DNA from: a virus
Direction: 5' to 3' (one strand)
DNA: 64,000 nucleotides
Virus record (IMG/VR): IMGVR_UViG_3300034159_000059
The translations under genes were made by a program, and so were the position numbers. Position 1 is the first letter of the stretch. Each line of letters opens with the position of its first letter. Of this stretch, positions 1-64,000 are shown piece after piece. The notes under the pieces are model-generated. The model made no database searches. It saw nothing but the letters and a program-made list of their open reading frames with translations, and was not told the origin of the DNA.

Positions 1-2
1 GC

Positions 3-110
3 AACGCCGGGAAGCAGGCGCATGAGGAGCGCGTGAAGGAGCTCCTCAATGATGGAGCGTACTGCGCTTCCGTCGCCAAGGAGCTCGGGAAGCGGGCGGA
101 GATCGGCTAA
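3..110 (+). CDS. 3' end of an upstream gene that is cut by the window edge (…VKELLNDGAYCASVAKELGKRAEIG*); function unknown
   Basis: Frame open from the window edge to TAA at 108-110; too short for the ORF track. Confidence 0.3.
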   Translation, partial: NAGKQAHEERVKELLNDGAYCASVAKELGKRAEIG

Positions 111-206
111 CAACCAGTTGGAGATCTGAGAGCCGATGGTAGTATCGCTGTCTTCGAGGGGCGCGCATTCGTTCACGCGCACAACCAACTCAGTGAGGTA
201 ACCTAC

Positions 207-1205
207 ATGAAGTACAGTTTTGCGATGTTCACGATGCTCGTTGCTTCTCTCTTCTTCACCGCCTGCGGTCCTCAGAGCAGTGCTGGTGGGATGCACGTCA
301 ACATCTCCTCCAACGCGCTCAGCACCGCAGACGTGACGTCGGTCGTCATCAACTACAACCAGACGAGCGGGGGCAGCTACGGCACGGTCACCGTGACGCC
401 TTCGGAAGGGGCGTTCACGGCCATCGTCTCGCCTCTGCCCGCCGGCACCTACAGCATCACGGCCAACGCCAAGAACGCGAGCAACTCCGTCGTCTACACC
501 GGAACGACCTCCGCCGTCGTCACCACAGGAGCCACCACCCTCGTCGCGATGATGCTGCAACAATCCGCCAGCTCGATCAACAACGAGACGTATGCCCCTT
601 CCATCAGCGCGGTCACGTTCAACCCCATGAACCCGGTGCCGAATCAGCCGGTCACGGCCAGCGTCAGCGCCTCGGGAGGTCTCGCAGGTCCTCTCACCTA
701 CCTCTGGAGTGCGACCTGCGCAGGCTCTACCAACATCACGTTCTCGAACGCCACATCGTACTCGACCACCATCACCTCGGATTGCACTACCTCGATGGTG
801 GTGAGTGTCTCCGTGAGCAACACAGGCTACACAGCATCGGTGTCGACTACGCTCTCGTACTCGGTGCAGGGGGCGCAGATCGCGATCACGTTCAACACCT
901 ACCCGGTGATCGTGAACTATACGACCAACGACGGACAGATCGCACCGGGGCAGTCGACGGCCTTTGCGGTGGTGGCGAACGACCCGGACGGTGATCCACT
1001 CACCTACGCCTGGACGCTTCCTACGACCGGTACGTATGCGTGCTCGGGCGCGGTCCTCACGAACGCCAACAGTGCAAACCCCTCCCTCACTGCGCCGGCG
1101 GAGCTGCCGAGTAACGGCAGGTGCGAGGTGGATCTCGTGGTCACCGACGGCCGAGGAGGTAGAGCGACCGGCCTCGTGACCTTCACGGTCGCCAACCTGA
1201 ACTAG
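207..1205 (+). CDS. Predicted lipoprotein with Thr/Ser-rich Ig/cadherin-like repeat domains
   Basis: N-terminal MKYSFAMFTMLVASLFFTAC is signal peptide plus lipobox Cys; motif VVANDPDGDPLTYAWTLP is typical of cadherin-like/Ig-like beta-sandwich domains; RBS GAGGT before the ATG. Confidence 0.7.
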   Translation: MKYSFAMFTMLVASLFFTACGPQSSAGGMHVNISSNALSTADVTSVVINYNQTSGGSYGTVTVTPSEGAFTAIVSPLPAGTYSITANAKNASNSVVYTGTTSAVVTTGATTLVAMMLQQSASSINNETYAPSISAVTFNPMNPVPNQPVTASVSASGGLAGPLTYLWSATCAGSTNITFSNATSYSTTITSDCTTSMVVSVSVSNTGYTASVSTTLSYSVQGAQIAITFNTYPVIVNYTTNDGQIAPGQSTAFAVVANDPDGDPLTYAWTLPTTGTYACSGAVLTNANSANPSLTAPAELPSNGRCEVDLVVTDGRGGRATGLVTFTVANLN

Positions 1206-1232
1206 ATACACAACTCCAGGCATTGCGGAGAG

Positions 1233-1260
1233 GAGCCCAGCAGTACGGGCTCCTCTTTTT
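1233..1260 (+). terminator. Rho-independent terminator after the lipoprotein gene
   Basis: GGAGCCC-agcagtac-GGGCTCC stem followed by TCTTTTTAGCTTTT. Confidence 0.7.
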
Positions 1261-1354
1261 AGCTTTTCACCGTCCGAGAAAGTCTCAAGGCCGCATCGAT
1301 ATAAGAGTTGAGAGCAGCAACTCACTTCCTTCTACCAGAGAATCTGGAGCTCGC

Positions 1355-1762
1355 GTGCCAAGCAAGAAAGAGATCAACGCTGTAAAGAAGAAGGTCGAAG
1401 AGGTCTTGGGTAGGTTCACTCCTCTTTCCGATCTCAGTGGTGAACCCAGTGATCCGGTGAAGGTCTTCTTCTACGACCTACGTCCATCCCACATCATTCT
1501 TCGCTTCCCCTACGCCTGGACGTCTTCCCATCCAGATCTCGAACATGGCTTCTATGGAGTCCACGCAGGCTACAACGTTTATCTGAGTGATGCCCTCAGA
1601 GATGCGGTCGTTGCGAGGCTCATCACGTCAGAAGAGAGCTCCATCTTCCAAGAGTATATCGATCAGAAGTACATGCAATCTGAGAGGTTGAGGAAGGCCG
1701 AAGAGCTCAAGACCAAGGCAGAGTCTTTGGGCTACGAACTCGTTCCCAAGAAGAGGAAATGA
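1355..1762 (+). CDS. Hypothetical protein; GTG start proposed
   Basis: ORF track 1223..1762 would start inside the terminator hairpin; GTG at 1355 has GGAG 5 nt upstream; GAGAAAG-N18-ATAAGA promoter-like motif at 1278-1306. Confidence 0.45.
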   Translation: MPSKKEINAVKKKVEEVLGRFTPLSDLSGEPSDPVKVFFYDLRPSHIILRFPYAWTSSHPDLEHGFYGVHAGYNVYLSDALRDAVVARLITSEESSIFQEYIDQKYMQSERLRKAEELKTKAESLGYELVPKKRK

Positions 1763-1763
1763 T

Positions 1764-2447
1764 ATGGCAGCATTTGTTGTGATCGTCAGCGTGCTGGTTC
1801 TTCTTTCAGGATTCTACGTGTTCCTAGCAAAAGGAGCCTTCCGGGCGGAGTTAGGGCGATGTGAGAGTAAAGACTTGCCTGGGGGTTGGAAGCTGAAGAA
1901 GACGAAGGTCGAGCAGTACCAGTTCAACGGCCCGAATGCAGGACTATGGGCCATCATCACTCTCGACCCTCGTGGCATCTTCCAGGCCGTATCCGATCTA
2001 GGCAACTACAGCTATGAGGGGTGGGGCGGGCATGGACAGGCCTCGTTCAAGCACTTCCTCGTGCGACTCGATGAGGCGGGCTACTTCCTGGAGAAGATGT
2101 GCGGAGTCGATCGATGGATCTTCTCTCATAAACAGACGTTCAAGTACGTGAGAGAGCGTATCTGCGAGAAGCGTCGAGATGGATCCATCGACAAAACGAC
2201 CGCACGAGAGTGTTGGGATGAGTTGAAGGCTATCGGGCATCCGATGGACTCACACGACTACGTTGATGGAGTCACTCAGTACTCCCCAACGCTCTATCTC
2301 CACATCTTTCAAGAAGACCCTTTCAACGTGGCAGACAGTTGCAGCAAAGAGCTTGCCCCAATGCCGCTCCGCTTCTTCAAGGAGATCTTCAGAGAGCAAC
2401 TGGTTCCAGTGCTTCGAGAGGAGCTTGGAAAGGAGATATCTTCATGA
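1764..2447 (+). CDS. Hypothetical protein with an N-terminal transmembrane anchor
   Basis: 227-aa ORF; hydrophobic N-terminus FVVIVSVLVLLSGFYVFL; RBS GAGGA upstream. Confidence 0.6.
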   Translation: MAAFVVIVSVLVLLSGFYVFLAKGAFRAELGRCESKDLPGGWKLKKTKVEQYQFNGPNAGLWAIITLDPRGIFQAVSDLGNYSYEGWGGHGQASFKHFLVRLDEAGYFLEKMCGVDRWIFSHKQTFKYVRERICEKRRDGSIDKTTARECWDELKAIGHPMDSHDYVDGVTQYSPTLYLHIFQEDPFNVADSCSKELAPMPLRFFKEIFREQLVPVLREELGKEISS

Positions 2448-2746
2448 ACGCTGTTCTTGCTTGGTTCCTCACGTCCTTCCTTCTGATCCACATCTTCCTG
2501 GCCATCACGTTCGTCAGCGCTCGAAGGCCGATGCTCCTAGGGTTTCCCGTCCTAGGCATCACGCTTGTCTTTGTGAGTGGCAGCTACCTCAAGGCGAACA
2601 TAAGCTGGGAGCATCCTGGAGAGAGCGCTCTGACTCTCTTCGTCGTGACGCTCTTGCACATCGGTGTAGCTATCCTCGCCGCCCTCACTTCTAAGCAGAT
2701 GAAAGACGGAACTGAGGGCAAGGAGCAAACTGGGAGGAAGGATTAA
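2444..2746 (+). CDS. Small integral membrane protein (about 3 TM helices)
   Basis: Internal ATG with AAGGAGAT RBS; ATGA overlap with the previous stop; sequence strongly hydrophobic. Confidence 0.55.
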   Translation: MNAVLAWFLTSFLLIHIFLAITFVSARRPMLLGFPVLGITLVFVSGSYLKANISWEHPGESALTLFVVTLLHIGVAILAALTSKQMKDGTEGKEQTGRKD

Positions 2747-3201
2747 TGGGGAGAGGGAAGCCGTACTTCGAAGATGATCCTTTCCTGAAGTGGGTTTCTC
2801 AACATCAGGCAGAGCTTGAGACCGCTCTGCCTGGGAAGCGGATCGCCGTCGGTCCCCTATTCGTGGATGGCACAACGGGTGTGGTGGCTTCAGCGGACAC
2901 CTACGCCGAGTTGTACGAGAAGGTCAAGAAGCTAGGGATGCTGGAATCGACCCTGATCGCGAAAGTCCGAGATCCTCGTTCTCTCAAGATGCGGACGGTG
3001 GCAGAGCGCCTAGCTCTCATCCCCGCAGAAGAGAAGGAGAGGCTGAGCAACTTGGCGACTCTCATCATCCATCAAGCGCACAACGAGGACGTGGAGGCTG
3101 CCAAGCGTGTCATCCTCAGAATCCTCCAAGGCACCTTCCTCGCAGGGCGTGAAGGGGAATGGTTCATCGATCCACAGAAGAATGGAGAAGATCCACTGTG
3201 A
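2746..3201 (+). CDS. Hypothetical protein
   Basis: 151-aa ORF; TAATG start/stop overlap, consistent with operon coupling. Confidence 0.55.
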   Translation: MGRGKPYFEDDPFLKWVSQHQAELETALPGKRIAVGPLFVDGTTGVVASADTYAELYEKVKKLGMLESTLIAKVRDPRSLKMRTVAERLALIPAEEKERLSNLATLIIHQAHNEDVEAAKRVILRILQGTFLAGREGEWFIDPQKNGEDPL

Positions 3202-3503
3202 AGAGAAAGCCAAAGGAGTGGGGAGCAGAAGCCCTTGGGGATCTCATCCTCAAGAAGGTTCGTAACAAAGAGATGCGGGCTAACCTAGCAATCGCAGCAG
3301 TTCGCCTGGCAGAGGAAGAGGAGCGTGAGGTCATCATAGCCTTCCACAACATGGGCTACGCGATGGCACGTGGAGATGCGCAAGCTCACTCCTCTCCCTC
3401 GTACAAGGAGCACGTCAATACGATGGTGGACAGGGCAGCGTTCTACCGCGAGCTCTCCGAGTATATCTGGGACAGGAAGGCCTCACGTAAGAAGGGAGAA
3501 TGA
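3198..3503 (+). CDS. Hypothetical protein; GTG start, GTGA overlap
   Basis: GGAGAAG RBS 7 nt before GTG 3198; alternative ATG at 3159 would overlap the previous gene by 43 nt. Confidence 0.45.
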   Translation: MKRKPKEWGAEALGDLILKKVRNKEMRANLAIAAVRLAEEEEREVIIAFHNMGYAMARGDAQAHSSPSYKEHVNTMVDRAAFYRELSEYIWDRKASRKKGE

Positions 3504-3505
3504 TC

Positions 3506-3946
3506 ATGCTACTCACCGCGCAGAATGTTCATAACACCGTCATCGACTGTCTCTTCGAGGAGGATACGCCGGAGAACCGCGCACGATCGGTCATCGTCGA
3601 GGGCATCCTCTACAACTTCGGCTTCGATCCAACGAAGCTGGAGAAGCACAAGGAGGATATCGCAGACATGCTCAGGCAGTTGCCTCCGACCTTCAAGCAA
3701 GAGGTTGGAGGAGGGTGGAGCTTCCTCAATGCCTGCATCCGCGCAGTCGACGGAGTTCAGTGGGGAGAGCATCGAGACATGGATGCCCTCTTCTCCCTCG
3801 GTATGGCTGTGGGGCTCGTGAAGAGTTGTTTGCCGAGGGAGCAGTGGTCCCAGCTCCCCAACGGCATGCCGTACTACGTGATCTTGGAGAGCCCCAAGAA
3901 GGAGGAAGCATGCGCGCATTCTACTTCGGATGCTTCGGCGAGCTAG
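3506..3946 (+). CDS. Hypothetical protein
   Basis: ORF 3500..3946; second ATG (3506) has better RBS spacing after GGGAG. Confidence 0.5.
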   Translation: MLLTAQNVHNTVIDCLFEEDTPENRARSVIVEGILYNFGFDPTKLEKHKEDIADMLRQLPPTFKQEVGGGWSFLNACIRAVDGVQWGEHRDMDALFSLGMAVGLVKSCLPREQWSQLPNGMPYYVILESPKKEEACAHSTSDASAS

Positions 3947-4287
3947 GCCACTACTGGTGGAGTACTTCTCTTCGAGAGAAGATCTTCGACACCCCGCAGG
4001 AGCTGGGTAGAGGGCTCGCCATTGATGGGATCTATGCACCCTTCGGGAGAGAGATCGAAGGCTCTGCGCAGATCGTCTACATGCGGCCCCCGAACCAGCA
4101 CAAGGCCTGGACCATCATCGCCTTCTGGGACCGGTCCGTAGACAAGAGATCTGGATCCAACAGCGCCTTCGTACTCGAAGGCGTCTATCCCTTCGAGGAC
4201 GCACTTCACATCGCGAAGGGGCAGTTCCCTGACGTCTTCAAGCGCTTCACGTTCCCCATCACTCGATGGGAGCCACCCGCTGTATGA
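3910..4287 (+). CDS. Hypothetical protein (MRAFYFGCFGELGHYWW…)
   Basis: ATG preceded by AAGGAGGAAG RBS; 37-nt overlap with the previous gene. Confidence 0.45.
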   Translation: MRAFYFGCFGELGHYWWSTSLREKIFDTPQELGRGLAIDGIYAPFGREIEGSAQIVYMRPPNQHKAWTIIAFWDRSVDKRSGSNSAFVLEGVYPFEDALHIAKGQFPDVFKRFTFPITRWEPPAV

Positions 4288-4298
4288 AAGGAACACAG

Positions 4299-4553
4299 AT
4301 GCCCAAGAAGCCGAATCAAGCTGCGCCGAAGAAGTCGAAGAGCGTCACTCTGAAGGAGCTGCGGGTCTCTCTCGGGAGGACCGTCAAGGAGGTGGAGAAG
4401 GATACCTTCGCCGTGAGTGGTTGGGTGAGTGAGGCAGAGAAGCCCAGGGATCATCGCCTCTCCACCATCAAATCCTACATCCAAGCGCTGGGAGGAGAGT
4501 TGGAGCTCTTCGTCCGCTTCGGCAAGAAGAAGCGTCTCCAGCTCGACATCTAG
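4299..4553 (+). CDS. Putative XRE-family helix-turn-helix DNA-binding protein
   Basis: LKELRVSLGRTVKEV…TIKSYIQALGGELELFV resembles Cro/C1-type HTH regulators; RBS AAGGAA. Confidence 0.55.
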   Translation: MPKKPNQAAPKKSKSVTLKELRVSLGRTVKEVEKDTFAVSGWVSEAEKPRDHRLSTIKSYIQALGGELELFVRFGKKKRLQLDI

Positions 4554-4561
4554 GAGGCACC

Positions 4562-4864
4562 ATGGAGAACATCATCTCTCACCTGCACAGCAATCCAAAG
4601 CTGTTGGTCACAGCCATGGTCACGGTTTGTGAGACAGCGGCGATGCTATTCATCTTCCTCGTCGTTCGTCCGTCCTGGACCATCGCAGGTCTCTCGTATC
4701 TCGGTATCCTGTTGTTGATGGCAGGAGCCGGGCTCATGAGCGTGCAGATGAAGATCGCTGGATGGGAGACGGCGATCGTCGGCCTTCTTGTCCTTACCTA
4801 CGTCCGTCATCACATCTTCTCAAAGCCAGTTCGCAGACCACGTATGCGAGCGGATCGTTCATGA
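4562..4864 (+). CDS. Small membrane protein (2-3 TM)
   Basis: AGGAGG RBS; hydrophobic segments LVTAMVTVCETAAMLFIFLVV and GLSYLGILLLMAGAGLM. Confidence 0.6.
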   Translation: MENIISHLHSNPKLLVTAMVTVCETAAMLFIFLVVRPSWTIAGLSYLGILLLMAGAGLMSVQMKIAGWETAIVGLLVLTYVRHHIFSKPVRRPRMRADRS

Positions 4865-5397
4865 CATCGAATGAACCGAAGCATGCCGTGACGCACATCT
4901 TGGCCGAGTGGCGCAAGGAAGTGGAGAAGGAGCTTCGGGGTTCTGAAGCCGTTTGCACCAACATTTACAACGACCCGAAGGACAGGTCTGTCTATAACGA
5001 ACGGGCCTGGCGGAGCGCGCGGATTCTTCGACGCATCGCCGAACTGGAACAGGCTGCGGCAACCACCATCCCCACACAGAGCGTGGGGATGGAAGCGACG
5101 TGCCAATGCGGTCGGGTGAAGCAGTCTACAGAACCAGAGCAAGGATGGAACGCTCAAGGCATCGGTGAGGATCTGCCTGGAGGGTACATGCTGATCCACA
5201 ACCTCAACGAGGACTGCTACGTCGAGCCGCCGACCTATGAGACTGGAGAAGGAAGAGCTGAAGCACTGGAAGCAGAACGTTCCACTCGATGCGTTGGCAC
5301 AGTCTGGACGAACGAGGCACGAGCCTACGTCGATGAGATCCTGACTGCTCTTGAGACCGCAGAGGCAGAGGTCCGGCGACTGGGCACGAAGAAGTGA
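4861..5397 (+). CDS. Hypothetical protein
   Basis: ATGA overlap with the upstream stop; the ORF track N-terminal extension (from 4762) lies inside the previous gene. Confidence 0.55.
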   Translation: MTSNEPKHAVTHILAEWRKEVEKELRGSEAVCTNIYNDPKDRSVYNERAWRSARILRRIAELEQAAATTIPTQSVGMEATCQCGRVKQSTEPEQGWNAQGIGEDLPGGYMLIHNLNEDCYVEPPTYETGEGRAEALEAERSTRCVGTVWTNEARAYVDEILTALETAEAEVRRLGTKK

Positions 5398-5404
5398 GAT
5401 CAAA

Positions 5405-5430
5405 AGGAGAGCTCCGTCTCTCCTTTTTAC
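5405..5430 (+). terminator. Rho-independent terminator
   Basis: AGGAGAG-ctccgt-CTCTCCT followed by TTTTAC. Confidence 0.65.
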
Positions 5431-5445
5431 CTCTTCACTCATTGA

Positions 5446-5474
5446 GAAAAGAATCTCCACTACAGGGAATAAGA
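5446..5474 (+). promoter_or_regulatory. Candidate promoter: GAAAAG-N17-ATAAGA
   Basis: Exact bipartite motif 45 nt upstream of the 5520 start; the same motif recurs at 8209-8237 and 56449-56477. Confidence 0.4.
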
Positions 5475-5519
5475 GAACGAGGTCAAGATGACTCTTCTTT
5501 CACCTCAACGGGAGACCGA

Positions 5520-5927
5520 ATGAATCGATTGGAGTTGACCCAGAAGAAGCGAGAGTCGTTGAAGGACCTCGTGCAGAAGGGACACAGCGACAAGAGGGAG
5601 ATCCAGGAGATCCTCACGAGACGCTTTGGGAGCCCTCTCTCCGACGGCACGTTCTACAAGACGCTGAAGGAACTGCTCGGGCAGCGTGGAGGGCTGCGGC
5701 TCGTCAAGCGGAACCCTGGCCGGTGGAGTCGAATCCCCAAGGCGGGGGGCGTTGTGGAGACAGCGGTCCCCAAGGAGCTCGCCGAGCTCATCGAGCAAGT
5801 CATCCACGCTGCCCAGCGCGTCGGCGTGGACGTGGTCAACATCGACGCCGACAAGAAGAAGTTCAACATCCATCAGAAGGAGAGAGATGTGGAGATCTCT
5901 CTCGATGACGAGAGGCCGGAGGAATGA
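5520..5927 (+). CDS. Putative winged-helix DNA-binding protein
   Basis: Internal ATG with GGGAGA RBS; the ORF track start 5394 overlaps the terminator; SDGTFYKTLKELL…LRLVKR is wHTH-like. Confidence 0.45.
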   Translation: MNRLELTQKKRESLKDLVQKGHSDKREIQEILTRRFGSPLSDGTFYKTLKELLGQRGGLRLVKRNPGRWSRIPKAGGVVETAVPKELAELIEQVIHAAQRVGVDVVNIDADKKKFNIHQKERDVEISLDDERPEE

Positions 5928-6415
5928 AAGCCAAGATCGGAAGTGGGTTGGGTATTGGTGGCATGAAAAGCCACCTCAGAAGGATCGAGATCGAGGGGAT
6001 CGCTGGCCAAGTCTCGTATCTCTCGAAGAACACCATCATCGAAGAGGTGTTCAAGCATCCGAAGAAGTACAGCGCGCTGGCTGCATTGATGAACTCCGTC
6101 ACCATGGAGAGAGCAGTCAAGACTGCGCGGATGATGAAGCTCGGAGCGGCGATCCGCCTCATCCGCCAGAAGATCAAGGGAGACCCCGTCCCCGGCCGTA
6201 GCTATCCCGTCTTCCTCTCTGTCCCTCTCGCCCATGGGAAGTGGGGGCTGAAGCCCGCACAGGAGGTGATGGGGAACGAAGACCTGCGGCTCAAGTACTT
6301 CGATCGGCTTGCGGTCGCAGAGGTTGGGGCCAAGAAGCGAAGGAAGCTGTACGTCGAGTACATCAAGATCGCAGGACACATGGCGGGGCCGACGGCGCAG
6401 TGGAAGAAGACCTGA
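5924..6415 (+). CDS. Hypothetical protein
   Basis: 163-aa ORF coupled by ATGA overlap. Confidence 0.55.
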   Translation: MKAKIGSGLGIGGMKSHLRRIEIEGIAGQVSYLSKNTIIEEVFKHPKKYSALAALMNSVTMERAVKTARMMKLGAAIRLIRQKIKGDPVPGRSYPVFLSVPLAHGKWGLKPAQEVMGNEDLRLKYFDRLAVAEVGAKKRRKLYVEYIKIAGHMAGPTAQWKKT

Positions 6416-6422
6416 TGCAGAG

Positions 6423-6458
6423 AAAGACGAGAGACGTATCCTCTCGTCTTTCTTAGCT
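6423..6458 (+). terminator. Rho-independent terminator (12-bp perfect stem)
   Basis: GAAAGACGAGAG-acgtatc-CTCTCGTCTTTC followed by TTAGCTCT. Confidence 0.7.
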
Positions 6459-6544
6459 CTCACACACTCTCACATGAAGGGGAGCCTACTACTGGCCCAT
6501 CAAGACTTTGCATCTCTCAGACACCGTGTTACCGAGAAGAGGCC

Positions 6545-7429
6545 GTGGCTCTTCTCATCTCTTCTACTGAACTTCCTGAGCATTGGTACAACCGAGTCGC
6601 TACCTCGATCGAGCGCCTTCACTGGAAGGTGACATCGGTGGTGGCTGTATCTTTGGTAGTCGTCGTCGCATCTACCGACGCGGCTATCGATCGGCTTGCC
6701 GGCTCCGACATCAACCTCGTCTTGCTGTACCTCGTGCCTGTAGCCTTTGGCGCCTGGACAGGAAGAGCACGAATGGGCTGGGTCATCTCAACACTCAGCG
6801 CTCTCAGCGCCGTAGGTCCACACCTCATATCCTCTCCAGAGCAATCTCTCGCGCTCAGCCTGAACATGGGCGTCGATATGCTCGTCTTCCTCTCCATCAG
6901 CTACGTGCTACCAGGCCTACGCAGCCTCCTAGAACACGAGAAACTGGTCTCTCGCACAGATCATCTCACAGGGGTTGCTAACTCCAGAGCGCTTCGAGAG
7001 AGGGCTTTGCGAGAGATACTGCGAGCACGCAAGCACGGGTACGAGCTGTCGGTTGCGTATCTAGACGTAGACGATTTCAAAGCCATCAACGATAAGCACG
7101 GGCATGCAGGAGGCGATCGCATCCTCAAGCTCATCAGCTCTATCACTCGACAAGCTCTACGCTCCACAGACATGGTTGCGAGAGTAGGAGGAGATGAGTT
7201 CGCTCTACTCCTACCAAACACAGGAGCTGCGGCTGCGAAGCGCGTCGTGGAGAGAGTCCGTTCTGAGGTGTATCGAGCATCCCAGGCCGCTGGGGTAGAG
7301 GTGACGCTAAGCATCGGAGTGAAGACCTTTGCTGATATCCCATTGAGCGTAGAAGAACTCGTCGAGTCCGTGGATCTTCTCATGTACTCCGTGAAGAGAG
7401 ACCGGAAGGACGACGTCGTCTACGCCTGA
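6545..7429 (+). CDS. Membrane-anchored GGDEF-domain diguanylate cyclase
   Basis: About 4 N-terminal TM helices followed by a canonical GGDEF domain: DHLTGVANSRAL…YLDVDDFKAINDKHGHAGGD…RVGGDEFALLLP (intact GGDEF active site). GTG start after GAGAAGAGG. Confidence 0.8.
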   Translation: MALLISSTELPEHWYNRVATSIERLHWKVTSVVAVSLVVVVASTDAAIDRLAGSDINLVLLYLVPVAFGAWTGRARMGWVISTLSALSAVGPHLISSPEQSLALSLNMGVDMLVFLSISYVLPGLRSLLEHEKLVSRTDHLTGVANSRALRERALREILRARKHGYELSVAYLDVDDFKAINDKHGHAGGDRILKLISSITRQALRSTDMVARVGGDEFALLLPNTGAAAAKRVVERVRSEVYRASQAAGVEVTLSIGVKTFADIPLSVEELVESVDLLMYSVKRDRKDDVVYA

Positions 7430-7510
7430 AGAGCTCCTGCAAACCGACCAGTTCCTGCGGAATAAGAAACTGAAGCGACCGGTAGTATCGCTCTTCTCTC
7501 AGGAGGTCTC

Positions 7511-7609
7511 ATGCTGGGATTCGCAGGCTTCGCCGTCTTCTTCCTCGTCATCGCTGGTCTCTGTGACAAGGCACGAAAGAAGAGGATCGAGAAAGACAAG
7601 AAGAAGTGA
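7511..7609 (+). CDS. 32-aa hydrophobic peptide (MLGFAGFAVFFLVIAGLCDKARKKRIEKDKKK)
   Basis: Perfect AGGAGG RBS 6 nt upstream; one TM segment plus a basic tail; not in the ORF track (too short). Confidence 0.35.
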   Translation: MLGFAGFAVFFLVIAGLCDKARKKRIEKDKKK

Positions 7610-7692
7610 AAGAGAGACATAAGAACGTAGAGGAGCATTGAGCTTGGGTTCCCTTCGGACCTCCCAAACCCCAAAGCTTGCGCACTCCGGCG

Positions 7693-7728
7693 GTAGGTGT
7701 CCCTCCTGACACCTACCGCTGTTTTCTT
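7693..7728 (+). terminator. Rho-independent terminator
   Basis: GGTAGGTGT-ccctcctg-ACACCTACC followed by GCTGTTTTCTT. Confidence 0.7.
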
Positions 7729-7745
7729 AGCACTTGGAGCACGAC

Positions 7746-8204
7746 ATGATGATCGAGACAGCAGTCGAAGAGGCGAAGAACGAGTGCGTCGTCTTCCTAG
7801 GCCTACAACACGTGCCTGGTACAACGCAGGAGGTAGTGGCGGCCTTGGGGCCAGTGCTCAAGGCTTTGAAGAAGGTCATCGTTACCTCTCATTTTCTCAC
7901 CGGAAGGAAGGGCGAGGATCGGAGAGGAGTAGTGGTGTATGAGGCAGAGGGGGTAGAGCCTCAGAACGATGCCTTCAAGCTGATGCGAAAGCTAGTCTTC
8001 ACGCCGGAAGGCTCGCTCGTAATGGAAGACGTGCTCACGTGTCAGAACGAGTGTCATGTGTATGCGGTGCATGCACGAGAAGTAGAGCTAGAAGTAGTGC
8101 TTCAAGAGGGAGTGACGCCTCGACAGCTCGTTGAAACCATCAAGGAATTCCTATGTGACCCAGACGAGGCTGTCATGGGACCAACTCTCGGCATGATCCA
8201 CTGA
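7746..8204 (+). CDS. Hypothetical protein
   Basis: ATG 6 nt after GGAG; the ORF track TTG start at 7734 overlaps the RBS. Confidence 0.55.
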   Translation: MMIETAVEEAKNECVVFLGLQHVPGTTQEVVAALGPVLKALKKVIVTSHFLTGRKGEDRRGVVVYEAEGVEPQNDAFKLMRKLVFTPEGSLVMEDVLTCQNECHVYAVHAREVELEVVLQEGVTPRQLVETIKEFLCDPDEAVMGPTLGMIH

Positions 8205-8208
8205 GTCA

Positions 8209-8237
8209 GAAAAGCCGTTACGTCTTGAGTGATAAGA
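8209..8237 (+). promoter_or_regulatory. Candidate promoter: GAAAAG-N17-ATAAGA
   Basis: Exact bipartite motif 53 nt upstream of GTG 8290. Confidence 0.4.
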
Positions 8238-8289
8238 AGGGTGTGGAGAGGGGAATGGTTCTTCTCTCTTTCGCTGTGAGGAGGCGAAG

Positions 8290-8775
8290 GTGACCGTTGC
8301 GCTCGTAGAGGGAGACGACGTGGAGACGGGGAATCCGCACGAGAGGTTGTTGAAAGAAGAGATGTTGCGAGCAGAGATCGCTCGGTTGAAGGCCATGACC
8401 GCGTTGTTCGAGGACATGGGCGCCCTCTTCAAAGGGATGGCAAGTCAAGCAGAAGCAGAAGCTGACGTGGCCATCTGCAAGAAGGAAGAAGTCGAGAGGG
8501 ATAGCAAAGACGTGGATCTGAAGGAGCTCTTGGCGAGCAAGCGCAAGTCGGAGATCGAGCTGGAGATCGCTCGAAATCGAGATCAGGTAAAGCGCATCCA
8601 AGAGCGGACGGAGCAGCACCGACGAGGGCAGCCTCCGAAGAGCCCTTATCGAAAAGATCCAAAGACTTCGGTGCATGCAGACAAGAAGGAGGTGTTGGTG
8701 GACACACAGAGCAGTGCGTCTCTCAAGGGTCCCATTCGAGGACTTGATAAGGTCCCGACGACGGCATCTCCGTGA
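8290..8775 (+). CDS. Coiled-coil hypothetical protein
   Basis: GTG start 4 nt after GAGGAGG; Glu/Lys/Arg-rich heptad-like sequence. Confidence 0.5.
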   Translation: MTVALVEGDDVETGNPHERLLKEEMLRAEIARLKAMTALFEDMGALFKGMASQAEAEADVAICKKEEVERDSKDVDLKELLASKRKSEIELEIARNRDQVKRIQERTEQHRRGQPPKSPYRKDPKTSVHADKKEVLVDTQSSASLKGPIRGLDKVPTTASP

Positions 8776-8783
8776 ACGAGCTC

Positions 8784-8812
8784 GGGCCGCCGAAAGGCGG
8801 CCCGTCTCTTAG
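8784..8812. terminator. Hairpin terminator at the convergent gene boundary
   Basis: GGGCCGCC-gaaa-GGCGGCCC followed by GTCTCTTAGC; lies between the last + gene and the first minus gene. Confidence 0.6.
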
Positions 8813-8830
8813 CTCAAGCTCTTAGCCCGT

Positions 8831-9145
8831 CTACGACTTCACGACGGCCAGCGATGTGAGCTGCCCGGAGGTATTCATGGTAAGGGCGAGGGACATTGTC
8901 TCCACCAAGGTGCCTGATGCGTCGTACTGTTTCTTTGTGACGGAGGTTAGGACCCCACTCACGTCACGCGAGAGGGAAGTCTCTCGGATCTTCTGCGTCT
9001 TCCCTGAAGACGTCCAGAGGATGACAGAAGAGAGACGCCCATTCACGTCTCTCGACAGCTCTAGGTAGCCAGTGAAGAGGCTCCCGTGCGCCAGAGTGTG
9101 TCTGGTGTCGTGAGATACCTCGTTGATGATGTGAGGAATGGGCAT
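8831..9145 (-). CDS. Hypothetical protein (distal end of the tail operon)
   Basis: 104-aa ORF; start abuts the stop of the upstream fiber gene. Confidence 0.45.
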   Translation of the reverse strand: MPIPHIINEVSHDTRHTLAHGSLFTGYLELSRDVNGRLSSVILWTSSGKTQKIRETSLSRDVSGVLTSVTKKQYDASGTLVETMSLALTMNTSGQLTSLAVVKS

Positions 9146-9147
9146 GG

Positions 9148-10785
9148 TCAGCTCATAGCGATGACGAGGTCTCCGACGTTATGGACGTCAGCGTCGATCT
9201 GAGAGAGATCCTTCTGTCCTGTCCCCTTCAGGCTGTTCACGGCGTTGGTGATGGCCGTATTCGATGCCGGGTCGGGGGGCAGGTAGTCTGTCTTGGTTCG
9301 GATGGACCCCACGACGTCTCGGTCGATTTGTTGGAAGCCTGATGAGGTAGAGGCTGGGTCGGGAGGGAGGTTGTCCGTCTTGGCTTTGATAGCGACGATG
9401 CGATCTCTGTCATCGGACGTGAAAGCGTTGGCGCCTACACCAACCACTGAATCGATATGAGAGTTCGAGGCGGGATCGGATGGCAGGTAGTCTGTCTTGG
9501 CGCGGACCGCGACGATGTCTGAACGGTTGCTGTCTTCCGTAGACTTGATCGAAGCGAGGGTAGTGCGATCGGTAGACGTGAACGAGTTGTTGGTGACTGT
9601 AGCCACTGCCACGGCAGTGGCGTGCAGAGAGTCTGTCGAGCCCGTATATCCAGTACCTGCTAGATAGTCTCGGGCTCCGTTCACACCTGTGGCAGATGCC
9701 GGATCCGAAGGAAGGTTGTCGGTCTTGAGCTTGACCCCACGAGCGTAGACGTAGGTCTCGCTGATGGTCCTCTTCACATTCGAGCCGTAAGAGTTGTCGA
9801 GCCCGAAGAGAGCATCTCTGGCAGTAGTCACATCGCCCTGAGTAGACACTACGGAAGCGGGCATGACTGCGTTGATGGCGTTCAGTGCAGCACGATCGTC
9901 TGCGGTGAAGCCTCCTGATCCGGAGACGATGCCTGTGAGAGAGAGCTGAAGCTGGTGCAGGGAGTCTGTGGCCGCGCTGAAGCCCGTTCCTGCAAGAGCG
10001 GTGACATCACTCTGAGCCGCAGGAGTTGCTGGAAGGTTGTCGGTCTTGAGCTTGACCGCAGCGAGCTCGATCTGAATGTTGTGTAGAGAGTCTGTGCCAG
10101 AGACCCAACCCGAACCGCCTTTGAGCTCAGTGGCTCGGCTGTCTGTGTTCGAGTTGATGGACGTGACTGCACTCGTCACGTCCCCAACGGCAGCAGGAGC
10201 CGCTGGAAGGTTGTCTGTCTTCGCCTTGATGGCGTTGACGTTCGAGCGATCGGATGAGTTGAAAGAGTTCGTACCCAGCCACGTCTCGATCCCTGAAGTA
10301 GACACCGGATCGGAGGGCAAGTTGTCGGTCTTGGCCTTGACTGCCAGAAGCGTAGTGCGATCGTCTGAGCCGAAACCGCCACCAGAACTGCTTCCAGCAG
10401 ATACGTTCTGAATGTCCGCGGAGATGGAGGTGCTGACTGGAGTGCCGAGACGGTTGTATACGTCGGTCGCGTCTGCAACGACGATCTTCACCACTCCAGG
10501 GTATCGAGCCGCGCCGACGCACGTGACCATGTACTGGAACACACCAGGCTGATCTGTGTACGTCGCTGGGATGAGGATGTTGTAGTACCCAGCCTGGGAG
10601 TAAGCCCCTTGAGTCTTCTCCTCCCACATGCTCGGTGAGACGGTCAGATTAAACATCGTCCCATCGGATTTGATGACTGTGCAGTTGATGGAGCTGTACG
10701 CGACTCCGGCCATAGGCGCGTCAGAGACAGAGTCAACCAAGGTGACTGGCGCACGAACCACAGTGCTTTGCTTGTATTCAAGCAT
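9148..10785 (-). CDS. Tail fiber-like protein with tandem (A/K)KTDNLP(x)PA repeat units
   Basis: At least 7 copies of a roughly 35-45-aa unit …AVKAKTDNLPSDPAS…; paralog of 22433..23803 with near-identical stretches (DVTSAVTSINSN). Confidence 0.65.
   Translation of the reverse strand: MLEYKQSTVVRAPVTLVDSVSDAPMAGVAYSSINCTVIKSDGTMFNLTVSPSMWEEKTQGAYSQAGYYNILIPATYTDQPGVFQYMVTCVGAARYPGVVKIVVADATDVYNRLGTPVSTSISADIQNVSAGSSSGGGFGSDDRTTLLAVKAKTDNLPSDPVSTSGIETWLGTNSFNSSDRSNVNAIKAKTDNLPAAPAAVGDVTSAVTSINSNTDSRATELKGGSGWVSGTDSLHNIQIELAAVKLKTDNLPATPAAQSDVTALAGTGFSAATDSLHQLQLSLTGIVSGSGGFTADDRAALNAINAVMPASVVSTQGDVTTARDALFGLDNSYGSNVKRTISETYVYARGVKLKTDNLPSDPASATGVNGARDYLAGTGYTGSTDSLHATAVAVATVTNNSFTSTDRTTLASIKSTEDSNRSDIVAVRAKTDYLPSDPASNSHIDSVVGVGANAFTSDDRDRIVAIKAKTDNLPPDPASTSSGFQQIDRDVVGSIRTKTDYLPPDPASNTAITNAVNSLKGTGQKDLSQIDADVHNVGDLVIAMS
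9225..10350 (-). repeat. Intragenic tandem repeat array encoding the KTDNLP units
   Basis: Recurrent (a)agaccgacaacct(t/g)cc(g/a)tc… DNA units; segment 10185-10255 is nearly identical to 23155-23225. Confidence 0.5.
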
Positions 10786-11637
10786 CTAGTTGGTCCTCGG
10801 GTTGGTGCGAGTGCGCTTGAGGTTCTTCATCGTTCCACCCGTACCAGTGGCTGTGGAGATGATGTTCTTCATGGGACGGGAAGCTGAGTGGTGGACCGGG
10901 ACCGAGCTCGCTTGAGGATTCGCAGCGGCATACAGAGGAGCCGCTGAGAGGTAGTGCTCAGTGATGCGAGCCTGGCTGAGCGCTCCGCTGTACACAGCCA
11001 TGTCATTGAGACGGATGTTATTGGCATAGTAGGACGTGGAATTCCCTAGAAGAGCGTTCGAGGAGTTTTTCACGGTCCCTGAAGAGACTGTCCCATACCC
11101 TGTCCCTAGAAGCACTTTGCCGTTCACGTACCAAGATGCGCCATTCACAAAGGATCCGGAGCCATCCCAAACCATCACCAGGTGGACCCAAGCGCCTGCC
11201 GAGTACGTCGCGTTCGGTGATGAGTTCGTATAGTTGGAGGTACCGTTATTCATGAGGAAGCTGAAATGCCCTTGGTAGGCGTACATCGACCAAGCGTTCG
11301 AGGACGATCCCTTGCTGATGATTCCCAAGTTCGTAGTGAGGAAGCCTATGTCAGCGAACCAGCACTCAACGGTGAAAGGCTGGTTGTACTCGAAGTCCCC
11401 GACCGAGGTCGGTAGTGTGACGACTCCGTTCGAATTCCCCGGGAAGGATACACACAAGCTGTCTGCCTTACCTCCGCCTAGACCGATCAAACGGGCATCT
11501 TGCCCAATCACCATAGAACTACCGTAGACCCCGTTCCGCCCGTTTGGGGAAGAATCCACAGCCGTCGTCCCTGAAGACTCGATGAGTCTCCAAAAACCAA
11601 CAGGAGAGTCTGCGAGCACTGCTGTAGCGTAGGACAT
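10786..11637 (-). CDS. Concanavalin A-like lectin/glucanase (LamG-type) domain protein; possible receptor-binding/adhesin module
   Basis: VGFWRL…SSPNGRNGVY…FTVECWF…AWVHLVMVWDGSGS…YVNGK matches the LamG jelly-roll signature; ATG at 11637 follows the stop of the upstream gene. Confidence 0.6.
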   Translation of the reverse strand: MSYATAVLADSPVGFWRLIESSGTTAVDSSPNGRNGVYGSSMVIGQDARLIGLGGGKADSLCVSFPGNSNGVVTLPTSVGDFEYNQPFTVECWFADIGFLTTNLGIISKGSSSNAWSMYAYQGHFSFLMNNGTSNYTNSSPNATYSAGAWVHLVMVWDGSGSFVNGASWYVNGKVLLGTGYGTVSSGTVKNSSNALLGNSTSYYANNIRLNDMAVYSGALSQARITEHYLSAAPLYAAANPQASSVPVHHSASRPMKNIISTATGTGGTMKNLKRTRTNPRTN

Positions 11638-11639
11638 GG

Positions 11640-12986
11640 CTATAGGTTGACGGGCATGAGGAAGAAGCGAAAAGTGCATACCGGGAAATAGGTGTAGAGG
11701 ATGACCTCTCCTATACTCGTAGAACTGTTGGTTCTAGAAGCAAAGGCGAAAGAAGACGCGCTGTACCCGTTGTACACGTCACCGGAAGGAGGCGTGTTAT
11801 TCCCTACACTGCCGGGGAAGTCACAGCGAATCATCACGTAGGTGTTGCCGTCATCAGAGGGTCCAAAACTCGCAAGATGGAGACCACTCGGATTCATGAT
11901 GGGGTACTTGAGGTACTTCACATCCCCTCGCTTCCCCTCATTCCCCACCATCCCTGTAGAGCTGGGCTTTGCACTCTGATACGCATCAACGTCGCAGTAC
12001 TGAAACCGAGCTGCGTCGTCGAGACTGGTTCTCGTGAAGTCGTCGAGGTACGAATACCCTCTCGGAGAGAGGGTCGTCATGCAGGGATGCTGGATTACGG
12101 AGTTGGACCACATGGTGCTACTGATGGACTTCCAGATCTCAGCGCATCCCACTGTGTTATTGGCGTCTGTAATACTTGTCGCATAGTATGCGTTCAACCC
12201 TGAGTAATCCATGTTCGAACACGCAAAGAGGAGGCAGGAAGTGTCCCCTACTCTGTAGGGAGTGAGATTCCCGACGTAGAGAAAGTCTGCGACTCCAGAG
12301 AAAGATGGATCTCCTGATGTCCAGAGCCCAAGAGCATCAGGCAGTGCCCATAGGATGTACTGAATCTTGCTGGTCGAAGACTGTTGAGAGCTGAAGCCTC
12401 TCATGATCTCCATCGTGCTCGGGTTGGCGCCGACATGGGTTGATGCGTTCCATGTCTCATACACCTGGACGAATAGTAGATCTCCGTAAGAAGCACCCCG
12501 AGCCAGTAGAACGTAGAAGGTCTTCTGCTGGCTCGTACACTGAAGAACAACGTACCCACCGGTCTTGGTGTACGCCCTGCCAGGAGAGATGCTGGTTCCT
12601 GTGTAGTTGCGATCCAGAGTCGCTTGGTAACCGTTGGCGTTGGCCGCGTTGATGGTGTACCAGTTGGACTGATCCGAAGAGATCTGAGTGACTCCGGGAG
12701 CGATACACCTCGCAAAGCGCATCGCGTTGTTGTTGCCTTGCGAGATGGCGCTAGACCCGTTGGTCATCGTGGTCCCGTTCGCAGATACCAAGCCGGTGAC
12801 GTAACCAGTACATGCAAACGGGACGACCAGAGGGGTTCCAGACCTCTGGTCATCGTATAGAGTCCAACCATTCACGCCACTTCCGATGTCAGCCACGATA
12901 TCGGAGAGGATGTTTGCGAAGCTCGAAACAGGAAGAGCGGTGTAGCCTTGAGGAGATCCACCAGTGTGAGGGAAGAACCCAGCCAT
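11640..12986 (-). CDS. Hypothetical tail fiber/baseplate-associated protein
   Basis: 448-aa ORF in the fiber cluster; Ser/Thr/Gly/Asn-rich, beta-rich composition. Confidence 0.5.
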   Translation of the reverse strand: MAGFFPHTGGSPQGYTALPVSSFANILSDIVADIGSGVNGWTLYDDQRSGTPLVVPFACTGYVTGLVSANGTTMTNGSSAISQGNNNAMRFARCIAPGVTQISSDQSNWYTINAANANGYQATLDRNYTGTSISPGRAYTKTGGYVVLQCTSQQKTFYVLLARGASYGDLLFVQVYETWNASTHVGANPSTMEIMRGFSSQQSSTSKIQYILWALPDALGLWTSGDPSFSGVADFLYVGNLTPYRVGDTSCLLFACSNMDYSGLNAYYATSITDANNTVGCAEIWKSISSTMWSNSVIQHPCMTTLSPRGYSYLDDFTRTSLDDAARFQYCDVDAYQSAKPSSTGMVGNEGKRGDVKYLKYPIMNPSGLHLASFGPSDDGNTYVMIRCDFPGSVGNNTPPSGDVYNGYSASSFAFASRTNSSTSIGEVILYTYFPVCTFRFFLMPVNL

Positions 12987-12992
12987 GTGTAG

Positions 12993-13637
12993 CTACCTCA
13001 TTCCGTAGTCAACGATCTGCACTTCGAGGTTGGAAGAAGATGTTGCGATGCCGAGCTGGATCATTCGATTTCCGGCCGACAAGGATTCGTACAGAGCAGG
13101 ATGCCCGTCCGTTGGACCTAGGAAGTAGGGAGTGCCTGGGGTGGCCCCTGAGAGGCCTCCAGTGAGTGCCCCGGCCACGAGAACCCCCACCCCGCCTCCT
13201 GATGCCACGGAGGCCGAAGCAACGCCTAGGACGAGGCTCTTGGCGTCGGTAGCGCAGTCTCCGTTCGCCACCCTCCCAGCCGAGGTGAGGTAGACCCCCG
13301 ACCCCTTCGTGACTCCATTCGAGACGAAGGTGGGCATGAGGAGGGTGGCAGTAGGAGCTCCTGGCCCGGCGCTTCCAGTCTGGAAGGCGGCCGAGATGGC
13401 TACACCAAGTTGACGGTAGAAAAGCTGGGCTGCTGCCGTCGTGAGGGAGAGGGATGCGGGGCTCTGATCCGGTCCTGGGGGAAGAACAGTTGCAGAAGGA
13501 AGAAGAGAAGGATCCGTCCCCCCTACTGCTCCGGACTCTATGAGTCGCAAGAAGGCTGCGACGAATGCTTCCGCGTTCGTGATGTCCGCGGTGGTGATCG
13601 GGAGAGGGCCGGTGGGAATCAGAACTGGATTCGGCAT
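12993..13637 (-). CDS. Hypothetical structural protein
   Basis: 214-aa ORF; Gly/Ala/Ser-rich. Confidence 0.5.
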   Translation of the reverse strand: MPNPVLIPTGPLPITTADITNAEAFVAAFLRLIESGAVGGTDPSLLPSATVLPPGPDQSPASLSLTTAAAQLFYRQLGVAISAAFQTGSAGPGAPTATLLMPTFVSNGVTKGSGVYLTSAGRVANGDCATDAKSLVLGVASASVASGGGVGVLVAGALTGGLSGATPGTPYFLGPTDGHPALYESLSAGNRMIQLGIATSSSNLEVQIVDYGMR

Positions 13638-13645
13638 CAGCTACC

Positions 13646-13903
13646 CTACCTCACGCTTCTGGTTGGCCGCATCGGGCTGAGCAGCTTCGGCTGTGGTTTG
13701 TAGATGCTCTCAGCCCACTGTGGGTCGATACGAACTCCGCAGAAAGGACAGTAGTTGATAGGAACGAGAAAGAAAACCCTTGGGTCGAACTCTGCACGGA
13801 CGCAGATGCTGAAGCGATCCGGATGCTGAGAGTAGGTGACGAGCGCATCGATGAAAGCCTGCATGAGATCGCAAGGAGTTCGGTCACAGACGCGATGAGC
13901 CAT
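13646..13903 (-). CDS. Small Cys-rich (zinc-ribbon-like) protein
   Basis: CDRTPCD…CPFCG cysteine pairs. Confidence 0.45.
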   Translation of the reverse strand: MAHRVCDRTPCDLMQAFIDALVTYSQHPDRFSICVRAEFDPRVFFLVPINYCPFCGVRIDPQWAESIYKPQPKLLSPMRPTRSVR

Positions 13904-13905
13904 GC

Positions 13906-14226
13906 TCAGCCTCCCTTCTGTCTTGCTGCCCTACGCTTGAGATACGAGAGGATCGTCTCTTCATCTTCGTCTTGCTTCACCATGAGCTGGATGGCCTCAT
14001 CTTCCCCAAAGACATCAAGGTCTTCATCTTTCAGCTTCGGGCGCTTCTTCGCCTCAACCGAGTCACTGGGAAGAACATGAACTCTCCCCAGGACATCGAG
14101 CATGAAGACAGCGGTACCGCAGCTTTTGAGAGCTGCGGTGGCCGCGATCCCGACTGCATAGAGGCTCGGGCGGTGCCCGCTCACGAGCTTGCTGAGAACC
14201 AAGTCCTCTTCGACCTTCTCCTCCAT
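13906..14226 (-). CDS. Hypothetical protein; first gene of this minus-strand block
   Basis: 106-aa ORF. Confidence 0.45.
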   Translation of the reverse strand: MEEKVEEDLVLSKLVSGHRPSLYAVGIAATAALKSCGTAVFMLDVLGRVHVLPSDSVEAKKRPKLKDEDLDVFGEDEAIQLMVKQDEDEETILSYLKRRAARQKGG

Positions 14227-14282
14227 GGGTCCTCCACTCCGGTTTGACAGTGCTACGCTGTCATTCTGCCACGTCCAGGCAG

Positions 14283-14359
14283 GTGAAAACCCCTTTCACT
14301 TCATGATACCAAAGCCGGTTTCGGTGCGGTAAACGTCGTGAAGTGAAAGCCCCTTTCAC
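14283..14359. promoter_or_regulatory. Two 17-bp perfect palindromes GTGAAA(A/G)CCCCTTTCAC, 60 bp apart; candidate operator pair
   Basis: 14283-14299 GTGAAAACCCCTTTCAC; 14343-14359 GTGAAAGCCCCTTTCAC; each preceded by (t)cgtgaa / caggcag(g); they sit in the divergent intergenic region upstream of the RHH-like gene. Confidence 0.5.
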
Positions 14360-14416
14360 CCTCGTACCCGGAACGGTGGCATCTTACATCAACTCGTCTT
14401 GAACAGGAGGTTGAGC

Positions 14417-14590
14417 ATGCCGGTAGGGTTCCCTCGCATGGAATTCCATCCCAGTCCGGATACCAGAAGGTACATCGAGAAGCTTCGAGAAGAGCTTTCG
14501 AAGAGCGCCAAGAAGCGAATTACCCTAAGTGAGGTTATCGAAGAGATTCTCCGCATGTACATCGAAAAGGCTGAGCGCGAGAGAGGGTAG
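14417..14590 (+). CDS. Small putative DNA-binding protein (ribbon-helix-helix-like)
   Basis: ATG 6 nt after AGGAGG; KKRITLSEVIEEILRMYIEKAE resembles the RHH/CopG beta-strand plus helix; directly downstream of the palindrome pair. Confidence 0.5.
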   Translation: MPVGFPRMEFHPSPDTRRYIEKLREELSKSAKKRITLSEVIEEILRMYIEKAERERG

Positions 14591-14674
14591 TTCTCAAGAA
14601 GCATCTTGCTTTTTCAGGTCTTGATGCTAAGAGATGCATGAGAAGAAGTTCTTCTCTCAAGAAAGGAAGAAGTC

Positions 14675-15280
14675 ATGCCTCGTGGCATTTACGATCGCAG
14701 TCAGATGAAGCCGAAGGGGACGGCCAAGACCGCCAAGGCGGCCGAGCCCACCACCGGCGGTGGGTCCGCTCTCACCAACTCCCCTCTGAAGAGGAAGTAC
14801 GTGAGGAAGGCCACCACACAAGCTCTCAAGGCTGTCCTCGACTCTCCCAAAGGGTTCGAGGCGTCTGGAACGGCGCCAGAGTCTGACCTCGGTGGCGTGG
14901 TCTTCTCTTCCGTCGGAATGCTCTACACCCATCTCGGTCAGCTCCACTCCGCAAGGGTGCAGCTCTCTCAGCAGAGCATCGACCACAACCCCAAGGTCAT
15001 CGCCGTCATCGACGAAGAGATCATCGCCACGCTCGGCTCTCTGAAGATCTGGAGACAGAACACCTTCAAGACCGAGAGCAAGGAGCCGGAAGCGCAGACC
15101 CAGAGCATCCCGGTGATCCCGCCGGCCCTTGTCGCAGCGGCCCCAGCGCCTGCCCCGGCACCCGCTCCAGCGCCTGCCCCTGCGTTCCAGGGAGCCTCTA
15201 CGATGACTCCGCCCCCCGCACCGCTCCCCTTCTCGCCCCAGACGGTCGAGGAAGTGCGCCGCGCATCCGGCCAGGCGTAA
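14675..15280 (+). CDS. Hypothetical protein with a C-terminal (Ala-Pro)n repeat
   Basis: RBS AAGGAAGAAG; AAAPAPAPAPAPAPAPAPA tract; simple DNA repeat at 15139-15186. Confidence 0.55.
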   Translation: MPRGIYDRSQMKPKGTAKTAKAAEPTTGGGSALTNSPLKRKYVRKATTQALKAVLDSPKGFEASGTAPESDLGGVVFSSVGMLYTHLGQLHSARVQLSQQSIDHNPKVIAVIDEEIIATLGSLKIWRQNTFKTESKEPEAQTQSIPVIPPALVAAAPAPAPAPAPAPAPAFQGASTMTPPPAPLPFSPQTVEEVRRASGQA

Positions 15281-15307
15281 CAAAACCGGCCGAGCAGAGA
15301 CTCGAAG

Positions 15308-15334
15308 GGCCCCGTTTCGGGGCCCTTTTTCTTC
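15308..15334 (+). terminator. Rho-independent terminator
   Basis: GGGCCCCG-ttt-CGGGGCCC followed by TTTTTCTT. Confidence 0.8.
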
Positions 15335-15386
15335 CCACGAGAGGCGTCTTCCTAGAGAATCCCCTTGAAACTGCAAGGGGATCCAC

Positions 15387-15599
15387 ATGGCGCTACGAGG
15401 TACAGTGAAGTGGTTCAACGATGCAAAGGGCTACGGGTTCATCAAGCCTGACGATGGGGGGAAGGACATCTTTGTCCACCACTCCGTCATCAAGATGGAT
15501 GGGTTCCGCACTCTCTCTGAAGGGGAGCGCGTCGAGTACACCATCGAGGCCGGGGCGAAGGGCCCGCAGGCCGTAAACGTCTCTCGCATCTCAGAGTAG
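15387..15599 (+). CDS. cspA: Cold-shock protein (CspA family, S1-like cold-shock domain)
   Basis: [35 protein letters not shown]…[20 protein letters not shown]: canonical CSD with RNP1 (KGYGFI) and RNP2 (VFVHH) motifs. Confidence 0.9.
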
Positions 15600-15614
15600 T
15601 GCTCAAGACAAGGG

Positions 15615-15658
15615 AAGGCCGCGCTCCCGGGGGGAAGAAGCGCGGCCTTCTTGTCGCC
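15615..15658. terminator. Hairpin terminator at the convergent boundary
   Basis: GAAGGCCGCGC-15 nt loop-GCGCGGCCTTC followed by TTGTCGCCC. Confidence 0.6.
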
Positions 15659-15680
15659 CTCCTGCCTCGTGGGGGGAGGG

Positions 15681-16397
15681 CTACGCTCCGATGGCTGCTT
15701 GAGCGGATGAGCCCGTGACCAGCGCGAGCTGAGCGACAGCGATGGGGACCACTCGCTCAGGCTGGAGTGCCACCTGCTCTTGCACCACACACCCCTGCGC
15801 GTCTGTCGCGATGGAGTGGGAGGGGATGTACGTCTCCTCCAAGTAGAAGGCGCAGAGCGTGGTCTCGTTCGAGTCCTTCATGTAGACGAGAAGACCACAC
15901 GGTTGCGAGAAGAGGTCCGACGCCAGGTTCAGGTAGATGTTCTCGAAGCCCGGCGGAATCTTCACGTCGTGTTGGTTGGCGACGCTCGCCATGATGTTCG
16001 GATCCACCCCGAACGTCGGAACGAGGGTGGGGGCCGGATCCTGGTAGAAGGCGTACATCACCCGGAGGATCGAGGGGCCGTTGTAGAGCACCCGTCCGAA
16101 GCCGGCCTGAGCGACGGTGCGCCCGGCGATGAAGTAGCTCCGCTCGCTCCCGAGCTCCCAGAAACGAGCGAAGGCCTTGTTGTGTGCGAGGTTGAAGTTC
16201 TGGACGATGCCGATGGGCAACGCCCAGTTCTGCTTGCCGACGGACGCCGCGGCTGCTGCTGATCCTCCCACGGCGGCGAGCCGGGGCGGACCAGCGGCGA
16301 GCATGGTGAAGACGCCCGAGGCGAAACGGCCCTCTCCCAGGGCCGACGAGTTGTCGACTTTCTGGGAGTAGGGCTGCCAGTTCGTGATGGAGGACAT
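15681..16397 (-). CDS. Tail structural protein (tube-like / tube-associated)
   Basis: 238-aa ORF immediately downstream of the sheath and putative tube genes. Confidence 0.45.
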   Translation of the reverse strand: MSSITNWQPYSQKVDNSSALGEGRFASGVFTMLAAGPPRLAAVGGSAAAAASVGKQNWALPIGIVQNFNLAHNKAFARFWELGSERSYFIAGRTVAQAGFGRVLYNGPSILRVMYAFYQDPAPTLVPTFGVDPNIMASVANQHDVKIPPGFENIYLNLASDLFSQPCGLLVYMKDSNETTLCAFYLEETYIPSHSIATDAQGCVVQEQVALQPERVVPIAVAQLALVTGSSAQAAIGA

Positions 16398-16437
16398 GAG
16401 CCGCTCCTTGAGTGAGGGTTGACGTCAACGCCTGTTG

Positions 16438-17079
16438 TTAGGCGTTGGCGAAGACCTCGAAGTCCTTCGAGCCATCGGCGAGGTTGCTCGCGGACGGAGT
16501 GAAGGCACTGTAGGTGAGGTCGATGGTGGAGACGTCCTGCACGCCTGCCACGAAGACCTGAACGTTGTCGCTCTGGAGCTTGACGGTCCCGCAGGCCAGC
16601 TTGTCGCCTGTGCCGAGAGAGACGACGTTGGTGGCGTGAGTGTCGGTGCCGCTACCAGTGTAGCTCATGCGCGTGACGGTCTTGAAGATCTTCGTCCCGT
16701 ACACGGCATTGCCCACACTGGCGACGATGGTATCGCTGGCCGCCTTACCGAACTGATCGGTGCCTTCGACCAGGACATCGCCGCCATCCCAGTCCGCGCC
16801 GAAGGTGCAGGAGACATTCCGAGCGAACGTGGGGTTGGTGGAAACCGTCACGCGCACCTTGGTGTCCGGGGCGACCGGAGCAGCGTCACCGAAGACGTTG
16901 GCATGAAGCACCGTGGCATTCTTCGCAGGCACGTCAGTGAGGGTGATCCTCACAGGAGAGCCCTTCACGTCTTCGGAGCCAGCTCCGTAAACGACGCCCT
17001 GGGCAGTGTAATCGCCCCTCCTCGCCAGGTTGGTGAGGAAGGTCCGAGCTCGATTCGAGAGGGAAGTGGGGACTGCCAT
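16438..17079 (-). CDS. Putative tail tube protein
   Basis: 213-aa beta-rich ORF directly downstream of the sheath gene (canonical myovirus order). Confidence 0.45.
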   Translation of the reverse strand: MAVPTSLSNRARTFLTNLARRGDYTAQGVVYGAGSEDVKGSPVRITLTDVPAKNATVLHANVFGDAAPVAPDTKVRVTVSTNPTFARNVSCTFGADWDGGDVLVEGTDQFGKAASDTIVASVGNAVYGTKIFKTVTRMSYTGSGTDTHATNVVSLGTGDKLACGTVKLQSDNVQVFVAGVQDVSTIDLTYSAFTPSASNLADGSKDFEVFANA

Positions 17080-17108
17080 GACTGTTTCTCCTTACAAGTA
17101 GATCGGGT

Positions 17109-20100
17109 TCAGACCACGAGCGTGAGGCGGATGTAGTTGCAGGGGTACGGGACGTCGAGGGTCACGTCGATCATCACGGTGTCCGGGTTCTCCGGGTCCT
17201 GGATGATGTTGTTGAGCTGCGCTCCGTTGAGGATGCCATTGTCCTTCAGGAACTCCAGCATGCCGGTGATGGTCGTCCCGATGGTGTCGAGGAAGACTGA
17301 GGTGATGTTCTGCCGGCCGATGAAGCGACGGATACCTGCCCGAAGGAACTTGGCGACGAAGTCGACGTCCTTCGTGATCGAGAGCTCTCGCGTCTCGATG
17401 GTCGATGTGTCGGTGGAGAGCTGGTGCCGGCAGAATACCGGTCCGCCCTGCACCTCCTGCATGAGGATGAAGGCACCTCCACCCGCCATCTGATCGAGCT
17501 GCTTCTTGGTGAACTTCTCCGTCCCCACCACCCCGGTGAGGCCGGTCATGGGGTAGTTGGTGAGTCCCTGCTGCGGAGGCAGGCCAGCGATCATGCCTGC
17601 CACGACCGCACAGGCGTAGTAGCCGGGGACTTCCTTCTCCAGACCCGCGACGGTGGTCTTCACCGTATCGGGGAAGAAGGAGTAGGCCCGCCGGTTCGCG
17701 ATGCCAGAGTTCAGCGTCGCGACGGTAGAGGCGACGAGGGAGTAGTCCGGTTTGGCGGGGGAAGAGCCTGCGATCATCAGGCTCGCGCCGCGCACATTCA
17801 TGCTCCAAGCCGCATCGAGGATGTCGGTTGGAAGGGCTACGACCTCGTAGAAGTAGTCGTCGTTCTCTCCGGCCGCGAAGGTGGTACGGAGATTCACGAG
17901 GCCGCCGGTCACCGAGGAGATTGAGTAACGGTAGAAGACGCCGTTCCAGTTGAACTCGATGTAGACGCCATTCGCCACGGTGAAGGGCAGTGACGGATTG
18001 ATTCCGGCATCGACGAGACCAGCTTGAGGCGTGACGTCGACGAGGAGCTGGTCGGCAGTGGCAGTCGAGTTCGCAGAGACGCCACTCACGACCGCCCTTG
18101 GGGCGCGGGTAGTGGGCTGCGTCTTGTTGAAGAGGACGATTCGCTCGCCCATCTCCTCGGGCTGGCTCATCAGCGTGACGTGGGTGTTGAAGAGCTGATG
18201 CACCACATCATTCTGGGTGAGCAGTGCGATGGTGTAGACCTCTTCCGACTCCAAGAAGTCGGCTGCTCTGGCGTAGGCGAGCTCGGTTCCTTCCGGAGCG
18301 GAGCCAGAGATCTCGTCGACCCCGAGGGCACCGACCACGAATCCTGGGCAGTTGAGAAGAGCCAGGTAGGTACCGAAGGCGAGAGGGTTGGCGTCCGTCA
18401 CCGGGTCCATCACCGAGGTGAGGGTGCTGGTGTCTTGGAGATGGACGACTCCCGCGACTGCCGCGGACGCCGAGACATCGCGACGAAGTCCCTTGAACTG
18501 GATGTAGAGAGATGCCGGGCTGGTGGCGAAGTCGAGGGGGTAGCCAGTGACTGGATCGCGGACGAGATCCGGACCGATCACCAGGTTGCTGCTCACATCG
18601 ACGTAGGCGTCAGGATTCGGACGCCCTGTTCCGGCTGTCGCGGTCTGCGCTGCCGTGAAGCCGAGAGCCGTGAGAGCGGTTCCGTCGACGATGTAGACCA
18701 GAGATCCCGCGCCAGCAAGGGTGCTGGTGAGGACGAGGTTCGTCCCCGCTCCGTTCTTCGAAGCGACTGTGCCACCGACGAGCTGGTTGACGGTGTCGAC
18801 GGCGATGTCGAGCGAGGTATCGGTGAAGCCCACATCGTAGACGTGAGCGCCTCGGTCTAGAGAGAATCGGAGGTTCTCTCCAGTGAGCCCAGAGAACGAA
18901 GCGTCGGTTCCGGTACCGCTGGTGTCCGCGCTGGTGGAGTAGCCGAGGACCGTGGCCGCGGAGCTCGTCGCCTTGAAGGTGATGCTCTGAAGCCTTCCCG
19001 TCTTGGCGGTGGCAAGCTTCAGCTTGCCGGAATCGACAGAGGCAACGACGCCCGTGATGCTGACGGCCGCAGCCATTCCGGCGACGGTGGTGACGGGGGT
19101 GGAGCTTGTGAAGGTGAACGTTCCGACTGTCGCGACTCCATCCACCGTGAGGATGTAATCGATCCGGAGACCGGCGAGAGCCACGCCTCCGGACGGATCC
19201 GGGACGGCCCCGCCTTCGACCGAGGCGGCCACTGCTGCGGAAGCCGCAGCCGATCCCGTGACGGTGGACTTGGTTGCCGAAACGGTGGGCGAGAGCCCCG
19301 TTGCCTTGAACCACACGTACTGCGGCGCGAAGGGGGCAGCGTCGATGGGAAGACCGAGAAGAGCGTCGTCGTAGGTCTTCGAGAGGTAGCGGCCTTCCGT
19401 GTCAGCGGTAGAGAGGGCAGCGTCGATGGTGCCCATCCGGAAGCGAGTCGGATCGACGCGAGAGATCTCACCGCTCTTGAGCCGCGTGCCGTCGGCCCAG
19501 ATCTGATCCCCTGCCAGGATCGGGATGCCGTTGGTGCCGAAGGTGATGGCGGCAGAGCGTGCATGCGTCAGCGCGCCTGTGGCGACGTTGATCATGCCGG
19601 CATGAGAGGCCCAGGCCGAGTCTGCCGAAGAGACCCCACCCACGCTGTAGTCGCCACGGAAGAACTCGATCCAGGCGCTCTGTGTGGTGTTGTTCTGGAG
19701 GTTGTATGCACGGTAGCCGGCGCCGCACACCCTCTCTTCGGTTCCGACAGAGCCGACGGAGTTCCAGCCGATGCCGAGAAGAGCATTCGCCGTCCCACCC
19801 GCGCGCACCGTGATTGAGGAGAGCGCCCCGTAGCTCGGAGAGGAGAGACGGACGCCTGTGACGGAATCCCCCGACACAGTGACCGAAGCGATCGCCATCC
19901 CAAAGGCGTTGTTGATGACGGTGACGATGTCGGCCGGCGCGTAAGGAGACGAGCCCGGAAACGGGATGGTCACGTCTTGCGTGGTGTTGGCCGTAGTCGG
20001 CTGGTCGATGGCGAGAACGAGGTTCTGCCCACCGATGGAGAAGCTGGTTCCGACGATGTCGAGGACCGCCTTGGACGCCACATGGCTTGCGACCAGGAAG

Positions 20101-20426
20101 CCTTCTCCAGGATTCATCAGGAGCTCAGCGAGCCGACCTCCTGTGTAGAGGAAGGGACGGATCGAAGCCGTCTGGATGTCGACCTCGTCGATGTTGCCTC
20201 GCGGGTTCGGGAAAGACGAATGGGTGATCGTCTTTCCGAGCTGCGCGTAAGCACCGTACTTCGCCTTCGAGTTGATGGTTCCATCGGAGGTGAGGACGTT
20301 GATGACCTCGAAGGCCGCACCGACGATGACCGGCGCGAGCGTCGGCGTGAGGAACGTCGGCGACGTCTTGCGCGCGGTCTGAATGACATCGACGCCTGGC
20401 CGGGCGATCTCAGCAGTGGCGGCCAT
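17109..20426 (-). CDS. Tail sheath protein (1105 aa, with large insertion domains)
   Basis: N-terminus MAATAEIARPGVDVIQT… and C-terminus …QGGPVFCRHQLSTDTS…YIRLTLVV match the conserved sheath terminal domains; the long Thr/Ser/Gly/Ala middle is consistent with extra insertion domains. Confidence 0.8.
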   Translation of the reverse strand: MAATAEIARPGVDVIQTARKTSPTFLTPTLAPVIVGAAFEVINVLTSDGTINSKAKYGAYAQLGKTITHSSFPNPRGNIDEVDIQTASIRPFLYTGGRLAELLMNPGEGFLVASHVASKAVLDIVGTSFSIGGQNLVLAIDQPTTANTTQDVTIPFPGSSPYAPADIVTVINNAFGMAIASVTVSGDSVTGVRLSSPSYGALSSITVRAGGTANALLGIGWNSVGSVGTEERVCGAGYRAYNLQNNTTQSAWIEFFRGDYSVGGVSSADSAWASHAGMINVATGALTHARSAAITFGTNGIPILAGDQIWADGTRLKSGEISRVDPTRFRMGTIDAALSTADTEGRYLSKTYDDALLGLPIDAAPFAPQYVWFKATGLSPTVSATKSTVTGSAAASAAVAASVEGGAVPDPSGGVALAGLRIDYILTVDGVATVGTFTFTSSTPVTTVAGMAAAVSITGVVASVDSGKLKLATAKTGRLQSITFKATSSAATVLGYSTSADTSGTGTDASFSGLTGENLRFSLDRGAHVYDVGFTDTSLDIAVDTVNQLVGGTVASKNGAGTNLVLTSTLAGAGSLVYIVDGTALTALGFTAAQTATAGTGRPNPDAYVDVSSNLVIGPDLVRDPVTGYPLDFATSPASLYIQFKGLRRDVSASAAVAGVVHLQDTSTLTSVMDPVTDANPLAFGTYLALLNCPGFVVGALGVDEISGSAPEGTELAYARAADFLESEEVYTIALLTQNDVVHQLFNTHVTLMSQPEEMGERIVLFNKTQPTTRAPRAVVSGVSANSTATADQLLVDVTPQAGLVDAGINPSLPFTVANGVYIEFNWNGVFYRYSISSVTGGLVNLRTTFAAGENDDYFYEVVALPTDILDAAWSMNVRGASLMIAGSSPAKPDYSLVASTVATLNSGIANRRAYSFFPDTVKTTVAGLEKEVPGYYACAVVAGMIAGLPPQQGLTNYPMTGLTGVVGTEKFTKKQLDQMAGGGAFILMQEVQGGPVFCRHQLSTDTSTIETRELSITKDVDFVAKFLRAGIRRFIGRQNITSVFLDTIGTTITGMLEFLKDNGILNGAQLNNIIQDPENPDTVMIDVTLDVPYPCNYIRLTLVV

Positions 20427-20438
20427 CTTCTGCTCCTT

Positions 20439-21200
20439 TCACTTCCGAAGCTTGCGGGGTCTCGGCACGAGAGTCGCGACCCGTTGAGTGAGCGAAATCA
20501 CTTTTGTGTCCTTCAGAACTCGTCCACCGATCGCCGGTTCTCGTAGAGCGGGTTGCTCTGCCGGCGTCGTGCCGTTGACCTCAGAAGTTAGTATCAGGTC
20601 GAGCTCTTTGAGAAGAAGTTTGTCTACGGGCGAGATGCGATATGAATCCTGAAAGAAGAATGGGACTGTGACCGAGACAAGAGAAAAGTCCTTCCCAGAG
20701 TCAGGAAGAAGCGATCCTGCGTCTGTTTCCGCGCTGTAAGAGATGTCTTCTCCGACTCGGTGCATGCCTGCTCGAAGAAGATTCCTCTTGAGCGTTCGGG
20801 TCGCATACCCAGCGATCCAGGCAATGCGTTGTGCCTCCAACCCCTCACGAGCGAGACAGTTGTAGACCATGGTCGCAGCGACCAGGTCGGTGTGGGACTT
20901 GGCCCCCGTCTCGAAGTCGTAGTCCTTGAACTGATCCATCGAGATGTTGGACCAAGCAGCAGGCCCTCTCATGCAGACAATGGCGGGACGCTTCTCCAAG
21001 ACATCAGCTCTCAACACCCCTTGATCACTGACGAGGATGTCAGAGTTCTCTTGGTCCGGCTCCCACTTGTACGAGCCCTTGTCGAACGTGGAGAAGACGA
21101 GCTGAAGAAAGCGAACGAAGACCTTGGTGAAGTGGAGAAGGGGGTCTTCTCCAACTCCTTGTGGCTGCGGGGGCCCGTTGCTGTTCTTCAGCTCACTCAT
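20439..21200 (-). CDS. Hypothetical tail protein
   Basis: Start moved to the internal ATG (MSELKNSNGP…); the ORF track extension from 21260 overlaps the upstream gene. Confidence 0.45.
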   Translation of the reverse strand: MSELKNSNGPPQPQGVGEDPLLHFTKVFVRFLQLVFSTFDKGSYKWEPDQENSDILVSDQGVLRADVLEKRPAIVCMRGPAAWSNISMDQFKDYDFETGAKSHTDLVAATMVYNCLAREGLEAQRIAWIAGYATRTLKRNLLRAGMHRVGEDISYSAETDAGSLLPDSGKDFSLVSVTVPFFFQDSYRISPVDKLLLKELDLILTSEVNGTTPAEQPALREPAIGGRVLKDTKVISLTQRVATLVPRPRKLRK

Positions 21201-21573
21201 CAGACTCGACCATCTTCTGCTGACGGGTATTCGCGTAGTTCTGAGCGGCCATGAGCCCAACCATGGAGACGCCGAGAAGGGGGTAAAGCACTCGCTGTTT
21301 GAAAGCGGGGCTCATCTGCGGGTACTTGCTCTTGAGAGCGGTAGAGAGGCCCTTGTCAATGAGGGCCGCCGCTCCATGACCTGCTGCATACCCAAGGGCG
21401 TAGGTGGCACCCGACTTGAGGGCCTTCTTCCAGCGGGGGTTCTTCTTGATCGCATCTTCCGCGATCTTCTCGACCTCATCGAGACAAGAAGCGTTTCGCA
21501 GCTCGTTGCGCTGGTCAGCGAAGCGTGCCTTGTGGGTGGCCGAAAAACGACAGGATGTCCTTGTAGTCGGCAT
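21193..21573 (-). CDS. Hypothetical protein carrying an LDEVEKIAED motif; either an overlapped ATG start or expressed by -1 frameshift from the upstream gene
   Basis: The protein-like part of ORF 21193..21741 begins exactly where the upstream gene (21515..22432) ends; slippery G_TTT_TTC at 21542-21548. Confidence 0.3.
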   Translation of the reverse strand: MPTTRTSCRFSATHKARFADQRNELRNASCLDEVEKIAEDAIKKNPRWKKALKSGATYALGYAAGHGAAALIDKGLSTALKSKYPQMSPAFKQRVLYPLLGVSMVGLMAAQNYANTRQQKMVESDE

Positions 21574-22432
21574 CGGGAGAGTCGATGTTCTGGGCGTTGC
21601 GGAAGTTCCTCTCGGAAGCAGGGACCAGTCCCTGAGCATCGATGTTGAGGGGAATGGAGTACTCGATGTCGCTTCTCGGGACCTCATGGAGCTGAAGCTC
21701 TTGATGAACGACAGCTCTAAGTCTCTGGGTTGGCACAACATTCACTACTCGCCAACGCCTATTCTCTGACTCGATGAGTATGTCCCGGGGGGAGACGGGT
21801 GGGAAGGATGAACACCGTGCGGCGGTGTTTGATGGCTGGGTCTCCCCCATGGCTTGAAGAGCCACCTGCTTCGGGTTGGGGTCGAATTGGATGAAGATCT
21901 CGACGGGAGAGAGGTAACCCCCAAGCCATCCTGTCCCAAAGCATGGGAGATGGTTGGACCGAGCGATGCGGTTCAGCGTGGCGTCGTAGCAAGAGCAACG
22001 AGGACCGAACGTGCGCGCTGGGAACAACCAACTACGACGCCCGACGAACTCCCGGAAGAGTTGGTCTTCTTCCCGAATGATGGCGGAAGCGAGGATGTCT
22101 GGTGCCGCTTCTGAGGAGGCGGTGGGGCCCACCTCGGCTGTCTCATTCGTGCGCCGATCTACGATCCGAAGCTTGTAGAAGAACTGGCGCCACTTGTGGA
22201 GCGCGGGAACGCGATTGTCTCGGAAGCGATACAGGTCGCGGAAAGGCCCACCCATGACAGCATACGGCCCCATCGCTGCCTCAGAGCGCAGGACGAAGAA
22301 GTCGTAGTTGTAGATCTCGTGGCTCTTCAGATCCGAGTCTGTAGACGGACCCCTCACCGTCGAGATTTCCCAGAAGACGTCCAGGAAGTCGATGGAGAAG
22401 GAGCGTACCCAGAGCTTCGTGACTGTGAGCAC
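21515..22432 (-). CDS. Hypothetical tail/baseplate protein
   Basis: 305-aa ORF between the fiber and sheath genes. Confidence 0.5.
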   Translation of the reverse strand: MLTVTKLWVRSFSIDFLDVFWEISTVRGPSTDSDLKSHEIYNYDFFVLRSEAAMGPYAVMGGPFRDLYRFRDNRVPALHKWRQFFYKLRIVDRRTNETAEVGPTASSEAAPDILASAIIREEDQLFREFVGRRSWLFPARTFGPRCSCYDATLNRIARSNHLPCFGTGWLGGYLSPVEIFIQFDPNPKQVALQAMGETQPSNTAARCSSFPPVSPRDILIESENRRWRVVNVVPTQRLRAVVHQELQLHEVPRSDIEYSIPLNIDAQGLVPASERNFRNAQNIDSPDADYKDILSFFGHPQGTLR

Positions 22433-23803
22433 TTACGGATCCTTGAGCTTCGAGAACTGCTGGAGGTTGCTGGTGTTGGGGATGTAGGAGCCGGTGATGG
22501 AGTAGACCGCGATCGGGTTCGTCTTGTTGATGGCGTCGTTGCGCGTCGGGTAGATGCGGATCTTGCCGCTGATGAGGTTGTTTCGAGCGTCGAAGTCCGT
22601 GTCCTCGATCTGGACGTTCTCCCCACAGAGCCCAAGAACCTTCGTCAGGTTATCCTTCACGGAGCTGAGCCAGACGTTGAAGTCCGAAGGGATGAGATCC
22701 GTCTTGGCCTTGATGTCTGTCAGGGTTCCGGACGCCGTACCAAGGCTACCAAGACCTGAAGCAACGGAGTCGAGAGCAGCTTTAGTAGAATGGAGGTCGT
22801 CTCCAGTCCCGAACCCCACCCCTTCGATGGAGTCGAGCTTTCCTGAGATAGCAGCGAGGTCGGTGGCAGGTGTTCCCTTGACCCCAGCAATGGCAGTCGT
22901 GATCACTTCCTGAGAGGTGGTGATCGCCCCTTCGATACCCGACTCCGCAGTTCCGAGGGCGTCTGTGACTACCGTCTGCGAAGAACCGATCTGGGAGAAG
23001 ACCTCTGAGAGATCCTTGCTGGAAGCGCCTTTGAGGCTTGCGACTGCTCCTGAGACGTCTCCAGAGCTCGCAGGTGCGGCGGGGATGAGGTCCGTCTGAG
23101 CCTTGATGTCCGCGGCCAGTGTAGAGGTGTTTGAGTTGATGCTCGTCACGGCACTCGTGACATCCCCTGTCGTAGCCGGAGCCGCAGGAAGGTTGTCTGT
23201 CTTCGCCTTTACCGCGAGCACATCCGTGTCTACTTGGGTGAGGTCTTTGGAAGACGCTCCCATGATAGCGGCCTGTGCCGAAGTCACGTCTGCTTGAGCC
23301 GCAGGCGTTGCGGGAAGATTGTCTGTCTGGGACTTGACTGCGAGAACGTCGGTATCGACCTGAGAGAGGTCCTTGCTTGACGCACCCTTGATGCTGGTGA
23401 CGGCGCTTGTCACATCACTCTGGGAAGCAGGGGTAGCAGGCAAGTTGTCGGTCTTGGTTTTGACTGCCAAGACGTCGGTGTCGACTTGAGACAGGTCCTT
23501 GTTCGAGGCGCCTTTGACTCCTGTCACTGCGGCATCGATGTAACCAGTGTTGAAGAGCTGGTCCTGGTCCTTGAGAGTGGCGCCGAGAGACACTCCTCCG
23601 GCAGAGACGCGGAAGATGACGTTGTGAACACCTGTCGGAGCAGCCGACCAGTCGTAGTCGAAGTAGTACCACCCGTCCCCGCTCGTGACCTCCGTAATGG
23701 TCGGAGGCGTAGAGAGGTCAGCCAAGGTATCGAGCCGCTTCCAGATGCTGAAGGCCGGAGTGAGGCCGGTCTTCCCTGCACCGAAATCAAGACCGTATCG
23801 CAT
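22433..23803 (-). CDS. Tail fiber-like protein with KTDNLP repeat units (paralog of 9148..10785)
   Basis: 4-5 tandem units …KDLSQVDTDVLAVK(T/A)KTDNLPATPA(S/A)QSDVTSAVTSI…; shares identical peptides and near-identical DNA with the other fiber. Confidence 0.65.
   Translation of the reverse strand: MRYGLDFGAGKTGLTPAFSIWKRLDTLADLSTPPTITEVTSGDGWYYFDYDWSAAPTGVHNVIFRVSAGGVSLGATLKDQDQLFNTGYIDAAVTGVKGASNKDLSQVDTDVLAVKTKTDNLPATPASQSDVTSAVTSIKGASSKDLSQVDTDVLAVKSQTDNLPATPAAQADVTSAQAAIMGASSKDLTQVDTDVLAVKAKTDNLPAAPATTGDVTSAVTSINSNTSTLAADIKAQTDLIPAAPASSGDVSGAVASLKGASSKDLSEVFSQIGSSQTVVTDALGTAESGIEGAITTSQEVITTAIAGVKGTPATDLAAISGKLDSIEGVGFGTGDDLHSTKAALDSVASGLGSLGTASGTLTDIKAKTDLIPSDFNVWLSSVKDNLTKVLGLCGENVQIEDTDFDARNNLISGKIRIYPTRNDAINKTNPIAVYSITGSYIPNTSNLQQFSKLKDP
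22990..23515 (-). repeat. Intragenic tandem repeat (about 126-nt units) encoding the KTDNLP repeats
   Basis: Repeated …ggaaggttgtctgtcttcgcc… unit visible in the DNA. Confidence 0.5.
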
Positions 23804-23823
23804 GTGTTACCTCTCCGACGTTT

Positions 23824-24720
23824 TTACGCGCTCACCTGCTGAAGAGCCTTGGACTGCAACGCCTTCTGCGCGAACGGACCTGCGGCGGCACCGCCGATGC
23901 TCCCCTTGACAGCCCCACCTGCCATAGAGCCTAGGAGAGAATGACCCTGTCGCTCCTGCGGGGAGCGCATCATCTGCCTCGCCCCACCTGCTGCTGCACC
24001 GAGGCCTGCGCCGACGAGAGCGCGCTGCTTGAGAGACGTACCCGCTGTCGCCTGCAAGGCACTACGTGCGATGGGAGCTGCCTTGGTCACTGCCGCCTTG
24101 GCGGCTGGGAGAACTTTCCCTGCGATCCCGGCTAGCATGCCCGGGATCGCTCCTTCCTTCTCCATTAGCGCCCGCATCAGCTCCACCGAAGACTGCTTGA
24201 GCTTCTCGTCCGAGGCCGGGCCTCGAATGACCCGATGCGCGAGACGGCCGGCGCCGTATCCAGTCATAGCCCCTACGACGGGGTTCTTGTTCTTAGAAGC
24301 TTGCCGGAGCGCTCCGAAGAGAGCTCCAGTGTTGCTCCATCCCTCGGCGCGTTCCCTCTTGGTCTTCGGGGCCCGATCCTTCTTCTCGGAGAGCTTCTCC
24401 ATGTCCGCTCGGGCCAGATCACGAGCCCATCCCGCAACCGTCGCGATCTTGAGAGCCGAGACCTTCGTGAAGCCGGTCTTCTTGGCGGTGTCGGACATCC
24501 TCTGGATGGCCTCCTTCATACCGCCAACGGACTCATGCATCTTGGTGAGAGCCTTCTTAGGGGCCGGAGGGTGGAGAAGTGCCGGCTTGACTGGAGGCAC
24601 CATCCCCTCCTTCACGATGGCGGAAAGCTGCTCCACTGAGAGGGTCTTGAGGTAGTCGACGGGCTGCGAATCTTCTTCGAGGTACGTCGCGAGCAAGGTT
24701 TCGTAGTTCATTTTGTCCAC
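23824..24720 (-). CDS. Gly/Ala-rich basic hypothetical virion protein
   Basis: 298 aa; low-complexity G/A/K-rich; composition like 44654..45553 and 60375..61106. Confidence 0.5.
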   Translation of the reverse strand: MDKMNYETLLATYLEEDSQPVDYLKTLSVEQLSAIVKEGMVPPVKPALLHPPAPKKALTKMHESVGGMKEAIQRMSDTAKKTGFTKVSALKIATVAGWARDLARADMEKLSEKKDRAPKTKRERAEGWSNTGALFGALRQASKNKNPVVGAMTGYGAGRLAHRVIRGPASDEKLKQSSVELMRALMEKEGAIPGMLAGIAGKVLPAAKAAVTKAAPIARSALQATAGTSLKQRALVGAGLGAAAGGARQMMRSPQERQGHSLLGSMAGGAVKGSIGGAAAGPFAQKALQSKALQQVSA

Positions 24721-25184
24721 TCCCGAATCTGACGAGCGAGATCGATCCCGAGACGAGCGCCTGTGGCGCCGTAGGTCAGGCTTCCTGCCACCGGGTGTTC
24801 AGCCATGGCCTTTGAGACTCCGGCATACGCACCGGCCACTGCATCCTGAACCTTGTGAGAGAAACCTGGCTTCTTCCCCTTCTTTTGAAGCTTCTCTCCT
24901 TCGGCCTTCTGAGCAGCTTGCATCTGCGCTGCATCAAGCTCTTGAAGAGAAGGCTTTCCCTTCCACCTCTTCACGGTCGCAGCGCCGAGACCTGTGGCAA
25001 GAGCTCCACCGACCAACGCTCCGAGAATTTCTGGACGATTCGCCTGGGCCATCTGCTTTCCTGCGTTGAAGGCCTTATGGACGAAGTCAGAAGCCACTCC
25101 AGCGGTCTTCGCTTTGGCGAGTAGCTCGGGAAGGGGGTCGTTCATGTAGGCGAGCCTAGAAGAGAAGAAGTTCGGTGGGAACAA
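24708..25184 (-). CDS. Hypothetical basic protein
   Basis: 158 aa; contains DPLPELLAKAKTAG, resembling the FDELEKIA motif family. Confidence 0.45.
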   Translation of the reverse strand: MFPPNFFSSRLAYMNDPLPELLAKAKTAGVASDFVHKAFNAGKQMAQANRPEILGALVGGALATGLGAATVKRWKGKPSLQELDAAQMQAAQKAEGEKLQKKGKKPGFSHKVQDAVAGAYAGVSKAMAEHPVAGSLTYGATGARLGIDLARQIREWTK

Positions 25185-25201
25185 GCACGTAGACAGGAAG
25201 G

Positions 25202-26683
25202 CTACTTTGCTACAGTCCCTCCGACCGTATCATTAAGAGGCGTCCCGCCATACACCGCAGCGTGGGTTGCTACGGTAGACCCGGCCTTCAGATCCCCTGC
25301 TGTCCCGGTAACGGTGTTGTTCGCTCCCTCAAGTACGTGACCCCAGTGGTTCACCAGAACGCCAGCTCCACCACTCCCCGATCCCGAAACGTTCGAGTAC
25401 TTCATGAAGGCTCCGTTCTCGACCGTGACTCCGTTGGTGACACAGTTAGTGATGGAGAAGGGACCAGTGATGCCCAGGTAAGAAGCGCCAGCCACATCGA
25501 TACACTCACTCCCGGAAGTGGACCCTACGATCTGACCACCCATTCCTTTCGTGGCGATGATGGCCATGTATCCGTAGGGGCTGACGAAAAGAGTCGTTCC
25601 TTTGACGTCCGGATTCCATAGGTACGTCGTGTTTCCTAGTCCGGAGAACGTGGCCAGGTAGAATGAGCGAATGACCACGTAGGCATTCAAGATGTAGCCG
25701 GGACCTCCGATCCCAACCGAAGGAGAGCCGCTCGAAGAGGCGAACACCGCCCCGGCTCCGTTCAACGCTATGTTAGCGATGATGTCTTCTGCTGAGTTTG
25801 GGATCCACGCTGGAGCAACGCCAACATAACCAACCTGATGGCGAGCCGCTCCTCCGAAGGAGAAGCTGACACTCCCAGTGCCATCGAAGTAGGTGACGTA
25901 GAGGAAGGTGTTGACTCCTTCCTCGGTGGTCACTGCGATCCCGGTAAACTTCAACTTATAGAGAATGAGACTTGCGAAGCCTTTCGGACGAGTCCCGCTC
26001 AGGAAGAGGTAGTTACCGTTTCCCTGTCCAGAGATGATGGAGCCCGGAGACTCGATGACGAACTTGTCCCCCACCACAGGACGGGCGGAGGCTCCGTTGT
26101 CTCCTGCATTCATGGAGAAGTTGCCGTCAACCGTGTTGCCGGTAACGATACGAACGTACCCTGCTGCTGCTCCAGTCGTGAATCGCAAGAAGTAGGTGTC
26201 GTACTGGTTCAGCGTCAAGCTCAGGGTACTGTCCTGCACCTTGATGACAGCACTGCTGGTGCCTACCGTCACTCCAGTAATGGTCCTCTGACCGAGGCCC
26301 GAGTCGATCATCGTCCCCTGGATCGCGCACGGCTCTCCTTTAGGGCCCAGAGGGGTTCCGAAACGAACCGTATACGATCCGGTGATGGAGAACGTACCTG
26401 CTGTCAGGTTGACACGACACTTCCCTGTCCAGAAGTTCGGTACAGCCTCGATCGCTGCCTGGAAGGTCCTCTTCGGTAGGGTTTGGGTTCCAGGCCAAGA
26501 GTCATTCCCGTTGACGGGATCGGCGTAGACGCCAACGTCTCCTTGGTAGACCTTGAAGTCGGGAGCTAGGAGCGGGACGAGAGAGTTACCGGACTGATCC
26601 ACCGCGCTGCTTTTGATGACCTGTGCTAGCACCAGGCTAGGAAGCAGCGACCCTAGAAACAGGAGTCTCTTGGATGAGATCAT
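25202..26683 (-). CDS. Secreted right-handed beta-helix (DUF1565/pectate-lyase-fold) protein; putative depolymerase/tailspike
   Basis: Signal-peptide-like MISSKRLLFLGSLLPSLVLAQV then VYADPVNGNDSWPGTQTLP…FQAAIEAVP (DUF1565 N-terminal signature); tandem paralog of 26680..28125. Confidence 0.6.
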   Translation of the reverse strand: MISSKRLLFLGSLLPSLVLAQVIKSSAVDQSGNSLVPLLAPDFKVYQGDVGVYADPVNGNDSWPGTQTLPKRTFQAAIEAVPNFWTGKCRVNLTAGTFSITGSYTVRFGTPLGPKGEPCAIQGTMIDSGLGQRTITGVTVGTSSAVIKVQDSTLSLTLNQYDTYFLRFTTGAAAGYVRIVTGNTVDGNFSMNAGDNGASARPVVGDKFVIESPGSIISGQGNGNYLFLSGTRPKGFASLILYKLKFTGIAVTTEEGVNTFLYVTYFDGTGSVSFSFGGAARHQVGYVGVAPAWIPNSAEDIIANIALNGAGAVFASSSGSPSVGIGGPGYILNAYVVIRSFYLATFSGLGNTTYLWNPDVKGTTLFVSPYGYMAIIATKGMGGQIVGSTSGSECIDVAGASYLGITGPFSITNCVTNGVTVENGAFMKYSNVSGSGSGGAGVLVNHWGHVLEGANNTVTGTAGDLKAGSTVATHAAVYGGTPLNDTVGGTVAK

Positions 26684-28125
26684 TTGGTAGCAAAGCCTCC
26701 AACGGCGTCTGTGATCGGGGTGCCGTTCCACACGTTTGCGTGAGTGCCGACGGTTGTGCCTACCAGGATCTCTCCGGTAGCCCCTGTGACGGTGGTCGTG
26801 TTGGCAACAGATTTCGAGATACCAGAACCACGAAGGACTGCGATCCCAGCCCCACCATTTCCTGTACCAACGATACCGCCTTGATCAGACAAAACGGACC
26901 TGTCTTCGAGATCGATCCCGTGGCCTGCGTTGTTACTGAGATCCAAATCCATCATTTTCTCGCAAACGGATCCAAGCTGGATTCTTAGCCCAAAGGTCGA
27001 AGAGGAGTAGATACGACCCTTGAGGCCGCTTACCCCTACATGTCTAAAGTCAGAAGTCGGACCGATGTCGATATAGCAACCTTTGGCATCGACAGCGTAC
27101 ATAGAAACGAAAGCTCCTGGACCTAGAAGACGAAGACCGAGACCTCCTGGTCCGCGGAAGAGGAAATACCCAGAAATCATGACGCCGGGACCGGCCGTTT
27201 CCACTCCCCAGGGCCTGTTTGCCGAGGAGTGGATGTATACACCAGATCCACTTACAGCGGCATTTACAAACAGATCATCATCAACCAGTAGCGCCTGCAC
27301 ACCAGCGTTGAATTGGGAGTACGAACTAAACATCAGTGTTCCGTTGGTCGTGAGATCCCATTCCGACAGCAAGGAGTACATCACGGTGCTGGTGGCTACA
27401 TTCATGTAGCCACCAGACATGACGAACTTCACGCCATACGAGGCCCAAGAAAGCCCTGTCAGAATGAGACTCGACGAGATCGTAATCGTAGCGGAGGGCT
27501 TCTCTAGTACGAAGTGATCCCCTACAGCCGGTCTTTTGGAGGCCCCTCCATCAGGAGTCAGCCACTCAAACTGACCTCCGACCGTGTTGCCACGCACCAG
27601 TCTTGTGTACCCGGCTGCTGTGCCGGTCGTCATACGCAGATAGTAGCCAACGTACTGATCAACCGTAGGTGTGAGGGTAGAGTCCGTGATCTGGTATACG
27701 TAGTTGGTCGTGGTGGCGCCGACGGAGGACACTGTCCTCGTCCCCAAACCAGAGTCAGTCAGGGCAGGTCCAACAAGGACGCAGGCTCCTGCCTTTGTTC
27801 CGACTGAAGTCCCGGCGCGCATCGTAAGCGCGGTCACGGCGTAGGAACCAGCGGCCAGCATGATACGACACTTACCTGTGTAGGTTACAGGAAGTAGAGC
27901 TGCCGCAGCACTCAAAGTTTGTACAGGAGAACCTTGAGTCCCTGGGTTGCTGTCCAGGCCGTTCGTCGGATCAACATAGACGTACACATTACGTTGAGTC
28001 GGTCGAAAGTCAGGGGCGGAGATGACTACCGAAGACTCTCCGGAAGGGCTGATCGCCGAGGGAGAGTACACCTGAGCCTGCGTAAAGAGAGGGATCAGGG
28101 CAGTCAGGAGCAGAGTCTTACGCAT
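26680..28125 (-). CDS. Secreted right-handed beta-helix (DUF1565-like) protein, paralog 2
   Basis: MRKTLLLTALIPLFTQAQV signal peptide then VYVDPTNGLDSNPGTQGSPVQTL; AGGAGA RBS before the ATG at 28125. Confidence 0.6.
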   Translation of the reverse strand: MRKTLLLTALIPLFTQAQVYSPSAISPSGESSVVISAPDFRPTQRNVYVYVDPTNGLDSNPGTQGSPVQTLSAAAALLPVTYTGKCRIMLAAGSYAVTALTMRAGTSVGTKAGACVLVGPALTDSGLGTRTVSSVGATTTNYVYQITDSTLTPTVDQYVGYYLRMTTGTAAGYTRLVRGNTVGGQFEWLTPDGGASKRPAVGDHFVLEKPSATITISSSLILTGLSWASYGVKFVMSGGYMNVATSTVMYSLLSEWDLTTNGTLMFSSYSQFNAGVQALLVDDDLFVNAAVSGSGVYIHSSANRPWGVETAGPGVMISGYFLFRGPGGLGLRLLGPGAFVSMYAVDAKGCYIDIGPTSDFRHVGVSGLKGRIYSSSTFGLRIQLGSVCEKMMDLDLSNNAGHGIDLEDRSVLSDQGGIVGTGNGGAGIAVLRGSGISKSVANTTTVTGATGEILVGTTVGTHANVWNGTPITDAVGGFATK

Positions 28126-28135
28126 GCGCCTTCTC

Positions 28136-28585
28136 CTACTGGGAAGTAGACTGCCTGGAGTATGTACCAAGGAGCCGAACCGTCACTCCCCCGCTGCTGA
28201 CGGTGATCCCGTTAGACACTCCCATCACGCGACCTCTTGGAGGAACGCTGTAGCTGTCAGAGACGCAGATGGTTTTTCCGGCACAGCGGGATGGGATGGA
28301 GAAGGATTGAGAGCCTTGGAACCACTTCAAGCTGGAGTCGTAGAAGTAGATATCGATCTGTCCTGCACCAGATAGAGTCTGACCGGTGTCAGAAGTCACG
28401 ATAATGAAGAACGAGAGGAGGTTTGCCGCATCCAGCCCGGCAGTAGCACTGGTAACGCTCGTGGGAGCAGTGCCTGTGAGCGCGGTGTCTATGCTGGTCC
28501 AGTCTCTCTTCCCAAAGTCATCGGGAGAGCCTCCGACGAAGGCAAGGAGGAAGATCGCAGCGATCGAGATGAAGAGCTTCTTCAT
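28136..28585 (-). CDS. Small secreted protein (signal peptide)
   Basis: MKKLFISIAAIFLLAFVGGSP leader; 149 aa, Thr/Ser-rich. Confidence 0.5.
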   Translation of the reverse strand: MKKLFISIAAIFLLAFVGGSPDDFGKRDWTSIDTALTGTAPTSVTSATAGLDAANLLSFFIIVTSDTGQTLSGAGQIDIYFYDSSLKWFQGSQSFSIPSRCAGKTICVSDSYSVPPRGRVMGVSNGITVSSGGVTVRLLGTYSRQSTSQ

Positions 28586-28589
28586 GGCT

Positions 28590-28718
28590 CTACTCCTTGT
28601 AGAGAAGAGTGAACTTGCTGCTGCTGGTGTCGAAGACGAGAGAGACGAAGACGACGGAGTGCGCGTTGAGAAACGTGACAGCTTCCGTCATGGTCCGGAA
28701 GTACTGGGTCTTATACAT
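28590..28718 (-). CDS. 42-aa hypothetical protein (MYKTQYFRTMTEAVTFLNAHSVVFVSLVFDTSSSKFTLLYKE)
   Basis: AGGAGGA RBS 4-5 nt upstream of the ATG; its stop overlaps the RBS of the next gene. Confidence 0.4.
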   Translation of the reverse strand: MYKTQYFRTMTEAVTFLNAHSVVFVSLVFDTSSSKFTLLYKE

Positions 28719-29193
28719 GCTTCCTCCTTCGGAAGACGTTCTTGACGGCCCTGGCTGGTCCGGTGAAGACACCCTTCCCAAACTCTTCCCCTGCCGCGCG
28801 GGCAGCAGGCCTGGTCGCCTTCTCCATCTCTCGTGAGATGGTCTTCTTGAGCATTCTCGTGCTGCTGGGGACGACGGATCCCACTGTGGCGGCCTGGAGT
28901 AGGGAGGGTAGGTATTCCTTCTCGATCCGCTTGTTCCGGAGCTTCTTCGACTCTTCAGGCGTGAGCCGGGCACGCTCGTCAGAAAGGCGCTCGTGCTTCT
29001 CTTTCTTCACAGAGCTGCTGAGGCTTGCGCCAGCACCTGCGGCTCCAAAGAGGGCCGACTTGGGAGCCTTCTCCAGAGCCTTCTTGCCTGCCTTCATGGC
29101 GCGGACCTTGAGACGAGAGACTGGGGTGAAGGTCTTAGCGATCTTCTCCAGTTCATCGAACAGACCGTCGACCAGTTGAGTCTGCATCACCAT
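28711..29193 (-). CDS. Basic hypothetical virion protein with N-terminal LFDELEKIA motif
   Basis: MVMQTQLVDGLFDELEKIAKTF…; Lys/Arg-rich. Confidence 0.5.
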   Translation of the reverse strand: MVMQTQLVDGLFDELEKIAKTFTPVSRLKVRAMKAGKKALEKAPKSALFGAAGAGASLSSSVKKEKHERLSDERARLTPEESKKLRNKRIEKEYLPSLLQAATVGSVVPSSTRMLKKTISREMEKATRPAARAAGEEFGKGVFTGPARAVKNVFRRRKHV

Positions 29194-29750
29194 TCACCGT
29201 AGAAGTTGTTCACGAAGCGGTACTCAGAATGGATGCCGCCTCCCCAAGCACTCTCGATGTTGTAGGCCACCTTGAGGCGCTGCTTCTTCTCCTCGTAGGT
29301 GTTTCGAAAGAGCTGGATCCAGCTCTGGATGAAGGGAGTCTTGTCGTTGATGCCGACCTGAATCCCTCCATCCGAGAACTGAAGATGGTTGCGTGTCTGA
29401 AGCAGACCTACTGATTCGAGCAGGCAGATGACTGTGGCCCGCACTAGAAGATGGCGCGATGGGAAGTTCCCGATGGTGTGTCTCGTGAAAGGAGGAGTGG
29501 TGTTCCAGTCATCGAGAGCATCGAGGATGGCCCAGACGATCTGTCGGTTCGAGCTCTCTTCACCCGCGATGAGCCGGTTCAGCTCTGCGTAGTCGCGGGT
29601 GAAGAGACGAACCTGGTTCACGAAGTTGTTGAGCTCCAACTCCGCATCTGGAACCTGTGCTTTCTCGATGGGCGTGAGAGAAGGAGTGGGAAGCCTGTCA
29701 CCGGCACCCATGTACCCCGCACCGCTTGGGAGCTTCTCATAGTCGTCCAT
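29187..29750 (-). CDS. Hypothetical structural (neck/head-completion region) protein
   Basis: 187-aa ORF. Confidence 0.5.
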   Translation of the reverse strand: MDDYEKLPSGAGYMGAGDRLPTPSLTPIEKAQVPDAELELNNFVNQVRLFTRDYAELNRLIAGEESSNRQIVWAILDALDDWNTTPPFTRHTIGNFPSRHLLVRATVICLLESVGLLQTRNHLQFSDGGIQVGINDKTPFIQSWIQLFRNTYEEKKQRLKVAYNIESAWGGGIHSEYRFVNNFYGEW

Positions 29751-29759
29751 CAGCGACTC

Positions 29760-30053
29760 CTACTTGCGCTTGGGCTGCTGATTCTTCTTCTCGACAGGAC
29801 CCTCGTCGCTTGTGGAGAACGTGACGAAGTCCACCGGCTGAGCTTGGTAGGTACGTGGAGGCGCAAGAACTCGGTGTTCGAGGTTCCACCAATCTGGGAG
29901 CCTCCCAAAAGCCAGGACCTTCTTGTCTGCGAGCCGCTGGTCTGCTTTTGGGATGAACTTGTCGAGCTCCGGGACTTCGATCACTCCCCCGTTCGAAGGG
30001 ATGAGCTTCTTGTGGAAGTCGAGGACGCTGTCCGTGAGGTTGAAGACCTTCAT
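29760..30053 (-). CDS. Hypothetical protein
   Basis: 97-aa ORF. Confidence 0.45.
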   Translation of the reverse strand: MKVFNLTDSVLDFHKKLIPSNGGVIEVPELDKFIPKADQRLADKKVLAFGRLPDWWNLEHRVLAPPRTYQAQPVDFVTFSTSDEGPVEKKNQQPKRK

Positions 30054-30472
30054 GAATCCTCCCGCGATTCGAAGTCTGACGGCGGTTCTTCCGCCGCCGA
30101 GGAGGGAGGCAGAGCCTCCGACTCCTCTTGCGAGCCAGGAGAGCTTGCAGGGCTCTTCGGCGGCTCGTCCCCGGGCTTCAAAACGGATGCCTCCTTGCTG
30201 GTGACGAAGCGTCGCGCCATCATGTGGCTGAGCTTCGTTATCTCTCCCTCTTCGCCGATGACGTAGAGCTCGATGGACTCCGAGCGGAGGAGTTTGAGAA
30301 GCGTCGACCGATGACGAGCGAACTCGTCCTCGGTGAGTTTGCGTGCTCCCAGCCCTCGACGAAGGACCTTCCCTAGGACCAGGGGCTCTTCCGCGAACTG
30401 CCCTGACTGCCTTTGAGCAGCAGTCAGGGGACGCTTGTCGTGGAACCCTCTCCGGATCTCGAAGTGCATCAT
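30050..30472 (-). CDS. Hypothetical protein with an acidic Pro/Ser-rich tail
   Basis: 140-aa ORF. Confidence 0.45.
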   Translation of the reverse strand: MMHFEIRRGFHDKRPLTAAQRQSGQFAEEPLVLGKVLRRGLGARKLTEDEFARHRSTLLKLLRSESIELYVIGEEGEITKLSHMMARRFVTSKEASVLKPGDEPPKSPASSPGSQEESEALPPSSAAEEPPSDFESREDS

Positions 30473-30479
30473 CGTCCTC

Positions 30480-30713
30480 TCACACCTTCTGCTGGACTTC
30501 CGTCGCGGTCTTCTGGACGCCCTTGAGGACCTTGTCGATCTCCCAGGCGGCGACGAAGAAGTAGACCGCCACTCCCACGGCCAACGCGAGGGCGGCCTTC
30601 ACGATGGTGGAGGAGAGGATGAGCGTGAGCAACATCGGGACGAAGGTGAGGACGAGGTAGACCACAACCGCAGACACGGCTGCGGCGATGAGCTTCTTGA
30701 GATTCGGGGACAT
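30480..30713 (-). CDS. Small two-TM membrane protein (holin-like topology)
   Basis: 77 aa with two hydrophobic helices and a charged C-terminus. Confidence 0.45.
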   Translation of the reverse strand: MSPNLKKLIAAAVSAVVVYLVLTFVPMLLTLILSSTIVKAALALAVGVAVYFFVAAWEIDKVLKGVQKTATEVQQKV

Positions 30714-30855
30714 GAAGCAACCTCCAGATGGTTAGGGTACAGACTGCGCGATTGTGAGAGTAGCGCGTTCCGGCCTTGGTGGGAAAAGACAACCTGAAAG
30801 AAGAACGGCCTGGTCAAAGAAGACCAGGCCGTCCGCAGGTCCCCGCTGGGCCAGC

Positions 30856-32037
30856 TTAGAACTGGCTGACGTTCGGGTACTTCAGGCCCTGGTCGACCTT
30901 GTTGTTCACCGGGGCGAAGAGCGGGTCGCTCTCGTCCACCGGGATCTCGGCGCCGTAGCCAGTGTCGGTCAGGCCCGGGGTCACCGAAGCGGAGTAGAGC
31001 TCCAGCTTCACGATGGCGGCCACGTTGCCGATTCCGATGCCGATGTCCTCCCAGCTCTGCCAGGTGATCAGGTTCGCGATCTTGTCGATGTAGAACTTGA
31101 CCTGGTTGAGGACGTAGCTGCGGCCCAGGAACCCCGGCGCGGTGAAGCAGTAGATGTTGCCCTCGCGCAGGATCTCCGTCTTGATCGTCCGGATGTACTT
31201 CAGGCCGGTGATGTTGTCGCTCTTCCAGCCCTCGGTCGAGGTCTCTCCGGCGATCGTCATGCCGACGTCCTGGATGGTCCAGGAGCTCACCTCGTCGAAG
31301 TCGGGCTCGGTCATGAGCATCCGCTCCGCACGGAGGTGCCGGCGGTGGAGCAGCTTCTTCAGCTTGATGAAGTCGGTCTTGAGGACCGGGTAGATCGAGA
31401 AGTCGTCCGCGCCGTTGTTCAGCGAGGCCTGGAGAGCGCCTTCACCCTTCACGATCGAAGAGCTGATCACCGCGCTGGCGTTGACGTTGGTGGCGCTGAA
31501 CTTGATCGCGGCACCAAGGGTCTGCGCCTGCGCCTGGAAGGCCTGGACAGCGGCCTCGGTGAAGAGCAGGAAGGTCCTATCCTCGACGGCCTGGATGTCC
31601 TTCACCGTGTTCTCTTCGATGATCTTGGTGATGGGCATCTCGTAGGCCAGAAGCTCCTGCTCGTACTTCTCGAACTTCTCGCTGGAGATCGTGAAGAAGG
31701 GGATCTCGTAGCGGGGCGCCCGAATGAGCCGAGCCGTGGGCTGACCACGGAAGGTCATCGCCATGGCGCGCGAGTTGGGCTCGATGTCCACGATCTTCAC
31801 GAGCGTGTCGTGGTTGACCGAGCGCTGGCACTCAGACCGCTGCACCGGCTGAGGTGGGATCACCTTCTTGTGGAACGACACTTCACGCAGACGGTCTCGG
31901 ATGTAGTTCCCGCCGAACTCGGCGATCTTGTCCTTGGCCTCTTGCGTGGCGACCTTCTCGAAGAAGAGGTCGTTGAGGGCTTTCTGGGGAATCATTCTGG
32001 TCTCCTGTTTTGTCGAAAGAGTTGAAGGTCTCTTCAC
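30856..32037 (-). CDS. Putative major capsid protein
   Basis: 393-aa ORF downstream of scaffold-like acidic/coiled-coil genes; size and position fit an HK97-fold MCP; no motif-level proof. Confidence 0.5.
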   Translation of the reverse strand: MKRPSTLSTKQETRMIPQKALNDLFFEKVATQEAKDKIAEFGGNYIRDRLREVSFHKKVIPPQPVQRSECQRSVNHDTLVKIVDIEPNSRAMAMTFRGQPTARLIRAPRYEIPFFTISSEKFEKYEQELLAYEMPITKIIEENTVKDIQAVEDRTFLLFTEAAVQAFQAQAQTLGAAIKFSATNVNASAVISSSIVKGEGALQASLNNGADDFSIYPVLKTDFIKLKKLLHRRHLRAERMLMTEPDFDEVSSWTIQDVGMTIAGETSTEGWKSDNITGLKYIRTIKTEILREGNIYCFTAPGFLGRSYVLNQVKFYIDKIANLITWQSWEDIGIGIGNVAAIVKLELYSASVTPGLTDTGYGAEIPVDESDPLFAPVNNKVDQGLKYPNVSQF

Positions 32038-32040
32038 CCG

Positions 32041-32529
32041 TTACGGCAGGATGAAGTTCGACAGGTGGAGGAACCGGAGCATCCCGACTCCCGTCGCTGT
32101 CGTACCCGGAAGCTTCGTGACGAAGCCCACCACCGCCTTGCCCGAGACGGCCTTGATGAGGCCGCGCCGAGTGATGCCGCCAGCGTCGGTGATGTTGGTG
32201 ACCTCCAGGGAGTCGCCGATGCCGAGACCGGTGAGATCACCGTGGACGAGAGTCTCCGCCTCGTAGGGGCCGGCGAAGAGGACGGTGGCCTTCTGGATGG
32301 CCTGGGTGTCGTACCGGCCGCGCTCGGTGTGGATCGGGAACATGGCCAGCGTGGTTGCCGGGCTGGTCGAGCCACGAACCAGAGCGTAGTCGGAGTTGAG
32401 CTCCAGCCATTCTCCTTCGACGAGAGGCTGCGAGTCGAGAGGGTTGAGGATGCCCGGAACCGCGAGGGGGAAGTCCCTGCGGAGGGTGACCTGGAGCTCA
32501 GTGATCAGGGTGAAGTTCGGTGCTGGCAT
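32041..32529 (-). CDS. Hypothetical head protein (decoration or auxiliary)
   Basis: 162-aa ORF immediately upstream of the putative MCP. Confidence 0.5.
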   Translation of the reverse strand: MPAPNFTLITELQVTLRRDFPLAVPGILNPLDSQPLVEGEWLELNSDYALVRGSTSPATTLAMFPIHTERGRYDTQAIQKATVLFAGPYEAETLVHGDLTGLGIGDSLEVTNITDAGGITRRGLIKAVSGKAVVGFVTKLPGTTATGVGMLRFLHLSNFILP

Positions 32530-32573
32530 TGCGTCTCTCTCCTTGAAGGGTTGTGTGAAGTGCTACTTGCTGC

Positions 32574-32972
32574 TCATCCCAGTGAGGCGAGGTTGGCGGC
32601 GAACTGCTGTGTGGCGCGATCTGCTGCTGCATCGCCGCTGCTCTCGACCTCGACATCGTTCTCGTGCAGCGAAGCAAGCTTCGTCTGCGGGGCGGTGAGG
32701 CTCAGGGCCTCCTCGACCACATCCAGGTTCGGGCGCTCCAGGATGTCGGAGACCTTCTGGATGTAGGACATCTCGGAGTTGATTCCCTTCTCCTCCATGA
32801 CCTGTGCGAGCTTTTCCGCTCGCGTCTTCTTCTCGAAAGACGCGACCTTCTCCTTGAGGGAGTCGACCTCGCTCCGGAGAGACACGTTCTCTTTCGAGAG
32901 ATCGCGGAGTGCCGCACTCGCCACCTTGGTGAGGTTGGCGACTTCGATGTTGCTGATCTGCTCGGCGGGCAT
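32574..32972 (-). CDS. Coiled-coil protein (scaffold-like)
   Basis: ATG at 32972 with AGGAGAG RBS; heptad-rich EVDSLKEKVASFEKKTRAEKLAQVMEE. Confidence 0.45.
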   Translation of the reverse strand: MPAEQISNIEVANLTKVASAALRDLSKENVSLRSEVDSLKEKVASFEKKTRAEKLAQVMEEKGINSEMSYIQKVSDILERPNLDVVEEALSLTAPQTKLASLHENDVEVESSGDAAADRATQQFAANLASLG

Positions 32973-32983
32973 CGTCTCTCTCC

Positions 32984-34087
32984 TTACACCGTGGTCTTGT
33001 CTGCGACGGTGGACTGCTTCTTCTTCATTGCTGCTGTCATCTTGCAGTGCCGGCACGTACCGGCATCGCTGCACGTGCAGCCCTCCTCGGCAATCTTCGC
33101 GAGGAACGCCTTTGCCACTGCTGCTGCGATCTTCACGCCTCCCTTCGAGGCGCTACGCAGGTTCTCCTGCACCTTCGAATCGTGAGCCGCGGACATGGCC
33201 GGCTCGGTGAGGACTTCGGCCAGCTCCTTCTTCCGAGGCGCCTTGGCTTCCCGCTTGGTGGCGGCCTTGGGCGCGGCGTTGGAGCTGATGAGCTGTCGTC
33301 CCGGGTTCGACGGCACTGGAGCGGTGCTGGAAAGAGTCTCTCCACCCTGCTTGTGCTCGCCACCCAGATGCGCAGCCTCAGAGATCTTCGCGAGGATGTA
33401 CTCGGCAGCTTCGGACGAGGACTTCTTCTCCTTGTTGTCCTTCTCTTCCTTCTTCTCGTCCTTCTTGCCCTTCTCATCCTTCCCGAAGCCGCCGGCCATC
33501 TTCTCGACCTCCTCCTTCAGGAGGTCGACGCCTGCCTTCTTCCGGAGGATGTCCGCCGGCTGCTTCTGATGCAGGTAGGCCGGGCTCTTCTCGTCGGTGG
33601 CGACAGCGTTGGCGGGCGCACCCTTTGCGTCCGAGGGTTTCTCGGAGCCGGTCTGCATGGGGATGTTGTGGGACTTGGACTTGTCCTTCTTGTAGGGCTG
33701 AGTGCCTCCGACCGGCCGTCCTGTCTGGAGCACTTCCCCGCCCTGATGAACCTCTTTGCCCAGCTCGACCGAGTCCGCGAGCTTCTCGGAGGCGTAGTCG
33801 AGTGCGGCAGCGAGCTTCTCGACCTCTTCCGGATCGGCAGGATCGATGACCGAAGAGCACTTCTCCTTCTCTTCCTCTTCTTCCTTGGCCGAGGGGATGT
33901 GGCCGCCGTGCTCCTTCTTCTCGTAGGCCACGAGCTTCTTCACCTTCTCCTTGTCATCGCCCTTCTTCTCTTCCTTCTCCGCAGCCGCGAGCTTCATCTT
34001 CTCACGAGCCGCCTCGATGGTCTGAGCGACCACGTCCTGGAGAGGCAGGGCCACACCGGCGAGCTTGTTCTTCATCTCCGTCTCCAT
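32984..34087 (-). CDS. Lys/Glu-rich low-complexity protein with internal ILAKI(S/A)E repeats (scaffold/internal protein candidate)
   Basis: 367 aa; …AAEYILAKISEAAHLGG… and …VAKAFLAKIAEEGC… resemble the FDELEKIA motif. Confidence 0.5.
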   Translation of the reverse strand: METEMKNKLAGVALPLQDVVAQTIEAAREKMKLAAAEKEEKKGDDKEKVKKLVAYEKKEHGGHIPSAKEEEEEKEKCSSVIDPADPEEVEKLAAALDYASEKLADSVELGKEVHQGGEVLQTGRPVGGTQPYKKDKSKSHNIPMQTGSEKPSDAKGAPANAVATDEKSPAYLHQKQPADILRKKAGVDLLKEEVEKMAGGFGKDEKGKKDEKKEEKDNKEKKSSSEAAEYILAKISEAAHLGGEHKQGGETLSSTAPVPSNPGRQLISSNAAPKAATKREAKAPRKKELAEVLTEPAMSAAHDSKVQENLRSASKGGVKIAAAVAKAFLAKIAEEGCTCSDAGTCRHCKMTAAMKKKQSTVADKTTV

Positions 34088-34546
34088 CTAGATGGCCCCC
34101 GCGGCTGTCGCGAGGGGAGGGGGTAGCGAGTTCTGTGGCGACATCTTCACCGCCGGCATGTCCATACGGGGCTTCGAGTACGACGCTTGCTTCATCGAGG
34201 GGCTCAGCCTTGGGAGCGCCTTTGTAACGGTGGAGATCGTAGCGGGTTGCATGGGACCGGCTCCGGCTGCGATCTTCAAGAGCTCGTCTTCGAACCCTTT
34301 CCACATGACCAAGTCGATTGCGCTCGACTTGGTCATGTGGCCGGGGTCCGCCTTCTGCTCATAGGTGGACTTCGGCTCGTCGTACTTCTTCTTCGCAGCT
34401 TTCCGTCCTTCCACAGTGCCGTAGCCGGACGGAGTGTGTCCTGTAGCGTGAGACTGTTGAGTCGCAATGGCGAACGCAGTGCTCTTATTCATGGCCGGGT
34501 TCTTGGCCATGATGTGCTCAGCGCGGTTGTGAATCCACTGCGGCAT
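34088..34546 (-). CDS. Hypothetical protein with an internal GFEDELLKIAAGAG motif
   Basis: 152-aa ORF. Confidence 0.45.
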   Translation of the reverse strand: MPQWIHNRAEHIMAKNPAMNKSTAFAIATQQSHATGHTPSGYGTVEGRKAAKKKYDEPKSTYEQKADPGHMTKSSAIDLVMWKGFEDELLKIAAGAGPMQPATISTVTKALPRLSPSMKQASYSKPRMDMPAVKMSPQNSLPPPLATAAGAI

Positions 34547-34625
34547 CGTGTTCCTTGAAGTGAGCGCTCAGAGAGGGGGGCAGAAAGGAATGGGAGGTCC
34601 TCCCTGAGCGCCCGGGGAAGGAGAG

Positions 34626-35420
34626 CTACTTGCTCTCCTCAGTCTGCTCGTCCTTGAACTGGTAGCCGGCCGTCTCCAGCATCTCGGTGGCTCGCTGCTC
34701 GACCGCAGCCTCCAGCTTCGCGCGCTGCTCGTCGCTGGCGCTGACCTTCTCCTGCTCCGGCTCCTTCTGGTCGGCGGTCGGATCGATCCCGTTCGCCTTC
34801 AGGATCTCCAGAGCCCGACGCTCGGCGAGGACATCGAGTGCGCTGGCTGACGGCTCTTCCGCGGACGACTGCTTCTTCTTGCTCATGCGGCCAGCAGCGA
34901 AGCCAGCGGCGCCGGCAGCACCGGCCGAGTACTTCTTGCCATGCGCCTTGAGGTGCGCGCCGACCTTGCCGCCCACTTCCTTCGCCCCGCCCTTGATGGC
35001 CTCGAACCGGCCAGCGGTCTTCTCTTGCTCCGCAGCACCGATGTTCCGGAGCTCCTGAGCGTAGGCATGGGCCATCACGCGGCCCAGGTAGTCGGCCTCG
35101 GCGAGCTTCTCCTTCGCCTCGGAGACCTTCTCCTGCCCCTCTTCCTCTTCTTCGCCCTGAGCGGCCTTGGCAGGCTCCTCTTCCTCGGGCTCTTCGACGG
35201 CGGCCTGGTCATCGCCGTCCTCGTCAGCCAGAACCTGCTTCGCGAGCTCTTCGGCCTCTTCGTCGGACATCGCGGCCGGATCGATCTCGCCGTCAGCAGC
35301 CAGCTTCTCTGCGAGCTCGGCCTGGGCCAGCTTCTCGACGTCACCCTCGTCCTGGTTGGTGTGGTAGATCTCGGCGAGTCTCTCGTCCATCGGCATGTCT
35401 TCTTCTCCTTCAGCTTTCAA
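34626..35420 (-). CDS. Highly acidic protein (scaffold-like)
   Basis: 264 aa; runs of E/D (EEPEEEEPAKAAQGEEEEEGQEK). Confidence 0.5.
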   Translation of the reverse strand: MKAEGEEDMPMDERLAEIYHTNQDEGDVEKLAQAELAEKLAADGEIDPAAMSDEEAEELAKQVLADEDGDDQAAVEEPEEEEPAKAAQGEEEEEGQEKVSEAKEKLAEADYLGRVMAHAYAQELRNIGAAEQEKTAGRFEAIKGGAKEVGGKVGAHLKAHGKKYSAGAAGAAGFAAGRMSKKKQSSAEEPSASALDVLAERRALEILKANGIDPTADQKEPEQEKVSASDEQRAKLEAAVEQRATEMLETAGYQFKDEQTEESK

Positions 35421-35449
35421 GGTGAGGGCCGTCTTCGAGGCTTTGGCCT

Positions 35450-37177
35450 CTAGGCCGCGTGTGTGGTCTCCCGAAAGAGATCCGCATGTTCGAAAACGGC
35501 CGCACCAGCGACCGCGTCACTGCACAACAGGCTTCGATCTTGAAGATGAGCGCCCAATAGATACCGCATCGAGTCGGGAGTGAGGATCTCGGCGTTGGCT
35601 TTCTTCAGGAACATGGTGCTGAGGCCTTCTCCAAGAACCGCTTCTCTCAACTTCGGGTCACTCTCTACTGCATCCACTACCTGCGAAATCTTCTTCAAGA
35701 AGGAGCGCCGATATCCGTTGTACGCGGCGCTAACCTTGTCCAGCAAAGGATGCTCGATAGGCGCTCTGGTGGGAAGGACGTTTTTCGCCCCTCTTCCAGC
35801 AATCATGACCCGGAGCTGAAAAGGAGTCCCAAGGGCGGTACGTTCCTTGATGTACTTCTTGAGAGCGACGAAGATAGCATCCAGCGGCTCATCAGAGTCC
35901 CGACTCCCCATACCTCCGAAGTCGAAGTCGGGGACCTGTCGGAAAACCTTCCGCTCCCGAGTGAGCTGGTTGAGGAGATCGTCTTCGCCCATTCTGCGGA
36001 GCACCACATGCTGATACTCGTGGGGCTTCAGGACCATACCAGTACGAGAGATTGTCCCCAAGACGTCTTGCAGTCGCTTCTGCGCCAGGAAGTCGAGATC
36101 CTTGGGAGAGATGTCCGGTTCCTGCTTCTCCATGGCTGGCAAGGTCTTCATGCCAAAGGAGCTGGAGGGAACCTGCTTCACAATCTCGGAGAGCTTCTGT
36201 CTTGCTTCTTTCACTCCAAAGGCCGAAGCGAGCTTCTCGGTATGACAAGTGACCTGCTCTGCGCATGAAGAGCAGAGACGCCCACAAGGTCCTCGTAGAC
36301 CAGAAGCCCCTGAGCACGAAGCGGCTTTGGACAGCCCGTCAGAAGACAGGGGCACACCGCGAGAGTCGAAGAGAGAGGACTCCACCACGGTGGGTACCGC
36401 GCAAACATTGCCGAGGCAGAGTTGCGCGCCCTTCTGCGCCAGCTTCGCCATCACCTTGGCCGTCTTGTCGGCACCGATGAAGACGAAGCTGATGTCAAAG
36501 AAGCGAGGGAAGATGTTCTTGACGAAGATCTTCTGGCCGTCTGGGAGAATCCGATTTGGCCCGTAGATCCCTCGGAGTTCTTCCGGAGGACGCATGTGCT
36601 TGCAGTAGTCGTCTCGCGTCTTGGAACGATGCAAACACTCTCGGACGGAGCACTCGTCCCAAGGAACCCGACACCCCATGCTCACGTCAGGGAAGTCCCC
36701 GGACTCGATACGCGCCAGAATGCTTCCCGCACCTTGGCGTTCTGCGGCTTCTCGATCGAGCTTGATGACGAGCTCGACTCTACGCATCCTGTGATTCAGG
36801 ACGGAGAGAACTGGATTCCCGAAAGCACGAGCCGGGTCCTTGTTGGCGTGGTGCTGGAAAGCGTGAGCGTTGAGGAACGTCTGGTAGCCGTAATCCGTTC
36901 CTTTGTGAGCCAAAGACTCCCAAGGAAAGTAGTCGGCGTTGATGTTTGAACCGAAATACTCCCCAGCACCAAGGGCGTTCACTAGGACGTAGAGGTGCCT
37001 CTTCCGATCGTCCGACGTGATGGTCTGGATGTACTTGCGCAGCTCTTCCCCAGTCTCCCAATCGGAGAACGGATCTGCGCCGGCAGTCTTCTCGAAACAA
37101 CCGGCACTGCCGAAGAGTGCCTGGGCGTAGATGCCGGCGTCCGTGCGACCGAAGAAGAGTACCTGCTTCTCTTTCAC
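35450..37177 (-). CDS. Hypothetical head-morphogenesis protein (575 aa)
   Basis: Large ORF upstream of the scaffold-like genes; Cys/His cluster DVSMGCRVPWDECSVRECLH. Confidence 0.55.
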   Translation of the reverse strand: MKEKQVLFFGRTDAGIYAQALFGSAGCFEKTAGADPFSDWETGEELRKYIQTITSDDRKRHLYVLVNALGAGEYFGSNINADYFPWESLAHKGTDYGYQTFLNAHAFQHHANKDPARAFGNPVLSVLNHRMRRVELVIKLDREAAERQGAGSILARIESGDFPDVSMGCRVPWDECSVRECLHRSKTRDDYCKHMRPPEELRGIYGPNRILPDGQKIFVKNIFPRFFDISFVFIGADKTAKVMAKLAQKGAQLCLGNVCAVPTVVESSLFDSRGVPLSSDGLSKAASCSGASGLRGPCGRLCSSCAEQVTCHTEKLASAFGVKEARQKLSEIVKQVPSSSFGMKTLPAMEKQEPDISPKDLDFLAQKRLQDVLGTISRTGMVLKPHEYQHVVLRRMGEDDLLNQLTRERKVFRQVPDFDFGGMGSRDSDEPLDAIFVALKKYIKERTALGTPFQLRVMIAGRGAKNVLPTRAPIEHPLLDKVSAAYNGYRRSFLKKISQVVDAVESDPKLREAVLGEGLSTMFLKKANAEILTPDSMRYLLGAHLQDRSLLCSDAVAGAAVFEHADLFRETTHAA

Positions 37178-37189
37178 GTCACGCCCTTC

Positions 37190-37792
37190 TTACTTCTTGG
37201 GGCCGCCGCCGGAGAGTCGGTACTGCGCATCGACCATCTTCTTCTGGCTCTCTGCCATCTCGGTAAGGATCCGGTGGTAGGACATCGGAGCCGTATCCAG
37301 AAGCTGAGAGACGGCTGCCCCAGCCGCCATCGGGTTGGCCGCAAGAGCGGGGGCCACGTCACGAAGGGACTTGTAGTGCTGACGAACGACGTCCAGATCC
37401 TTCTCGCGCAGCTCTGGGTTGGCCGCCAGCATGTTCTTCCAGTGAGTCCCTGAGCGGAGGTTCTTCCGAACCACGTTGTAGAGGTCGGCAGCGACTGCCA
37501 TCCCGAGGCCTCCTAGAACTCCGCTGGCCACACTGCTGGCAGAGTCTGCCCCGAGACGCTTCCCCCAGGAACCGAGTCGAGCGACGCGACTGGACGTGTC
37601 GAGAACCCCAGGGTTGACGGCAGCCGTCTTGGATCTTTCCGTCACCGTCTCTGTGATCTTGCGAAAGCCTTCCTGGACGTCCGGAACGAACTCCGGAGCC
37701 ACCCGTTCCAGGAGCTTCAGCTCGAAAGCCGTCTTCTCGACGACTTCCGGAGCAGCTTGTGCAGCGATCTTCATCATCTCCTGGACGTTCAT
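37190..37792 (-). CDS. Hypothetical protein
   Basis: 200-aa ORF. Confidence 0.45.
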   Translation of the reverse strand: MNVQEMMKIAAQAAPEVVEKTAFELKLLERVAPEFVPDVQEGFRKITETVTERSKTAAVNPGVLDTSSRVARLGSWGKRLGADSASSVASGVLGGLGMAVAADLYNVVRKNLRSGTHWKNMLAANPELREKDLDVVRQHYKSLRDVAPALAANPMAAGAAVSQLLDTAPMSYHRILTEMAESQKKMVDAQYRLSGGGPKK

Positions 37793-38052
37793 TGTTCGAT
37801 CCCCAGTTGGGCACGATGAACGGCCGGGTTGAATCCCGACATCGTTCTCTTGGCCTGGCCGATGGCTGCGGCCGTCCCCAAAACCCCGACGGCTGTTGGG
37901 AGAGGGTGTGCGAGTGCCGTGGCGCCCACTCTCTTGGCGACCCCCACAGCAGCTCTTCCCGCGGCGCCGACAACCCCTGATCGCTTCTCCACCAGCCGAG
38001 TCAAGGCGCGCGTCGTAGAAGAGTGCTTCCGAAGTTCATCGAGCAGCGGCAA
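37789..38052 (-). CDS. Hypothetical small protein
   Basis: 87 aa; N-terminus MPLLDELRKH resembles the DEL(E/Q)K motif. Confidence 0.4.
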   Translation of the reverse strand: MPLLDELRKHSSTTRALTRLVEKRSGVVGAAGRAAVGVAKRVGATALAHPLPTAVGVLGTAAAIGQAKRTMSGFNPAVHRAQLGIEQ

Positions 38053-38980
38053 GGAGATCCTCCTTGATCACCTGCTTCACCGCCTGAAGCTGGTCTTCGA
38101 CCGTGAGGATGGCTGTGGCAACCTTCTCGCACTCGTGTTGGAAGGAGACCACTGCGCCGAACGTCTTCACGAAGGGGTGGTCCTGGTCGACGATCCGATG
38201 AGCCACCTTCTCCAGGTCAGAGAGTTGGCAGTAGACCTCGTCAGGCGCCGCCACCTTCTCCTGGAACAGGCGTGACATGACCGGCACCAGAGCTTCTTTC
38301 AGATCCTCTCCTTCAAGGACCTCACTGGCGCCACGTGCCACGTCCGCGAAGGAGCCTCCGTCGAGCATGTGGCTCTTCACGGCGTCGTAGTACTCCGCCT
38401 CCGCCTGCTTCAAGAGCAGGTCGAGCTTCTGAGCAGAGTCGGTGAGGTTGTCCTTGAGGGAAACCAGATCTTCCTTCTTGGAGATGATCTCGTGGACACC
38501 GGTCTCGTAGGAGAAGTCGAGGCTGGCCGTCTTCTCCCGTGTAGAGGGATCCCCGAGGAACATCCGCTCCAGCTCGTCTTCGAGCTTGGCGTTGGAAATC
38601 TTTTGCCTCGGAACCTCTCGGCAGTAAGACGGATCCTCGATGGACCGCGAGAGTCGCAGGGACGTTGCCGAACCGAGGGCGTCCAGCACTTGGTCGGCGT
38701 CTGCGAGGTCGAATTGGGGGTAGCTGTGTCCGGCCCCCGCGCTCTTCGCCTTGTCATGGAAGCCGAGGTAGGCGCTCGTGTTGGCGAACTCCACCACACG
38801 GCGAATCTGTTCGGAGTTGAGGTCAGGGCTCTCGGACGCGATCTTCATCACGCTGTCCTGAAGAGGGATGCCTGAAGTCAGAAGGCGATCAGCCGCCTCC
38901 TTCCCAAGCAACTCCAACTTCTCGGCGGAGGCCGCCTGTCCTTTTCCGGAGCTCAAGAACTGTGCGAGATCTGCTGGCAT
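38036..38980 (-). CDS. Hypothetical protein
   Basis: ORF track 38036..39148 trimmed to the internal ATG (MPADLAQFLSSGKG…) so it does not overlap the divergent + gene. Confidence 0.45.
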   Translation of the reverse strand: MPADLAQFLSSGKGQAASAEKLELLGKEAADRLLTSGIPLQDSVMKIASESPDLNSEQIRRVVEFANTSAYLGFHDKAKSAGAGHSYPQFDLADADQVLDALGSATSLRLSRSIEDPSYCREVPRQKISNAKLEDELERMFLGDPSTREKTASLDFSYETGVHEIISKKEDLVSLKDNLTDSAQKLDLLLKQAEAEYYDAVKSHMLDGGSFADVARGASEVLEGEDLKEALVPVMSRLFQEKVAAPDEVYCQLSDLEKVAHRIVDQDHPFVKTFGAVVSFQHECEKVATAILTVEDQLQAVKQVIKEDLLAAAR

Positions 38981-39040
38981 GGGTGGTAGACTCCCGTCCC
39001 TGGGAGAAGCTGGGTTCAGAGTAGAAGGGAGGTGGCTGAA

Positions 39041-39730
39041 ATGGGAAGCGAATTCCTCACCATCGACCAGGCAGCGGCGAAGCTCCGGGTGACGAAGAGA
39101 TCTGTTCTCAACTACCTGCGGAGGGGGCTCCTGCGTCGAGAGAGGCAAGGAAAGAACAAAGTTTGCATCCCGCTCGAAGACGTTGAGCAGCTTCAGACAG
39201 ACCTAGGGGTCGGGTTTCCTCCGATGAGTCGGAAGACCTTCTTCCAGCTCTGGGCCCGGGTGCAGCGCCTAGAAGCCGACATGGTAGTCGTGAAGAGGGG
39301 CCTTGGGGTAGGAGGTTCTCCTCTTCGTCCAACCAAGCAAGAGGCCATCCTCCTATCTGAGCACGCAAGACGAGCTCTAGACGCCGGGCAGTGGGGGGAG
39401 GAAGAGCTTGTGTCCTGGGCTGATCTCTTCGACCGTGCCGACGAAGTCTTCTTTGAGACTCTGGACGCAGCTCTCGAAGCCTCGGACGGGTGGCTCCCGT
39501 TCTACCAGCTCTGTGTTGCTCAGATGAAGCAAGTGAGCTTCGATCCCCGGTTCAAGACCTCCCTCTCTCTGCAAGCCCTGCACTCTCATCTGACGCAAGG
39601 GTTGCAGCATATCCGACAAGCTGCTCTCGTCTACATAGAGGCAGGAGGCGGCAAGACGACAGAGACGGCTGTCGCAAAGATGGACGGTGTCAAAGCCACG
39701 CTGGAGAAGAGGCTGACTGCAAAAGGTTGA
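39041..39730 (+). CDS. MerR/excisionase-type (HTH_17) DNA-binding protein with a C-terminal domain of unknown function
   Basis: LTIDQAAAKLRVTKRSVLNYLRRGLL…IPLEDVEQL is a classic HTH_17 helix-turn-helix; on the opposite strand to the flanking structural genes. Confidence 0.6.
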   Translation: MGSEFLTIDQAAAKLRVTKRSVLNYLRRGLLRRERQGKNKVCIPLEDVEQLQTDLGVGFPPMSRKTFFQLWARVQRLEADMVVVKRGLGVGGSPLRPTKQEAILLSEHARRALDAGQWGEEELVSWADLFDRADEVFFETLDAALEASDGWLPFYQLCVAQMKQVSFDPRFKTSLSLQALHSHLTQGLQHIRQAALVYIEAGGGKTTETAVAKMDGVKATLEKRLTAKG

Positions 39731-39797
39731 GCTCTGAAGGGATAAGAAGAAGAGGCGGAATTATTCGCCTCCTATTCCTTGGAGGTCTATCTCAACC

Positions 39798-40172
39798 ATG
39801 AATACCGTTTCAGGAGTTGCCGTCGATCAAGCAGACCCTTCCAGCCCTCCAGTCGGGAGTGACGGGAAATCCCGACCCCATCGAAAGATCAGTCTGACGG
39901 ACGAAGAAGTCCGTCTGATCGCCTTCGAGGCGGCAAGAAGAGGCGACAGCGCGCAGGCGGCGCGCATCGCTGAACTCATCGGGGAGCAGCCTCCCAAGGT
40001 CGGCTTCTTTCAGAAGATGCCCACTCGGGGAGAGATCCTCACCGTGGTTGGAGTAGCTGTGGTGGCCGGCGTCGGGGCGTATGTCGGCGTCAAGATCTCG
40101 CGACGTCGATCCTCCATGAAGTCCGGAGGCAAGGTGCTGAAGCTGGCACCACCTCTCGCCGCCAGCCGCTGA
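39798..40172 (+). CDS. Hypothetical protein with a C-terminal TM helix
   Basis: 124 aa; ILTVVGVAVVAGVGAYVGV hydrophobic segment. Confidence 0.45.
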   Translation: MNTVSGVAVDQADPSSPPVGSDGKSRPHRKISLTDEEVRLIAFEAARRGDSAQAARIAELIGEQPPKVGFFQKMPTRGEILTVVGVAVVAGVGAYVGVKISRRRSSMKSGGKVLKLAPPLAASR

Positions 40173-40265
40173 GGTTAGGGACTCTCTCGAATATGCAGTC
40201 TTCGGCTCGCGCCGAACGCCTACCAAAAATAGGCTCCTTCGATTTGAGAGAGGCGGGAAGGAAGC

Positions 40266-40306
40266 AGAAGGTCGGGCTTCCACACCCGACCTTCTTCCCT
40301 TTTAGG
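40266..40306 (+). terminator. Rho-independent terminator closing the + island
   Basis: AGAAGGTCGGG-cttccacac-CCCGACCTTCT followed by TCCCTTTTAGG; overlaps the terminase stop. Confidence 0.7.
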
Positions 40307-42188
40307 TATCTTCCGGCGCTGCGTAGTTGGTCTTCTGCGTCGGGTTCAGCACGTCATGGCGTGGATTCCGAATCATCGAGGCGAGGAAGCAGAAGAGGAT
40401 GGCGTGGAACGAGTCGTCCGTCATGTCCGGCGCGTGCTTGTACTGCACCTGACGCTGCGTCTCGTTGTACTCGCTGAAGATGTTCAGCATGTCCTTCGCG
40501 AACGGATCTTCGAACTGAGCAAAGTCCGGGAAGCGGAAGACGTCTAGACGCTTGATGGCGCTGAAGATGTCGCTCATCACCTCTGTGCGATGGACGAGGT
40601 AGCGACGCAAACCATCTTCCCAACGCACCTTCTGGCTGGGCTGGGAGTACTGGTACTTCACGATTCTGCGAGAGCCGAAGGTGCGGGCGAGCTGATCGTT
40701 CGGGTAGTGGCCACCACCGTAGTCAACTCCGACGAGCTGCACGTTCCAGTACTTGATGAGCTTGCTGATGAGGTCGATCTGGGCCGAAGGTTCTACCTCT
40801 GGGCCCTCAAAGCGGTGGATGTAGAAGATGTTGAAGAAACCATGAATGTAGGCGCCTAGCGCGATGACGGAGTACGAACCTTCGCCAGTACCCCAGTCGA
40901 TTCCCGCGTAGACCGGAGAGATGTCTCCGAGAGCTGCTTTGATGGCATGAAGACCATCCTGGTCCATGTACTGACCAGGGACGCAGTTGTCGATGATGTT
41001 CTTGCGCGTGAGGGGACGCGAACCAGAGTCGTAAGAAAGCCCCAATACCTCGTTGTAGAAAGTGGCGCGCGGGAACTTGACGTACTTGTCTAGGATCTCA
41101 GACCAAGGGATCCAGGGCACCATGAGCTGCGGGATCCGATACCCCTCGTAGAACTCCTTCAACTTCTGCTTCACGCCCTCATTCATCGAAGCCCACTGCG
41201 CCATCGGGTGCATGGGATCGATACGCTGTTTGCACTTGGAACAAATCGGACCATCCTGCCCAGGGTCGATGTTGTCCTCAGTGAGGATGTTCCAGAACCA
41301 GCTCGACGGGTTGTTGGGAGTGCCGTGCCGATCGCAGGGCACCACCCACTCATTCTGCGTTGAGAAGTTCTGCCAGTAGTGCTCGATGGTGTTGTCAGTG
41401 CTCTTCGGCGTGCCGGAGTAGAGGAAGAGCTTGTAGTGCGAGTGGGACGCGCACTCTTCGATGACGGGGATGTTGTCGGTGATGACATCCTGGATCTCGT
41501 CTACCAGGATGAGATCAGCCGGGATGCCTCTGGTACGGTCGGCGTTGTGGTAGGCGTATCGAAGCGTGATCTTCGAACGGTTGATGAACTGCTTCTCAAA
41601 GACGTTGTCGGAGAGCTTTGAGGTAGTCCAGGCCTTCAAGATCTCCGACGTCTCGATGGGCTCCTTGAGACGGTCCGCCGAGAACTTCTTCGTCTGCTGG
41701 TTCGTCGGAGAGACGTAGAGAACGTTGAAGGCGTTGACGATGCAGCAGTAGGCGAGACACTTGTTCCCGAGCAGCGTCGACTTCTCGACCTGGCGCCCGC
41801 ATTTGTAGAGAGTGCGACGTGCTGGCGTGTCGTAAGGAAGACGGAGGTACCGTCTTCCGTCGAAGCTGAAAGGGACGTGTTTCTGAAGCTCCTTGTTCGG
41901 AACCCGGATGGCGAACTCGACAAACTGAGAAGGAGGCACTCCGATGAGTTGAGCTTGTCTCTGCTGAAGCTCGCTCTCGTCCAGGAACCCTTCTTCGACC
42001 TCGGAGCGGTAGTCCCACTCTTCGCGGAGCTCAGGATACCCGCTCTCGGAGATGACGACGTCCGAGTCTAGGCGTAGGTACTCATCATATGGAAGGGTCA
42101 GCATCCGACAGGAGTCCTCATCATGGCGCCCCCAGGTCTTGCCTGGCTCAACTCGTTCTCGATCTCGACTGGAGCTGCACTCGACCAA
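40302..42188 (-). CDS. terL: Terminase large subunit
   Basis: 628 aa; ATPase Walker B-like …LILVDEIQDV… and a C-terminal nuclease region GIDWGTGEGSYSVIALGAY typical of large terminases. Confidence 0.9.
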   Translation of the reverse strand: MVECSSSRDRERVEPGKTWGRHDEDSCRMLTLPYDEYLRLDSDVVISESGYPELREEWDYRSEVEEGFLDESELQQRQAQLIGVPPSQFVEFAIRVPNKELQKHVPFSFDGRRYLRLPYDTPARRTLYKCGRQVEKSTLLGNKCLAYCCIVNAFNVLYVSPTNQQTKKFSADRLKEPIETSEILKAWTTSKLSDNVFEKQFINRSKITLRYAYHNADRTRGIPADLILVDEIQDVITDNIPVIEECASHSHYKLFLYSGTPKSTDNTIEHYWQNFSTQNEWVVPCDRHGTPNNPSSWFWNILTEDNIDPGQDGPICSKCKQRIDPMHPMAQWASMNEGVKQKLKEFYEGYRIPQLMVPWIPWSEILDKYVKFPRATFYNEVLGLSYDSGSRPLTRKNIIDNCVPGQYMDQDGLHAIKAALGDISPVYAGIDWGTGEGSYSVIALGAYIHGFFNIFYIHRFEGPEVEPSAQIDLISKLIKYWNVQLVGVDYGGGHYPNDQLARTFGSRRIVKYQYSQPSQKVRWEDGLRRYLVHRTEVMSDIFSAIKRLDVFRFPDFAQFEDPFAKDMLNIFSEYNETQRQVQYKHAPDMTDDSFHAILFCFLASMIRNPRHDVLNPTQKTNYAAPEDT

Positions 42189-42266
42189 GGCATCGTGGCA
42201 GAAGTCTACTCCACTGTAAATCCGTTAGTGTACACGGTTCGCGTCCGGTGGCCAGAGTCCATCTCC

Positions 42267-42458
42267 ATGAAGAATGCAGTCATGGTATGGAATCTGCTAC
42301 AGAAATGGGCGGCTGCAAACAAGACAACTCCAGATGGGCGAGTGGACTTCGTTCAAGAAATCATCACCACTACAAGAGAAGTCCGCATCCGAGGCTTCTC
42401 CGTAGACATCCACATTCGTGAGCGACTCGGGCATCCAAAGAACGAGTACCCGAAGTGA
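42267..42458 (+). CDS. Small hypothetical protein
   Basis: Internal ATG of ORF 42123..42458, chosen to avoid overlap with the terminase start. Confidence 0.3.
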   Translation: MKNAVMVWNLLQKWAAANKTTPDGRVDFVQEIITTTREVRIRGFSVDIHIRERLGHPKNEYPK

Positions 42459-42481
42459 TAAGAAGTGAAGGAGGATTTTTC

Positions 42482-42796
42482 ATGTTCTGGTTCTTCAAGA
42501 AAAAGTCTGCTCGTCACGCTGCTATCGCCGAAGAGCTGAAAAAGATTACCGCTGCGAATCGGCACAAGGTGGAGGCGGAAAAGCTCGCTCGCATCAAAGC
42601 GATCAACGCAGAAAGTGGACGCATCCTCGCTAGAGCAAGAGAAGAGGCTAGAGAAGGACATTCCAGGGCCGACTTCGACATCTCTCCAGCTCTTTGCTTG
42701 CACAAGGATGCCATCGTGGCCGATCTCAGAGCGAAAGGCCTCCAGGTCTCCTGCGGATTTCTAAAGGATGACCTTTCCCTGACGGTCTCGTGGTGA
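42482..42796 (+). CDS. Hypothetical protein
   Basis: GAAGGAGGA RBS 6 nt before the ATG; (C)CAAAG-N17-ATAAGA promoter-like variant at 42435-42463. Confidence 0.45.
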   Translation: MFWFFKKKSARHAAIAEELKKITAANRHKVEAEKLARIKAINAESGRILARAREEAREGHSRADFDISPALCLHKDAIVADLRAKGLQVSCGFLKDDLSLTVSW

Positions 42797-42802
42797 GGAG
42801 CT

Positions 42803-43450
42803 ATGGCAGAACTTCTCACAGGCGGGCTCGATGAGGTTGGTTGGGGAAGTCTCGCTGGTCCCATCGTTTCCGTTGTGGCGGTGATGACGAAGAAGGACCT
42901 CCTGCTTCTGCCGAAGGGGGTCACGGATTCGAAGAAGCTCAGTCCTTTACGACGAGAGAGCTTCTTTCTTCAACTCTGTGCGGCCGTCACAGACGTAGGA
43001 CTGGGTGCGGTGGAGCCCTGGGAGATCGACAAGATGGGCCCGAAGTTCGCGCTTCAGGAGAGCTACAACCGAGCGCTCGCAGAGCTGCACCACGCACCAG
43101 ACCTTCTCATCGTGGATGGCTCTGAGTGGACGAACCGGGTGAAGGGCTGGGCAGGGAAACAGGAAGTGGTCCCCAAGGCAGACTTCAAGTTCAAGGAGGT
43201 ATCCATCGCCTCCATCATCGCCAAGGTGGTGCGAGATCGGGTGATGGTCGAACGCGCAGCGCGGCTGAAGAAGCTCGGCTTCCCTGACTACAACTGGGCA
43301 GAGAACAAGGGCTACGGAACCCCCGACCACTTCGCCGCCATCCAGAACCACGGCCTTCTCTTCGGGCCCGAGCATGACGGCTATCAACACCGGAAGAGCT
43401 ACTGCAAGAACCTCATGGGGAAAGTGAAGATCTACAAGAAGGAGACCTAG
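42803..43450 (+). CDS. rnhB: Ribonuclease HII
   Basis: GLDEVGWGSLAGPIVSVVAV (DEXG catalytic motif), DSKKLS, IVDG, ASIIAKV.RD and YGT motifs of RNase HII; GAGGAG RBS. Confidence 0.85.
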   Translation: MAELLTGGLDEVGWGSLAGPIVSVVAVMTKKDLLLLPKGVTDSKKLSPLRRESFFLQLCAAVTDVGLGAVEPWEIDKMGPKFALQESYNRALAELHHAPDLLIVDGSEWTNRVKGWAGKQEVVPKADFKFKEVSIASIIAKVVRDRVMVERAARLKKLGFPDYNWAENKGYGTPDHFAAIQNHGLLFGPEHDGYQHRKSYCKNLMGKVKIYKKET

Positions 43451-43710
43451 TGAAATTCATCGGCACATTCGGTTTCGCCCATGAGGACCCCAAGACAGGG
43501 AAACCGTTGCGAGGCAAATACGTCGTGGTAGAGGCTGAGACCTTTGACGAGGCGCATCGGAAGATGTCCAGCAGGTTCGATAGGAAGTGGGGATGCTTGT
43601 ACGAGTCCAAGGAAGAGGCTGGGGTGGATCGTTTCGGGCTCACGAACCTCGACGAAAGACCTGACGAAGGGGTGGTGGTACCCAACCTGAAGCGCGTCGT
43701 GGAGCTCTGA
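43450..43710 (+). CDS. Hypothetical protein
   Basis: GTG start overlapping the rnhB stop (TAGTG); 86 aa. Confidence 0.5.
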   Translation: MKFIGTFGFAHEDPKTGKPLRGKYVVVEAETFDEAHRKMSSRFDRKWGCLYESKEEAGVDRFGLTNLDERPDEGVVVPNLKRVVEL

Positions 43711-43712
43711 TC

Positions 43713-43952
43713 ATGCTCGTGCTGGTGAAGTGCCACTGCTGTGATGTCCCCTTCCACTTCCCACAAGAGGTCCTCGCCCGGATGAAGGTTCCGTCGACCT
43801 TCTGCGAGCGCTGTTTCAACAGCTTCGACGCACTCACCCTTCGAAAGTGGTTCGTGGTCGACATTCTCCATCGACAGGTTCAGGAACTCTCCCGAACCAT
43901 CGAACAGGTGTTGGGTGGTCTTGTGAACCAAACGCCGACAGCGCTTGGGTAG
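43713..43952 (+). CDS. Cys-rich small protein (zinc-ribbon-like)
   Basis: KCHCCD…FCERCF cysteine pairs. Confidence 0.45.
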   Translation: MLVLVKCHCCDVPFHFPQEVLARMKVPSTFCERCFNSFDALTLRKWFVVDILHRQVQELSRTIEQVLGGLVNQTPTALG

Positions 43953-43957
43953 AGAGA

Positions 43958-43990
43958 AGGCCGGACAGAGAGTCCGGCCTTCTCTTTTTA
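43958..43990 (+). terminator. Rho-independent terminator
   Basis: AGGCCGGAC-agaga-GTCCGGCCT followed by TCTCTTTTTA. Confidence 0.75.
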
Positions 43991-44186
43991 GCTCAGAATC
44001 CAGTTCGGGTGACGAAGGCGGTGTTCTCTGTGCCCCCGCTGGGCCACATTCCTTCAGGGGAGAACGCCCTGTCCCTAGGAGAGAGATCGTCCTTGGAAGG
44101 AGGAATCCCTCTCTTCTTCCCCTGCGTAGCCTGGGGACGGAGAGCTCCCATCTTGACGATGGCCAGCAACTCTTCAGCGAAGGAAG

Positions 44187-44657
44187 TCATTCTCCGCCGA
44201 GACTCTTGTGGAGAGCAGTGGCGGCTCTGATAGCCAAGTCAGACCAGAACTGCTTCCCACCGAAGCCTGCGACTTTGACGAAGTAGGCTCCCATGTCCCG
44301 ATCATCCTCGACATCGAGCCCTTCGCCTCCAAAGACGTCCGTCATGGCCTTCTGGAGCTCATCCTTGAAGCCTTTGGGGAAGGCGGGGCGCGGTACGCCT
44401 GCGCTGTCTGCTGCATGAAGACCCCAGGGCCAGAAGTGGAAGATGATGTCCCCACTCCGCTTCGCGAACTCCGCCTCGAAGTGTCCGGGGCTACGGATCT
44501 CCCGGAACTGAATGGGCTCTACTTGCTTGTTTCCGAAGGATGTCTCCTTGGTGATGACGGGAAACCCTTCGCCCTTCGCCTGGTCGAGAACGGAGATGCG
44601 CTCCGGAGAGAGTGCAAGCTGCTTCCTCGATTGAAGTTCCTGCTCAACCCAGCTCAT
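44187..44657 (-). CDS. Hypothetical protein with a GFKDELQKAMTD motif
   Basis: 156-aa ORF. Confidence 0.5.
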   Translation of the reverse strand: MSWVEQELQSRKQLALSPERISVLDQAKGEGFPVITKETSFGNKQVEPIQFREIRSPGHFEAEFAKRSGDIIFHFWPWGLHAADSAGVPRPAFPKGFKDELQKAMTDVFGGEGLDVEDDRDMGAYFVKVAGFGGKQFWSDLAIRAATALHKSLGGE

Positions 44658-45553
44658 GAGAAACCCCCGTCATCCTTTGGGTGGTACCCCTTCTTGTCGA
44701 CCTCGATGTACTTCTTTCCACGAACCTTCGCCTCGGCGTGGGTTGCTGCGTACCTCGGAGCGTCTTGGCTGGAAGGATGGCCTACCCACACGTCTTTCAC
44801 TGGCCCCTTCCCTTTGAAACCGCCCTGGCTCTTGTAGAACTTCTCCACTTCTTTCACGCGCTGCCGGGCCTGCATGTGAGGATGCTGAGACAGCTTCTTC
44901 CCTACCCCAGCCGCTGTAGCGAGCGCCAGTCCTCCGGCGACAATCTTCTTCCTGTGCTTGTGCCAGAGGGAGTCACTGGGACGCTCCCAGTCGTCGTTCT
45001 TTGCCGAGGTCTTCTCAACCGACTTGGTTTCGTAGATAGGTCTCTGGCGTTTCAGCTCGTCGGCTTTCTGCCAGACCTTCTGCTTCGTCGCCTTGGGCTG
45101 CTTCAAGACTTCGGCGGCGTCGTTGAACTTGTGATGACGCGCCGCTTCTTGAAGAGTCGAGGAGTCTCTCCCAACTCGGCGCATCATGTGGCCGCCCGAA
45201 GCTCCTACGAGCGCGCCGAACAACGCTCCCCGCTTGGCGCCCTTCTTCCGCTCATCAGGCTTGGCGGCCATGGCGCCTCCCACCGCTCCTGGGATGGCGC
45301 CTACGACCGCATGCGCCGACGTCGGCCCCACCCAGGCTGGGATCTTCGGCATCTTCACAGCGGACAGTTTCTTGAAGAACGTCCGTGTCTCCGCCCTGGC
45401 TTGCTTCTCGAACTGGATCTTCCCGAGCTCATCGAAGAAGCCATTCCACATGGCTTGCTTCTCCATCGTAGAGAGGTCTCTGGAATGGAAGGTTCCTCGG
45501 GCGATCGAGGCTTCCTTTGACTTCACCATCGCAAGGTAGGTTCGGGAGTTCAT
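44654..45553 (-). CDS. Gly/Ala/Lys-rich hypothetical virion protein with an NGFFDELGKIQ motif
   Basis: 299-aa ORF. Confidence 0.5.
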   Translation of the reverse strand: MNSRTYLAMVKSKEASIARGTFHSRDLSTMEKQAMWNGFFDELGKIQFEKQARAETRTFFKKLSAVKMPKIPAWVGPTSAHAVVGAIPGAVGGAMAAKPDERKKGAKRGALFGALVGASGGHMMRRVGRDSSTLQEAARHHKFNDAAEVLKQPKATKQKVWQKADELKRQRPIYETKSVEKTSAKNDDWERPSDSLWHKHRKKIVAGGLALATAAGVGKKLSQHPHMQARQRVKEVEKFYKSQGGFKGKGPVKDVWVGHPSSQDAPRYAATHAEAKVRGKKYIEVDKKGYHPKDDGGFS

Positions 45554-45556
45554 AGA

Positions 45557-46420
45557 TCAGTTCTTGAGCCCGTCCTTCTCCTGCTCATCCTGCATGCCTC
45601 CGGAGAAGTTGCCGAGCGGAGCGAGAGTGTTGATGTCCGGTGGTGGCTTCTGCGGGTGTTCCATCCGGAAACGCTCGAAGTTCTTGAGCACGTCCTTGAG
45701 GGCCATGTCGCTGGTGGAGAGAGCCTCGTGACACTCGACGACGGCCTTCGCAAGCACGGCGATGGCCTTCACCTTGTCAGCGCCGGTACCAGGCTTGAGG
45801 TTCACTTCTTCTAGGGTGTAGTGAGCGATCTCCTGTGCGCGTTGGATCATCACCTTAGACTCAACAGCTTGCGCGATGCGAAGGTGGTAGAGAGCAAGGC
45901 GGGCATCGCCTTGCAGAAGAGACATGTAACGCTCATAGAGCGCGGCTCGCCCGAAGAGGAAGCGTCCCCAGTCGTCGAAGGTGAGTAGCTGGGGATTCCA
46001 AAAGTAGTGGCGGAAGGTCTTCACGCCCTCTTCGGAAAGGAACCAGGTGTACTGCTTGTTGATGCGCTGGCAGGTCACCTTGATGTCGAGGCGGGAGAGG
46101 ATCATCTGCTCTACCACCAGCCGTTGGTCAGGCATGGAGAGGATGTTCCACGCCTCCTGCATCTCAGGAGAGTTGCGGAAGATCTCGTAGATACCGAGGT
46201 TCCGCAAGTAACGCATCGACGGTCGATGCGTGGTGTCGAGGGGATCGAAGTCCTCTGGCGCCGGCGGAAGGCTCGCCTTCAAGAAGACGAAGTAGTTCTT
46301 CTCGTAGCTTGGAGGAAGAAGGCAGCCCCAGTCCTGGAGATGCTTCTCGATGGCCGCCTGATCCCAGTCAGGGTGCCGGATGATGAGGAACTTGATGAAG
46401 TACTCAGCAGGATGTCTCAC
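45557..46420 (-). CDS. Hypothetical protein
   Basis: 287-aa ORF. Confidence 0.5.
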   Translation of the reverse strand: MRHPAEYFIKFLIIRHPDWDQAAIEKHLQDWGCLLPPSYEKNYFVFLKASLPPAPEDFDPLDTTHRPSMRYLRNLGIYEIFRNSPEMQEAWNILSMPDQRLVVEQMILSRLDIKVTCQRINKQYTWFLSEEGVKTFRHYFWNPQLLTFDDWGRFLFGRAALYERYMSLLQGDARLALYHLRIAQAVESKVMIQRAQEIAHYTLEEVNLKPGTGADKVKAIAVLAKAVVECHEALSTSDMALKDVLKNFERFRMEHPQKPPPDINTLAPLGNFSGGMQDEQEKDGLKN

Positions 46421-46422
46421 GA

Positions 46423-48930
46423 TCAGGCCTCAGCGTGCTGAACGGCGCGGAGGGATTGGATGACCTCTTCCATGTTCTTCATCGTCCTCTCCACTGCCTC
46501 TTCAGGCACCGCCCTCTCTCCGACGTATCCCGAGAGAAGCATCTCGGCGAGTTGCTCGCTTGTCTGCTCCAGGCTGGGAATGAAGTCGATGAAGGTCGAG
46601 AGGTTCTCGGGGTTGACGAAGTTCAGAGCGAGCACCTTGTCGACCGTTGATTCATCCTGAAGCGTCGCGGCCTCCTTGATGAGATCGCGACGAAGGTTCG
46701 GGATCAGCGAAGCGAAGGCGGATGCGGTCTTCTTCTTTTCTTCGTAGAGCTCCGCCAGTGTGGTGATGTCCTTCAGGTTGGAAAGCTTCACCACACCATT
46801 CCGACGAGCGACAGAGAGCTTCTCCTTGATGGAAGAGCCATCGACGCCGAGCAGACCGAGCATGAACTCCGCAGAGACGGGGTCGAGGTCGTAGCGGTAC
46901 TTGGCCGCGATCTTCGCCAGCCCACAGCCTCCTTCGAGGTTGAACGAGCCGTTCCAGAAGAGGTCGACGGAGTGGGCCGCTGCCCGAGCCGCACTCGTCT
47001 TGTTCATCTCCTCCGCACTTCCGAGGAGCTGAGTCTGGCCATTCAAGGCCATGAACTTCCAGGAGGCCGGTACGGCGAATTCGCCATCAGCGATCTGTTG
47101 AGGCTGCACGAGCTCTGGGGAGAGATGCACCGTGACCTGATTCCCCATGAAGTCGACGCAGGTGTACATTTCCCCGCCATCGGGACCTGTCATGCCTCCT
47201 CGCACTGTCACAGGAGCAGTCGCACGGGCACCATCTCTCGTGACTTCGTAGAAGACTCCCTCACCGCGAGGGGCGGAGACTGGGAGCGTCATGCTCTTGC
47301 CGACGAGTTCTCCGACAACGGCGTCCTGGACAGAGAAGGCTGAGCCGTTTGTGAAGAGAGCCACTGGCGTTTCAGAGAAGCTCCCATCCCAGGCCAGTGT
47401 GGTAGGGAAGACCCATCCCAGTATCTGGTTCCCCATCTTGTCCTGAACCAGATACTCCCCGAACTCTTGAATGGCGTCAGCATTCGGCTCCTCGGGAGAG
47501 AGAACCTCTTCCGGGATCGGATCGGCCACTGCGGAGAGCGTCTGACCAGGCTGCATCGCCTGCGCCTGATCGGGACCGATGGCCTCTGCCGCCTCTTCTT
47601 GAGGAACCACCTGCCCTTGTGCCTCCTGGCCTGGAGCGAAAGCGTTTACGTTGGCGCTCTTCACGAGGAAGTTGCCACCGGGAAGCTTCTGGAAGGTGAT
47701 GACCGTCGGATCGATGCTCTCCGCGATGGCGAGCAACCGCTCCTCTACTGAGGCCCTCTTCGTCTTGTCGAAAACTTCGACGAGGAGGTCGGTCACCCCT
47801 GCTCTCTGAAGCCCGGCGCGCAGCGTCGCATCAGAGGCCACCTTCTGCACGAAGGCTTCCGCATCCTTCTCGCGGATGGTCGGAGCGATGGCGCGAAGAA
47901 GGGAGACAGAGGCCTTCTTCTGCTGACCTCCGCCCAGCATCTTCGTCCCCTCCGACATCATCTTCTGGCCCTTATCGAACTGCTTCTGCTGCGTCTTCTG
48001 CTGCTTCTCGACGAGCTTTCTCTTGTACTCCTCGATCTTGCCAGGAGGCGGCGGCTCCGGCTTTGGGTGGTAGCCGTAGATCTTGGTGGCCATCTCGTAG
48101 ACCCGGTTCTGAACTGCCGGGTGATCGCGGCCACCGTACTCCTGCACCATCTTCTGGATGTCGAGAGAGTCGTAGATCGCGTTCCACTGCTCCTTGGAGA
48201 TGTGCTTGAAGGAGACCTTCTCCTTGGTCGTCTTCTGGAGCGTCGCGAAAAGCTGCTCTTCTGGAGACGCGCTCGACAAGACCATCTTCGCAGCCGCGAG
48301 CCCTTGGGGGCCCTTATTGACCATCTTGAAGCCGATCGCCTTGGCCCGCGCCACTCGCGAGGGGTCTTTCGATCCCAGGTTCTTGATCGCGGTCTTGGCA
48401 GCGTAGGCGAAAGGCATCGACTCCTTCTGCACCGATGCGGTCTTGTAGTCGCCACCCATGCCGATGCCGGAACGGTGCGGCGGCATGAGAGGCTCGACCA
48501 AGGACGGATCCTGGGGCGGCGAGACAGAGAGGTCGAAGGTGCTGGGGTTGAAGAGCTGCTCCCTCACCCGCTCTTCGTTGAGCGGAAGGACTCGCTCGCC
48601 GTCGAGGAAGGTGCTGAAGGGACGGACCGACCGCTCCTGCACCACAAGGGGGACCCGAATGTGAGGCAGCCCGGCCTCGTCATGCTCAGCGTCGGGGCGC
48701 TCCGTCTTGTTGTGGATGTCGGCGTACCCGAAGGCGTAGCCGCGTTCCGGGTCGACTCGATCCAAGTTGACGTTGACGTCGTAGTCGGAGAGGTAGGGAA
48801 GCTGCTTGTAGAGATCGCTCGTCAGCTCCTGTGGCCAGTTCTCCGGCTTCTCCGAGAGACGGCCGGCGTATGCAGACGTCTTCTGAAGCTGGTCCTGCTT
48901 TGGGAGGTTGTCCTTGTAGAGGGAGCGCAT
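46423..48930 (-). CDS. Large hypothetical virion protein (835 aa)
   Basis: Long ORF between the spike-like gene and smaller virion genes. Confidence 0.55.
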   Translation of the reverse strand: MRSLYKDNLPKQDQLQKTSAYAGRLSEKPENWPQELTSDLYKQLPYLSDYDVNVNLDRVDPERGYAFGYADIHNKTERPDAEHDEAGLPHIRVPLVVQERSVRPFSTFLDGERVLPLNEERVREQLFNPSTFDLSVSPPQDPSLVEPLMPPHRSGIGMGGDYKTASVQKESMPFAYAAKTAIKNLGSKDPSRVARAKAIGFKMVNKGPQGLAAAKMVLSSASPEEQLFATLQKTTKEKVSFKHISKEQWNAIYDSLDIQKMVQEYGGRDHPAVQNRVYEMATKIYGYHPKPEPPPPGKIEEYKRKLVEKQQKTQQKQFDKGQKMMSEGTKMLGGGQQKKASVSLLRAIAPTIREKDAEAFVQKVASDATLRAGLQRAGVTDLLVEVFDKTKRASVEERLLAIAESIDPTVITFQKLPGGNFLVKSANVNAFAPGQEAQGQVVPQEEAAEAIGPDQAQAMQPGQTLSAVADPIPEEVLSPEEPNADAIQEFGEYLVQDKMGNQILGWVFPTTLAWDGSFSETPVALFTNGSAFSVQDAVVGELVGKSMTLPVSAPRGEGVFYEVTRDGARATAPVTVRGGMTGPDGGEMYTCVDFMGNQVTVHLSPELVQPQQIADGEFAVPASWKFMALNGQTQLLGSAEEMNKTSAARAAAHSVDLFWNGSFNLEGGCGLAKIAAKYRYDLDPVSAEFMLGLLGVDGSSIKEKLSVARRNGVVKLSNLKDITTLAELYEEKKKTASAFASLIPNLRRDLIKEAATLQDESTVDKVLALNFVNPENLSTFIDFIPSLEQTSEQLAEMLLSGYVGERAVPEEAVERTMKNMEEVIQSLRAVQHAEA

Positions 48931-48939
48931 CTTCTTCTC

Positions 48940-50013
48940 CTACGATCCGAAGAGAGTCGTCGACACCGGAAGGTTGTTGGAAGGCGGAGCCGGGGGTCCG
49001 GTCGGTGATCCAGGCCCGATGACTGGGTGTACGTGCGTGAGCAACCAAGTAAGGAAGGCAGGATCCGCCAGAAGAACAGGGAACGTCCCCTCCCCTACCA
49101 CAAGCATAGGGCCAGCAGTCACCTGGCCTCCTGCGAGGAGGGAAAGGGTCGTTCCTGCTTTGACGCTCGCCGCTGCATCTGCCTGGACGTCAACTGTCCT
49201 TCCTTGAATGCTGGCTGCGAGAGAAGAGGAGACTGAAACATTCCCTTGAGCCGCGAGAGAGAAGTTCCCTCTCACGCTCCAGTCTACATTCCCTTCGCAA
49301 GACCAGGATACCGAGCCATCCTTCTGAAACTCCAAGCTGATCTTCGTCGCCGCCCCTGTCTTCCCCGAGGCGTTGATGACGAGAGACAGGATATTCTGGG
49401 AGCTGTCTGAGTGGGAACCGATTTCAAGAACTGCGACGTAGTCAGGGTCGTCTGCAAACTGCTTCGCGCGCAGTTTCAGCGTTGCTGGGCGAGCTCCGTC
49501 CGTCGTGTTCTCAGAGCGCTGAATGCTCCAATCCAAATCCCCACCCAACGTATTCAGAGTGTAGTTCTCGCAGAAGTCTCTGATGGCATTGTTGATTGGG
49601 ATGAACATCCTCTGAGAAAGAGGACCTCCTCCGATCTGCACGACCCCACCCCGGCGCAAGATGAGGAAGTTCTCATCTCTCGTCCCTAGGTAGATGTCTC
49701 CTGGATTGAGACCCATCTTCTTGGAGCGCAGAGAGTCGTTCTCGTCTCGGGCAGGAGCCCAAGCCAAGACGAACGGCTTGGAGCCGTCAGAGGGGAAGCA
49801 GATCCAACACAGACTCCCTACCTCCGGCATGAAGTAGATGCCTTCGCCGTTTGCGTGGTGCTGGTAGGGTGTCGCGAACCCAAGGCCGGACAGTGGTTTC
49901 TTGGTGAACTGCGTGACAGCGGAGACCGAGTAGGCCTCGACATCGACGTCGATGATCTGACCAGACTCGACGTAGGCCGGAACGGTTCGGATCTGAGAGG
50001 CGGCTATGGCCAT
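48940..50013 (-). CDS. Putative baseplate/central spike-like protein
   Basis: EVGSLCWICFPSDGSKPFVLAW (gpV-like OB-fold region) and a C-terminal HVHPVIGPGSPTGPP tip-like motif; its ATG immediately follows the RNAP stop (TAAATG). Confidence 0.4.
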   Translation of the reverse strand: MAIAASQIRTVPAYVESGQIIDVDVEAYSVSAVTQFTKKPLSGLGFATPYQHHANGEGIYFMPEVGSLCWICFPSDGSKPFVLAWAPARDENDSLRSKKMGLNPGDIYLGTRDENFLILRRGGVVQIGGGPLSQRMFIPINNAIRDFCENYTLNTLGGDLDWSIQRSENTTDGARPATLKLRAKQFADDPDYVAVLEIGSHSDSSQNILSLVINASGKTGAATKISLEFQKDGSVSWSCEGNVDWSVRGNFSLAAQGNVSVSSSLAASIQGRTVDVQADAAASVKAGTTLSLLAGGQVTAGPMLVVGEGTFPVLLADPAFLTWLLTHVHPVIGPGSPTGPPAPPSNNLPVSTTLFGS

Positions 50014-53000
50014 TTAGTAGGCGAACGGCTTCTTGCGAGTGACTTCCTTCGGAGGAGCCCCGAACTCCTTGCCGTAGGCGATTCCAGGAATGGGGTGAGC
50101 GCCGTGGATGTCGCTCTTCCACGCCTGACTGGCCCCTCGCTGAAGGGTCTGCTTGAGGCGCTGGTAGTTGAGGCGAGCCATCCAGTCGGTAGACTGGTTG
50201 GGGATGTTTCCAGAGCCAGGAAGCATGGGCTCGTGTGTGATTGGCTGCTCGTGCGTCTTGCCTTTGTTGTTGCGGTTGAACTCCTCCACCAAGGAGTGCG
50301 GAACTACGTCTCCTGGATCCCACTGAGAGCTGCCAGGGTCCTTGATCCGAGTGTAGTTGGTGAGGCTTCGAACCACGAGCTCGATGTTACGTGGCCGGAC
50401 GTTTTCGTCCTTGTAGAGCTTCCTGTAGAGCTCGTCGACCAGGTGGCGCTGCACCCCATGCATGTCCTTGGTGATGTGGAGGAGCTCCTTCGGGTGAATC
50501 GGAGCCATCTCATGAGACAAGCTCTCGCCTCGACGCACCTCCGCTCCAACCACAAGAGCAGGGTTGATTTCTCCTTCTCGAATGTGGTGGTCGATCCCGT
50601 TGATGGTAACGACGTGGCCACCAAGACCGGGGTCTGGCTTGATGCCTGTGACGGTTCCTGTGGTCTTGGCAAGAATGGCTGACCCCTTCAAGATCTTCGG
50701 CATCTTGAGTAGGTCCTTCAGTCGTTGAATCCTGGAGACGGAACCACCTCCACGGCCCGACGCGATACCTCCGGTGTGGAAGGCATCCATGGCGAGCTGA
50801 GTCGCGGGCTCGCCCAAAGCTTGTCCAGCGAGGACGCCGATGTTGGTCCCCACCGGATGGAGCTTCCCATTCTCATTGAGGCCGAAACACTTAGAGCAGA
50901 CACCTTCTCCGTGCTGGCACTTGAGAGGGGAGCGGACTTGGATCTTGGCGTCCTTCCCAAGAACCTGACGCAGGCGATCTACGAGAGCAGGAGTGACCTG
51001 TTCCCCCGCCTTGAAAGGCCCGTGGTCCTTGGCCAAGAACCGATCGTAGACGTCGAGATGGTAGGGATCCTTGGGGTCGAGAGGCATCAGGATGCCGTGC
51101 TGCGTTCCACAGTCCTCGCTCGTGATGAGCGTCGAGATTGTGGAGTTGATGATGTCCTTCGTCATCGCGCCAGGCTCTCTCGTACCGCTGGCGCGCTGGA
51201 GAGTTCCCTTGCGGGCGCCGTGCTGGGCGAGCCAGTAGTCTCCGACGTCGAGCCCCTCTCCGTAGGACCTGGTGATGGGGAAGGGAACCACGCGGCCCGT
51301 AGAATCCTGCACAAGCATCGGGGCTGCGATCATCTGTCGAAGCTGCTCTGGTTTTCCACGCGCACCGGAGTAGACCATGGCGCCGAGGTGGCTACCTTCT
51401 TTTGGCAGCCGCACTCTCGCTGCGGCGTCGAGCTTCTCCGTTGCCTTGGAGAAGATCTCCACCAGCTTCGCCTCCCTCTCCCATGAATGAAGAGACGGGT
51501 CGATCTTTGCTGCTTGATGCTGCGCCTCCGCTACGATCTGGTCGCGCTCAGGCAGAGGAGCAAAGTCCTTCAGACTGAGAGAGAACCCGTGCTTGAAGGA
51601 CTGCTCAGTACCCAGATCCTTCAGGTTGTTCACCACCTTGTCGAACTCTCCAGGATGCTTCTTGGCGAGCTCGGTGACAATGGAGCCCATTGGCTTCTTG
51701 GAGATCTCGAACTCGGGGTCGTAAAGCACTTGCCCCCGCATCGCGAAATCCCGAGGAAGGCGGGATTCGATCCGTAGACGGCCAAGCGTAGTAGGCCGGT
51801 TCCCGACTTGTTCGACTCGGACTACATCTGTGTGAGTCAGGAGTCCTTTGTCGACCAGGTCTGAGAGCTCATCGACGGTCTTCACGGTCTTGCCGGAATC
51901 CTTACCCCATTTGGAGATGAGGTGAAGGCCGAGCAGGAACTCCTGGGAAGGGATGTGCATCGCGCCGTAGGTCGTGGGAGAGAAGAGGTTCCGTGAAGGG
52001 AACATCTTCTTCGCCTCTTCCACCGCTTCTTGGGAAATAGGGACGGTGCCCGCCATCGTATCGCCGTCGAAGTCGGCGTTGAAGCCGCCACAGACCAGCG
52101 GGTGGATCTTGATGGCCTTGCCTTCCACCGTCTTGGGGCGGAACGCTTGAACCGAGAACTTGTGCAGAGCCGGATCTCTTTTGAGAAGAAGGGGTCGATC
52201 CTTCATCACCTCGTCGAGAGCCTTCTTGGCATGATCCGACTGTGCCTTCATCTCGGACATAGCTTGAGAAGGCGTGTATCCGTAGCGCGAGTGCATATGC
52301 GCCACGACGAAGGGCTTGTAGAGCTCCATCGCGGCCACACGGGGAAGCCCGATCTCGTCGATGTGAAGGGAAGGTTCAGGGACGATGGTGGACCGAATTG
52401 ACAGGTCCTGCTTCCGCTTGACGAGCTTCTCTTGGAAGTACCCCTCCTTCGGCTGATCTCCACCGATGAGGTCCACAATACCCTTCAGCTCTCGGTTGTC
52501 GAAGCTCTCCTTGTCGTAGATGGGTGTGTAGTCTCCGACAGCCTGTAGAGCCTTCATGCTGTTCCAGAGCTCGCCGCGGAGCTCGTGGACCATCTCATGC
52601 CCATACTTCTCCGCAGGCATGACCTTCATCTTCTCATTCACAAGACCCACGGTCTTGTAGAGGTCGTTGAGAGAGCTCTTCGCCACATCACCGCGTGCCG
52701 TGGGAGTCACTGGACGGAAAGCAGCCGGCAGGACCGGGATGTTTTGAAGCACGTAGGCCTCGTGCGGCTTCATGTCGAGGTCCTTCAGTGCCAGAAGGTA
52801 CTTGAGCGTGCGGTTGCTCTGGTCGCGCTTCGAGCCTCTCTTCGTAGGAAGCTCCTCCCGCAGCTTCTTGATCTCCTCTTCGACGTTGACGCTCTTCAGA
52901 GCGTCTGCGATGGCTCGACCCCCCACCTTCCCGTCGAGGGTGCTCTGCCCTGACATGATCTTGTCCACTTCCTGGACGGAGATGTCGCCATGCTTGAGGG

Positions 53001-56000
53001 AGAGAAGAGACGGGATGGGGCCCTTGTTCTGCTTGTCTCCGACAAAGAGCGGATTCGGCACCGGCTCATGGAGCTTGATGTAGCTCCACTTCTCGCCGCG
53101 GGACCCGACGATAGCAGGATCGAACAGACCGCCCTTCTCAGGCTTGAAACCCTTGGAGGTGAAGAGCAGAGGTTTGCGGATCTCGTTCTTACCGTTGTCA
53201 GCGATCTTCAGGACCTCGCGATCCGTCATAGGCACCAGCCGCATCGAGGTGCCTTCCTTGCGAACATCAACGCCGAGGCCGCGAAGCAGTCCTTCGAATT
53301 TGGTGTATGCGAAGGGGATCTTCGGAGGAGGCGGCTCTCGTCCTTCTTGAATCATCCGCCAGAAGTCGACGCCCTGCATGTCTGCTTTGTAGGTCGTCAT
53401 CTCCCGAAGGTTGTGACGCGCGTTGTGTCCGAGGAGAGAGTAGAGCTCAAGGGAGCCGAAACCCTGGCCACCAGAAGCCCCGCCCTTCACTGGCTGCATG
53501 TCCTGATCGTATTTGTACGGGCGATCGGAGAGGTCCGAACCTCCTCCGCGCACTACCAGCTTCTTCTCGACCTGGTGCTTCAGCTTGAGAAGGTGTTGAG
53601 GGCCGACGAGGATCTTGCCCAGAGGGCGTCGACGATCAGATGGGTCGAAGACTTCCTCTTCGTCAGACAAGCCATGCTTCGCAAGCTCGTCCACCACCTG
53701 CTTGCGATAGTCGTGTCCTGATCCAGCGAAGTTGTTCACGAAGAAGGGGGAGCCGGTCTTCTCTGCCACTTTACCGGCAGCAGTCTCCAAGACCTGCCCG
53801 ATGTTCATACGAGTAGGCACGCCTGATGGGTTCAGGAGCACATCAAGAGGACGGTCTGTCCCATCCGGCTTCTTCACGAAGGGCATCTCGTGGTCCGGAA
53901 GGATCTTGGTGATGATGCCCTTGTTGCCGTGGCGTCCGGAGAGCTTGTCGCCGATCTCAGCAGCTTCCTCGGTCTTCACGAAGACCTTCACGCTCTTGCC
54001 GTTCGGACTCTTCACAACTCGCGTGACGATGCCCGGGTAGTCACTGTCCCAGGTGAGAGACTTGTCCTTCCATGGCTTGATAGCCTTGTTGCCGAATCTC
54101 TCGACCATGATCTGACTCTTCACCTTGTTGGGAGTCAGACACGTAGCGAGAACCTGCCCGTTCGTTACCCTAGAGCCCTCCTTGATGACGCCATCGTCAT
54201 CCAACATGGAGAGCTTATCTTTCGAGTGGCTCGTCGCCTTGTGTGAGGCGTAGGACATCCACTTCTTCTTTGAAGTAACGTCCTCTTCCGGCGCCACATC
54301 CATCTTCAGCTTGTGCAAATGCTCGCTGGTGAGCTTCTGAGAAGCCGACTCAGAGATGACGATACCGTCTTCGAAGTTGTACCCTTTGTAGGGAATGTAG
54401 CCGACGTGGAGGTTCGTCCCTAGGGCCAGAGTGCCGTTTCGAGTGAAGTTCGAGTCGGCCACCACCTGCCCAGCCTTCACCTGGTCCCCGACCTTCACCA
54501 CCGGCTGGGAGTGCAGCATGGTAGTCGGATCATTCAGCGGGAAATGGTTGTAGAGCTGAACCTTGTGCTCAGTCTTGCCGTCGTGGACGTGGACCCCGTC
54601 CGCAGTGATCTTCGTCACCTTGCCATCCACAGGAGCTCTGTGGGCCGCGAAACTCGTGCCGATGAGCTTCTCGAAGGAGTGGGTTGGGTTGTCCGACCGC
54701 ACCAGGCTCTGCACGAGAGGGGCTTCACGGTTCTTCAGCGAGATGGCCTGTTCCATCTGCTTGTCGGCCATCGAAGCGCGGTTGCCTTGGTCGCAAGGAA
54801 GGAAGGGGATGAGGTTCGATGTGTAGCTGAACATCGCCTTCGCCGTTGGCATGAGGAAGTCTGCCTCATGGTAGGGGCGCCGACTGATGTCCCCACCAGG
54901 CAACTTCACCTTCACTTCTCTGGCGATGGGAACGTACTTGCCGTCGACCTTCTTCACCTGATCAGGCAGCACCACCATGGCCGTGTGGAACTCGGGAACA
55001 GTGACATCCTTGAGCTTCCCGGTCTTGAGATCCACGACGGTGGTGCTGAGGCTCCGACCCTCCTTGCGAACACCAGAACCGAGGTGGAGCGTGATGCCTG
55101 TACGCTCAGACTCTGGGGTATGCATCGGATCGAGGAAGGCGAAGTGAGAAGGGTTCACCCCCTGCATCTCCTCACCGACCTTCTCGGGGTCCTTGATACC
55201 ACCGTAGTCCTTGGCGATGACGGTAGTCTTGAAGTTCCCTGAGAGCATCTGTACTGGGTTCGTCTGCTCACTGCGTTCGGAGACGTTGCCGCCTTGGGTG
55301 AAGAATTCCTTGATGGGACGGTTGAAGAGATCTCCGCCCTGCATGATCTCGGAGATGACGTTCTTTCGTCCGATGGAGAGCAGGACCTTGTTCTTCACTC
55401 TCTTCTTGAAGTTGTTCTTGTCGAGCTTCTCTGGAATGAAGTCCTCGACGTGAACGACTTCCTTGAAGATCAGGCTGTCACGATCATCAGGCTCTACCTC
55501 GCGCCGCTCCAACTTGAGCAGCTTGTTCGATGCAGCGAGAAGAGCTCCTCCGGTCACCTTCTCGAACGGGTGCCCGAGTGTGGCTTTGGTGGTATCTGGG
55601 AAGAGCTGCGTATCGTCGAAGTAGCGGAAGATGTGCTCCCGCATCTCTTCCATGGACGGAGCTCGCCCGATGTCTGGCGGGGCGGTCTTCTCCCAGAACT
55701 TCCGAAGAGCTCGTTCCTCTGCCTCTGGCTGAGCGACCTTGTTGGCTTCGAAGACGGCTTTGCCCCAGGACTTCTCCATCTCGGCATCGTCTACTCCCAT
55801 CACCTTGAGAAGGGGGTATGCTGGGATCTTCGCATCCCCCGACTTGGTCTTGAAGTTGATGAGACTCTTCTTGCGATCGAGGAGTAGGTCGAAGTTCTTC
55901 GACCCGCCCTTGCGCAAGTTGAATTCAGAAACCAGGTCTCCGTTGCGCTTCACGCGCGTGTAGATGCCGGACTTGAGGCGAAGAAGGTGGTCGACTTGAT

Positions 56001-56325
56001 ACTCACCCCCGTCCACGATGAACGAGTAGCGAGAGGTGAGCTTGGGGACCCGAGCGAGTTGGATGGTCGACTTGGAGATGGGCTTGCCCGTGATGTTGTC
56101 GATCAGCTCCATCTCCGCCCGGATCGGCACACCCCAAGTCTGTTCGTTGTGCTTGGCTTGGAGCTGCGAAGCGACATCGTTCGGATCGAGAGTATCTTCC
56201 GCCCAGATTCTCTTGAGCGACAGAGTTCTCTGACTCGTCTGGATGGGGAAGATGCTGGAAATCTGCTGGATGACGCCATTGGTGAGGGTCGTCATCTTGT
56301 CGGCGGTCTTAGGCTCACCGGCCAC
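50014..56325 (-). CDS. rpoBC: Single-polypeptide bacterial-type multisubunit RNA polymerase: beta (RpoB-like) fused to beta' (RpoC-like), 2103 aa
   Basis: Beta signatures [12 protein letters not shown] and [22 protein letters not shown]…[17 protein letters not shown]; beta' catalytic motif [24 protein letters not shown]; the beta' N-terminal Zn-finger region appears absent; GTG start with GGAG RBS (alternative ATG at 56295). Confidence 0.9.
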   Translation of the reverse strand: [2103 protein letters not shown]

Positions 56326-56448
56326 GGGTGCTCCAGTTGCACCTCGCGCTGGGTGCTATATCTGTCAGCCCTCTCTCTGCGCGTCTAGAGGTCTTCGGGC
56401 CGTATCGACTCGATGCGAGGATACAAGCACGGCCCACAGCATGGCAAC

Positions 56449-56477
56449 GAAAAGGCTCGAAGATCCAAGGCATAAGA
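56449..56477 (+). promoter_or_regulatory. Candidate promoter: GAAAAG-N17-ATAAGA
   Basis: Third exact copy of the bipartite motif, at the head of the + island 56533-58213. Confidence 0.4.
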
Positions 56478-56766
56478 AGTTGCAGGAGAACTGGTAGGCA
56501 TCTCTTGCTTTTACTCCGACCAGAGAGTGGTGATGAGCACCAAGCCTAACTCTACCGAGTTCGAAGAAGAAGTCCTGAGCTCGCTGTATGGAGACGAAGA
56601 GGGCAGCGATGACGTAGACGAAGGGACCGACGAGAGGGAGGAAGAGGTATGGCAGGAATCTTCATAGGAGCGTTCGTGGTTGGAATGCTCAGCTACTTCG
56701 TGATGCGGTTCACGCAGGCTTTGCAGGAAGTCCAAGTGCAGCAGGGATGGGGCTACTGAGGGCACC

Positions 56767-57180
56767 ATGGATCGTCCGCCATTTTGCAAGATCCTCTTCG
56801 GGAAGAATGGAGGGAAGTTCACGGCGACAGGCTTGCCGGACTTCAACCGAGAGGACGAGGACGATTGGGTCCGTGGGTGCTGTACCCGAGCCTTCGACTG
56901 CGGAAGTTGTCTCTTCCTCCAGGAGTGGCTCGCAGCTCTTCAGGCGCAAGGATGGGAGTTCGGTTGGGAGTGTGATCAGTGTCTAAGAGAGACCCTCCCC
57001 CTCGATCGGCAGAACGGAGTGACCCGGTCTGTGCAGGGCTTTTATCAAGCCGGGCGACGTGCAGGTCTCACTCCCGACGATCCTGATTACGATCCAGACA
57101 TGCCAGGGCTCGAAGGTTGTACACGCAACTGTGGATGGGAGAGCAGTCTTCTACAACTCGTACTGAGGAAACGGCCATGA
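56767..57180 (+). CDS. Cys-rich hypothetical protein
   Basis: 137 aa with at least 10 Cys (CCTRAFDCGSC…WECDQC…CTRNC). Confidence 0.45.
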   Translation: MDRPPFCKILFGKNGGKFTATGLPDFNREDEDDWVRGCCTRAFDCGSCLFLQEWLAALQAQGWEFGWECDQCLRETLPLDRQNGVTRSVQGFYQAGRRAGLTPDDPDYDPDMPGLEGCTRNCGWESSLLQLVLRKRP

Positions 57181-57416
57181 GTGAAGCGGTTCTCGCAAGG
57201 AGCACGCAGTCGACTACGAAGAAGGTTGCTTGGTCCGAAGCCATGAAGATGGTGCAGGCCAAGATCAAGGACACGACGCAGCAGAAGGTGCTTCAAGCGA
57301 TGCTCTCGGGGACGTACCCCTCTGGCGACATCGCTCGGAAGCTGGGCATCCCTTGCCGCGAGGTGGAGCGCATCAAGGACGCCATCTGGAAGATGATCGA
57401 CGAGCTGGTGGGCTAG
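57177..57416 (+). CDS. Small protein with a sigma-70 region-4-like HTH
   Basis: …QKVLQAMLSGTYPSGDIARKLGIPCREVERIKDAIWKMIDELVG resembles sigma region 4.2/LuxR-type HTH; ATGA overlap with the upstream gene. Confidence 0.5.
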   Translation: MSEAVLARSTQSTTKKVAWSEAMKMVQAKIKDTTQQKVLQAMLSGTYPSGDIARKLGIPCREVERIKDAIWKMIDELVG

Positions 57417-57632
57417 GTGTCTTGCGCCCTTTGCGGAGGGCCGATCCTCAAGGGGCAGTGGTGGGCGCGCACTCAGGCCTTCGTCAACATCATCGACGCG
57501 CATGGGCAGGCAGTATCCGTCCCTGTTGTCTTGGAGGACGGAGCTTCTAACAAAGAGGCTCACTACGGCTGTCTTCTCAAACGCTGCCCAGAACTGATCG
57601 GTGTGAAATGGGGTGAGCCGAGAGAACCATGA
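57417..57632 (+). CDS. Cys-rich small protein
   Basis: GTG start; CALCGG…YGCLLKRC. Confidence 0.4.
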   Translation: MSCALCGGPILKGQWWARTQAFVNIIDAHGQAVSVPVVLEDGASNKEAHYGCLLKRCPELIGVKWGEPREP

Positions 57633-58213
57633 CCAACTTCTACAATCCAACACCTCAACAAGGAACCCCATCTCTCGGGCCCTACACCGAGCAACAAGCT
57701 CCGTTCCTTGAATGCTCGAACTGCGGTACTCCGATCACGGTGGGGCAGCGCTACACCATGGTATGCGAGTACCTGCTAGGAGTGGACCTAGCCACAGGGC
57801 AGCTTGTTCCAGTGGCTTGTGTCGACTTCGAGGAAAGTGTAGCGGTCCACTCCGCGTGCTCCGCAGAGTACGCCCACGATCAGATCACCAAAGAGCCCTG
57901 CGGAAAGGACGAGGAAGATGCGCAGAGTGATTGTCCCTTCTGCGGAGCGGAGGGATGCACCCATTGTAGGGAACGTCTTCGAGAAGTTGATGCGTCCTTG
58001 CTCAAGGAACCAGTGACTCGTTCAGACATCCTCGACCAAGAGGATATGATCGAGAACGCCGTAGGGGTTCAGAAGTTCCTCTTCGACCGGGTTCGGAACG
58101 GGCAGCCGGACACGGCTGTAACGAACGAGCTCTGGTACATCCATGAGCTTCTCAATCAAGCAGCCGAGAGGCTGTCGAACCTTCGAGCCGCAGGAGTGTT
58201 TCCAGACACGTAG
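57629..58213 (+). CDS. Cys-rich hypothetical protein (zinc-binding-like)
   Basis: ECSNCGT…DCPFCGAEGCTHC motifs; ATGA overlap. Confidence 0.5.
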   Translation: MTNFYNPTPQQGTPSLGPYTEQQAPFLECSNCGTPITVGQRYTMVCEYLLGVDLATGQLVPVACVDFEESVAVHSACSAEYAHDQITKEPCGKDEEDAQSDCPFCGAEGCTHCRERLREVDASLLKEPVTRSDILDQEDMIENAVGVQKFLFDRVRNGQPDTAVTNELWYIHELLNQAAERLSNLRAAGVFPDT

Positions 58214-58225
58214 ATGTGGCGAGGA

Positions 58226-58258
58226 GAAGCCGACGAAGTTCGTCGGCTTCTTTTTAGC
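58226..58258 (+). terminator. Rho-independent terminator
   Basis: GAAGCCGACG-aagtt-CGTCGGCTTC followed by TTTTTAGCC. Confidence 0.75.
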
Positions 58259-58262
58259 CTGT

Positions 58263-60368
58263 CTAGACGCCCGTCGAGGATGCCCGGCGAGTTGGGCGCT
58301 GCGTCGGTTGCGGAGTCTTGGCGTCGAGAGGGCTGGGTCCTCTGTTCTGGTTGATGATTTGGAGTACCAAATTCCCGAGCTGCGGATTCGACATCCGCAC
58401 CTTGTTGATCTCCATCATCATCGCGCTCTCGCCTTGCTCGTCTCCGACCTTCTTGATCTGGTTCGCTGCTCTCTTTGCCAGATAGAGAAGGTTGTAGCCG
58501 CCACCCTTCTGACCAAGCTGGAGCGGGCTGGACGCGGAGACAGGAACCCCATCCGTCGGCGCTTGCTGCGCGTTGTCTGGAGAGACCGTCGACCCTTCTG
58601 GCATTCCTGGAGCGGCTTGGGGACCTGGGACCATCTCCCCTTCCTGCCCAGACTGCTGACCTCCCATGCCCGGCATCCCAGGCATGCCTCCAGCCTGGGA
58701 TGGGTCTTGTCCCTCTCCCTGCGCGCCTGCCGGGCCGCCGGCACCTGCCTGAGCGTCGGCACCCGCTCCAGCGCCTGCCCCTTGCTGGCCACCCGCTCCC
58801 CCCGTCGCCTCCATGAGCTCCTGCTGCGCCTTTGCCTGATACCGGGTCTGGACCATCATCATCTCGCCCTGGATACCGGCTTGGGCGAGCTGCTGCTTCC
58901 GCATGACGTCGAGTTTGTGGTCCAGCTCCAGAGCCTTCCGCTCTTCCTCCACGGCGATGTCCTGGTCGACCTCGGATAGAAGCGTCTGGTCTGAGAGCTT
59001 GTCCGCCTGGTTGAGGGTGAACATGAAGTTGGAGCGCTGGAGATCGTCAGCCATCTTGAAGCGCTTCATGTGAGCCCGGACAATGGGCCACTGCATGAAG
59101 TTGGCGATTCGACGGATGACGAAGTTGTTGAGCATGTTCTCGTGGTCCTGACGGTACCCGATGAACATGTTCTCCAGCATTCGCATCGAAACGTTCGACC
59201 CCGAGTAGGTGAGGCCGCCGTAGACGAACTCTTGAGGAACGCCCATGCCGGCCACGATCTGTTTCGACCAGACGTCCATCTCTTGGTAGAGACCGAGGGC
59301 CTTCCCGTCCCCTCCAATGGACTCGTTCCCGATCGGCACAGGAAGGATGGGGAGGTAGTTGTTGTCGTACTTCCACTTGGCGATCTCTGCCTCGATACGC
59401 TGGCGCCAAGAGTTCAGGTCGAGAGTGGTGTACGGATCGCTGGTGTTTGAGCCTGCCTGGGGGAAGAGGATGCGCAGCGGGACGATGTGCTCCTGAGCGA
59501 TCGACTCCTGAGCCTTGCGAAGGATCTGGAGGTAGAAGGTGTCCTTCAGGACCGGCAGGATGAGAGGCATGCCCCAGCCGTTGTCCTTCTGGGAGATGAT
59601 GGGGCGCTTGAAGACGAAGATGTTGTCGTCGGTGAAGCGGATGTACTTGTTGCGCCGCAGAGCCTCGACGAAGATGTCAGGGACGGTGTCGAGAACGTTC
59701 TTCTTCCCCAGGATAAGATCGTTCTTGAGCTGAAGGGGGAGTTCGAAGGTGTAGATGGGGTCTGCGCCACCGAAGCCCGGGTCGATGTTGATGTACTCCG
59801 GATTCCACCGCATCAGGCGGATGCGCCGCAAATCTCGGTCGTACCAGTCCAAGACAGCAGCAGGACCCTCCCTCCCGCACTTGTCACAAGAGATGATGTA
59901 CTCCAAGTTACGCCACTTGTAGTGGATCTTGGAGGCCTTCTCCTTATGCTTGCAGCTCTTGCAGATGAGGTACTTGGTGAAGGGGAAGTGGATGGTGACG
60001 GCGCAAATGCCGTAGGTGTAGTAGTCGAGCCCAACCTCGATCTGGAATGCTCGGTACCGAAGATGCTGACCAAGCAGGATCTCCCACTTCTCACGGATCC
60101 GCTGATCCTTCTCGTCGATGACGATCTCGGTGACGGGGTACTCACTCATCTTGTGGATGACCACGTTGATGAGTGGGTTGACGAGATAGTAGTAGCGGCA
60201 CCACCTGAGCAGCGCCTTCATCGAAGGCGGCAGATATGTGTGCGCGATGTCGAAGAAGGGAGACGGGTAGCGAACACCACTGCGGTTCGTTCCGTCAGCG
60301 GTACGTCCGCGCTGTCCCGAGAACCGGGAAGCGCCTCCGTAACCGAGGGACAGGTTGTCGTAGCTCAT
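58263..60368 (-). CDS. Putative portal protein (701 aa) with a Gly/Ala/Gln/Pro-rich C-terminal tail
   Basis: Size and position are right for a portal; low-complexity C-terminus GAGAGADAQAGAGGPAGAQGEGQ…; no motif-level proof. Confidence 0.55.
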   Translation of the reverse strand: MSYDNLSLGYGGASRFSGQRGRTADGTNRSGVRYPSPFFDIAHTYLPPSMKALLRWCRYYYLVNPLINVVIHKMSEYPVTEIVIDEKDQRIREKWEILLGQHLRYRAFQIEVGLDYYTYGICAVTIHFPFTKYLICKSCKHKEKASKIHYKWRNLEYIISCDKCGREGPAAVLDWYDRDLRRIRLMRWNPEYINIDPGFGGADPIYTFELPLQLKNDLILGKKNVLDTVPDIFVEALRRNKYIRFTDDNIFVFKRPIISQKDNGWGMPLILPVLKDTFYLQILRKAQESIAQEHIVPLRILFPQAGSNTSDPYTTLDLNSWRQRIEAEIAKWKYDNNYLPILPVPIGNESIGGDGKALGLYQEMDVWSKQIVAGMGVPQEFVYGGLTYSGSNVSMRMLENMFIGYRQDHENMLNNFVIRRIANFMQWPIVRAHMKRFKMADDLQRSNFMFTLNQADKLSDQTLLSEVDQDIAVEEERKALELDHKLDVMRKQQLAQAGIQGEMMMVQTRYQAKAQQELMEATGGAGGQQGAGAGAGADAQAGAGGPAGAQGEGQDPSQAGGMPGMPGMGGQQSGQEGEMVPGPQAAPGMPEGSTVSPDNAQQAPTDGVPVSASSPLQLGQKGGGYNLLYLAKRAANQIKKVGDEQGESAMMMEINKVRMSNPQLGNLVLQIINQNRGPSPLDAKTPQPTQRPTRRASSTGV

Positions 60369-60374
60369 TGTGTG

Positions 60375-61106
60375 TTACCTCTGGCCCTGGAGCGGAACAG
60401 CAGGAATCGTTTTACGTCCCCTCATGCGATCTGCTGCTGCTCCGGCAAGGTCCCCGAGCTTCCCTCCGATCAGAGAAGCTGAGACACCTCCGGCGAAGCC
60501 GAACGGGGCTCCGATGATGCCACCAGCCTGATCCCCTACAAGCTTGGCCGCTCTGCGAAGTCGGCTATGCCCTTGCCCCGAAGGATCTTGGCTCTTCATC
60601 ACATCACGAGCCCCGGTCGCTAGACCGTAGCCCATAAGTGCTTTCCACCCAAAACCCAGAGGCTTCCCTCCTGGACGGAAAGTGGCCTGCATCCCTTGCT
60701 GGAAGCTCTTTTGAGGGGTAAGGAAAGCGGCGGCGGCTTGTCCCATCTGACCAGCAGCGGTGGCTCCATAACTGGCAGCCCCTTGAGCTCCTCGCTGGGC
60801 CACGTTGCCGATGTAGCCGCCTACATCGCGCAAAAAAGAGATCTTCTTCAGGCCTTCCCGCGCCTTCTTCTTGTTGGCCTTCCCCCAAGACCGAAGCTCC
60901 AATCTCTTCGAAAGCTTTGGAGTGACGCTCTTCGCAGCCTTGCGCCCTACAGCATGTGCGTTGACACGGTTGTGCAGGTACGTCTGCGCGTCCCGGGACA
61001 GGTTCGTCCCTCGTATCTGAAGCATCTTCTTGGAGATGCCGGAAATCTTCTCTAGCTCATCAAGGAACGCAGGGAGGGAGTCTCTGATCACGTGGCCCCC
61101 AGCCAA
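60375..61106 (-). CDS. Gly/Ala-rich hypothetical virion protein with N-terminal PAFLDELEKIS motif
   Basis: 243-aa ORF. Confidence 0.5.
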   Translation of the reverse strand: MAGGHVIRDSLPAFLDELEKISGISKKMLQIRGTNLSRDAQTYLHNRVNAHAVGRKAAKSVTPKLSKRLELRSWGKANKKKAREGLKKISFLRDVGGYIGNVAQRGAQGAASYGATAAGQMGQAAAAFLTPQKSFQQGMQATFRPGGKPLGFGWKALMGYGLATGARDVMKSQDPSGQGHSRLRRAAKLVGDQAGGIIGAPFGFAGGVSASLIGGKLGDLAGAAADRMRGRKTIPAVPLQGQR

Positions 61107-62026
61107 CTCTTCAGAGTCGTGAGCTGTTCGGCAAGCTGCTTGCGGCGAATGTTCATGTAGTCGCGCGCCAGAAGTAGCTTGGAGACCTGCATGTCTTCCA
61201 TACTCTCTTCGTCGGGATGGAACTCGACGAAGGGGAGCTTCTCTACTTCCTTCCAGCGCTTGACGATGGGAGTCGGGTCGAACTTGACGATGAGATCGAG
61301 GTTCTTCCCCTTACCAGCATTCACCAGCTCTTGTCTTGGCTGAAGAGAGAGGCCTTGCAACGGATGTAGGCGATCCGTGCAGTTCGAGCAGAATCCGTCA
61401 TGGAAGAGAGCAGACTCTTCGTTGCCACAATCCTGGCAGCGGTAGTGGGGCTGGGAGAGTTCGAGCTGCATGAAGTCCAGAGGAGGCGGCACGTAAAAGA
61501 CGTTCTCTTCCAGCACAGTTGCTGCCATGTAGAGACGAACCTCGTCGCTGAACTTCTCACGACGAAGGAAGTCTAGGGCATCGACTGCCCCGTACAGCTC
61601 TTCCAGAGAGAGCATCTGCATGATGCGGAAGTTCGGAAGATGGTTGCCGTTCAAGGCATGCGCCACCTTCTCGAAGATCTGCCAGCGGGTCCATGGACCG
61701 GTGGAGGAGTGCAGAGCTTGGAGTGCGCGGATCTTCTGCCAACAGATCTCCGAGACGCCGGTAGAGAACTCTTGAGAGATCTCTTCGCGAACCGTCTCAG
61801 GCTCCCACCGATACCAGTCAGACCCGAAGGCTCGTAGGAGAGAGAAGTCGAGGACGACGGGGTGGGTGTTGGGACGGATGAACAGGTTCCGAAGCGTGAC
61901 CGGTTGAGAATAGTCTTGAGTCGGAGCCACGACGCGCTCCTCCGGACTACCCTCGGTCGGAGCGGTCGGCTTGACCTCGTCCAAGGAACGAAGCTTCTCG
62001 AAAAGGGTGTCTTCAGGAGTCGGCAT
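61088..62026 (-). CDS. Hypothetical protein (312 aa; CxxC…CxxC pair)
   Basis: YRCQDCGNEESALFHDGFCSNC. Confidence 0.5.
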   Translation of the reverse strand: MPTPEDTLFEKLRSLDEVKPTAPTEGSPEERVVAPTQDYSQPVTLRNLFIRPNTHPVVLDFSLLRAFGSDWYRWEPETVREEISQEFSTGVSEICWQKIRALQALHSSTGPWTRWQIFEKVAHALNGNHLPNFRIMQMLSLEELYGAVDALDFLRREKFSDEVRLYMAATVLEENVFYVPPPLDFMQLELSQPHYRCQDCGNEESALFHDGFCSNCTDRLHPLQGLSLQPRQELVNAGKGKNLDLIVKFDPTPIVKRWKEVEKLPFVEFHPDEESMEDMQVSKLLLARDYMNIRRKQLAEQLTTLKSWLGAT

Positions 62027-62553
62027 CAGCGCTCGATGATGAAGGGCTCCGTTGCCTTCGGCAGCTCGATCGACCTCTTGGGCACTGTGTTCGACTTCGG
62101 AGTGAAGGAAGAGAGCATCGCGGCCCGTTGCGGATCTTGGTGAAGACGGACAGGCGGGTGCGGTAGAACCTTCTTCTGAGCAGCTTGGAAGGCGTGCCCC
62201 AGAGCGTCAGCCTTCATGCTCCCGACCGCCGCCCTCCCTGCCCGCGCTACTCCGCTAGGCCCGAAAGGCAGCCCCGCCTTCTTCATCTTCTTGAAGGCAG
62301 AGTGCGCAAGGTGGGCAGCCGAGGGAACGCCGAGAACACCAAGGCCTGCCAGTTCGTACTTCGCGTGCCTCTTCTCTTCGTCCGAGGCCGGGTTGTTCTT
62401 GCGGAGCTTGGCGGCGCTTGGAACGGCGAGAACGCCGAGGCCCCCAAGCTCCGCGCCGTGAGCTAGATGACCTCCGTGCTGAGCAAGGAAGCCGGAGAGG
62501 CCGGCGATCTTCTGGAACTCGTCGGCGAAGGCGTGAACGGTGGTCAAGTGCAT
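62026..62553 (-). CDS. Hypothetical basic protein with N-terminal AFADEFQKIAG motif and an internal duplication
   Basis: ELGGLGVLAVPSAAKL / ELAGLGVLGVPSAAHL repeat. Confidence 0.45.
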   Translation of the reverse strand: MHLTTVHAFADEFQKIAGLSGFLAQHGGHLAHGAELGGLGVLAVPSAAKLRKNNPASDEEKRHAKYELAGLGVLGVPSAAHLAHSAFKKMKKAGLPFGPSGVARAGRAAVGSMKADALGHAFQAAQKKVLPHPPVRLHQDPQRAAMLSSFTPKSNTVPKRSIELPKATEPFIIER

Positions 62554-62561
62554 GACGTCTC

Positions 62562-62906
62562 CTACTCTACGCTGGTAATGGCTCTCCCGTACCCTCTTCC
62601 TGCTGCTGCCACGCGATCCGCGTCGGCCGCGGCCTTGGCGCCCGACGGCTTGCGCATATTCGCCTGTAGTTTCGCGAGCATGGACGACTCTGGCGACAGC
62701 TTCTTGACTGGAGGGGACGGACGCGAGGCGCGCGATGCAGAGAGAAGGGAAGAAGACTTCCGGGGAGGGATGACGATCCCCTTGGCCGCGCGGAGGTTCT
62801 GGTGCTCCGTTACGAGCTGCTTCGCGATGGGACTTTTGAGGAGAGCGCCCGTGAAGGCGATCTTCTGGAGTTCATCGAAGAAGCCGCTGAGGGTCTGGGA
62901 GTTCAT
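62562..62906 (-). CDS. Hypothetical basic protein with N-terminal GFFDELQKIA motif
   Basis: 114-aa ORF. Confidence 0.45.
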   Translation of the reverse strand: MNSQTLSGFFDELQKIAFTGALLKSPIAKQLVTEHQNLRAAKGIVIPPRKSSSLLSASRASRPSPPVKKLSPESSMLAKLQANMRKPSGAKAAADADRVAAAGRGYGRAITSVE

Positions 62907-64000
62907 GAATTCTTCGCCATCCTCGCGATCACCTGTTTCGTGTCGGCTGGCATGGAATTGAAAATGGTGACGGGGTCGATGGAGAAGGCTTCCGCGAAGT
63001 CCGGCTGGAAGTTCCTCTCGATCTCTTCCCGAGGAATGGTATGGAGCTGCCGATAGGTGACGGAAGTGCCGTCTGGAAGCTCAAAGCACGGAGTGTCGCT
63101 TGACGCCGCCGTCTTCTCCGACTCTTCGTTCTTGCCGAAAGTGGCGAAGTAGGGGTCGCACACAACACCACCCCACTCGTAATTGAGCCCACAGAGCTCA
63201 TCCGCCTCGCGCAGAAGCTGGGCGAACGTCTCTGGCTCCATCATGGCTCTCTTCTCTTGGAGGTCGTCCCAGACGGCCTTGAAATCAGGAGCCATGGTTC
63301 GACGATTGGCGAGATGGGCCTCGACATCAGGTGCGTACTCGGTAGAGCCGTACCGAGCCATCGTGTCTGGGACGGTGACGCCGAGAGCGTCTGCTCTCAC
63401 GCTGGCCGTCTTGGCGAACTCGTGGCGATCTTGAGGAGGCAGAGTAGGCCAGTTCTCTTCGAAGAACTGAATCGCCCTCTGCACGTCGGAGTAGCTGTCG
63501 AGGGCGTATTGGCCGTTCAGAGCGGTATACGAGGCCTTCTTGACCTTCACCACTGGTCGAGCATACTCGGTGGCGACGTCGACCTGGTTGGCGACCTTTT
63601 TGAAGGGTTTCACTTTTTCAGGAGGAATGGCTCGGCTGTCGTCCGTGAGGATGACGCCTCCGTCTGGAGGCTTGGCTCCAGCGGTCTTCATCTGGTTGGC
63701 CGTTGGGATGACGCGGCCAGAGTCCGCTCCTCCTCGGACCGAGATCAGGTTTGTTCGCTGCGCCCAGTCTGCTTCGTCGCCGACGAACGGCTGGTTGCGG
63801 GAGTCCCTTGTCCTGGACAAGGCGCCTGCACCTTTCGAGGAGGCAGCGGAGACCTTCGAGTGCTGCATGATGTCAGAGAGTCGGTTCAGGACCCTCCCAC
63901 CCTTGGACTGTTCGCGACGAACGTAGCCTTTGGAAGCGGTCTGGGGCTCAGGGGCGAACGCCTGCTTCAGCTTCTCTGGGACAGGAAGCCCGAACTCTTC
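62903..64000 (-). CDS. Hypothetical protein whose 5' end may be truncated by the window edge
   Basis: ORF track starts at Met 63868, but the frame stays open upstream to position 64000 (…EEFGLPVPEKLKQAFAPEPQTASKGYVRREQSKGGRVLNRLSDIM…). Confidence 0.5.
   Translation of the reverse strand, partial: EEFGLPVPEKLKQAFAPEPQTASKGYVRREQSKGGRVLNRLSDIMQHSKVSAASSKGAGALSRTRDSRNQPFVGDEADWAQRTNLISVRGGADSGRVIPTANQMKTAGAKPPDGGVILTDDSRAIPPEKVKPFKKVANQVDVATEYARPVVKVKKASYTALNGQYALDSYSDVQRAIQFFEENWPTLPPQDRHEFAKTASVRADALGVTVPDTMARYGSTEYAPDVEAHLANRRTMAPDFKAVWDDLQEKRAMMEPETFAQLLREADELCGLNYEWGGVVCDPYFATFGKNEESEKTAASSDTPCFELPDGTSVTYRQLHTIPREEIERNFQPDFAEAFSIDPVTIFNSMPADTKQVIARMAKNS

Follow-up and report, generated by a model that had tools for sequence, protein, structure and literature searches.

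What is the two-box signal that recurs ahead of + strand genes in this viral DNA, and which enzyme reads it? The DNA analyzed here, a stretch of 64,000 nucleotides referred to below as the window, is part of the ~200-kb genome of an uncultivated, myovirus-like phage. No near-identical DNA was found in the phage database searched, and the best matches of the phage's cold-shock gene, which are 60-71% identical, are spread over many phyla. An initial annotation had reported GAAAAG-N17-ATAAGA at three positions and near variants at three more, all six with correct coordinates. A literature search with the motif string returned primers only.

A two-box signal confined to one strand

The exact string GAAAAG-N17-ATAAGA matches three times in the window, on the + strand only, and in none of 100 dinucleotide shuffles, which upholds the earlier expectation that such recurrence is unlikely to arise by chance. 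A looser form, AAAG-N15-19-ATAAGA, matches at precisely the six positions reported before, again on the + strand only, against 0.13 expected. ATAAGA by itself is not enriched (11 observed versus 8.8 expected), so it is the bipartite arrangement that constitutes the signal. With the parts held in fixed register, AA-N16-G-NN-ATAAGA matches eight times, 8/8 on the + strand, against 0.07 expected; these matches comprise all six sites noted before, with family PWM scores of 20-31 bits, and add two more (7441-7467 and 7598-7624). The motif further includes a G placed three bases ahead of ATAAG. The upstream box is indeed not TTGACA, as first described, but cAAr, whose AA lies at -32/-31, describes it better than GAAAAG does. 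The boxes lack symmetry, being neither palindromic nor direct repeats. The sequence between them varies from site to site, so the sites are not copies of a repeat element.

We refer to this signal as class A. When 82.7 kb of the source contig were scanned with the PWM, 13 sites scored at least 13, all of them on the + strand, with a background of at most 10.2. The long early-type block of the + strand at 1-8775, together with its extension past the window, contains the majority of copies (Table 1). The sites come after terminators and open divergent units, as in the spacers at 56449 and, on the contig beyond the window, 64417.

Table 1. Coordinates of class A sites and associated features in the window.
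Feature	Position	Strand	ATAAGA end to start codon (nt)	PWM score	Context
Class A, gAAAG-N18-GatATAAGA	1280-1306	+	48 (GTG 1355)	22.8	after terminator 1227-1258
Class A, GAAAAG-N17-ATAAGA	5446-5474	+	45 (ATG 5520)	20.0	after terminator 5405-5428
Class A, cAAAC-N17-ATAAGA	7441-7467	+	43	24.3	upstream of 32-codon ORF 7511-7609; new
Class A, cAAGA...GacATAAGA	7598-7624	+		25.3	new
Class A, GAAAAG-N17-ATAAGA	8209-8237	+	52 (GTG 8290)
Class A, CAAAAG-N16-ATAAGA	39720-39747	+	50 (ATG 39798)	28.9	overlaps stop of HTH_17 gene
Class A, CCAAAG-N17-ATAAGA	42435-42463	+	18 (ATG 42482)		inside 3' end of conserved gene 42123-42458; gap contains AGGAGG
Class A, GAAAAG-N17-ATAAGA	56449-56477	+	55	31.1	opens + unit divergent from RNAP gene; upstream of small acidic protein gene 56533-56667
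Intrinsic-terminator-like hairpin	1227-1258	+			ends unit upstream of first class A site
Similar terminator	5405-5428	+
Similar terminator	7688-7721	+
Similar terminator	40266-40295	+
Similar terminator	43952-43989	+
Similar terminator	58226-58255	+
HTH_17 protein gene	39041-39730	+			Pfam
Fused beta-beta' multisubunit RNA polymerase, 2103 aa	50014-56325	-			candidate reader of motif
Class B candidate, TTGCCA-N18-TATCCT	56418-56447	-			RNAP operon; sigma-70-like
Weaker class B-like candidate, TGGCCA-N16-TACACT	42227-42254	-			upstream of large terminase gene

At seven of the sites ATAAGA ends 18-55 nt before the next start codon. The exception is 7598-7624, where a strong terminator intervenes before the next gene; the site is followed by a ~100-nt, highly structured stretch (z = -3.94) ending in this terminator (7688-7721), and it may thus drive a short RNA or leader. 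A 5' hairpin is not a general feature of class A leaders, as their z-scores spread from +1.4 to -2.6. At 42458 and its orthologues, which in six relatives lie 25-26 nt from the start codon, the gap between the motif and the ATG has room for an SD sequence only, which makes ATAAGA the most downstream promoter element. The terminator tail, a T-tract followed by TAGC, shows strand and position bias, but its total count does not exceed that of shuffles.

The initial annotation had also used the motif, with the terminators, to define at least four + strand islands nested in the virion module. Four such islands with terminators do exist, but the motif opens only the one at 56449. In those at 39041 and 42123 it precedes gene two, overlapping gene one at its 3' end, while the island at 14283-15658 has no copy, its best PWM match being at background level.

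The motif extends well beyond this phage. The DNA of this phage and 15 relatives, 455 kb in all, contains 47 matches to a family-wide consensus, cAAr-N15-GGnATAAGr, against 1.85 in a first-order Markov resample of the same sequence. The motif is not equally frequent in coding regions or in the opposite orientation: each of the 47 matches occupies the strand opposite that of the polymerase and virion genes, and 46 of them fall in intergenic DNA, which makes up 13.6% of the sequence. Among 49 aligned sites, for which the sole selection criteria were ATAAGR, strand and an intergenic location, apart from six sites removed by hand, the conserved positions (counted from ATAAG) are G(-3) in 48, G(-2) in 44, A(-21) in 44 and A(-20) in 46. 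The spacer divergent from the RNAP gene was aligned across 16 genomes whose RNAPs are 41-70% identical, and its only invariant positions are one A of the -35 box, G(-3) and ATAAG. Conservation of this orthologous site is limited to the two boxes, both of which are kept at the same place in 15 relatives. Relatives bearing the ATAAG core span 50-65% GC.

The phage polymerase, a second promoter class and distant isolates

The gene divergent from the 56449 site encodes a polymerase in which beta and beta' are fused, with Rpb2_6 (E = 1.3e-63) and Rpb1 domains 1, 2, 3 and 5, and lies between the portal and baseplate-spike genes. The protein shares about 29% identity with bacterial enzymes. Over its beta' part it can be aligned with residues 166-514 of bacterial beta', a stretch that includes the clamp helices, where sigma region 2 docks, and the alignment with bacterial beta' also covers the NADFDGD motif. 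The clade of fused polymerases comprises at least 441 homologues, on contigs of up to ~220 kb.

A second class of putative promoters, here class B, lies upstream of the polymerase and portal operons on the strand opposite class A and has the form TTGCCA/TTGaCc-N18-TAnnCT. Such promoters resemble ordinary sigma-70 ones, for which no special enzyme would be required. Next to the polymerase gene, its -35 box stands back-to-back with that of class A (TGGCAACGAAAAG). The early block contains fewer canonical sigma-70 matches than expected, one against 4.0. GTAYYYT was considered as a general late promoter and rejected, its sole intergenic copy being the one upstream of the RNAP gene.

The same core also occurs on the non-structural strand of two distant isolates, Salmonella phage Arash (GGTATAAGT) and Vibrio phage D181 (GTTATAAGT). 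Arash shares with this phage the RNAP, portal, terminase, capsid, sheath, tube and other structural genes; it is distant, at about 30% RNAP identity, and has no clear -35 box. Its GGTATAAG element is found 29 times on the non-structural strand versus once on the other, each copy 20-45 nt upstream of a start codon, and GTTATAAGT is arranged likewise in D181. Sigma factors are encoded by Arash, D181 and the outgroup L020. The Arash sigma, Gp10, and the sigma adjoining the RNAP of L020 score best against FliA/WhiG models. Mass spectrometry of Arash virions finds RNAP beta, beta' and Gp10 (PMC10585845), and the packaging of the sigma together with the phage polymerase suggests that both work together.

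Candidate readers of class A

Judged from sequence and placement, the bipartite signal is almost certainly a promoter upstream of non-structural genes, in this phage and in its many relatives, and its probable reader is transcription machinery encoded by the phage, not the standard sigma-70 enzyme of the host. The initial view, a promoter-like, non-sigma-70 element possibly read by a phage-specified factor or RNAP, is well supported by the strand bias and placement of the sites, by their conservation in relatives and by the RNAP gene of the phage itself, whose product is a candidate reader. The reading we favor, as rather likely, is that class A serves the non-structural genes, both early and replication, and is recognized by phage machinery, most plausibly the fused beta-beta' RNAP together with a sigma-family specificity factor, while class B drives the operons holding the polymerase and portal genes. 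ATAAG is the -10-like box, and its first A would, by analogy with sigma-28 promoters, be equivalent to the flipped A(-11); G and G precede it at -14 and -13, a G stands in place of the sigma-70 T(-7), and the AA of the upstream box is at -32/-31. Counted from that first A, this anatomy would place the transcription start ~11 nt downstream, 5-7 nt after ATAAGA. The contents of Arash virions, and the place of the polymerase gene between the portal and baseplate-spike genes, are indirect signs that the polymerase may enter with the DNA here as well, in which case class A promoters would fire first. The position of the polymerase gene behind a sigma-70-like promoter fits equally well a T7-like order, with the host enzyme acting first and the phage enzyme next.

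No sigma-family gene was found in a Pfam scan of the window proteins (some of them concatenated), or by phmmer and hmmsearch among the ORFs of the 82.7-kb contig stretch of the ~200-kb genome. The queries, which were also run on all loci, were RpoD, FliA, Arash gp10 and gp196, and the sigmas of D181 and L020. Comparison of every conserved gene cluster with a sigma alignment by hhalign gave probabilities of at most 1.3%. Searches within 10 kb on either side of the RNAP in 19 relatives, in about 60 kb more of two relatives and in about 40 kb walked along a 71%-identical relative found no sigma. A scan of viral contigs with the sigma alignment found none for this phage family, and a profile search of a large protein database yielded no sigma match assignable to a family member. 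A 79-aa HTH protein (57177-57416), picked by eye as a possible sigma region 4, was set aside, as Pfam gives only weak CII/HTH_28 matches.

SPO1 gp28 and T4 gp55 are phage sigmas that act on the host core polymerase, and class A could likewise be read by host core polymerase carrying a phage-encoded sigma, leaving the phage beta-beta' enzyme to other promoters such as class B or an unrecognized late class. The fixed-spacing -35/-10 layout is typical of sigma-family recognition, the distant Arash and D181 and the outgroup L020 encode sigmas, and redirection of the host polymerase through sigmas of their own is widespread among large phages (PMC7824862). We nevertheless consider this arrangement unlikely: the 82.7 kb of this phage that were searched hold no detected sigma, the lineage has kept a complete bacterial-type polymerase with clamp helices, Arash packages its sigma together with the phage polymerase, and class B resembles a promoter that the ordinary enzyme could serve.

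Recognition of class A by an unmodified host holoenzyme, whether through its primary sigma with an unusual consensus or through an alternative sigma such as FliA, appears very improbable. An A is present at -11, the spacing is compatible with sigma-70-family enzymes, and AAr and ATAA are in register with sigma-28 promoters, but an invariant G occupies the position of T(-7), TTGACA is absent, and GGn replaces the GCCG/CGA part of the sigma-28 box, which is essential in E. coli. The ATAAG core is found in Salmonella and Vibrio phages as well as in relatives of 50-65% GC, and therefore tracks phage lineage, not host; a separate sigma-70-like class coexists in the same genomes.

Hardly credible is a role as the binding site of a phage regulator or as an RNA-level signal (a processing site or leader element) instead of a promoter: genes for small HTH proteins are close by (39041-39730, HTH_17; 57177-57416, weakly CII-like) and the motif lies in untranslated DNA near start codons, but its asymmetric boxes are unlike a dimeric regulator site, it comes after terminators, it opens units in divergent spacers (56449 and 64417) where no upstream transcript is expected on that strand, it leaves no space for another promoter ahead of the SD at 42458, and the leaders downstream do not fold with consistent stability.

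Phage-specific promoters of phage-encoded polymerases are an already known kind; as far as the literature could be searched, neither the cAAr-N15-GGnATAAGr consensus nor the fused-polymerase lineage has been described. The motif offers a transcription map, with unit starts, strand logic and two promoter classes, for many uncultivated ~200-kb phages, and it ties a bacterial-type phage polymerase to a sigma-like two-box promoter in a testable manner. The lineage, marked by its fused beta-beta' gene, includes hundreds of metagenomic genomes, with the isolates Arash and D181 at its fringe. Arash is cultivable, and there the virion polymerase and Gp10 are predicted to read the GGTATAAGT sites. More tentatively, and as less likely than not, we consider a large uncultivated clade of ~200-kb myoviruses in which a virion-delivered, single-polypeptide beta-beta' RNAP with a sigma-family factor would read the sigma-28-like cAAr-N15-GGnATAAGr on all non-structural genes, the sigma-70-like class taking over for virion genes. 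If true, the virion RNA polymerase of this clade would be sigma-dependent, in contradiction to the prevailing view that multisubunit polymerases of phages are fragmented and work without sigma, and that sigma-bearing phages have no polymerase. Such a pair of polymerase and promoter, being orthogonal, could also find use as a tool.

Relation to known promoter systems

The housekeeping sigma-70 promoter is TTGACA-N17-TATAAT, with A(-11) and T(-7). Like it, class A has two boxes about 16-17 bp apart, an A at -11 and a position 20-60 nt before start codons. Unlike it, class A has a -35 box of the form cAAr, or g(C/A)AA(A/G), with TTG in 0 of 49 aligned sites, and a -10 box with GG at -14/-13 and with G at -7 in all 49 sites and in the 16-genome alignment. 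The true sigma-70-like promoters of these genomes lie on the other strand.

Class A bears a partial resemblance to promoters of sigma-28 (FliA/WhiG, group 3 sigma). These are also bipartite, with the consensus TAAAGTTT-n11-GCCGATAA, in which ATAA spans -11 to -8 and AAG spans -32 to -30 (PMC2859248, PMC12784957), and the AAr and ATAA of class A fall in exactly the same register. The T of the sigma-28 -35 element TAAAG is missing, with C or A preceding AA instead. Of the -10 element GCCGATAA, ATAA is kept, whereas GCCG becomes nGGn, with G in 48/49 and 44/49 sites at the C positions; the CGA of this box is essential in E. coli (aer206 mutant). Unlike sigma-28 promoters, class A has an invariant G after ATAA and would control phage early and replication genes, not flagellar ones.

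The T4 late promoter, which depends on gp55/gp33, has the consensus TATAAATA; it lacks a -35 element, and the genes it serves are late rather than early ones. The Arash element TATAAGTA differs from this T4 consensus at 1 of 8 positions. Class A, in contrast, combines nATAAGr with GG and a conserved upstream box.

The phages phiKZ and AR9 also encode beta/beta'-type polymerases inside the virion gene module, and their early promoters, like class A, are phage-specific, non-sigma-70 motifs before non-structural genes. Confinement to one strand class, as for a phage-polymerase promoter, is seen here in 47/47 matches by strand and 46/47 by intergenic position. The phiKZ and AR9 enzymes are packaged in the virion, as is that of Arash, the one member of the present group for which packaging has been demonstrated, and reviews describe them as having no sigma homologue. 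Unlike the phiKZ and AR9 enzymes, which consist of four or five fragments, the polymerase described here is one 2103-aa polypeptide that is nearer to bacterial enzymes, with about 29% identity and the clamp helices kept, and the element before the non-structural genes is a two-box, sigma-like one rather than a single AT-rich or uracil-dependent one.

Class A, a bipartite motif in a single register

Class A, a bipartite promoter-like motif of the plus strand, was first seen as GAAAAG-N17-ATAAGA, and the three exact copies claimed in the initial annotation are indeed found at 5446, 8209 and 56449, all three on the plus strand (0/100 dinucleotide shuffles match). The relaxed pattern AAAG-N15-19-ATAAGA recovers exactly the six sites listed there, again all on the plus strand, against 0.13 expected. 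ATAAGA by itself is not enriched (11 observed, 8.8 expected), indicating that the signal resides in the bipartite arrangement. Anchoring on ATAAG yields a single register common to all sites, and the pattern AA-N16-G-NN-ATAAGA has eight matches in the window (GC ~58%), 8/8 on the plus strand and against 0.07 expected, which adds two sites to the original six (Table). Spacer sequence varies from site to site, ruling out class A sites as copies of one repeat. Immediately after the downstream added site comes a ~100-nt stretch (7627-7732, +) that folds far better than its shuffles (-42.8 kcal/mol, z = -3.94), with a terminator (7688-7721) at its end; it may be a small RNA or an attenuating leader 5' of the gene at 7746.

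With flanking DNA added to the window, the readable stretch reaches 82.7 kb and holds 13 matches to G[GAT]nATAAG[AGT], 13/13 on the plus strand, non-coding and upstream of plus-strand starts; a PWM over this stretch gives 13 sites at ≥13, against a background of ≤10.2. Nearly all of nineteen IMG/VR loci encoding polymerase relatives (33-70% identity) carry the motif in the polymerase-adjacent divergent spacer, oriented away from the polymerase gene, and in a 16-genome alignment of that spacer no positions are invariant except an A in the upstream box, the G that precedes ATAAG by three bases, and ATAAG. Among 49 sites chosen by ATAAGR, strand and intergenic position only (six obvious non-members removed by hand), columns unused in the selection are almost fixed: relative to the A of ATAAG, G at -3 (48/49) and -2 (44/49), and A at -21 (44/49) and -20 (46/49). 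The resulting family consensus is g(C/A)AA(A/G)-N15-GGnATAAG(A/G). In 455 kb of sequence drawn from 16 non-redundant genomes, 47 matches to the fixed-register pattern were counted, against 1.85 under Markov resampling. The initial annotation named as refuting a motif found as often within genes or in the reverse orientation; the counts clearly do not show this, with 47/47 matches on the opposite strand from the polymerase and 46/47 intergenic, called intergenic DNA making up 13.6% of the total.

Gene organization and plus-strand islands

Genes were called with our own codon-usage caller and profile searches (Table). The minus strand also holds many virion-type genes, including two paralogous pairs of large virion-module proteins grouped by all-against-all BLAST clusters (9148-10785/22433-23803 and 25202-26683/26680-28125). 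The plus strand carries small-gene blocks and genes for cold-shock, HTH, RNase HII and GGDEF proteins, the last a diguanylate cyclase with an N-terminal membrane domain among early-type genes (6545-7429, +; Pfam E = 1.4e-33).

Principal features of the window, with strand and basis or context
Feature	Position	Strand	Basis or context
Class A site	7441-7467	+	43 nt 5' of 32-codon ORF
Class A site	7598-7624	+	Fixed-register match
Tail sheath gene	17109-20426	-	Gene calling and profile searches
Large terminase gene	40302-42104	-	Gene calling and profile searches
Fused beta-beta' multisubunit RNA polymerase, 2103 aa, single ORF	50014-56325	-	Profile searches
Portal gene	58263-60368	-	Gene calling and profile searches

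Four plus-strand islands with terminators had been proposed; both islands and terminators exist, but class A opens only the island at 56449. In the islands at 39041 and 42123 the motif instead precedes the second gene, gene 42123-42458 being considered real because it is conserved in 10 genomes, and the PWM detects no class A site in island 14283-15658. Plus-strand terminator hairpins end in a T-tract and then TAGC (TYTTAGC) at 1257, 6451, 7725, 8807, 8820, 43986 and 58252; TYTTAGC lies on the plus strand in 9/10 cases, its total of 10 not being above shuffles (7.0). In a 448-bp divergent spacer, two 17-bp palindromes, GTGAAA(A/G)CCCCTTTCAC, are found 60 bp from each other at 14283-14299 and 14343-14359 (0.19 expected with 3 mismatches allowed), adjoining a 57-aa ORF (14417-14590, +) that resembles a ribbon-helix-helix repressor. 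The palindromes and this ORF appear to form an operator and its repressor, acting on the one plus-strand island that lacks class A. An Rfam cspA thermoregulator match at 15316-15653 (+; 84.1 bits, gathering score 78) covers the phage cold-shock gene (15405-15599), coding region and long leader alike.

Two probable promoter classes and a fused polymerase

On sequence grounds, class A is almost certainly a promoter. Intrinsic-terminator-like hairpins (1227-1258, 5405-5428) precede class A sites, and units starting in divergent spacers have class A at 56449 and at 64417, just outside the window. At the 42458 site only 18 nt, containing AGGAGG, separate ATAAGA from the ATG, making ATAAGA the most downstream promoter element, a -10-like box; orthologues of this site in six relatives lie 25-26 nt from the start. 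Because the boxes are asymmetric, a sigma-type reader fits better than a dimeric regulator. A plain sigma-70 promoter, doubted from the outset, is very unlikely: the upstream box is not TTGACA, and an invariant G replaces T(-7) in the aligned sites. A consensus scan places sigma-70-like sites in the early block below chance (1 versus 4.0 expected).

Class B, comprising sigma-70-like candidates on the other strand from class A, has only two copies of tcgTTGCCA-N18-TAyvCTcgc in 82.7 kb, one before the polymerase operon, at 56418-56447, and one before the portal operon. Relatives keep both at syntenic places, as TTGaCc-N18-TAyyCT or TACACT, and an independent sigma-70 scan also detects the copy before the polymerase operon. 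The best-supported reading is that class B serves these two operons; a weaker candidate, TGGCCA-N16-TACACT, lies upstream of the terminase gene. Class A and class B -35 boxes stand back-to-back (TGGCAACGAAAAG). Downstream of the class B promoter, the leader of the RNAP gene contains a small two-tier hairpin at 56369-56399 (-; GGCCCGAAGACCTC...GAGAGGGC), kept in 11 genomes with compensatory changes in 5/7 pairs; it may act on the polymerase operon as a regulatory leader. The RNAP-divergent class A promoter is followed first by a gene (56533-56667, +) for a small protein (MSTKPNSTEFEEEV...) that is very acidic; relatives L002-L017 retain its position and composition, with the motif (E/Q)MWEEE...AL.G, and it may be a DNA mimic or host-directed factor.

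The polymerase matches Rpb2 domain 6 (E = 1.3e-63) and Rpb1 domains 1, 2, 3 and 5. Its beta' part aligns unbroken with bacterial beta' residues 166-514, spanning both the catalytic NADFDGD motif and the clamp helices, the docking site for sigma region 2. The phage collection holds no DNA near-identical to the window, which is contained in a 109-kb Logan contig; an identical polymerase is encoded on a 209-kb JGI contig. Homologues number at least 441, many on contigs of 195-220 kb, and several reach 2400-3400 aa with intein or homing-endonuclease domains (PF14528, PF05204, PF14890).

Candidate readers and comparison with known systems

Portal, terminase, capsid, sheath, tube and several further structural genes, as well as the polymerase, are common to the window phage and Salmonella phage Arash (OQ632216.1; loci L023, L024, L028 and L029). 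Within the 166 kb examined of the 181-kb Arash genome, the non-structural strand has 29 copies of GGTATAAG and the opposite strand one; each lies 20-45 nt 5' of a start codon and is followed by aaaGTGTAA, giving a strongly repeated promoter-like box GGTATAAGT-aaaGTGTAA. Vibrio phage D181 (L030) has GTTATAAGT-aatatGTAA in the same arrangement, with TT(A/C)AA(C/T) ~16 nt upstream; neither box is mentioned in the isolates' papers and records. Since the hosts differ (Salmonella, Vibrio, and those of phages of 50-65% GC), it is the lineage of the polymerase, not the host, that the ATAAG core tracks.

Class A is best read as the promoter class belonging to the transcription system of the polymerase lineage itself, from which early and replication genes would be expressed; the 64417 site is followed by a helicase-UDG-DnaB-primase operon. 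Mass spectrometry of Arash virions found polymerase beta to be the most abundant protein and also detected beta' and the sigma Gp10 (PMC10585845). By analogy, the virion may carry the polymerase in, with class A fired first. A T7-like order, in which the host enzyme first makes the phage polymerase, fits equally well, a sigma-70-like promoter preceding the polymerase gene. A serious rival is that host core polymerase carrying a phage sigma reads class A. Of the two sigma genes in Arash, gp10 and gp196, the second is RpoD-like and could serve as a class B model; D181 has one within ~48 kb examined, and outgroup L020 has one 7 kb from its polymerase. Arash Gp10 and the L020 sigma score best against FliA/WhiG models, yet below curated cut-offs. 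Extensive searches of 82.7 kb of the ~200-kb genome and of the relatives' loci found no sigma-family gene for the polymerase lineage of the window phage.

The sigma-28 consensus is TAAAGTTT-n11-GCCGATAA (PMC2859248), and the P. aeruginosa fliC promoter has GCCGATAA at -15 to -8 and TCTAAAG at -36 to -30, with A(-11) flipped out (PMC12784957). Aligned on ATAA, class A shares this register, its AAr sitting exactly on the AAG of TAAAG, but has GGn in place of GCCG. The common register predicts a transcription start ~11 nt 3' of the A of ATAAG, in agreement with the earlier estimate. According to two reviews (PMC7824862, PMC13282480), the phage multisubunit polymerases known so far come in several fragments and have no sigma homologue, and jumbo phages that encode sigmas have no polymerase. 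Promoters are not discussed in the Arash paper (PMC10585845), and a literature search for the motif strings returned nothing relevant. As a phage-specific promoter, class A would belong to a known kind; what is new is this form, tied to an uncharacterised, very large polymerase lineage.

Follow-up and report, generated by a model that had tools for sequence, protein, structure and literature searches.

A membrane-anchored GGDEF protein with canonical catalytic and inhibitory sites, retained at one locus in a lineage of large soil phages, is a candidate phage-encoded diguanylate cyclase

We found that a soil phage encodes a 294-aa protein in which an intact GGDEF domain is joined to an N-terminal membrane domain, and that diverged relatives of this phage keep the gene at the same locus with its active-site and inhibitory-site residues conserved. 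Our preferred reading, to which we give a probability of about 75%, is that the protein is a catalytically competent, inner-membrane-anchored, product-inhibited diguanylate cyclase of the phage that raises host c-di-GMP during infection. c-di-GMP is the main bacterial switch between motile and sessile life, and a phage that carries an intact, feedback-regulated synthase can directly rewrite that decision. The stretch of viral DNA that was analyzed (64,000 nucleotides, IMG/VR record IMGVR_UViG_3300034159_000059) is called the window throughout, and its relevant features are as follows.

6419..6457, plus strand: hairpin 3′ of the upstream gene, whose stop is at 6415 (−23.6 kcal/mol, z −4.65)
6545..7429, plus strand: GGDEF gene, an ORF of 294 aa
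6632..6919, plus strand: membrane domain, residues 30–125, DUF4118-like, with about four hydrophobic helices
6920..6955, plus strand: predicted stalk helix, residues 126–137, RSLLEHEKLVSR
6956..7408, plus strand: GGDEF catalytic domain, residues 138–288, from Pfam, PDB sequence match and Foldseek
7064..7117, plus strand: substrate/metal-binding stretch D174-V-D176-D-F-K179-A-I-N182-D183...G186-H187...G190-D191, invariant in 36 family members
7160..7171, plus strand: I-site RxxD, R206-S-T-D209 (cgc tcc aca gac), by sequence an allosteric product-inhibition site
7187..7201, plus strand: A-site motif G215-G-D-E-F219, invariant or nearly so in 36 homologues
7501..7609, plus strand: AGGAGG (7501–7506) four nt before the ATG of a 32-aa ORF (7511–7609)
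7688..7731, plus strand: strong hairpin with a 14-bp stem at 7688–7721, then TTTTCTTAGC, a terminator-like downstream boundary

The GGDEF domain is intact and carries canonical A-site and I-site residues

The reading frame opens with a GTG at 6545, the first possible start 3′ of an in-frame stop, and this start is supported by the conservation of residues about 10–28 in the phage orthologues P0002 and P0006. The Shine–Dalgarno sequence is weak (AAGAGG, two nt 5′ of the GTG) and, together with the GTG start, it suggests that expression of the gene may be low; the start also lies within a weak hairpin (6534–6556) that was not significant. Pfam assigned the C-terminal half to GGDEF (PF00990) with an E value of 3.2e-35 (121.7 bits; cutoff 23.8), and the motifs on which the initial annotation had based its claim of an intact domain are all present, namely GGDEF itself, DHLTG at residues 139–143, DDFKAINDKHGH at 176–187, and RVGGDEFALLLP at 213–224. 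By phmmer, the protein matched 46 solved GGDEF sequences including those of the active cyclases PleD, WspR, DosC, YfiN, SadC, and GcbC, the best match being 5euh (8.9e-28).

The stretch at 7064..7117 holds the metal-binding Asp, the phosphate-binding Lys, and the guanine-specifying Asn and Asp, and it is also invariant in six of six phage-clade copies, whose overall identity is only 35 to 39%. Taking the PleD counterparts to be D327, K332, N335, D344, K442, and R446, we found D174, K179, N182, D191, and K284 present and invariant in the 36 homologues and all six phage-clade copies, while the position equivalent to R446 is occupied by K288, as it is in most members of the DUF4118-GGDEF family. 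The degenerate active site that the initial annotation had foreseen as fatal to its proposal was thus looked for in the alignment of 36 homologues, where every A-site residue proved canonical. The position that governs base specificity (equivalent to PleD D344) is D191, within GHAGGD, and is not the Ser or Thr of Hypr enzymes, which argues for c-di-GMP and against cGAMP as the product.

A search for an I-site RxxD located RSTD at residues 206–209, five residues upstream of the A-site (RSTD, then MVARV, then GGDEF). In the alignment it coincides with the RxxD of 5euh and 3ign, two GGDEF structures with bound c-di-GMP. R206 and D209 are invariant across the 36 homologues and the six phage-clade copies.

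A compact membrane domain leads through a predicted stalk into the cyclase fold

By hydropathy, the N-terminal 125 residues contain four hydrophobic segments (about 30–50, 57–73, 80–96, and 103–125), in agreement with the multi-pass membrane anchor that had been proposed from the sequence. AF2 placed helices at 27–52, 59–96, and 98–136 and so, by DSSP, fused segments 2 and 3 into one helix, giving three or four membrane passes. The loops are six residues or shorter, a putative cytoplasmic loop (74–79) contains two Arg, and there is no periplasmic sensor domain. When the N-terminal region was searched against Pfam for a sensor, residues 33–121 resembled DUF4118 (PF13493) at a level below threshold (17.4 bits, cutoff 28.4; E 0.0037), and the same family is precomputed on about a quarter of the listed homologues.

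The stalk is continuous with the last transmembrane helix in the model (a single helix, 98–136) and enters the DxLT turn of the GGDEF domain, an arrangement that is compatible with a dimeric stalk. The AF2 monomer model had a pLDDT of 93.6 overall and about 98 over the GGDEF domain. Foldseek paired it with over 40 solved cyclase chains (probability 1.00), PleD, WspR, DosC, and YfiN among them, at an rmsd of 1.6 to 3 Å over about 160 residues; the best matches were stalk-plus-GGDEF cyclases (SiaD, GCN4-WspR, DgcR, and DgcB).

The gene lies within the genome of a large phage, between two stable hairpins

The phage context put forward in the initial annotation is secure: the window encodes TerL, a major head protein, a portal, and a tail sheath, as well as the phage's own fused β-β′ RNA polymerase. 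The genome is that of a large myovirus-like soil phage of at least 109 kb and probably more than 200 kb. Within the window, the GGDEF gene is flanked by 6.5 kb and 56 kb of phage DNA, with a further 10 kb of small ORFs upstream of the window. Records from separate sources list the identical protein and its neighbors on a 109 kb contig (Logan) and on a 209 kb contig (JGI). The nearest cultured relatives are the 180 to 187 kb phages Arash and Vibrio D181, at only about 30% identity, and when 25 kb was compared by megablast with 50,697 phage records, nothing matched. The gene stands close to the end of an 18-kb run of small accessory ORFs that all point in one direction and are probably early, and its GC3 of 0.61 is within the range of the neighboring accessory genes.

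The unit had been described as bounded by terminators. An accessory gene between stable hairpins is indeed what we found, and we infer that the hairpins at 6419–6457 and 7688–7721 terminate transcription. For the upstream hairpin, none of 200 shuffles folded equally well; it ends in TCTTAGC (6451–6457), a motif that is not enriched across the window (7 found, 4.8 expected) yet clusters after hairpins. The downstream stem is followed by TTTTCTT, the 126-nt segment around it has a z score of −3.4, and the related fragment L041 keeps the same order 5′ of the next gene, consisting of a hairpin, TTTCTTAGC, TTGGAG, and ATG. A search for a sigma-70 promoter found none, which is of little consequence for a phage that encodes its own RNA polymerase.

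We also asked what surrounds the gene in functional terms. Neither PilZ, EAL, nor HD-GYP domains were found among the 65 other ORFs scanned, and no c-di-GMP riboswitch was found even at E values up to 1. PADLOC returned no match for the GGDEF protein, the 32-aa peptide, or eight other neighbors, and we therefore do not place the gene in anti-phage defense or cyclic-nucleotide immunity (CBASS, mCpol/Panoptes). The initial annotation had seen a matrix or EPS theme in neighboring secreted genes that looked like β-helix depolymerases; this theme found no support, as Pfam, PHROG, and PDB sequence searches gave only a Laminin_G_3 match and no depolymerase or β-helix signal. The AF2 model of the 448-aa neighbor had a phage baseplate protein as its best, weak Foldseek match, and its endosialidase matches had TM-scores of about 0.14.

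Related phages keep the gene at one locus, and some lack it

Three related fragments from different samples (L041, the P0006 contig, and L133) carry a GGDEF gene that is 35 to 40% identical to the window copy and sits on the same side of a conserved module of 104-aa, 545-aa, LamG, and 448-aa genes. A fourth related copy is probably present in L050. Between the GGDEF gene and the module, the 151- and 161-aa genes are kept only in L041 among the three fragments, and in L041 the GGDEF gene lies directly 3′ of a NADAR-domain gene. The GGDEF gene is absent from the same region in L043, L051, and L134 and is therefore dispensable. It is thus a discrete unit that is variably present among syntenic relatives, as an accessory ("moron"-like) gene is, and judging by these sequences it is retained in the lineage with its catalytic and inhibitory residues conserved. 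What is new here is that diverged phages of one lineage keep the gene at a single locus with its A-site and I-site conserved.

In a tree, the phage copies formed a group with 53% bootstrap support that also included two sequences of bacterial-like or unknown context. We considered this insufficient as proof of a single acquisition, and phages may have acquired the gene repeatedly. P0095, a candidate sister jumbo phage, was discarded on its gene context, which is that of a bacterial chromosome. A metagenome scan with the 448-aa neighbor recovered only four short loci, and an IMG/VR scan with the single protein recovered only GGDEF genes of 26 to 30% identity that lie a few hundred bases from the ends of prophage calls (∼38 kb); they are probably host flank and not relatives.

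Comparison with bacterial cyclases and with other viral GGDEF genes

The closest family consists of bacterial DUF4118-GGDEF cyclases of about 280 to 310 aa, which have the same length and architecture, are 36 to 44% identical to the window protein along more than 80% of its length, transmembrane domain included, and share its invariant A-site and I-site residues. These homologues come from soil MAGs named as Pyrinomonadaceae/Terriglobia (Acidobacteriota), Gemmatimonadota, and Armatimonadota, and we found no studied member of the family in the literature we searched. The window copy differs in being encoded by a phage, and the phage-clade copies, unlike the bacterial family, have four extra residues inserted after TM1 and do not contain the TM4 "WN" motif; the Lys in SIGVKTF is common to three of them. 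Among characterized enzymes, PleD, WspR, GcbC (5euh), SadC (4wxo), SiaD (7e6g), DgcR, and DgcB have the same fold, GG(D/E)EF, and an RxxD five residues upstream. In PleD/WspR-type cyclases an N-terminal helix forms the dimeric stalk, and the window protein has such a helix too. However, those cyclases are controlled by receiver, sensor, or partner-protein domains, whereas the window protein has only its compact transmembrane bundle and no evident ligand-binding domain.

GGDEF genes are common among viral sequences in the databases (8 PHROG families and at least 380 IMG/VR stretches), so the window gene is one of many and not a new type of system. Published examples, each mentioned only briefly in the literature we searched, include a Mu-like virus from the Cariaco Basin (PMC7785012), Methylobacterium phages from glacier ice (PMC8290583), and a "DgcQ-like" gene of phage G (PMC12484599). 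These likewise lie inside viral genomes and are annotated but uncharacterized; their phages are unrelated to ours, with no further shared genes in the flanks and mostly a different N-terminal architecture. We found no biochemically characterized phage diguanylate cyclase in the literature we searched, where the only studied phage route to higher c-di-GMP is indirect: the YIP peptides of lytic PB1-like Pseudomonas phages bind YfiN and raise host c-di-GMP, with reduced motility and increased biofilm as the outcome (De Smet et al. 2020, PMC8085984). YIP peptides are small and work through a host cyclase, whereas the window phage carries the synthase itself. With 294 aa, canonical active and inhibitory sites, and no sensor domain, the window gene is a clean candidate for a first test of such an enzyme.

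Proposed mechanism

We propose that the DUF4118-like helical bundle would anchor the protein and probably dimerize it, with the last transmembrane helix extending as a stalk into a cytoplasmic GGDEF domain. The two GTP-loaded GGDEF domains of the dimer would condense two GTP into c-di-GMP, and output would be capped by c-di-GMP binding at the RxxD I-site. Since no sensor domain is visible, cyclase activity would probably be set mainly by the timing of phage transcription. In the infected cell, a rise in c-di-GMP would favor a sessile host, with motility and pili reduced and adhesion and matrix increased; in a known example, PlzR, which is induced by c-di-GMP, blocks type IV pilus assembly (PMC11461919). 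The phage could gain by keeping infected cells among susceptible neighbors, by removing surface receptors and thus excluding superinfection, or by both together. The reprogramming of host motility, biofilm, or EPS suggested in the initial annotation is a plausible inference.

Comparison of the relatives indicates that they kept the gene under selection, and the example bears on the part that soil phages play in host aggregation and matrix production. In a bolder version, which we regard as rather unlikely, the gene would be a retained takeover device of large soil phages with their own RNA polymerase, using c-di-GMP for phage-specific ends such as exclusion of superinfecting phages through shutdown of pilus or flagellar receptors, interference with cyclic-nucleotide immunity, or timing of infection through an unrecognized phage receptor. 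If true, it would be the first case in which a virus makes a second messenger of bacteria to run a regulatory circuit of its own.

Alternative explanations

The same enzyme could instead serve lysogenic conversion, its expression from a prophage making the lysogen sessile or matrix-protected. Two strong hairpins enclose the gene, which could make it an autonomous unit, its presence varies among relatives, and GGDEF genes are found on many IMG/VR prophage-type contigs, all of which would suit such a role. We nevertheless consider it unlikely, because no integrase, repressor, or excisionase was found among the 65 ORFs scanned (∼74 kb of a genome of at least 109 kb), where the lone hint, a Phage_integrase match, had an E value of 0.065 and fell far short of the threshold; the phage also has its own multisubunit RNA polymerase, and its nearest cultured relatives are phages of 180 to 187 kb. 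It is well documented that phages and their hosts engage in cyclic-nucleotide arms races (PMC12657218), and the cyclase might act in an immunity or nucleotide conflict by supplying a decoy or competitor of cyclic-nucleotide defense, by serving as a GTP sink, or by giving phage factors a signal to read. Its place in an accessory block of unknown small ORFs and the L041 copy directly after a NADAR gene, from a family linked to reversal of ADP-ribosylation, would fit this idea. Against it stand the PADLOC result for the protein and nine neighbors, and the finding of no phage c-di-GMP receptor or riboswitch; in addition, the canonical guanine-specific residues and the strictly conserved I-site fit a dosed signaling enzyme and would defeat a GTP sink, making this improbable.

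Two further possibilities concern the enzyme and the DNA themselves. Many natural GGDEF proteins are degenerate, and one of the top Foldseek matches is 6d9m, described only as a Geobacter GGDEF fusion, which we take to be a Hypr cGAMP synthase; the protein might then be a degenerate receptor or scaffold, or a Hypr-type enzyme making cGAMP. This is very improbable given that every catalytic residue is canonical and conserved and that D191, not Ser or Thr, occupies the specificity position. That the gene is bacterial DNA joined to the phage by misassembly, or the host flank of a prophage, might be suspected from its closest named homologues, which are bacterial MAG proteins, and from the first IMG/VR scan, most of whose matches were at the ends of prophage calls. 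However, phage genes lie on both sides, identical protein and neighbors occur on two contigs from separate sources, three further related fragments from different samples have the gene next to the same structural module, and the composition of the gene is like that of its neighbors; such an artifact is scarcely credible, and we retain the phage-encoded diguanylate cyclase as the preferred reading.

The downstream 32-aa peptide belongs to the neighboring module

The tiny ORF with an AGGAGG ribosome-binding site downstream of the GGDEF gene exists as the initial annotation described it, and it predicts one N-terminal transmembrane helix followed by a Lys/Arg-rich tail. At the syntenic position, L044 has a homologue (43% over 23 aa; pairwise E value 6e-7) that links the peptide to a homologue at this position in L041 (53%, E 2e-14), with reciprocal best tblastn matches; L134 and L133 have peptides of the same type at the same spot. 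The suggestion that this peptide might be a partner or regulator of the cyclase did not hold up. In L041, a distance of 2.3 kb with three genes and a hairpin lies between the peptide and the GGDEF gene, and the peptide ORF overlaps another gene's stop codon; L134 has the peptide with no GGDEF gene seen; a peptide that occurs in a relative lacking GGDEF is therefore not a dedicated partner, and we rejected a two-gene module of a cyclase and a small membrane partner, for which adjacency or co-occurrence would be conserved. In the relatives, the homologous small transmembrane peptides sit just 5′ of the homologue of the 151-aa gene, and the 32-aa ORF is a real, conserved small gene of the downstream module.

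Identification of an intact GGDEF enzyme

The GGDEF gene of the window is real, intact, and phage-borne and is predicted to encode a membrane-anchored diguanylate cyclase, with the enzyme identity well supported.

6545..7429, + strand: diguanylate cyclase ORF, 294 aa, with GTG as the earliest start codon available downstream of an in-frame stop

Pfam placed the GGDEF domain (PF00990) on residues 138-288 with an E-value of 3.2e-35 (121.7 bits; cutoff 23.8), and the motifs quoted for this domain in the initial annotation were all found in the ORF. By phmmer, the protein matched 46 solved GGDEF sequences, among them the active cyclases PleD, WspR, DosC, YfiN/TpbB, SadC, and GcbC. The GC3 of the gene (0.61) lies inside the range of the neighboring genes.

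Residue conservation was assessed by aligning the window protein with 35 full-length homologues. Invariant or nearly invariant were D174, D176, K179, N182, D183, G186, H187, G190, and D191; R206 and D209 of the product-inhibition site (I-site); and R213, G215-G-D-E-F219, K284, and K288. Going by PleD numbering, we take these to be the metal Asp, the phosphate Lys, the guanine-specifying Asn and Asp, the I-site RxxD and, for the remainder, active-site (A-site) residues and the C-terminal Lys/Arg pair. On this alignment, the active site is not degenerate and retains the canonical A-site residues, and the Asp at the specificity position counts against a cGAMP-forming Hypr GGDEF. The I-site RxxD, whose presence the initial annotation had left to be checked, is there: in the phmmer alignments, LRSTDMVARVGGDEF corresponds to the RxxD-5 residues-GGEEF segment of 5euh and 3ign, two domains with bound c-di-GMP, and the cyclase is probably subject to product inhibition. 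All A-site and I-site residues are identical in six phage-clade copies that are 35-39% identical overall to the window protein, the pattern that would be expected of a working, regulated enzyme.

An AF2 model computed from the homologue alignment (pLDDT 93.6, pTM 0.81) contains a short amphipathic helix at 12-23, hydrophobic long helices at 27-52, 59-96, and 98-136, and then the GGDEF alpha/beta domain, with the last helix running unbroken from the membrane to the catalytic domain. The top Foldseek matches were stalk-bearing cyclases (SiaD, GCN4-WspR, DgcR, DgcB, PleD, and a phytochrome cyclase). Concerning the earlier count of about four N-terminal transmembrane (TM) helices, hydropathy and charge distribution favor four passes with cytoplasmic N and C termini, a topology that would put the two Arg of loop 74-79 on the inner side and the short acidic loops on the outer side, but DSSP merges passes 2 and 3 in the AF2 model, which is compatible with three passes as well as four. 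The putative external loops are ≤6 residues, and the protein therefore lacks an extracytoplasmic sensor domain; for the N-terminal part, Pfam gave a subthreshold DUF4118 match on residues 33-121 (E 0.0037).

The GGDEF gene resides in a large phage genome

Structural, terminase, and RNA polymerase genes identify the surroundings of the GGDEF gene as phage.

17109-20426: tail sheath (PHROGs)
30856-32037: major head protein (PHROGs)
40302-42188: large terminase (PHROGs, E 9e-62)
50014-56325, - strand: fused beta-beta' multisubunit RNA polymerase, a single 2103-aa ORF (Pfam)
58263-60368: portal (PHROGs)

The beta part of the RNA polymerase ORF was recognized by Rpb2 domain 6 (E 1e-63) and the beta' part by Rpb1 domains 1-5. 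Among cultured phages, Salmonella phage Arash (181 kb) and Vibrio phages D181, D148, and D69 (187 kb) come closest, with ~30% identity for terminase and RNA polymerase. The window comes from a 109 kb contig (Logan SRR10968273), and a 209 kb JGI contig with identical GGDEF protein, 448-aa neighbor, and 332-aa gene (207-1205) is also on record. Neither an integrase or repressor nor tRNAs were detected in the window. About 40 small + strand ORFs make up an 18.5-kb block in which Pfam matched only GGDEF and two others (DUF7694 and Phage_phiTE_072). The GGDEF gene is close to the 3' end of this block and directly precedes a divergently oriented tail-fibre/baseplate-like module.

The 65 scanned ORFs also include RNase HII (PF01351, E 8e-28) and a glycine-zipper 2TM protein. 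An Rfam cspA thermoregulator match at 15316-15653 (+; 84.1 bits versus a gathering score of 78) spans a phage cold-shock-domain gene (15387-15599) that is kept at 72-74% identity in the related contigs L051 and L134; L135 and L136 likewise have a cold-shock-domain gene call at this position.

Retention of the GGDEF gene among related phages

The best non-self homologues (36-44% identity over >80% of the length) measure 280-310 aa and often carry a precomputed DUF4118 match, and their named source taxa are Acidobacteriota, Gemmatimonadota, and Armatimonadota MAGs. One homologue, P0002, with 40% identity at 96% coverage, is encoded by L041, a forest-soil contig of 13.6 kb that represents part of a related phage. 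There, GGDEF precedes three extra ORFs and a small TM peptide; next come homologues of window 7749-8204 and 8290-8775, followed by minus-strand 104-aa, 703-aa, LamG, and 466-aa genes 27-57% identical to window 8831-12986. The GGDEF-199-335-aa order of L041 is repeated on the contig of homologue P0006.

With the conserved 448-aa structural protein as query, 20 relatives were recovered. Among those inspected, L133 (48 kb) has a GGDEF gene in the corresponding accessory region, encoding 306 aa with 36% identity to the window protein; by eye, this copy resembles P0041 of contig L050, which makes L050 a probable member of the same phage group. Structural synteny is kept in L043, L051, and L134 (102-138 kb contigs), with no GGDEF in the 6-10 kb inspected; L044, L135, and L136 end too early and were left out of this comparison. 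Across these contigs, the GGDEF gene is retained at one locus in part of a lineage of large soil phages. In a bootstrapped NJ tree, the window copy, P0002, P0006, P0027, and P0041 group with P0004 and P0024 at only 53% support, and shared indels agree with this grouping of the phage copies; together, these make one capture event, with later vertical inheritance and losses, the simplest reading.

Directly upstream of GGDEF in L041 is a NADAR-domain gene (PF08719; 2883-3392, +), which suggests that the block holds host-interference or counter-defense genes. L135 encodes, at 2693-5401 (-), a 902-aa protein with a major-vault-protein shoulder match (PF11978) and a faint Vault_3 match, which is unusual for a phage.

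The downstream peptide and flanking hairpins

The small hydrophobic ORF noted behind the GGDEF gene is present with its ribosome site, and hairpins bracket the pair.

6419-6457, + strand: upstream hairpin, -23.6 kcal/mol, z -4.65
7511..7609, + strand: 32-aa ORF with AGGAGG four nt before the ATG; TM helix and Lys/Arg tail
7688-7721, + strand: downstream hairpin with a 14-bp stem, then TTTTCTT

The peptide matches one at the syntenic position of L044 (43% over 23 aa, pairwise E 6e-7), which in turn matches a 42-aa ORF of L041 (53%, E 2e-14); best matches among the small peptides are reciprocal by tblastn. In L041, the 42-aa ORF overlaps a 195-aa gene at the latter's stop codon, and three genes plus a hairpin lie between this ORF and GGDEF. 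By eye, L134 and L133 have ORFs with a TM helix and basic tail at the same spot, and no GGDEF gene was seen in L134. This synteny indicates a genuine conserved gene of a downstream module (peptide, 151 aa, 161 aa) and speaks against the proposal that the peptide is a GGDEF partner; the two are neighbors in the window because it lacks the three intervening genes.

The unit had been described as bounded by terminators. The hairpins are found on both sides, and we infer that they act in termination. After the upstream hairpin, a 52-codon frame with an ATG start (6475-6632, +) extends, in a different frame, across the GGDEF start; although unlikely to be a gene, it could affect translation from the weakly initiated GTG. 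Each strong hairpin behind a + strand gene is followed by (T)TCTTAGC, both in the window (6419-6457, 7688-7731, and 8784-8826) and in L041 (4415-4460 and 6945-6990), and at two positions the next ATG, with TTGGAG as its ribosome site, comes directly behind. The arrangement is conserved between the two and could represent a terminator/restart or processing signal peculiar to these related phages; across the window as a whole, TCTTAGC shows no enrichment.

Neighboring genes

A matrix/EPS theme, previously proposed from depolymerase-like neighbors, found no support: the only domain signal among these genes is a Laminin_G_3 match (10786-11637), and none has a PHROG function or PDB sequence relatives. 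The AF2 model of the 448-aa neighbor (pLDDT 75.6) best matched a JBD30 baseplate protein (E 1.8e-3, TM 0.32-0.43), whereas the TM-scores of its matches to endosialidases were ~0.14. A 545-aa tail-fibre-like protein (9148-10785, -) has internal KAKTDNLPxDPAS repeats, and its L041 homologue also matches a 456-aa ORF (22433-23803, -), so that the repeat is common to two structural proteins, neither with a Pfam, PHROG, or PDB match.

Partners and precedents for a viral cyclase

No PilZ, EAL, or HD-GYP domain was found among the 65 other ORFs, and no c-di-GMP riboswitch at the gathering threshold in the window or at E ≤1 in its first 16 kb; PADLOC gave no matches for the cyclase or nine neighbors. 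GGDEF proteins match eight PHROG families, all labeled "unknown function", and at least 380 viral stretches in IMG/VR match the GGDEF family alignment, some internal to 178-407 kb contigs; none of those stretches has other genes in common with the window phage. Viral cyclases have been mentioned descriptively in a Mu-like virus of the Cariaco Basin (PMC7785012), Methylobacterium glacier-ice phages (PMC8290583), phage G (PMC12484599), and sargassum viruses, and no biochemically characterized phage cyclase was found in the literature searched. The window gene is thus not a novel type of system; it is a directly testable example.

The nearest functional parallel comes from lytic PB1-like phages, whose peptides of the YIP family bind YfiN, raising c-di-GMP, lowering motility, and increasing biofilm (PMC8085984). 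In addition, PlzR, which is induced by c-di-GMP, blocks type IV pilus assembly (PMC11461919). For the phage cyclase, we favor a mechanism in which c-di-GMP production in the infected cell, timed by transcription, would turn motility and surface appendages off and promote adhesion, a biological pay-off that we infer.

Follow-up and report, generated by a model that had tools for sequence, protein, structure and literature searches.

Why does one phage carry two genes for proteins with the same short repeat, and do the two genes still exchange DNA? The question is raised by a stretch of 64,000 nucleotides (the window) from an uncultured soil phage of about 209 kb. Two of its genes, here called A and B, encode fibre-like proteins whose helical shafts carry the same 'KTDNLP' repeat. 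They have the same orientation and lie 11.6 kb apart; a protein identical to the product of B (P0001) is encoded on a contig of 209,442 bp.

9148-10785, minus strand: gene A, KTDNLP-repeat fibre protein of 545 aa (open reading frame, conserved and collinear in related phages)
22433-23803, minus strand: gene B, KTDNLP-repeat fibre protein of 456 aa (open reading frame, directly upstream of the neck stopper gene)

The answer we favour, and consider rather probable, is that A and B are virion fibre proteins of a contractile-tailed phage, built on one plan, with B proximal to the neck or head and A as part of a distal adhesin fibre, either its shaft or an adaptor.

The repeat itself sets the two genes apart. 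Six-frame translation of the window yields 10 copies of the strict form of the motif, KTD[NYL][LI]P, always inside A or B, and thirty shuffles of the window yield none, which bears out the original prediction of two KTDNLP-repeat genes. In the looser form [KQ]TD[NYL][LI]P there are seven copies in A (at aa 152, 189, 247, 354, 430, 469 and 498) and five in B (at aa 117, 159, 201, 236 and 367). Both proteins had been described as tandem arrays of 35-45-aa units. This fits B, with spacings of 42, 42, 35 and then 131 aa, but not A, where the spacing is irregular (37, 58, 107, 76, 39 and 29 aa). The string DVTSAVTSI, taken for part of the unit core, is present in two places in B and in one in A, so not in every unit. 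Besides the KTDNLP motif, B contains units of another type, IKGxxxKDLSQVDxDV, that is specific to its orthologue group. The parts of the two proteins are as follows.

10471-10785, minus strand: A, N-terminal Ig-like domain (aa 1-105), putative virion anchor, linked to the domain of B by jackhmmer
9175-10374, minus strand: A, repeat region (aa 138-537), seven motif copies by motif scan plus one degenerate unit from orthologue alignment
10315-10332, 10204-10221, 10030-10047, 9709-9726, 9481-9498, 9364-9381 and 9277-9294, minus strand: A, motif copies (motif scan)
9184-9237, minus strand: A, B-type C-terminal unit (aa 517-534, NSLKGTGQKDLSQIDADV), lacking in A-orthologues
23549-23803, minus strand: B, N-terminal beta-sandwich domain (aa 1-85; AF2 pLDDT ~80-89, strands at 2-85)
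22631-23491, minus strand: B, helical shaft (aa 105-391; AF2 helices breaking at each motif)
23438-23455, 23312-23329, 23186-23203, 23081-23098 and 22688-22705, minus strand: B, motif copies (motif scan)
22436-22615, minus strand: B, C-terminal beta domain (aa 397-456; AF2 pLDDT ~90 or higher)

The KTDNLP repeat is real, widespread and undescribed. It has no match in Pfam, PHROG, NCBIfam, PDB sequences or the searchable literature, in agreement with the earlier remark that it was not recognised from characterized fibre families. The family comprises 215 hits in a database clustered at 90%, at least 1,171 representative clusters at E <= 1e-3, and at least 288 coding stretches in IMG/VR. Its units are mostly regular, 42 or 37 aa long, in contrast to those of A, and about 160 of 240 members have the N-terminal domain in common.

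What does the repeat build? The AF2 model of B consists of a beta domain (aa 1-85), helices between aa 105 and 391 that break at each motif, and a second beta domain (aa 397-454), which is a fibre-like build, as had been proposed. The model is a monomer with a mean pLDDT of 67 and a pTM of 0.25; confidence is low in the shaft and above 90 in the C-terminal domain. In the family the commonest unit is 42 aa, or six heptads, with 90 consecutive-motif intervals, more than any other length. This unit has Ile, Val, Leu or Phe at positions 15, 19, 22, 26, 29, 33, 37 and 40 and prolines at positions 6 and 9 only, and its hydrophobicity power peaks at a period of 3.5, a level reached by 30 of 2000 shuffles. 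The units are heptad-patterned helical segments, each ended by KTDNL and a Pro-x-x-Pro break, that together would make a segmented coiled-coil shaft. A beta-helix or collagen-like fold, suggested earlier, is contradicted by the helical prediction for B and by the heptad periodicity. Parts of A may not be coiled coil, because its inter-motif segments are irregular and rich in Gly, Ser and Asn.

We propose that A and B follow a common plan: an N-terminal Ig-like beta-sandwich would attach the fibre to the particle, and the shaft behind it would consist of short alpha-helical coiled-coil segments, most likely trimeric, each ending ...(I/V)K(A/T)KTDNL. The Thr and Leu of KTDNL would continue the core positions of the heptad and the Pro-x-x-Pro-Ala break would open the next segment, so that KTDNLP would act as the punctuation of a segmented coiled coil rather than as a binding site. 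There is a documented parallel in phage fibres. Hartmann et al. 2016 (PMC4786415) describe alpha/beta coiled coils with beta-layers in trimeric fibres, including the Streptococcus prophage tail-fibre hyaluronidase HylP1 and the stalks of trimeric autotransporters, and give the beta-layer consensus [aliphatic]-A-T-K-[polar]-[DE] (PMC4786415). Both kinds of motif are short, conserved, polar and rich in Lys, Thr and Asp, and both punctuate the heptad register. The motif here, I-K-A-K-T-D-N-L-P with its proline break, nevertheless differs from that consensus, and because Thr and Leu fall on core positions in the heptad count, an ordinary helix end seems at least as likely as a beta-layer.

Are A and B related beyond the repeat? 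By BLASTP they match at E = 5e-20 with about 30% identity, and only the repeat region takes part in this match. When N-terminal 110-aa segments were searched with jackhmmer, the domain of A reached that of B at E = 6e-14 (in a pre-selected set of 241 sequences), with 138 hits in common; the reciprocal search from B's domain did not reach A, and direct hhalign of the two domains with shallow profiles was negative. Their alignment has a common G-x-Y core. Judged by sequence, A and B appear to be distant paralogues with both the repeat and the N-terminal domain family in common. The best PDB matches of the N-terminal profile are FdeC (4e9l) and a putative invasin (5n40), of the Big_1 kind found in intimin, invasin and FdeC. 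A TG...v...G.Y.l.l pattern is common to both, at E-values of only 0.02-0.24, and neither A nor B hits Pfam Big_1 at E <= 0.1; the resemblance would indicate the fold class of the domain, not membership. B as a whole has no structural neighbour in PDB or BFVD (best E = 0.15-0.2).

The neighbours of B are as follows.

30856-32037: capsid gene; B lies between it and the neck genes
21515-22432, minus strand: conserved neck (stopper-like) protein gene, 305 aa, immediately downstream of B (22432/22433)
20439-21260, minus strand: conserved 273-aa gene between stopper and sheath (synteny in L002, L003, L007, L008, L009 and L053)
17109-20426, minus strand: tail sheath gene, 1105 aa, between A and B (PHROG 279 tail sheath, E = 1.6e-16; Pfam Phage_sheath_1, E = 4e-6)
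15614-15650, minus strand: terminator-like hairpin with a 15-bp stem, which ends the B-neck-sheath-tube unit and splits off that of A

The 305-aa protein has 272 homologues, the best 120 listed being 53-75% identical. With its AF2 model (pLDDT 73), the best Foldseek matches in PDB are the neck and stopper of phage 812, the SaPI1 neck, the Douge connector and PBSX XkdH (E = 5e-4 to 5e-3, TM-scores 0.3-0.6). The 273-aa protein has no hit in Pfam, PHROG or PDB sequences. Four related genomes (L002, L003, L008 and L009) preserve the gene order B - 305 aa - ~110 aa - ~265 aa - sheath - tube.

Positional orthologues of B in 15 genomes keep the N- and C-terminal domains and range from 196 to 507 aa. 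Comparison of their shafts shows a copy number that varies by orthologue, from none to five motifs, and a middle region of about 40 to about 350 aa (41-352). The N-terminal domain is 35-51% identical in 13 of them, and the C-terminal domain is found by jackhmmer in 15 of 15 (E = 1e-30 to 1e-37). Across related phages the end domains are kept while the shaft grows and shrinks by whole units. Together with apparent co-transcription with the genes for neck stopper, sheath and tube, this is why B, with its extra conserved C-terminal beta domain, is best read by analogy as a fibritin-like neck or head-proximal fibre, functionally similar to the whiskers of T4, whose reach would be tuned by the number of units. 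The label 'tail fibre' is unproven for a gene in the neck module. Gene adjacency is no proof of an attachment site, and the neck position is putative.

T4 fibritin (Wac), the collar or whisker fibre, consists of an N-terminal anchor, a shaft of coiled-coil segments with short loops between them, and a small beta domain at the C-terminus, and is encoded just upstream of the genes for neck and sheath. B has the same domain layout and the same kind of gene position. We found no similarity in sequence, Pfam or fold. The C-terminal domain of B is about 60 aa where fibritin has a 27-aa foldon, its N-terminal domain is an Ig-like sandwich of about 85 aa, and the KTDNLPxxPA punctuation is no fibritin feature.

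B could instead be a capsid (head) fibre or decoration protein with its Ig-like domain on the capsid surface. We consider this unlikely. The comparison is with the phi29 head fibre gp8.5, in which an N-terminal beta base domain carries a trimeric shaft where short helices and turns repeat, and whose gene lies between head and tail genes; the likeness to B is one of architecture. B's own position between capsid and neck genes fits, as do several relatives: the MW202621 homologue has the portal gene on one side and the major capsid gene on the other, P0059 lies after a putative portal gene, and P0006 after capsid and portal genes and before a Phage_connect_1 gene. The N-terminal profile is weakly Ig-like, and its match list includes a phage cement protein (E = 2). 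However, B has no sequence or fold match, Foldseek included, to gp8.5 or any decoration protein; unit length and motif differ from those of gp8.5. Moreover, B adjoins not the capsid gene but the stopper gene, with which it is co-oriented, in one unit with the sheath and tube genes. Other family members too have connector or neck genes beside them: P0006 has its Phage_connect_1 gene, and P0040 has, downstream, matches to T4 gp13 and gp15 as well as the sheath gene. Further members are found in other contexts, MW202621 and L057 among head genes and L055 near a cell-wall hydrolase. More distant relatives without B keep the capsid and neck genes, which fits any accessory fibre and does not separate a neck from a head position.

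Gene A, by contrast, belongs to a separate transcription unit, behind LamG-domain genes.

10786-11679, minus strand: LamG-domain (concanavalin-like lectin) gene immediately upstream of A (Pfam Laminin_G_3, E = 4e-15)
8831-9145, minus strand: 104-aa gene immediately downstream of A, a conserved partner module shortened here (tblastn)

Five A-orthologues (P0021, P0029, P0014, P0025 and P0015) match A over the full length at 48-52% identity. The alignment confirms that A starts at the ATG at 10785, and the orthologues are collinear with it, unit for unit, even at this low identity. Gene order around A (210 aa - 456 aa - LamG - A - small partner) is conserved; L004 and L053 show it from the sheath onwards (sheath ... 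210 aa - 456 aa - LamG - A), and the LamG neighbour is present in L004, L005 and L053. The 104-aa protein corresponds to the first ~100 aa of 278-280-aa proteins that follow the A-orthologues in L004 and L053 (47-60% identity). A is separate from B, is much the more stable of the two genes and comes last in a LamG-lectin cluster; in a distal adhesin fibre its product probably serves as shaft or adaptor.

Have A and B exchanged units? The best DNA match between them by blastn is a single segment of 83 nt at 83% identity.

10145-10227: A copy of the shared segment, encoding KAKTDNLPAAPAAVGDVTSAVTSINSNT (exact 23-mer at 10205-10227; blastn)
23127-23209: B copy of the shared segment (exact 23-mer at 23187-23209; blastn)

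Near-identical DNA had been reported at about 10185-10255 and 23155-23225. The quoted string exists, but the match is this short, diverged segment, and it begins some 30-40 nt lower on both copies. The remaining HSPs are 29-48 nt, and the longest exact words are 23 and 19 nt. Of the 28 residues encoded by the segment, 26 are identical, and 9 of those 26 codons differ synonymously.

Two B-like patches, restricted to the A of this genome, suggest an old exchange. Of 240 family proteins, A and B alone contain the 14-mer GDVTSAVTSINSNT. The KDLSQIDADV unit type at the C-terminus of A is otherwise seen, in the same 240, only in B-orthologues, as is the pattern KDL[ST][QE][VI]DxDV; at the position of aa 517-534 A-orthologues carry NKVGTPxxTVxxDI instead. 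This unit and its counterpart in B are identical at 37 of 54 nt. B scores 142 bits against the A of this genome and only 83-96 against A-orthologues. We take a one-time exchange of units to be probable. Convergent or parallel selection, for example through a shared chaperone or docking partner, would need no physical exchange of DNA, and the low DNA identity of the two patches (83% and 69%) is consistent with it. The deficit of synonymous differences (P = 0.007) is lost after correction for picking the best of 35 unit pairs, and units of the PAxxGDVT[ST] type occur in 16 of 240 family proteins. Yet the exact 14-residue identity is restricted to this genome's two genes, A holds a second B-specific unit type as well, and transfer explains the 46-59-bit excess over A-orthologues more simply. 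Convergence is therefore an improbable account.

Could exchange be continuing? The original prediction was of tail fibres or receptor-binding proteins in which shared DNA and arrays drive recombination, unit shuffling and copy-number change, and hence host-range variation. Units common to both proteins, the 83-nt segment, the large differences in shaft length among B-orthologues, the B-like patches in A and the LamG lectin-type genes beside A could be read in this way. Of unit shuffling, a probable single old exchange survives; active recombination is very unlikely. The KTDNLP repeat forms no tandem array at the DNA level: TRF detected none of unit length in A or B, no internal repeat in B reaches 12 nt, and the longest in A are 27 and 19 nt. 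The three 42-aa units of B are 67-78% identical as protein and 59-67% as DNA, with exact runs of 8-10 nt, and synonymous sites between them are saturated (differences at 21 of 34 identical-residue codons, 19.9 expected). Copy-number instability of the regions 9225-10350 and 22990-23515 thus lacks a DNA substrate, and the DNA common to A and B is too short and too diverged for homologous recombination. The copies are direct repeats with the genes for neck, sheath and tube between them; crossing over from A to B would delete these genes and be lethal. The unit layout of A is kept across orthologues of about 50% identity, and the C-terminal domain of B, a gene of the neck module, is conserved rather than hypervariable. 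The 83-nt match is not a currently active recombination substrate; it would reflect purifying selection on the shared peptide together with the old exchange.

That A or B, or both, are non-virion coiled-coil assembly factors, scaffold-like or chaperone, is extremely unlikely: the helical, coiled-coil-rich composition, weak hits of relatives to the coiled-coil families P10, ZapA and PEP_C, and the position of some relatives in the head-gene region, the usual place of scaffold genes, are outweighed by the layout of folded Ig-like N-terminus, long shaft and folded C-terminus, typical of fibres and not of scaffolds, by LamG, TIG and fn3 adhesin-type genes among the neighbours, and by the largest KTDNLP relatives, which reach 3466 aa with 15 matched stretches.

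Two minus-strand genes in the window encode fibre-like proteins with a common repeated motif:

9148-10785, minus strand, gene A, ORF of 545 aa
22433-23803, minus strand, gene B, ORF of 456 aa

The window, a piece of an uncultured phage genome, also has its genes for terminase, portal, major capsid and tail sheath on the minus strand. A protein identical to B is recorded on a 209,442-bp metagenomic contig, and P0002, a database protein, is A read from a later methionine; judged by its orthologues, the true start of A is the ATG at 10785. The motif, [KQ]TD[NYL][LI]P, occurs seven times in A (at aa 152, 189, 247, 354, 430, 469 and 498) and five times in B (at aa 117, 159, 201, 236 and 367). Six-frame translation of the whole window yields 10 copies of the strict form, KTD[NYL][LI]P, all 10 of them in A and B, and 30 shuffles yield none; the same scan reveals no third family member in the window. 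BLASTP aligns A with B at E = 5e-20 and ~30% identity, in the repeat regions only. From the motif counts, the shuffles and the BLASTP alignment we conclude that the repeat and the relationship between A and B are real. The original prediction of two paralogous KTDNLP-repeat tail fibres is thus borne out as to repeat and kinship, whereas the label 'tail fibre' is unproven.

The DNA tells a different story from the one first proposed. Instead of near-identical segments, the best match (10145-10227 against 23127-23209) covers 83 nt at 83% identity. The two longest words that A and B share exactly have 23 and 19 nt, and the other HSPs span 29-48 nt. Tandem units of 35-45 aa do describe B, with motif spacings of 42, 42 and 35 aa, but not A, where the spacings are 37, 58, 107, 76, 39 and 29 aa. 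The expected intragenic DNA arrays are absent: TRF finds none of unit length in either gene. The three 42-aa units of B show 67-78% protein identity against 59-67% DNA identity, with exact runs of 8-10 nt, and B has no internal repeat of 12 nt or longer; the longest in A are 27 and 19 nt. Five A-orthologues, 48-52% identical to A, line up with it unit by unit, so the copy number of A has been stable over a long divergence. With no DNA arrays, synonymous saturation among B's own units and a collinear A, the proposed copy-number instability is not supported for the present sequence. A repeat in the protein need not imply instability in the DNA; here synonymous positions have become randomised, and both genes appear stable. 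One unit of A (DRAALNAINAVMPASV; window 9898-9957, minus strand; A aa ~277-296, more precisely 296-315) has decayed where orthologues carry an intact KAKTDLLPADP, so that one motif copy was lost through point changes, not deletion.

Could the two genes recombine today? They are direct repeats with neck, sheath and tube genes between them, and a crossover would therefore delete essential genes; exchange would be tolerable only as non-crossover conversion. Of the 26 identical residues in a shared 28-aa peptide, nine have different codons, where full synonymous randomisation would give 15.1 +/- 2.2 (P = 0.007, uncorrected, for the best of 35 unit pairs). With these nine differences and 23 nt of exact identity, the present sequence is a poor substrate for recombination, and host-range variation through fibre recombination or instability is unsupported for it. 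Nor does the mismatch pattern fit a TR/VR pair of a DGR, in which two ~100-nt repeats would differ at template adenines alone: the 14 mismatches in the 83 nt include every kind, fall mostly at third codon positions and are not adenine-specific.

The proteins point to a possible older exchange. Among 240 family proteins, GDVTSAVTSINSNT (with up to three substitutions) occurs only in A and B, and the unit type KDL[ST][QE][VI]DxDV only in B-orthologues and at the C-terminus of A; at that position the A-orthologues have NKVGTPxxTVxxDI. B scores 141.7 bits against A of this genome and 95.7 and 83.0 bits against A-orthologues. The closest short relative of B, a 270-aa protein at the related phage locus L010, is without the four tandem units. 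Unit shuffling between the fibres, part of the original prediction, thus survives as a plausible episode in the history of A and B, as far as protein sequences can tell, but not as a present-day property of their DNA.

What does the repeat build? The 42-aa family consensus, KTDNLPSDPADASDIAASFSTVNTTLATIAGYVDTEVAAIKA, has Ile, Val, Leu or Phe at positions 15, 19, 22, 26, 29, 33, 37 and 40 and proline at positions 6 and 9 only. Its hydrophobicity power peaks at a period of 3.5 residues, a value reached by 30 of 2000 shuffles. In an AF2 model of B (a monomer, from a 23-sequence alignment; mean pLDDT 67), an N-terminal beta domain (aa 1-85, pLDDT 80-89) is followed by helices over residues 105-391, which stop at each KTD and resume past the proline stretch, and by a C-terminal beta domain (aa 397-454, pLDDT > 90). 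Foldseek finds no neighbour of this model in the PDB or BFVD below E of about 0.15-0.2. We propose that each unit would form one coiled-coil segment, with Thr and Leu of the motif as its last core residues and the P-x-x-P-A stretch as the break before the next segment. The beta-branched core suggests that the shaft is trimeric, although the structure model is of a monomer only. The collagen-like or beta-helical unit suggested earlier is at odds with the helical prediction for B and the heptad periodicity of the consensus, and the sequence has no G-X-Y pattern. Segmented coiled-coil shafts are a familiar part of phage fibres, so the biology of A and B is unsurprising: what they show is genuine yet ordinary, an undescribed coiled-coil repeat common to a pair of fibre genes. 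The beta-layers of alpha/beta coiled coils, known in phage fibres, have the consensus [aliphatic]-A-T-K-[polar]-[DE] (PMC4786415). The KTDNLP consensus, A-I-K-A-K-T-D-N-L-P, differs from it, and because of this difference we do not claim a beta-layer; Thr and Leu fit core heptad positions instead.

A and B also appear to share an N-terminal domain beyond the repeat. Two shallow profiles of the N-terminal domains, one for A and one for B, did not match when compared directly by hhalign. Iterative searches within the 240 family proteins, cut to their first 110 residues, lead from A's domain to B at E = 6e-14, with 138 hits common to the searches from A and from B, and the multiple alignment of the domain (A8) displays a common pattern with an invariant G-x-Y. 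The best matches of profile A8 among PDB sequences are bacterial Ig-like domains (FdeC, E = 0.021; invasin, E = 0.24), a resemblance that may serve as a fold hint only; Pfam Big_1 matches neither A nor B. A further match of the N-terminal profile, to 9occ, a 'putative neck whiskers protein gp24' (E = 0.29), is uninformative, as the aligned part is a C-terminal Ig domain. The other ends of the proteins differ: B closes with a ~60-aa beta domain and A stops ~45 aa past its last motif. Ahead of the KTDNLP units, at aa 111-125 of A (window ~10411-10455), lies a second recurrent motif, (R/K)(I/L)G(A/T)P(V/A)(G/S)xS(I/L)SADI, recurring in many relatives, among them A-orthologues and several B-orthologues (the related proteins P0041 and P0077). 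It may mark the transition from anchor domain to shaft.

Gene B sits in a neck context. A 305-aa gene (21515-22432, minus strand) begins right at the stop codon of B. It has 272 homologues, many on ~200-kb contigs; the best 120 of the 272 have 53-75% identity. Profiles of the 273-aa and 305-aa neighbours match no PDB sequence. An AF2 model of the 305-aa protein (pLDDT 73), searched against the PDB, finds its best neighbours among phage neck proteins, namely the neck and stopper of phage 812 (8q01_S, E = 4.9e-4; 8qgr), the SaPI1 neck (9mu3_C), the connector of mycobacteriophage Douge (8zdj_M) and PBSX XkdH (3f3b). Beside the neck/stopper-like part the model has an extra Ig/FN3-like N-terminal domain, and three cysteines (C146, C148 and C164), invariant in 33 homologues, may form a metal site. 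The related loci L002, L003, L008 and L009 keep the gene order from B through a 305-aa gene and genes of ~110 and ~265 aa to the sheath gene (1104-1212 aa) and tube-like genes. In the window, a strong terminator-like hairpin (15614-15650, minus strand; 15-bp stem with 10 G-C pairs) closes this unit. It directly follows a 238-aa gene (15681-16397) and divides the neck-sheath-tube unit from the unit of A. Past the hairpin, the intervening gap contains an ORF on the plus strand (14675-15280), where related phages (L002 and L003) have an opposite-strand gene with a cold-shock domain. The sheath gene (17109-20426, minus strand) is unusually long at 1105 aa, and sheath profiles match only its last ~180 residues.

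With the 305-aa gene as anchor we collected 43 loci from IMG/VR. In 15 genomes a B-family member with both end domains lies immediately upstream of the anchor; the more distant relatives in the set have no B at that position. The lengths of these positional orthologues are 196, 250 (three times), 258, 270, 279, 309, 312, 314, 362, 435 (twice), 456 (the window) and 507 aa, and the middle region varies from ~41 to 352 aa. The motif is absent in 10 genomes, single in three, double in one and present five times in the window. With its fixed ends and lengths of 196 to 507 aa, this series is a clear example from nature of how the length of a shaft is tuned. The zone upstream of the B-orthologues is variable and holds large adhesin-type genes (LamG, TIG, fn3 and CHB_HEX_C; up to 1,825 aa), which differ between closely related phages:

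8670-9149, locus L008, adhesin-type zone
2694-9403, locus L009, adhesin-type zone
6309-9149, locus L003, adhesin-type zone

Host range is more likely to be set by these genes than by A or B.

As to its place on the particle, B is likelier to be a fibre near the neck or head than a tail fibre. Fibritin (Wac) of T4 has fixed ends and an elastic shaft and is encoded beside neck genes. B resembles it in adjoining a stopper-like gene upstream of the sheath gene, a synteny seen in 15 genomes, and in combining fixed end domains with a shaft of elastic length. Next to fibritin's segmented trimeric coiled coil, the helices of the B monomer model break at the motifs and the family unit has a 3.5-residue period. 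Unlike fibritin, B has no foldon (Pfam Fibritin_C, E <= 0.1) and no PDB sequence match (E <= 10). The contexts of two related proteins point the same way: downstream of the P0040 gene lie matches to T4 gp13 and gp15 and a sheath gene, and P0006 is encoded between portal/capsid genes and a Phage_connect_1 gene. It is possible that B is a head fibre, because the copies in the uncultured siphovirus MW202621 and at locus L057 lie among head genes; the head fibre of phi29, gp8.5 (for example, PDB 3QC7), turns up neither in the PDB sequence searches nor in the Foldseek searches with B. We advance a wider reading as doubtful: that the KTDNLP unit is an undescribed, very widespread block by which environmental phages tune the length of neck- or head-proximal whiskers, structural analogues of T4 fibritin without sequence relationship, and that, in this jumbo phage, shaft units were exchanged between B as neck whisker and A as a distal fibre associated with LamG. 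A single stock of parts would then serve fibre systems at both ends of the tail.

The family itself is large. With B as query, 215 proteins are found in a 90% clustered set and at least 1,171 representative clusters in a 50% set (E <= 1e-3); the largest relative noted has 3,466 aa and 15 matched stretches. In IMG/VR, scanned by pattern, the family has at least 288 coding stretches, carried by contigs of 5-197 kb, and spans hundreds of contigs. Over 120 relatives, consecutive motifs are most often 42 aa apart (90 intervals); next in frequency are 37, 20, 46 and 31 aa. A and B fit this unnamed family, in which at least two KTDNLPxxPA-type motifs, spaced by ~20-60 aa, stand behind the shared N-terminal Ig-like domain. 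The repeat was not recognised at first from characterized fibre families, and the databases agree. Pfam-A, PHROGs and NCBIfam, searched with A, B and relatives, hold no model for it; A and B have chance-level matches only (PilS, BLOC1S3, PEP_C and an unknown-function PHROG at E = 0.006), and a faint precomputed PF27363 assignment on three relatives is 'YuaX', not the repeat. PDB sequence searches with A and B give no match, and a literature search found no occurrence of KTDNLP or TDNLP in a phage context. Among GenBank phages, megablast of 9148-23803 finds no match, and tblastn of A, B and P0006 finds MW202621 as the sole carrier. The value of the finding lies in a large, unannotated structural family, repeat and Ig-like anchor together without a database model, solved structure or publication, and in its clear natural series of shaft lengths. 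A description of the family would make it possible to annotate many structural genes of soil and freshwater phages that are now called 'hypothetical'.

Gene A belongs to a separate unit, in which genes of 214 aa, 448 aa and a LamG protein (Pfam, E = 4e-15) precede it and a 104-aa gene follows. This unit also follows the sheath and tube genes at L004 and L053, and at L059 another family member lies behind a LamG cluster. A and B need not occur together: UViG_3300013121_000038 has A without B, and UViG_3300013121_000039 has both. At L004 and L053 the A-orthologues are followed by proteins of 278-280 aa, and the 104-aa gene (8831-9145, minus strand) corresponds to no more than their first ~100 aa. 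This gene has YD-like internal repeats and is missing a C-terminal domain of ~180 aa, and a strand switch comes immediately after it. Elsewhere, a 2103-aa ORF (50014-56325, minus strand) lies beside a gene with a weak baseplate-assembly PHROG match (48940-50013); similar giant genes, of 1,765-2,127 aa, are found at L002, L003, L008 and L055. A 26-nt exact direct repeat (15156-15181 and 58757-58782) is a (CCNGCN)n tract encoding Pro-Ala, shared by the plus-strand ORF 14675-15280 and the portal-gene region, and is probably a low-complexity coincidence.
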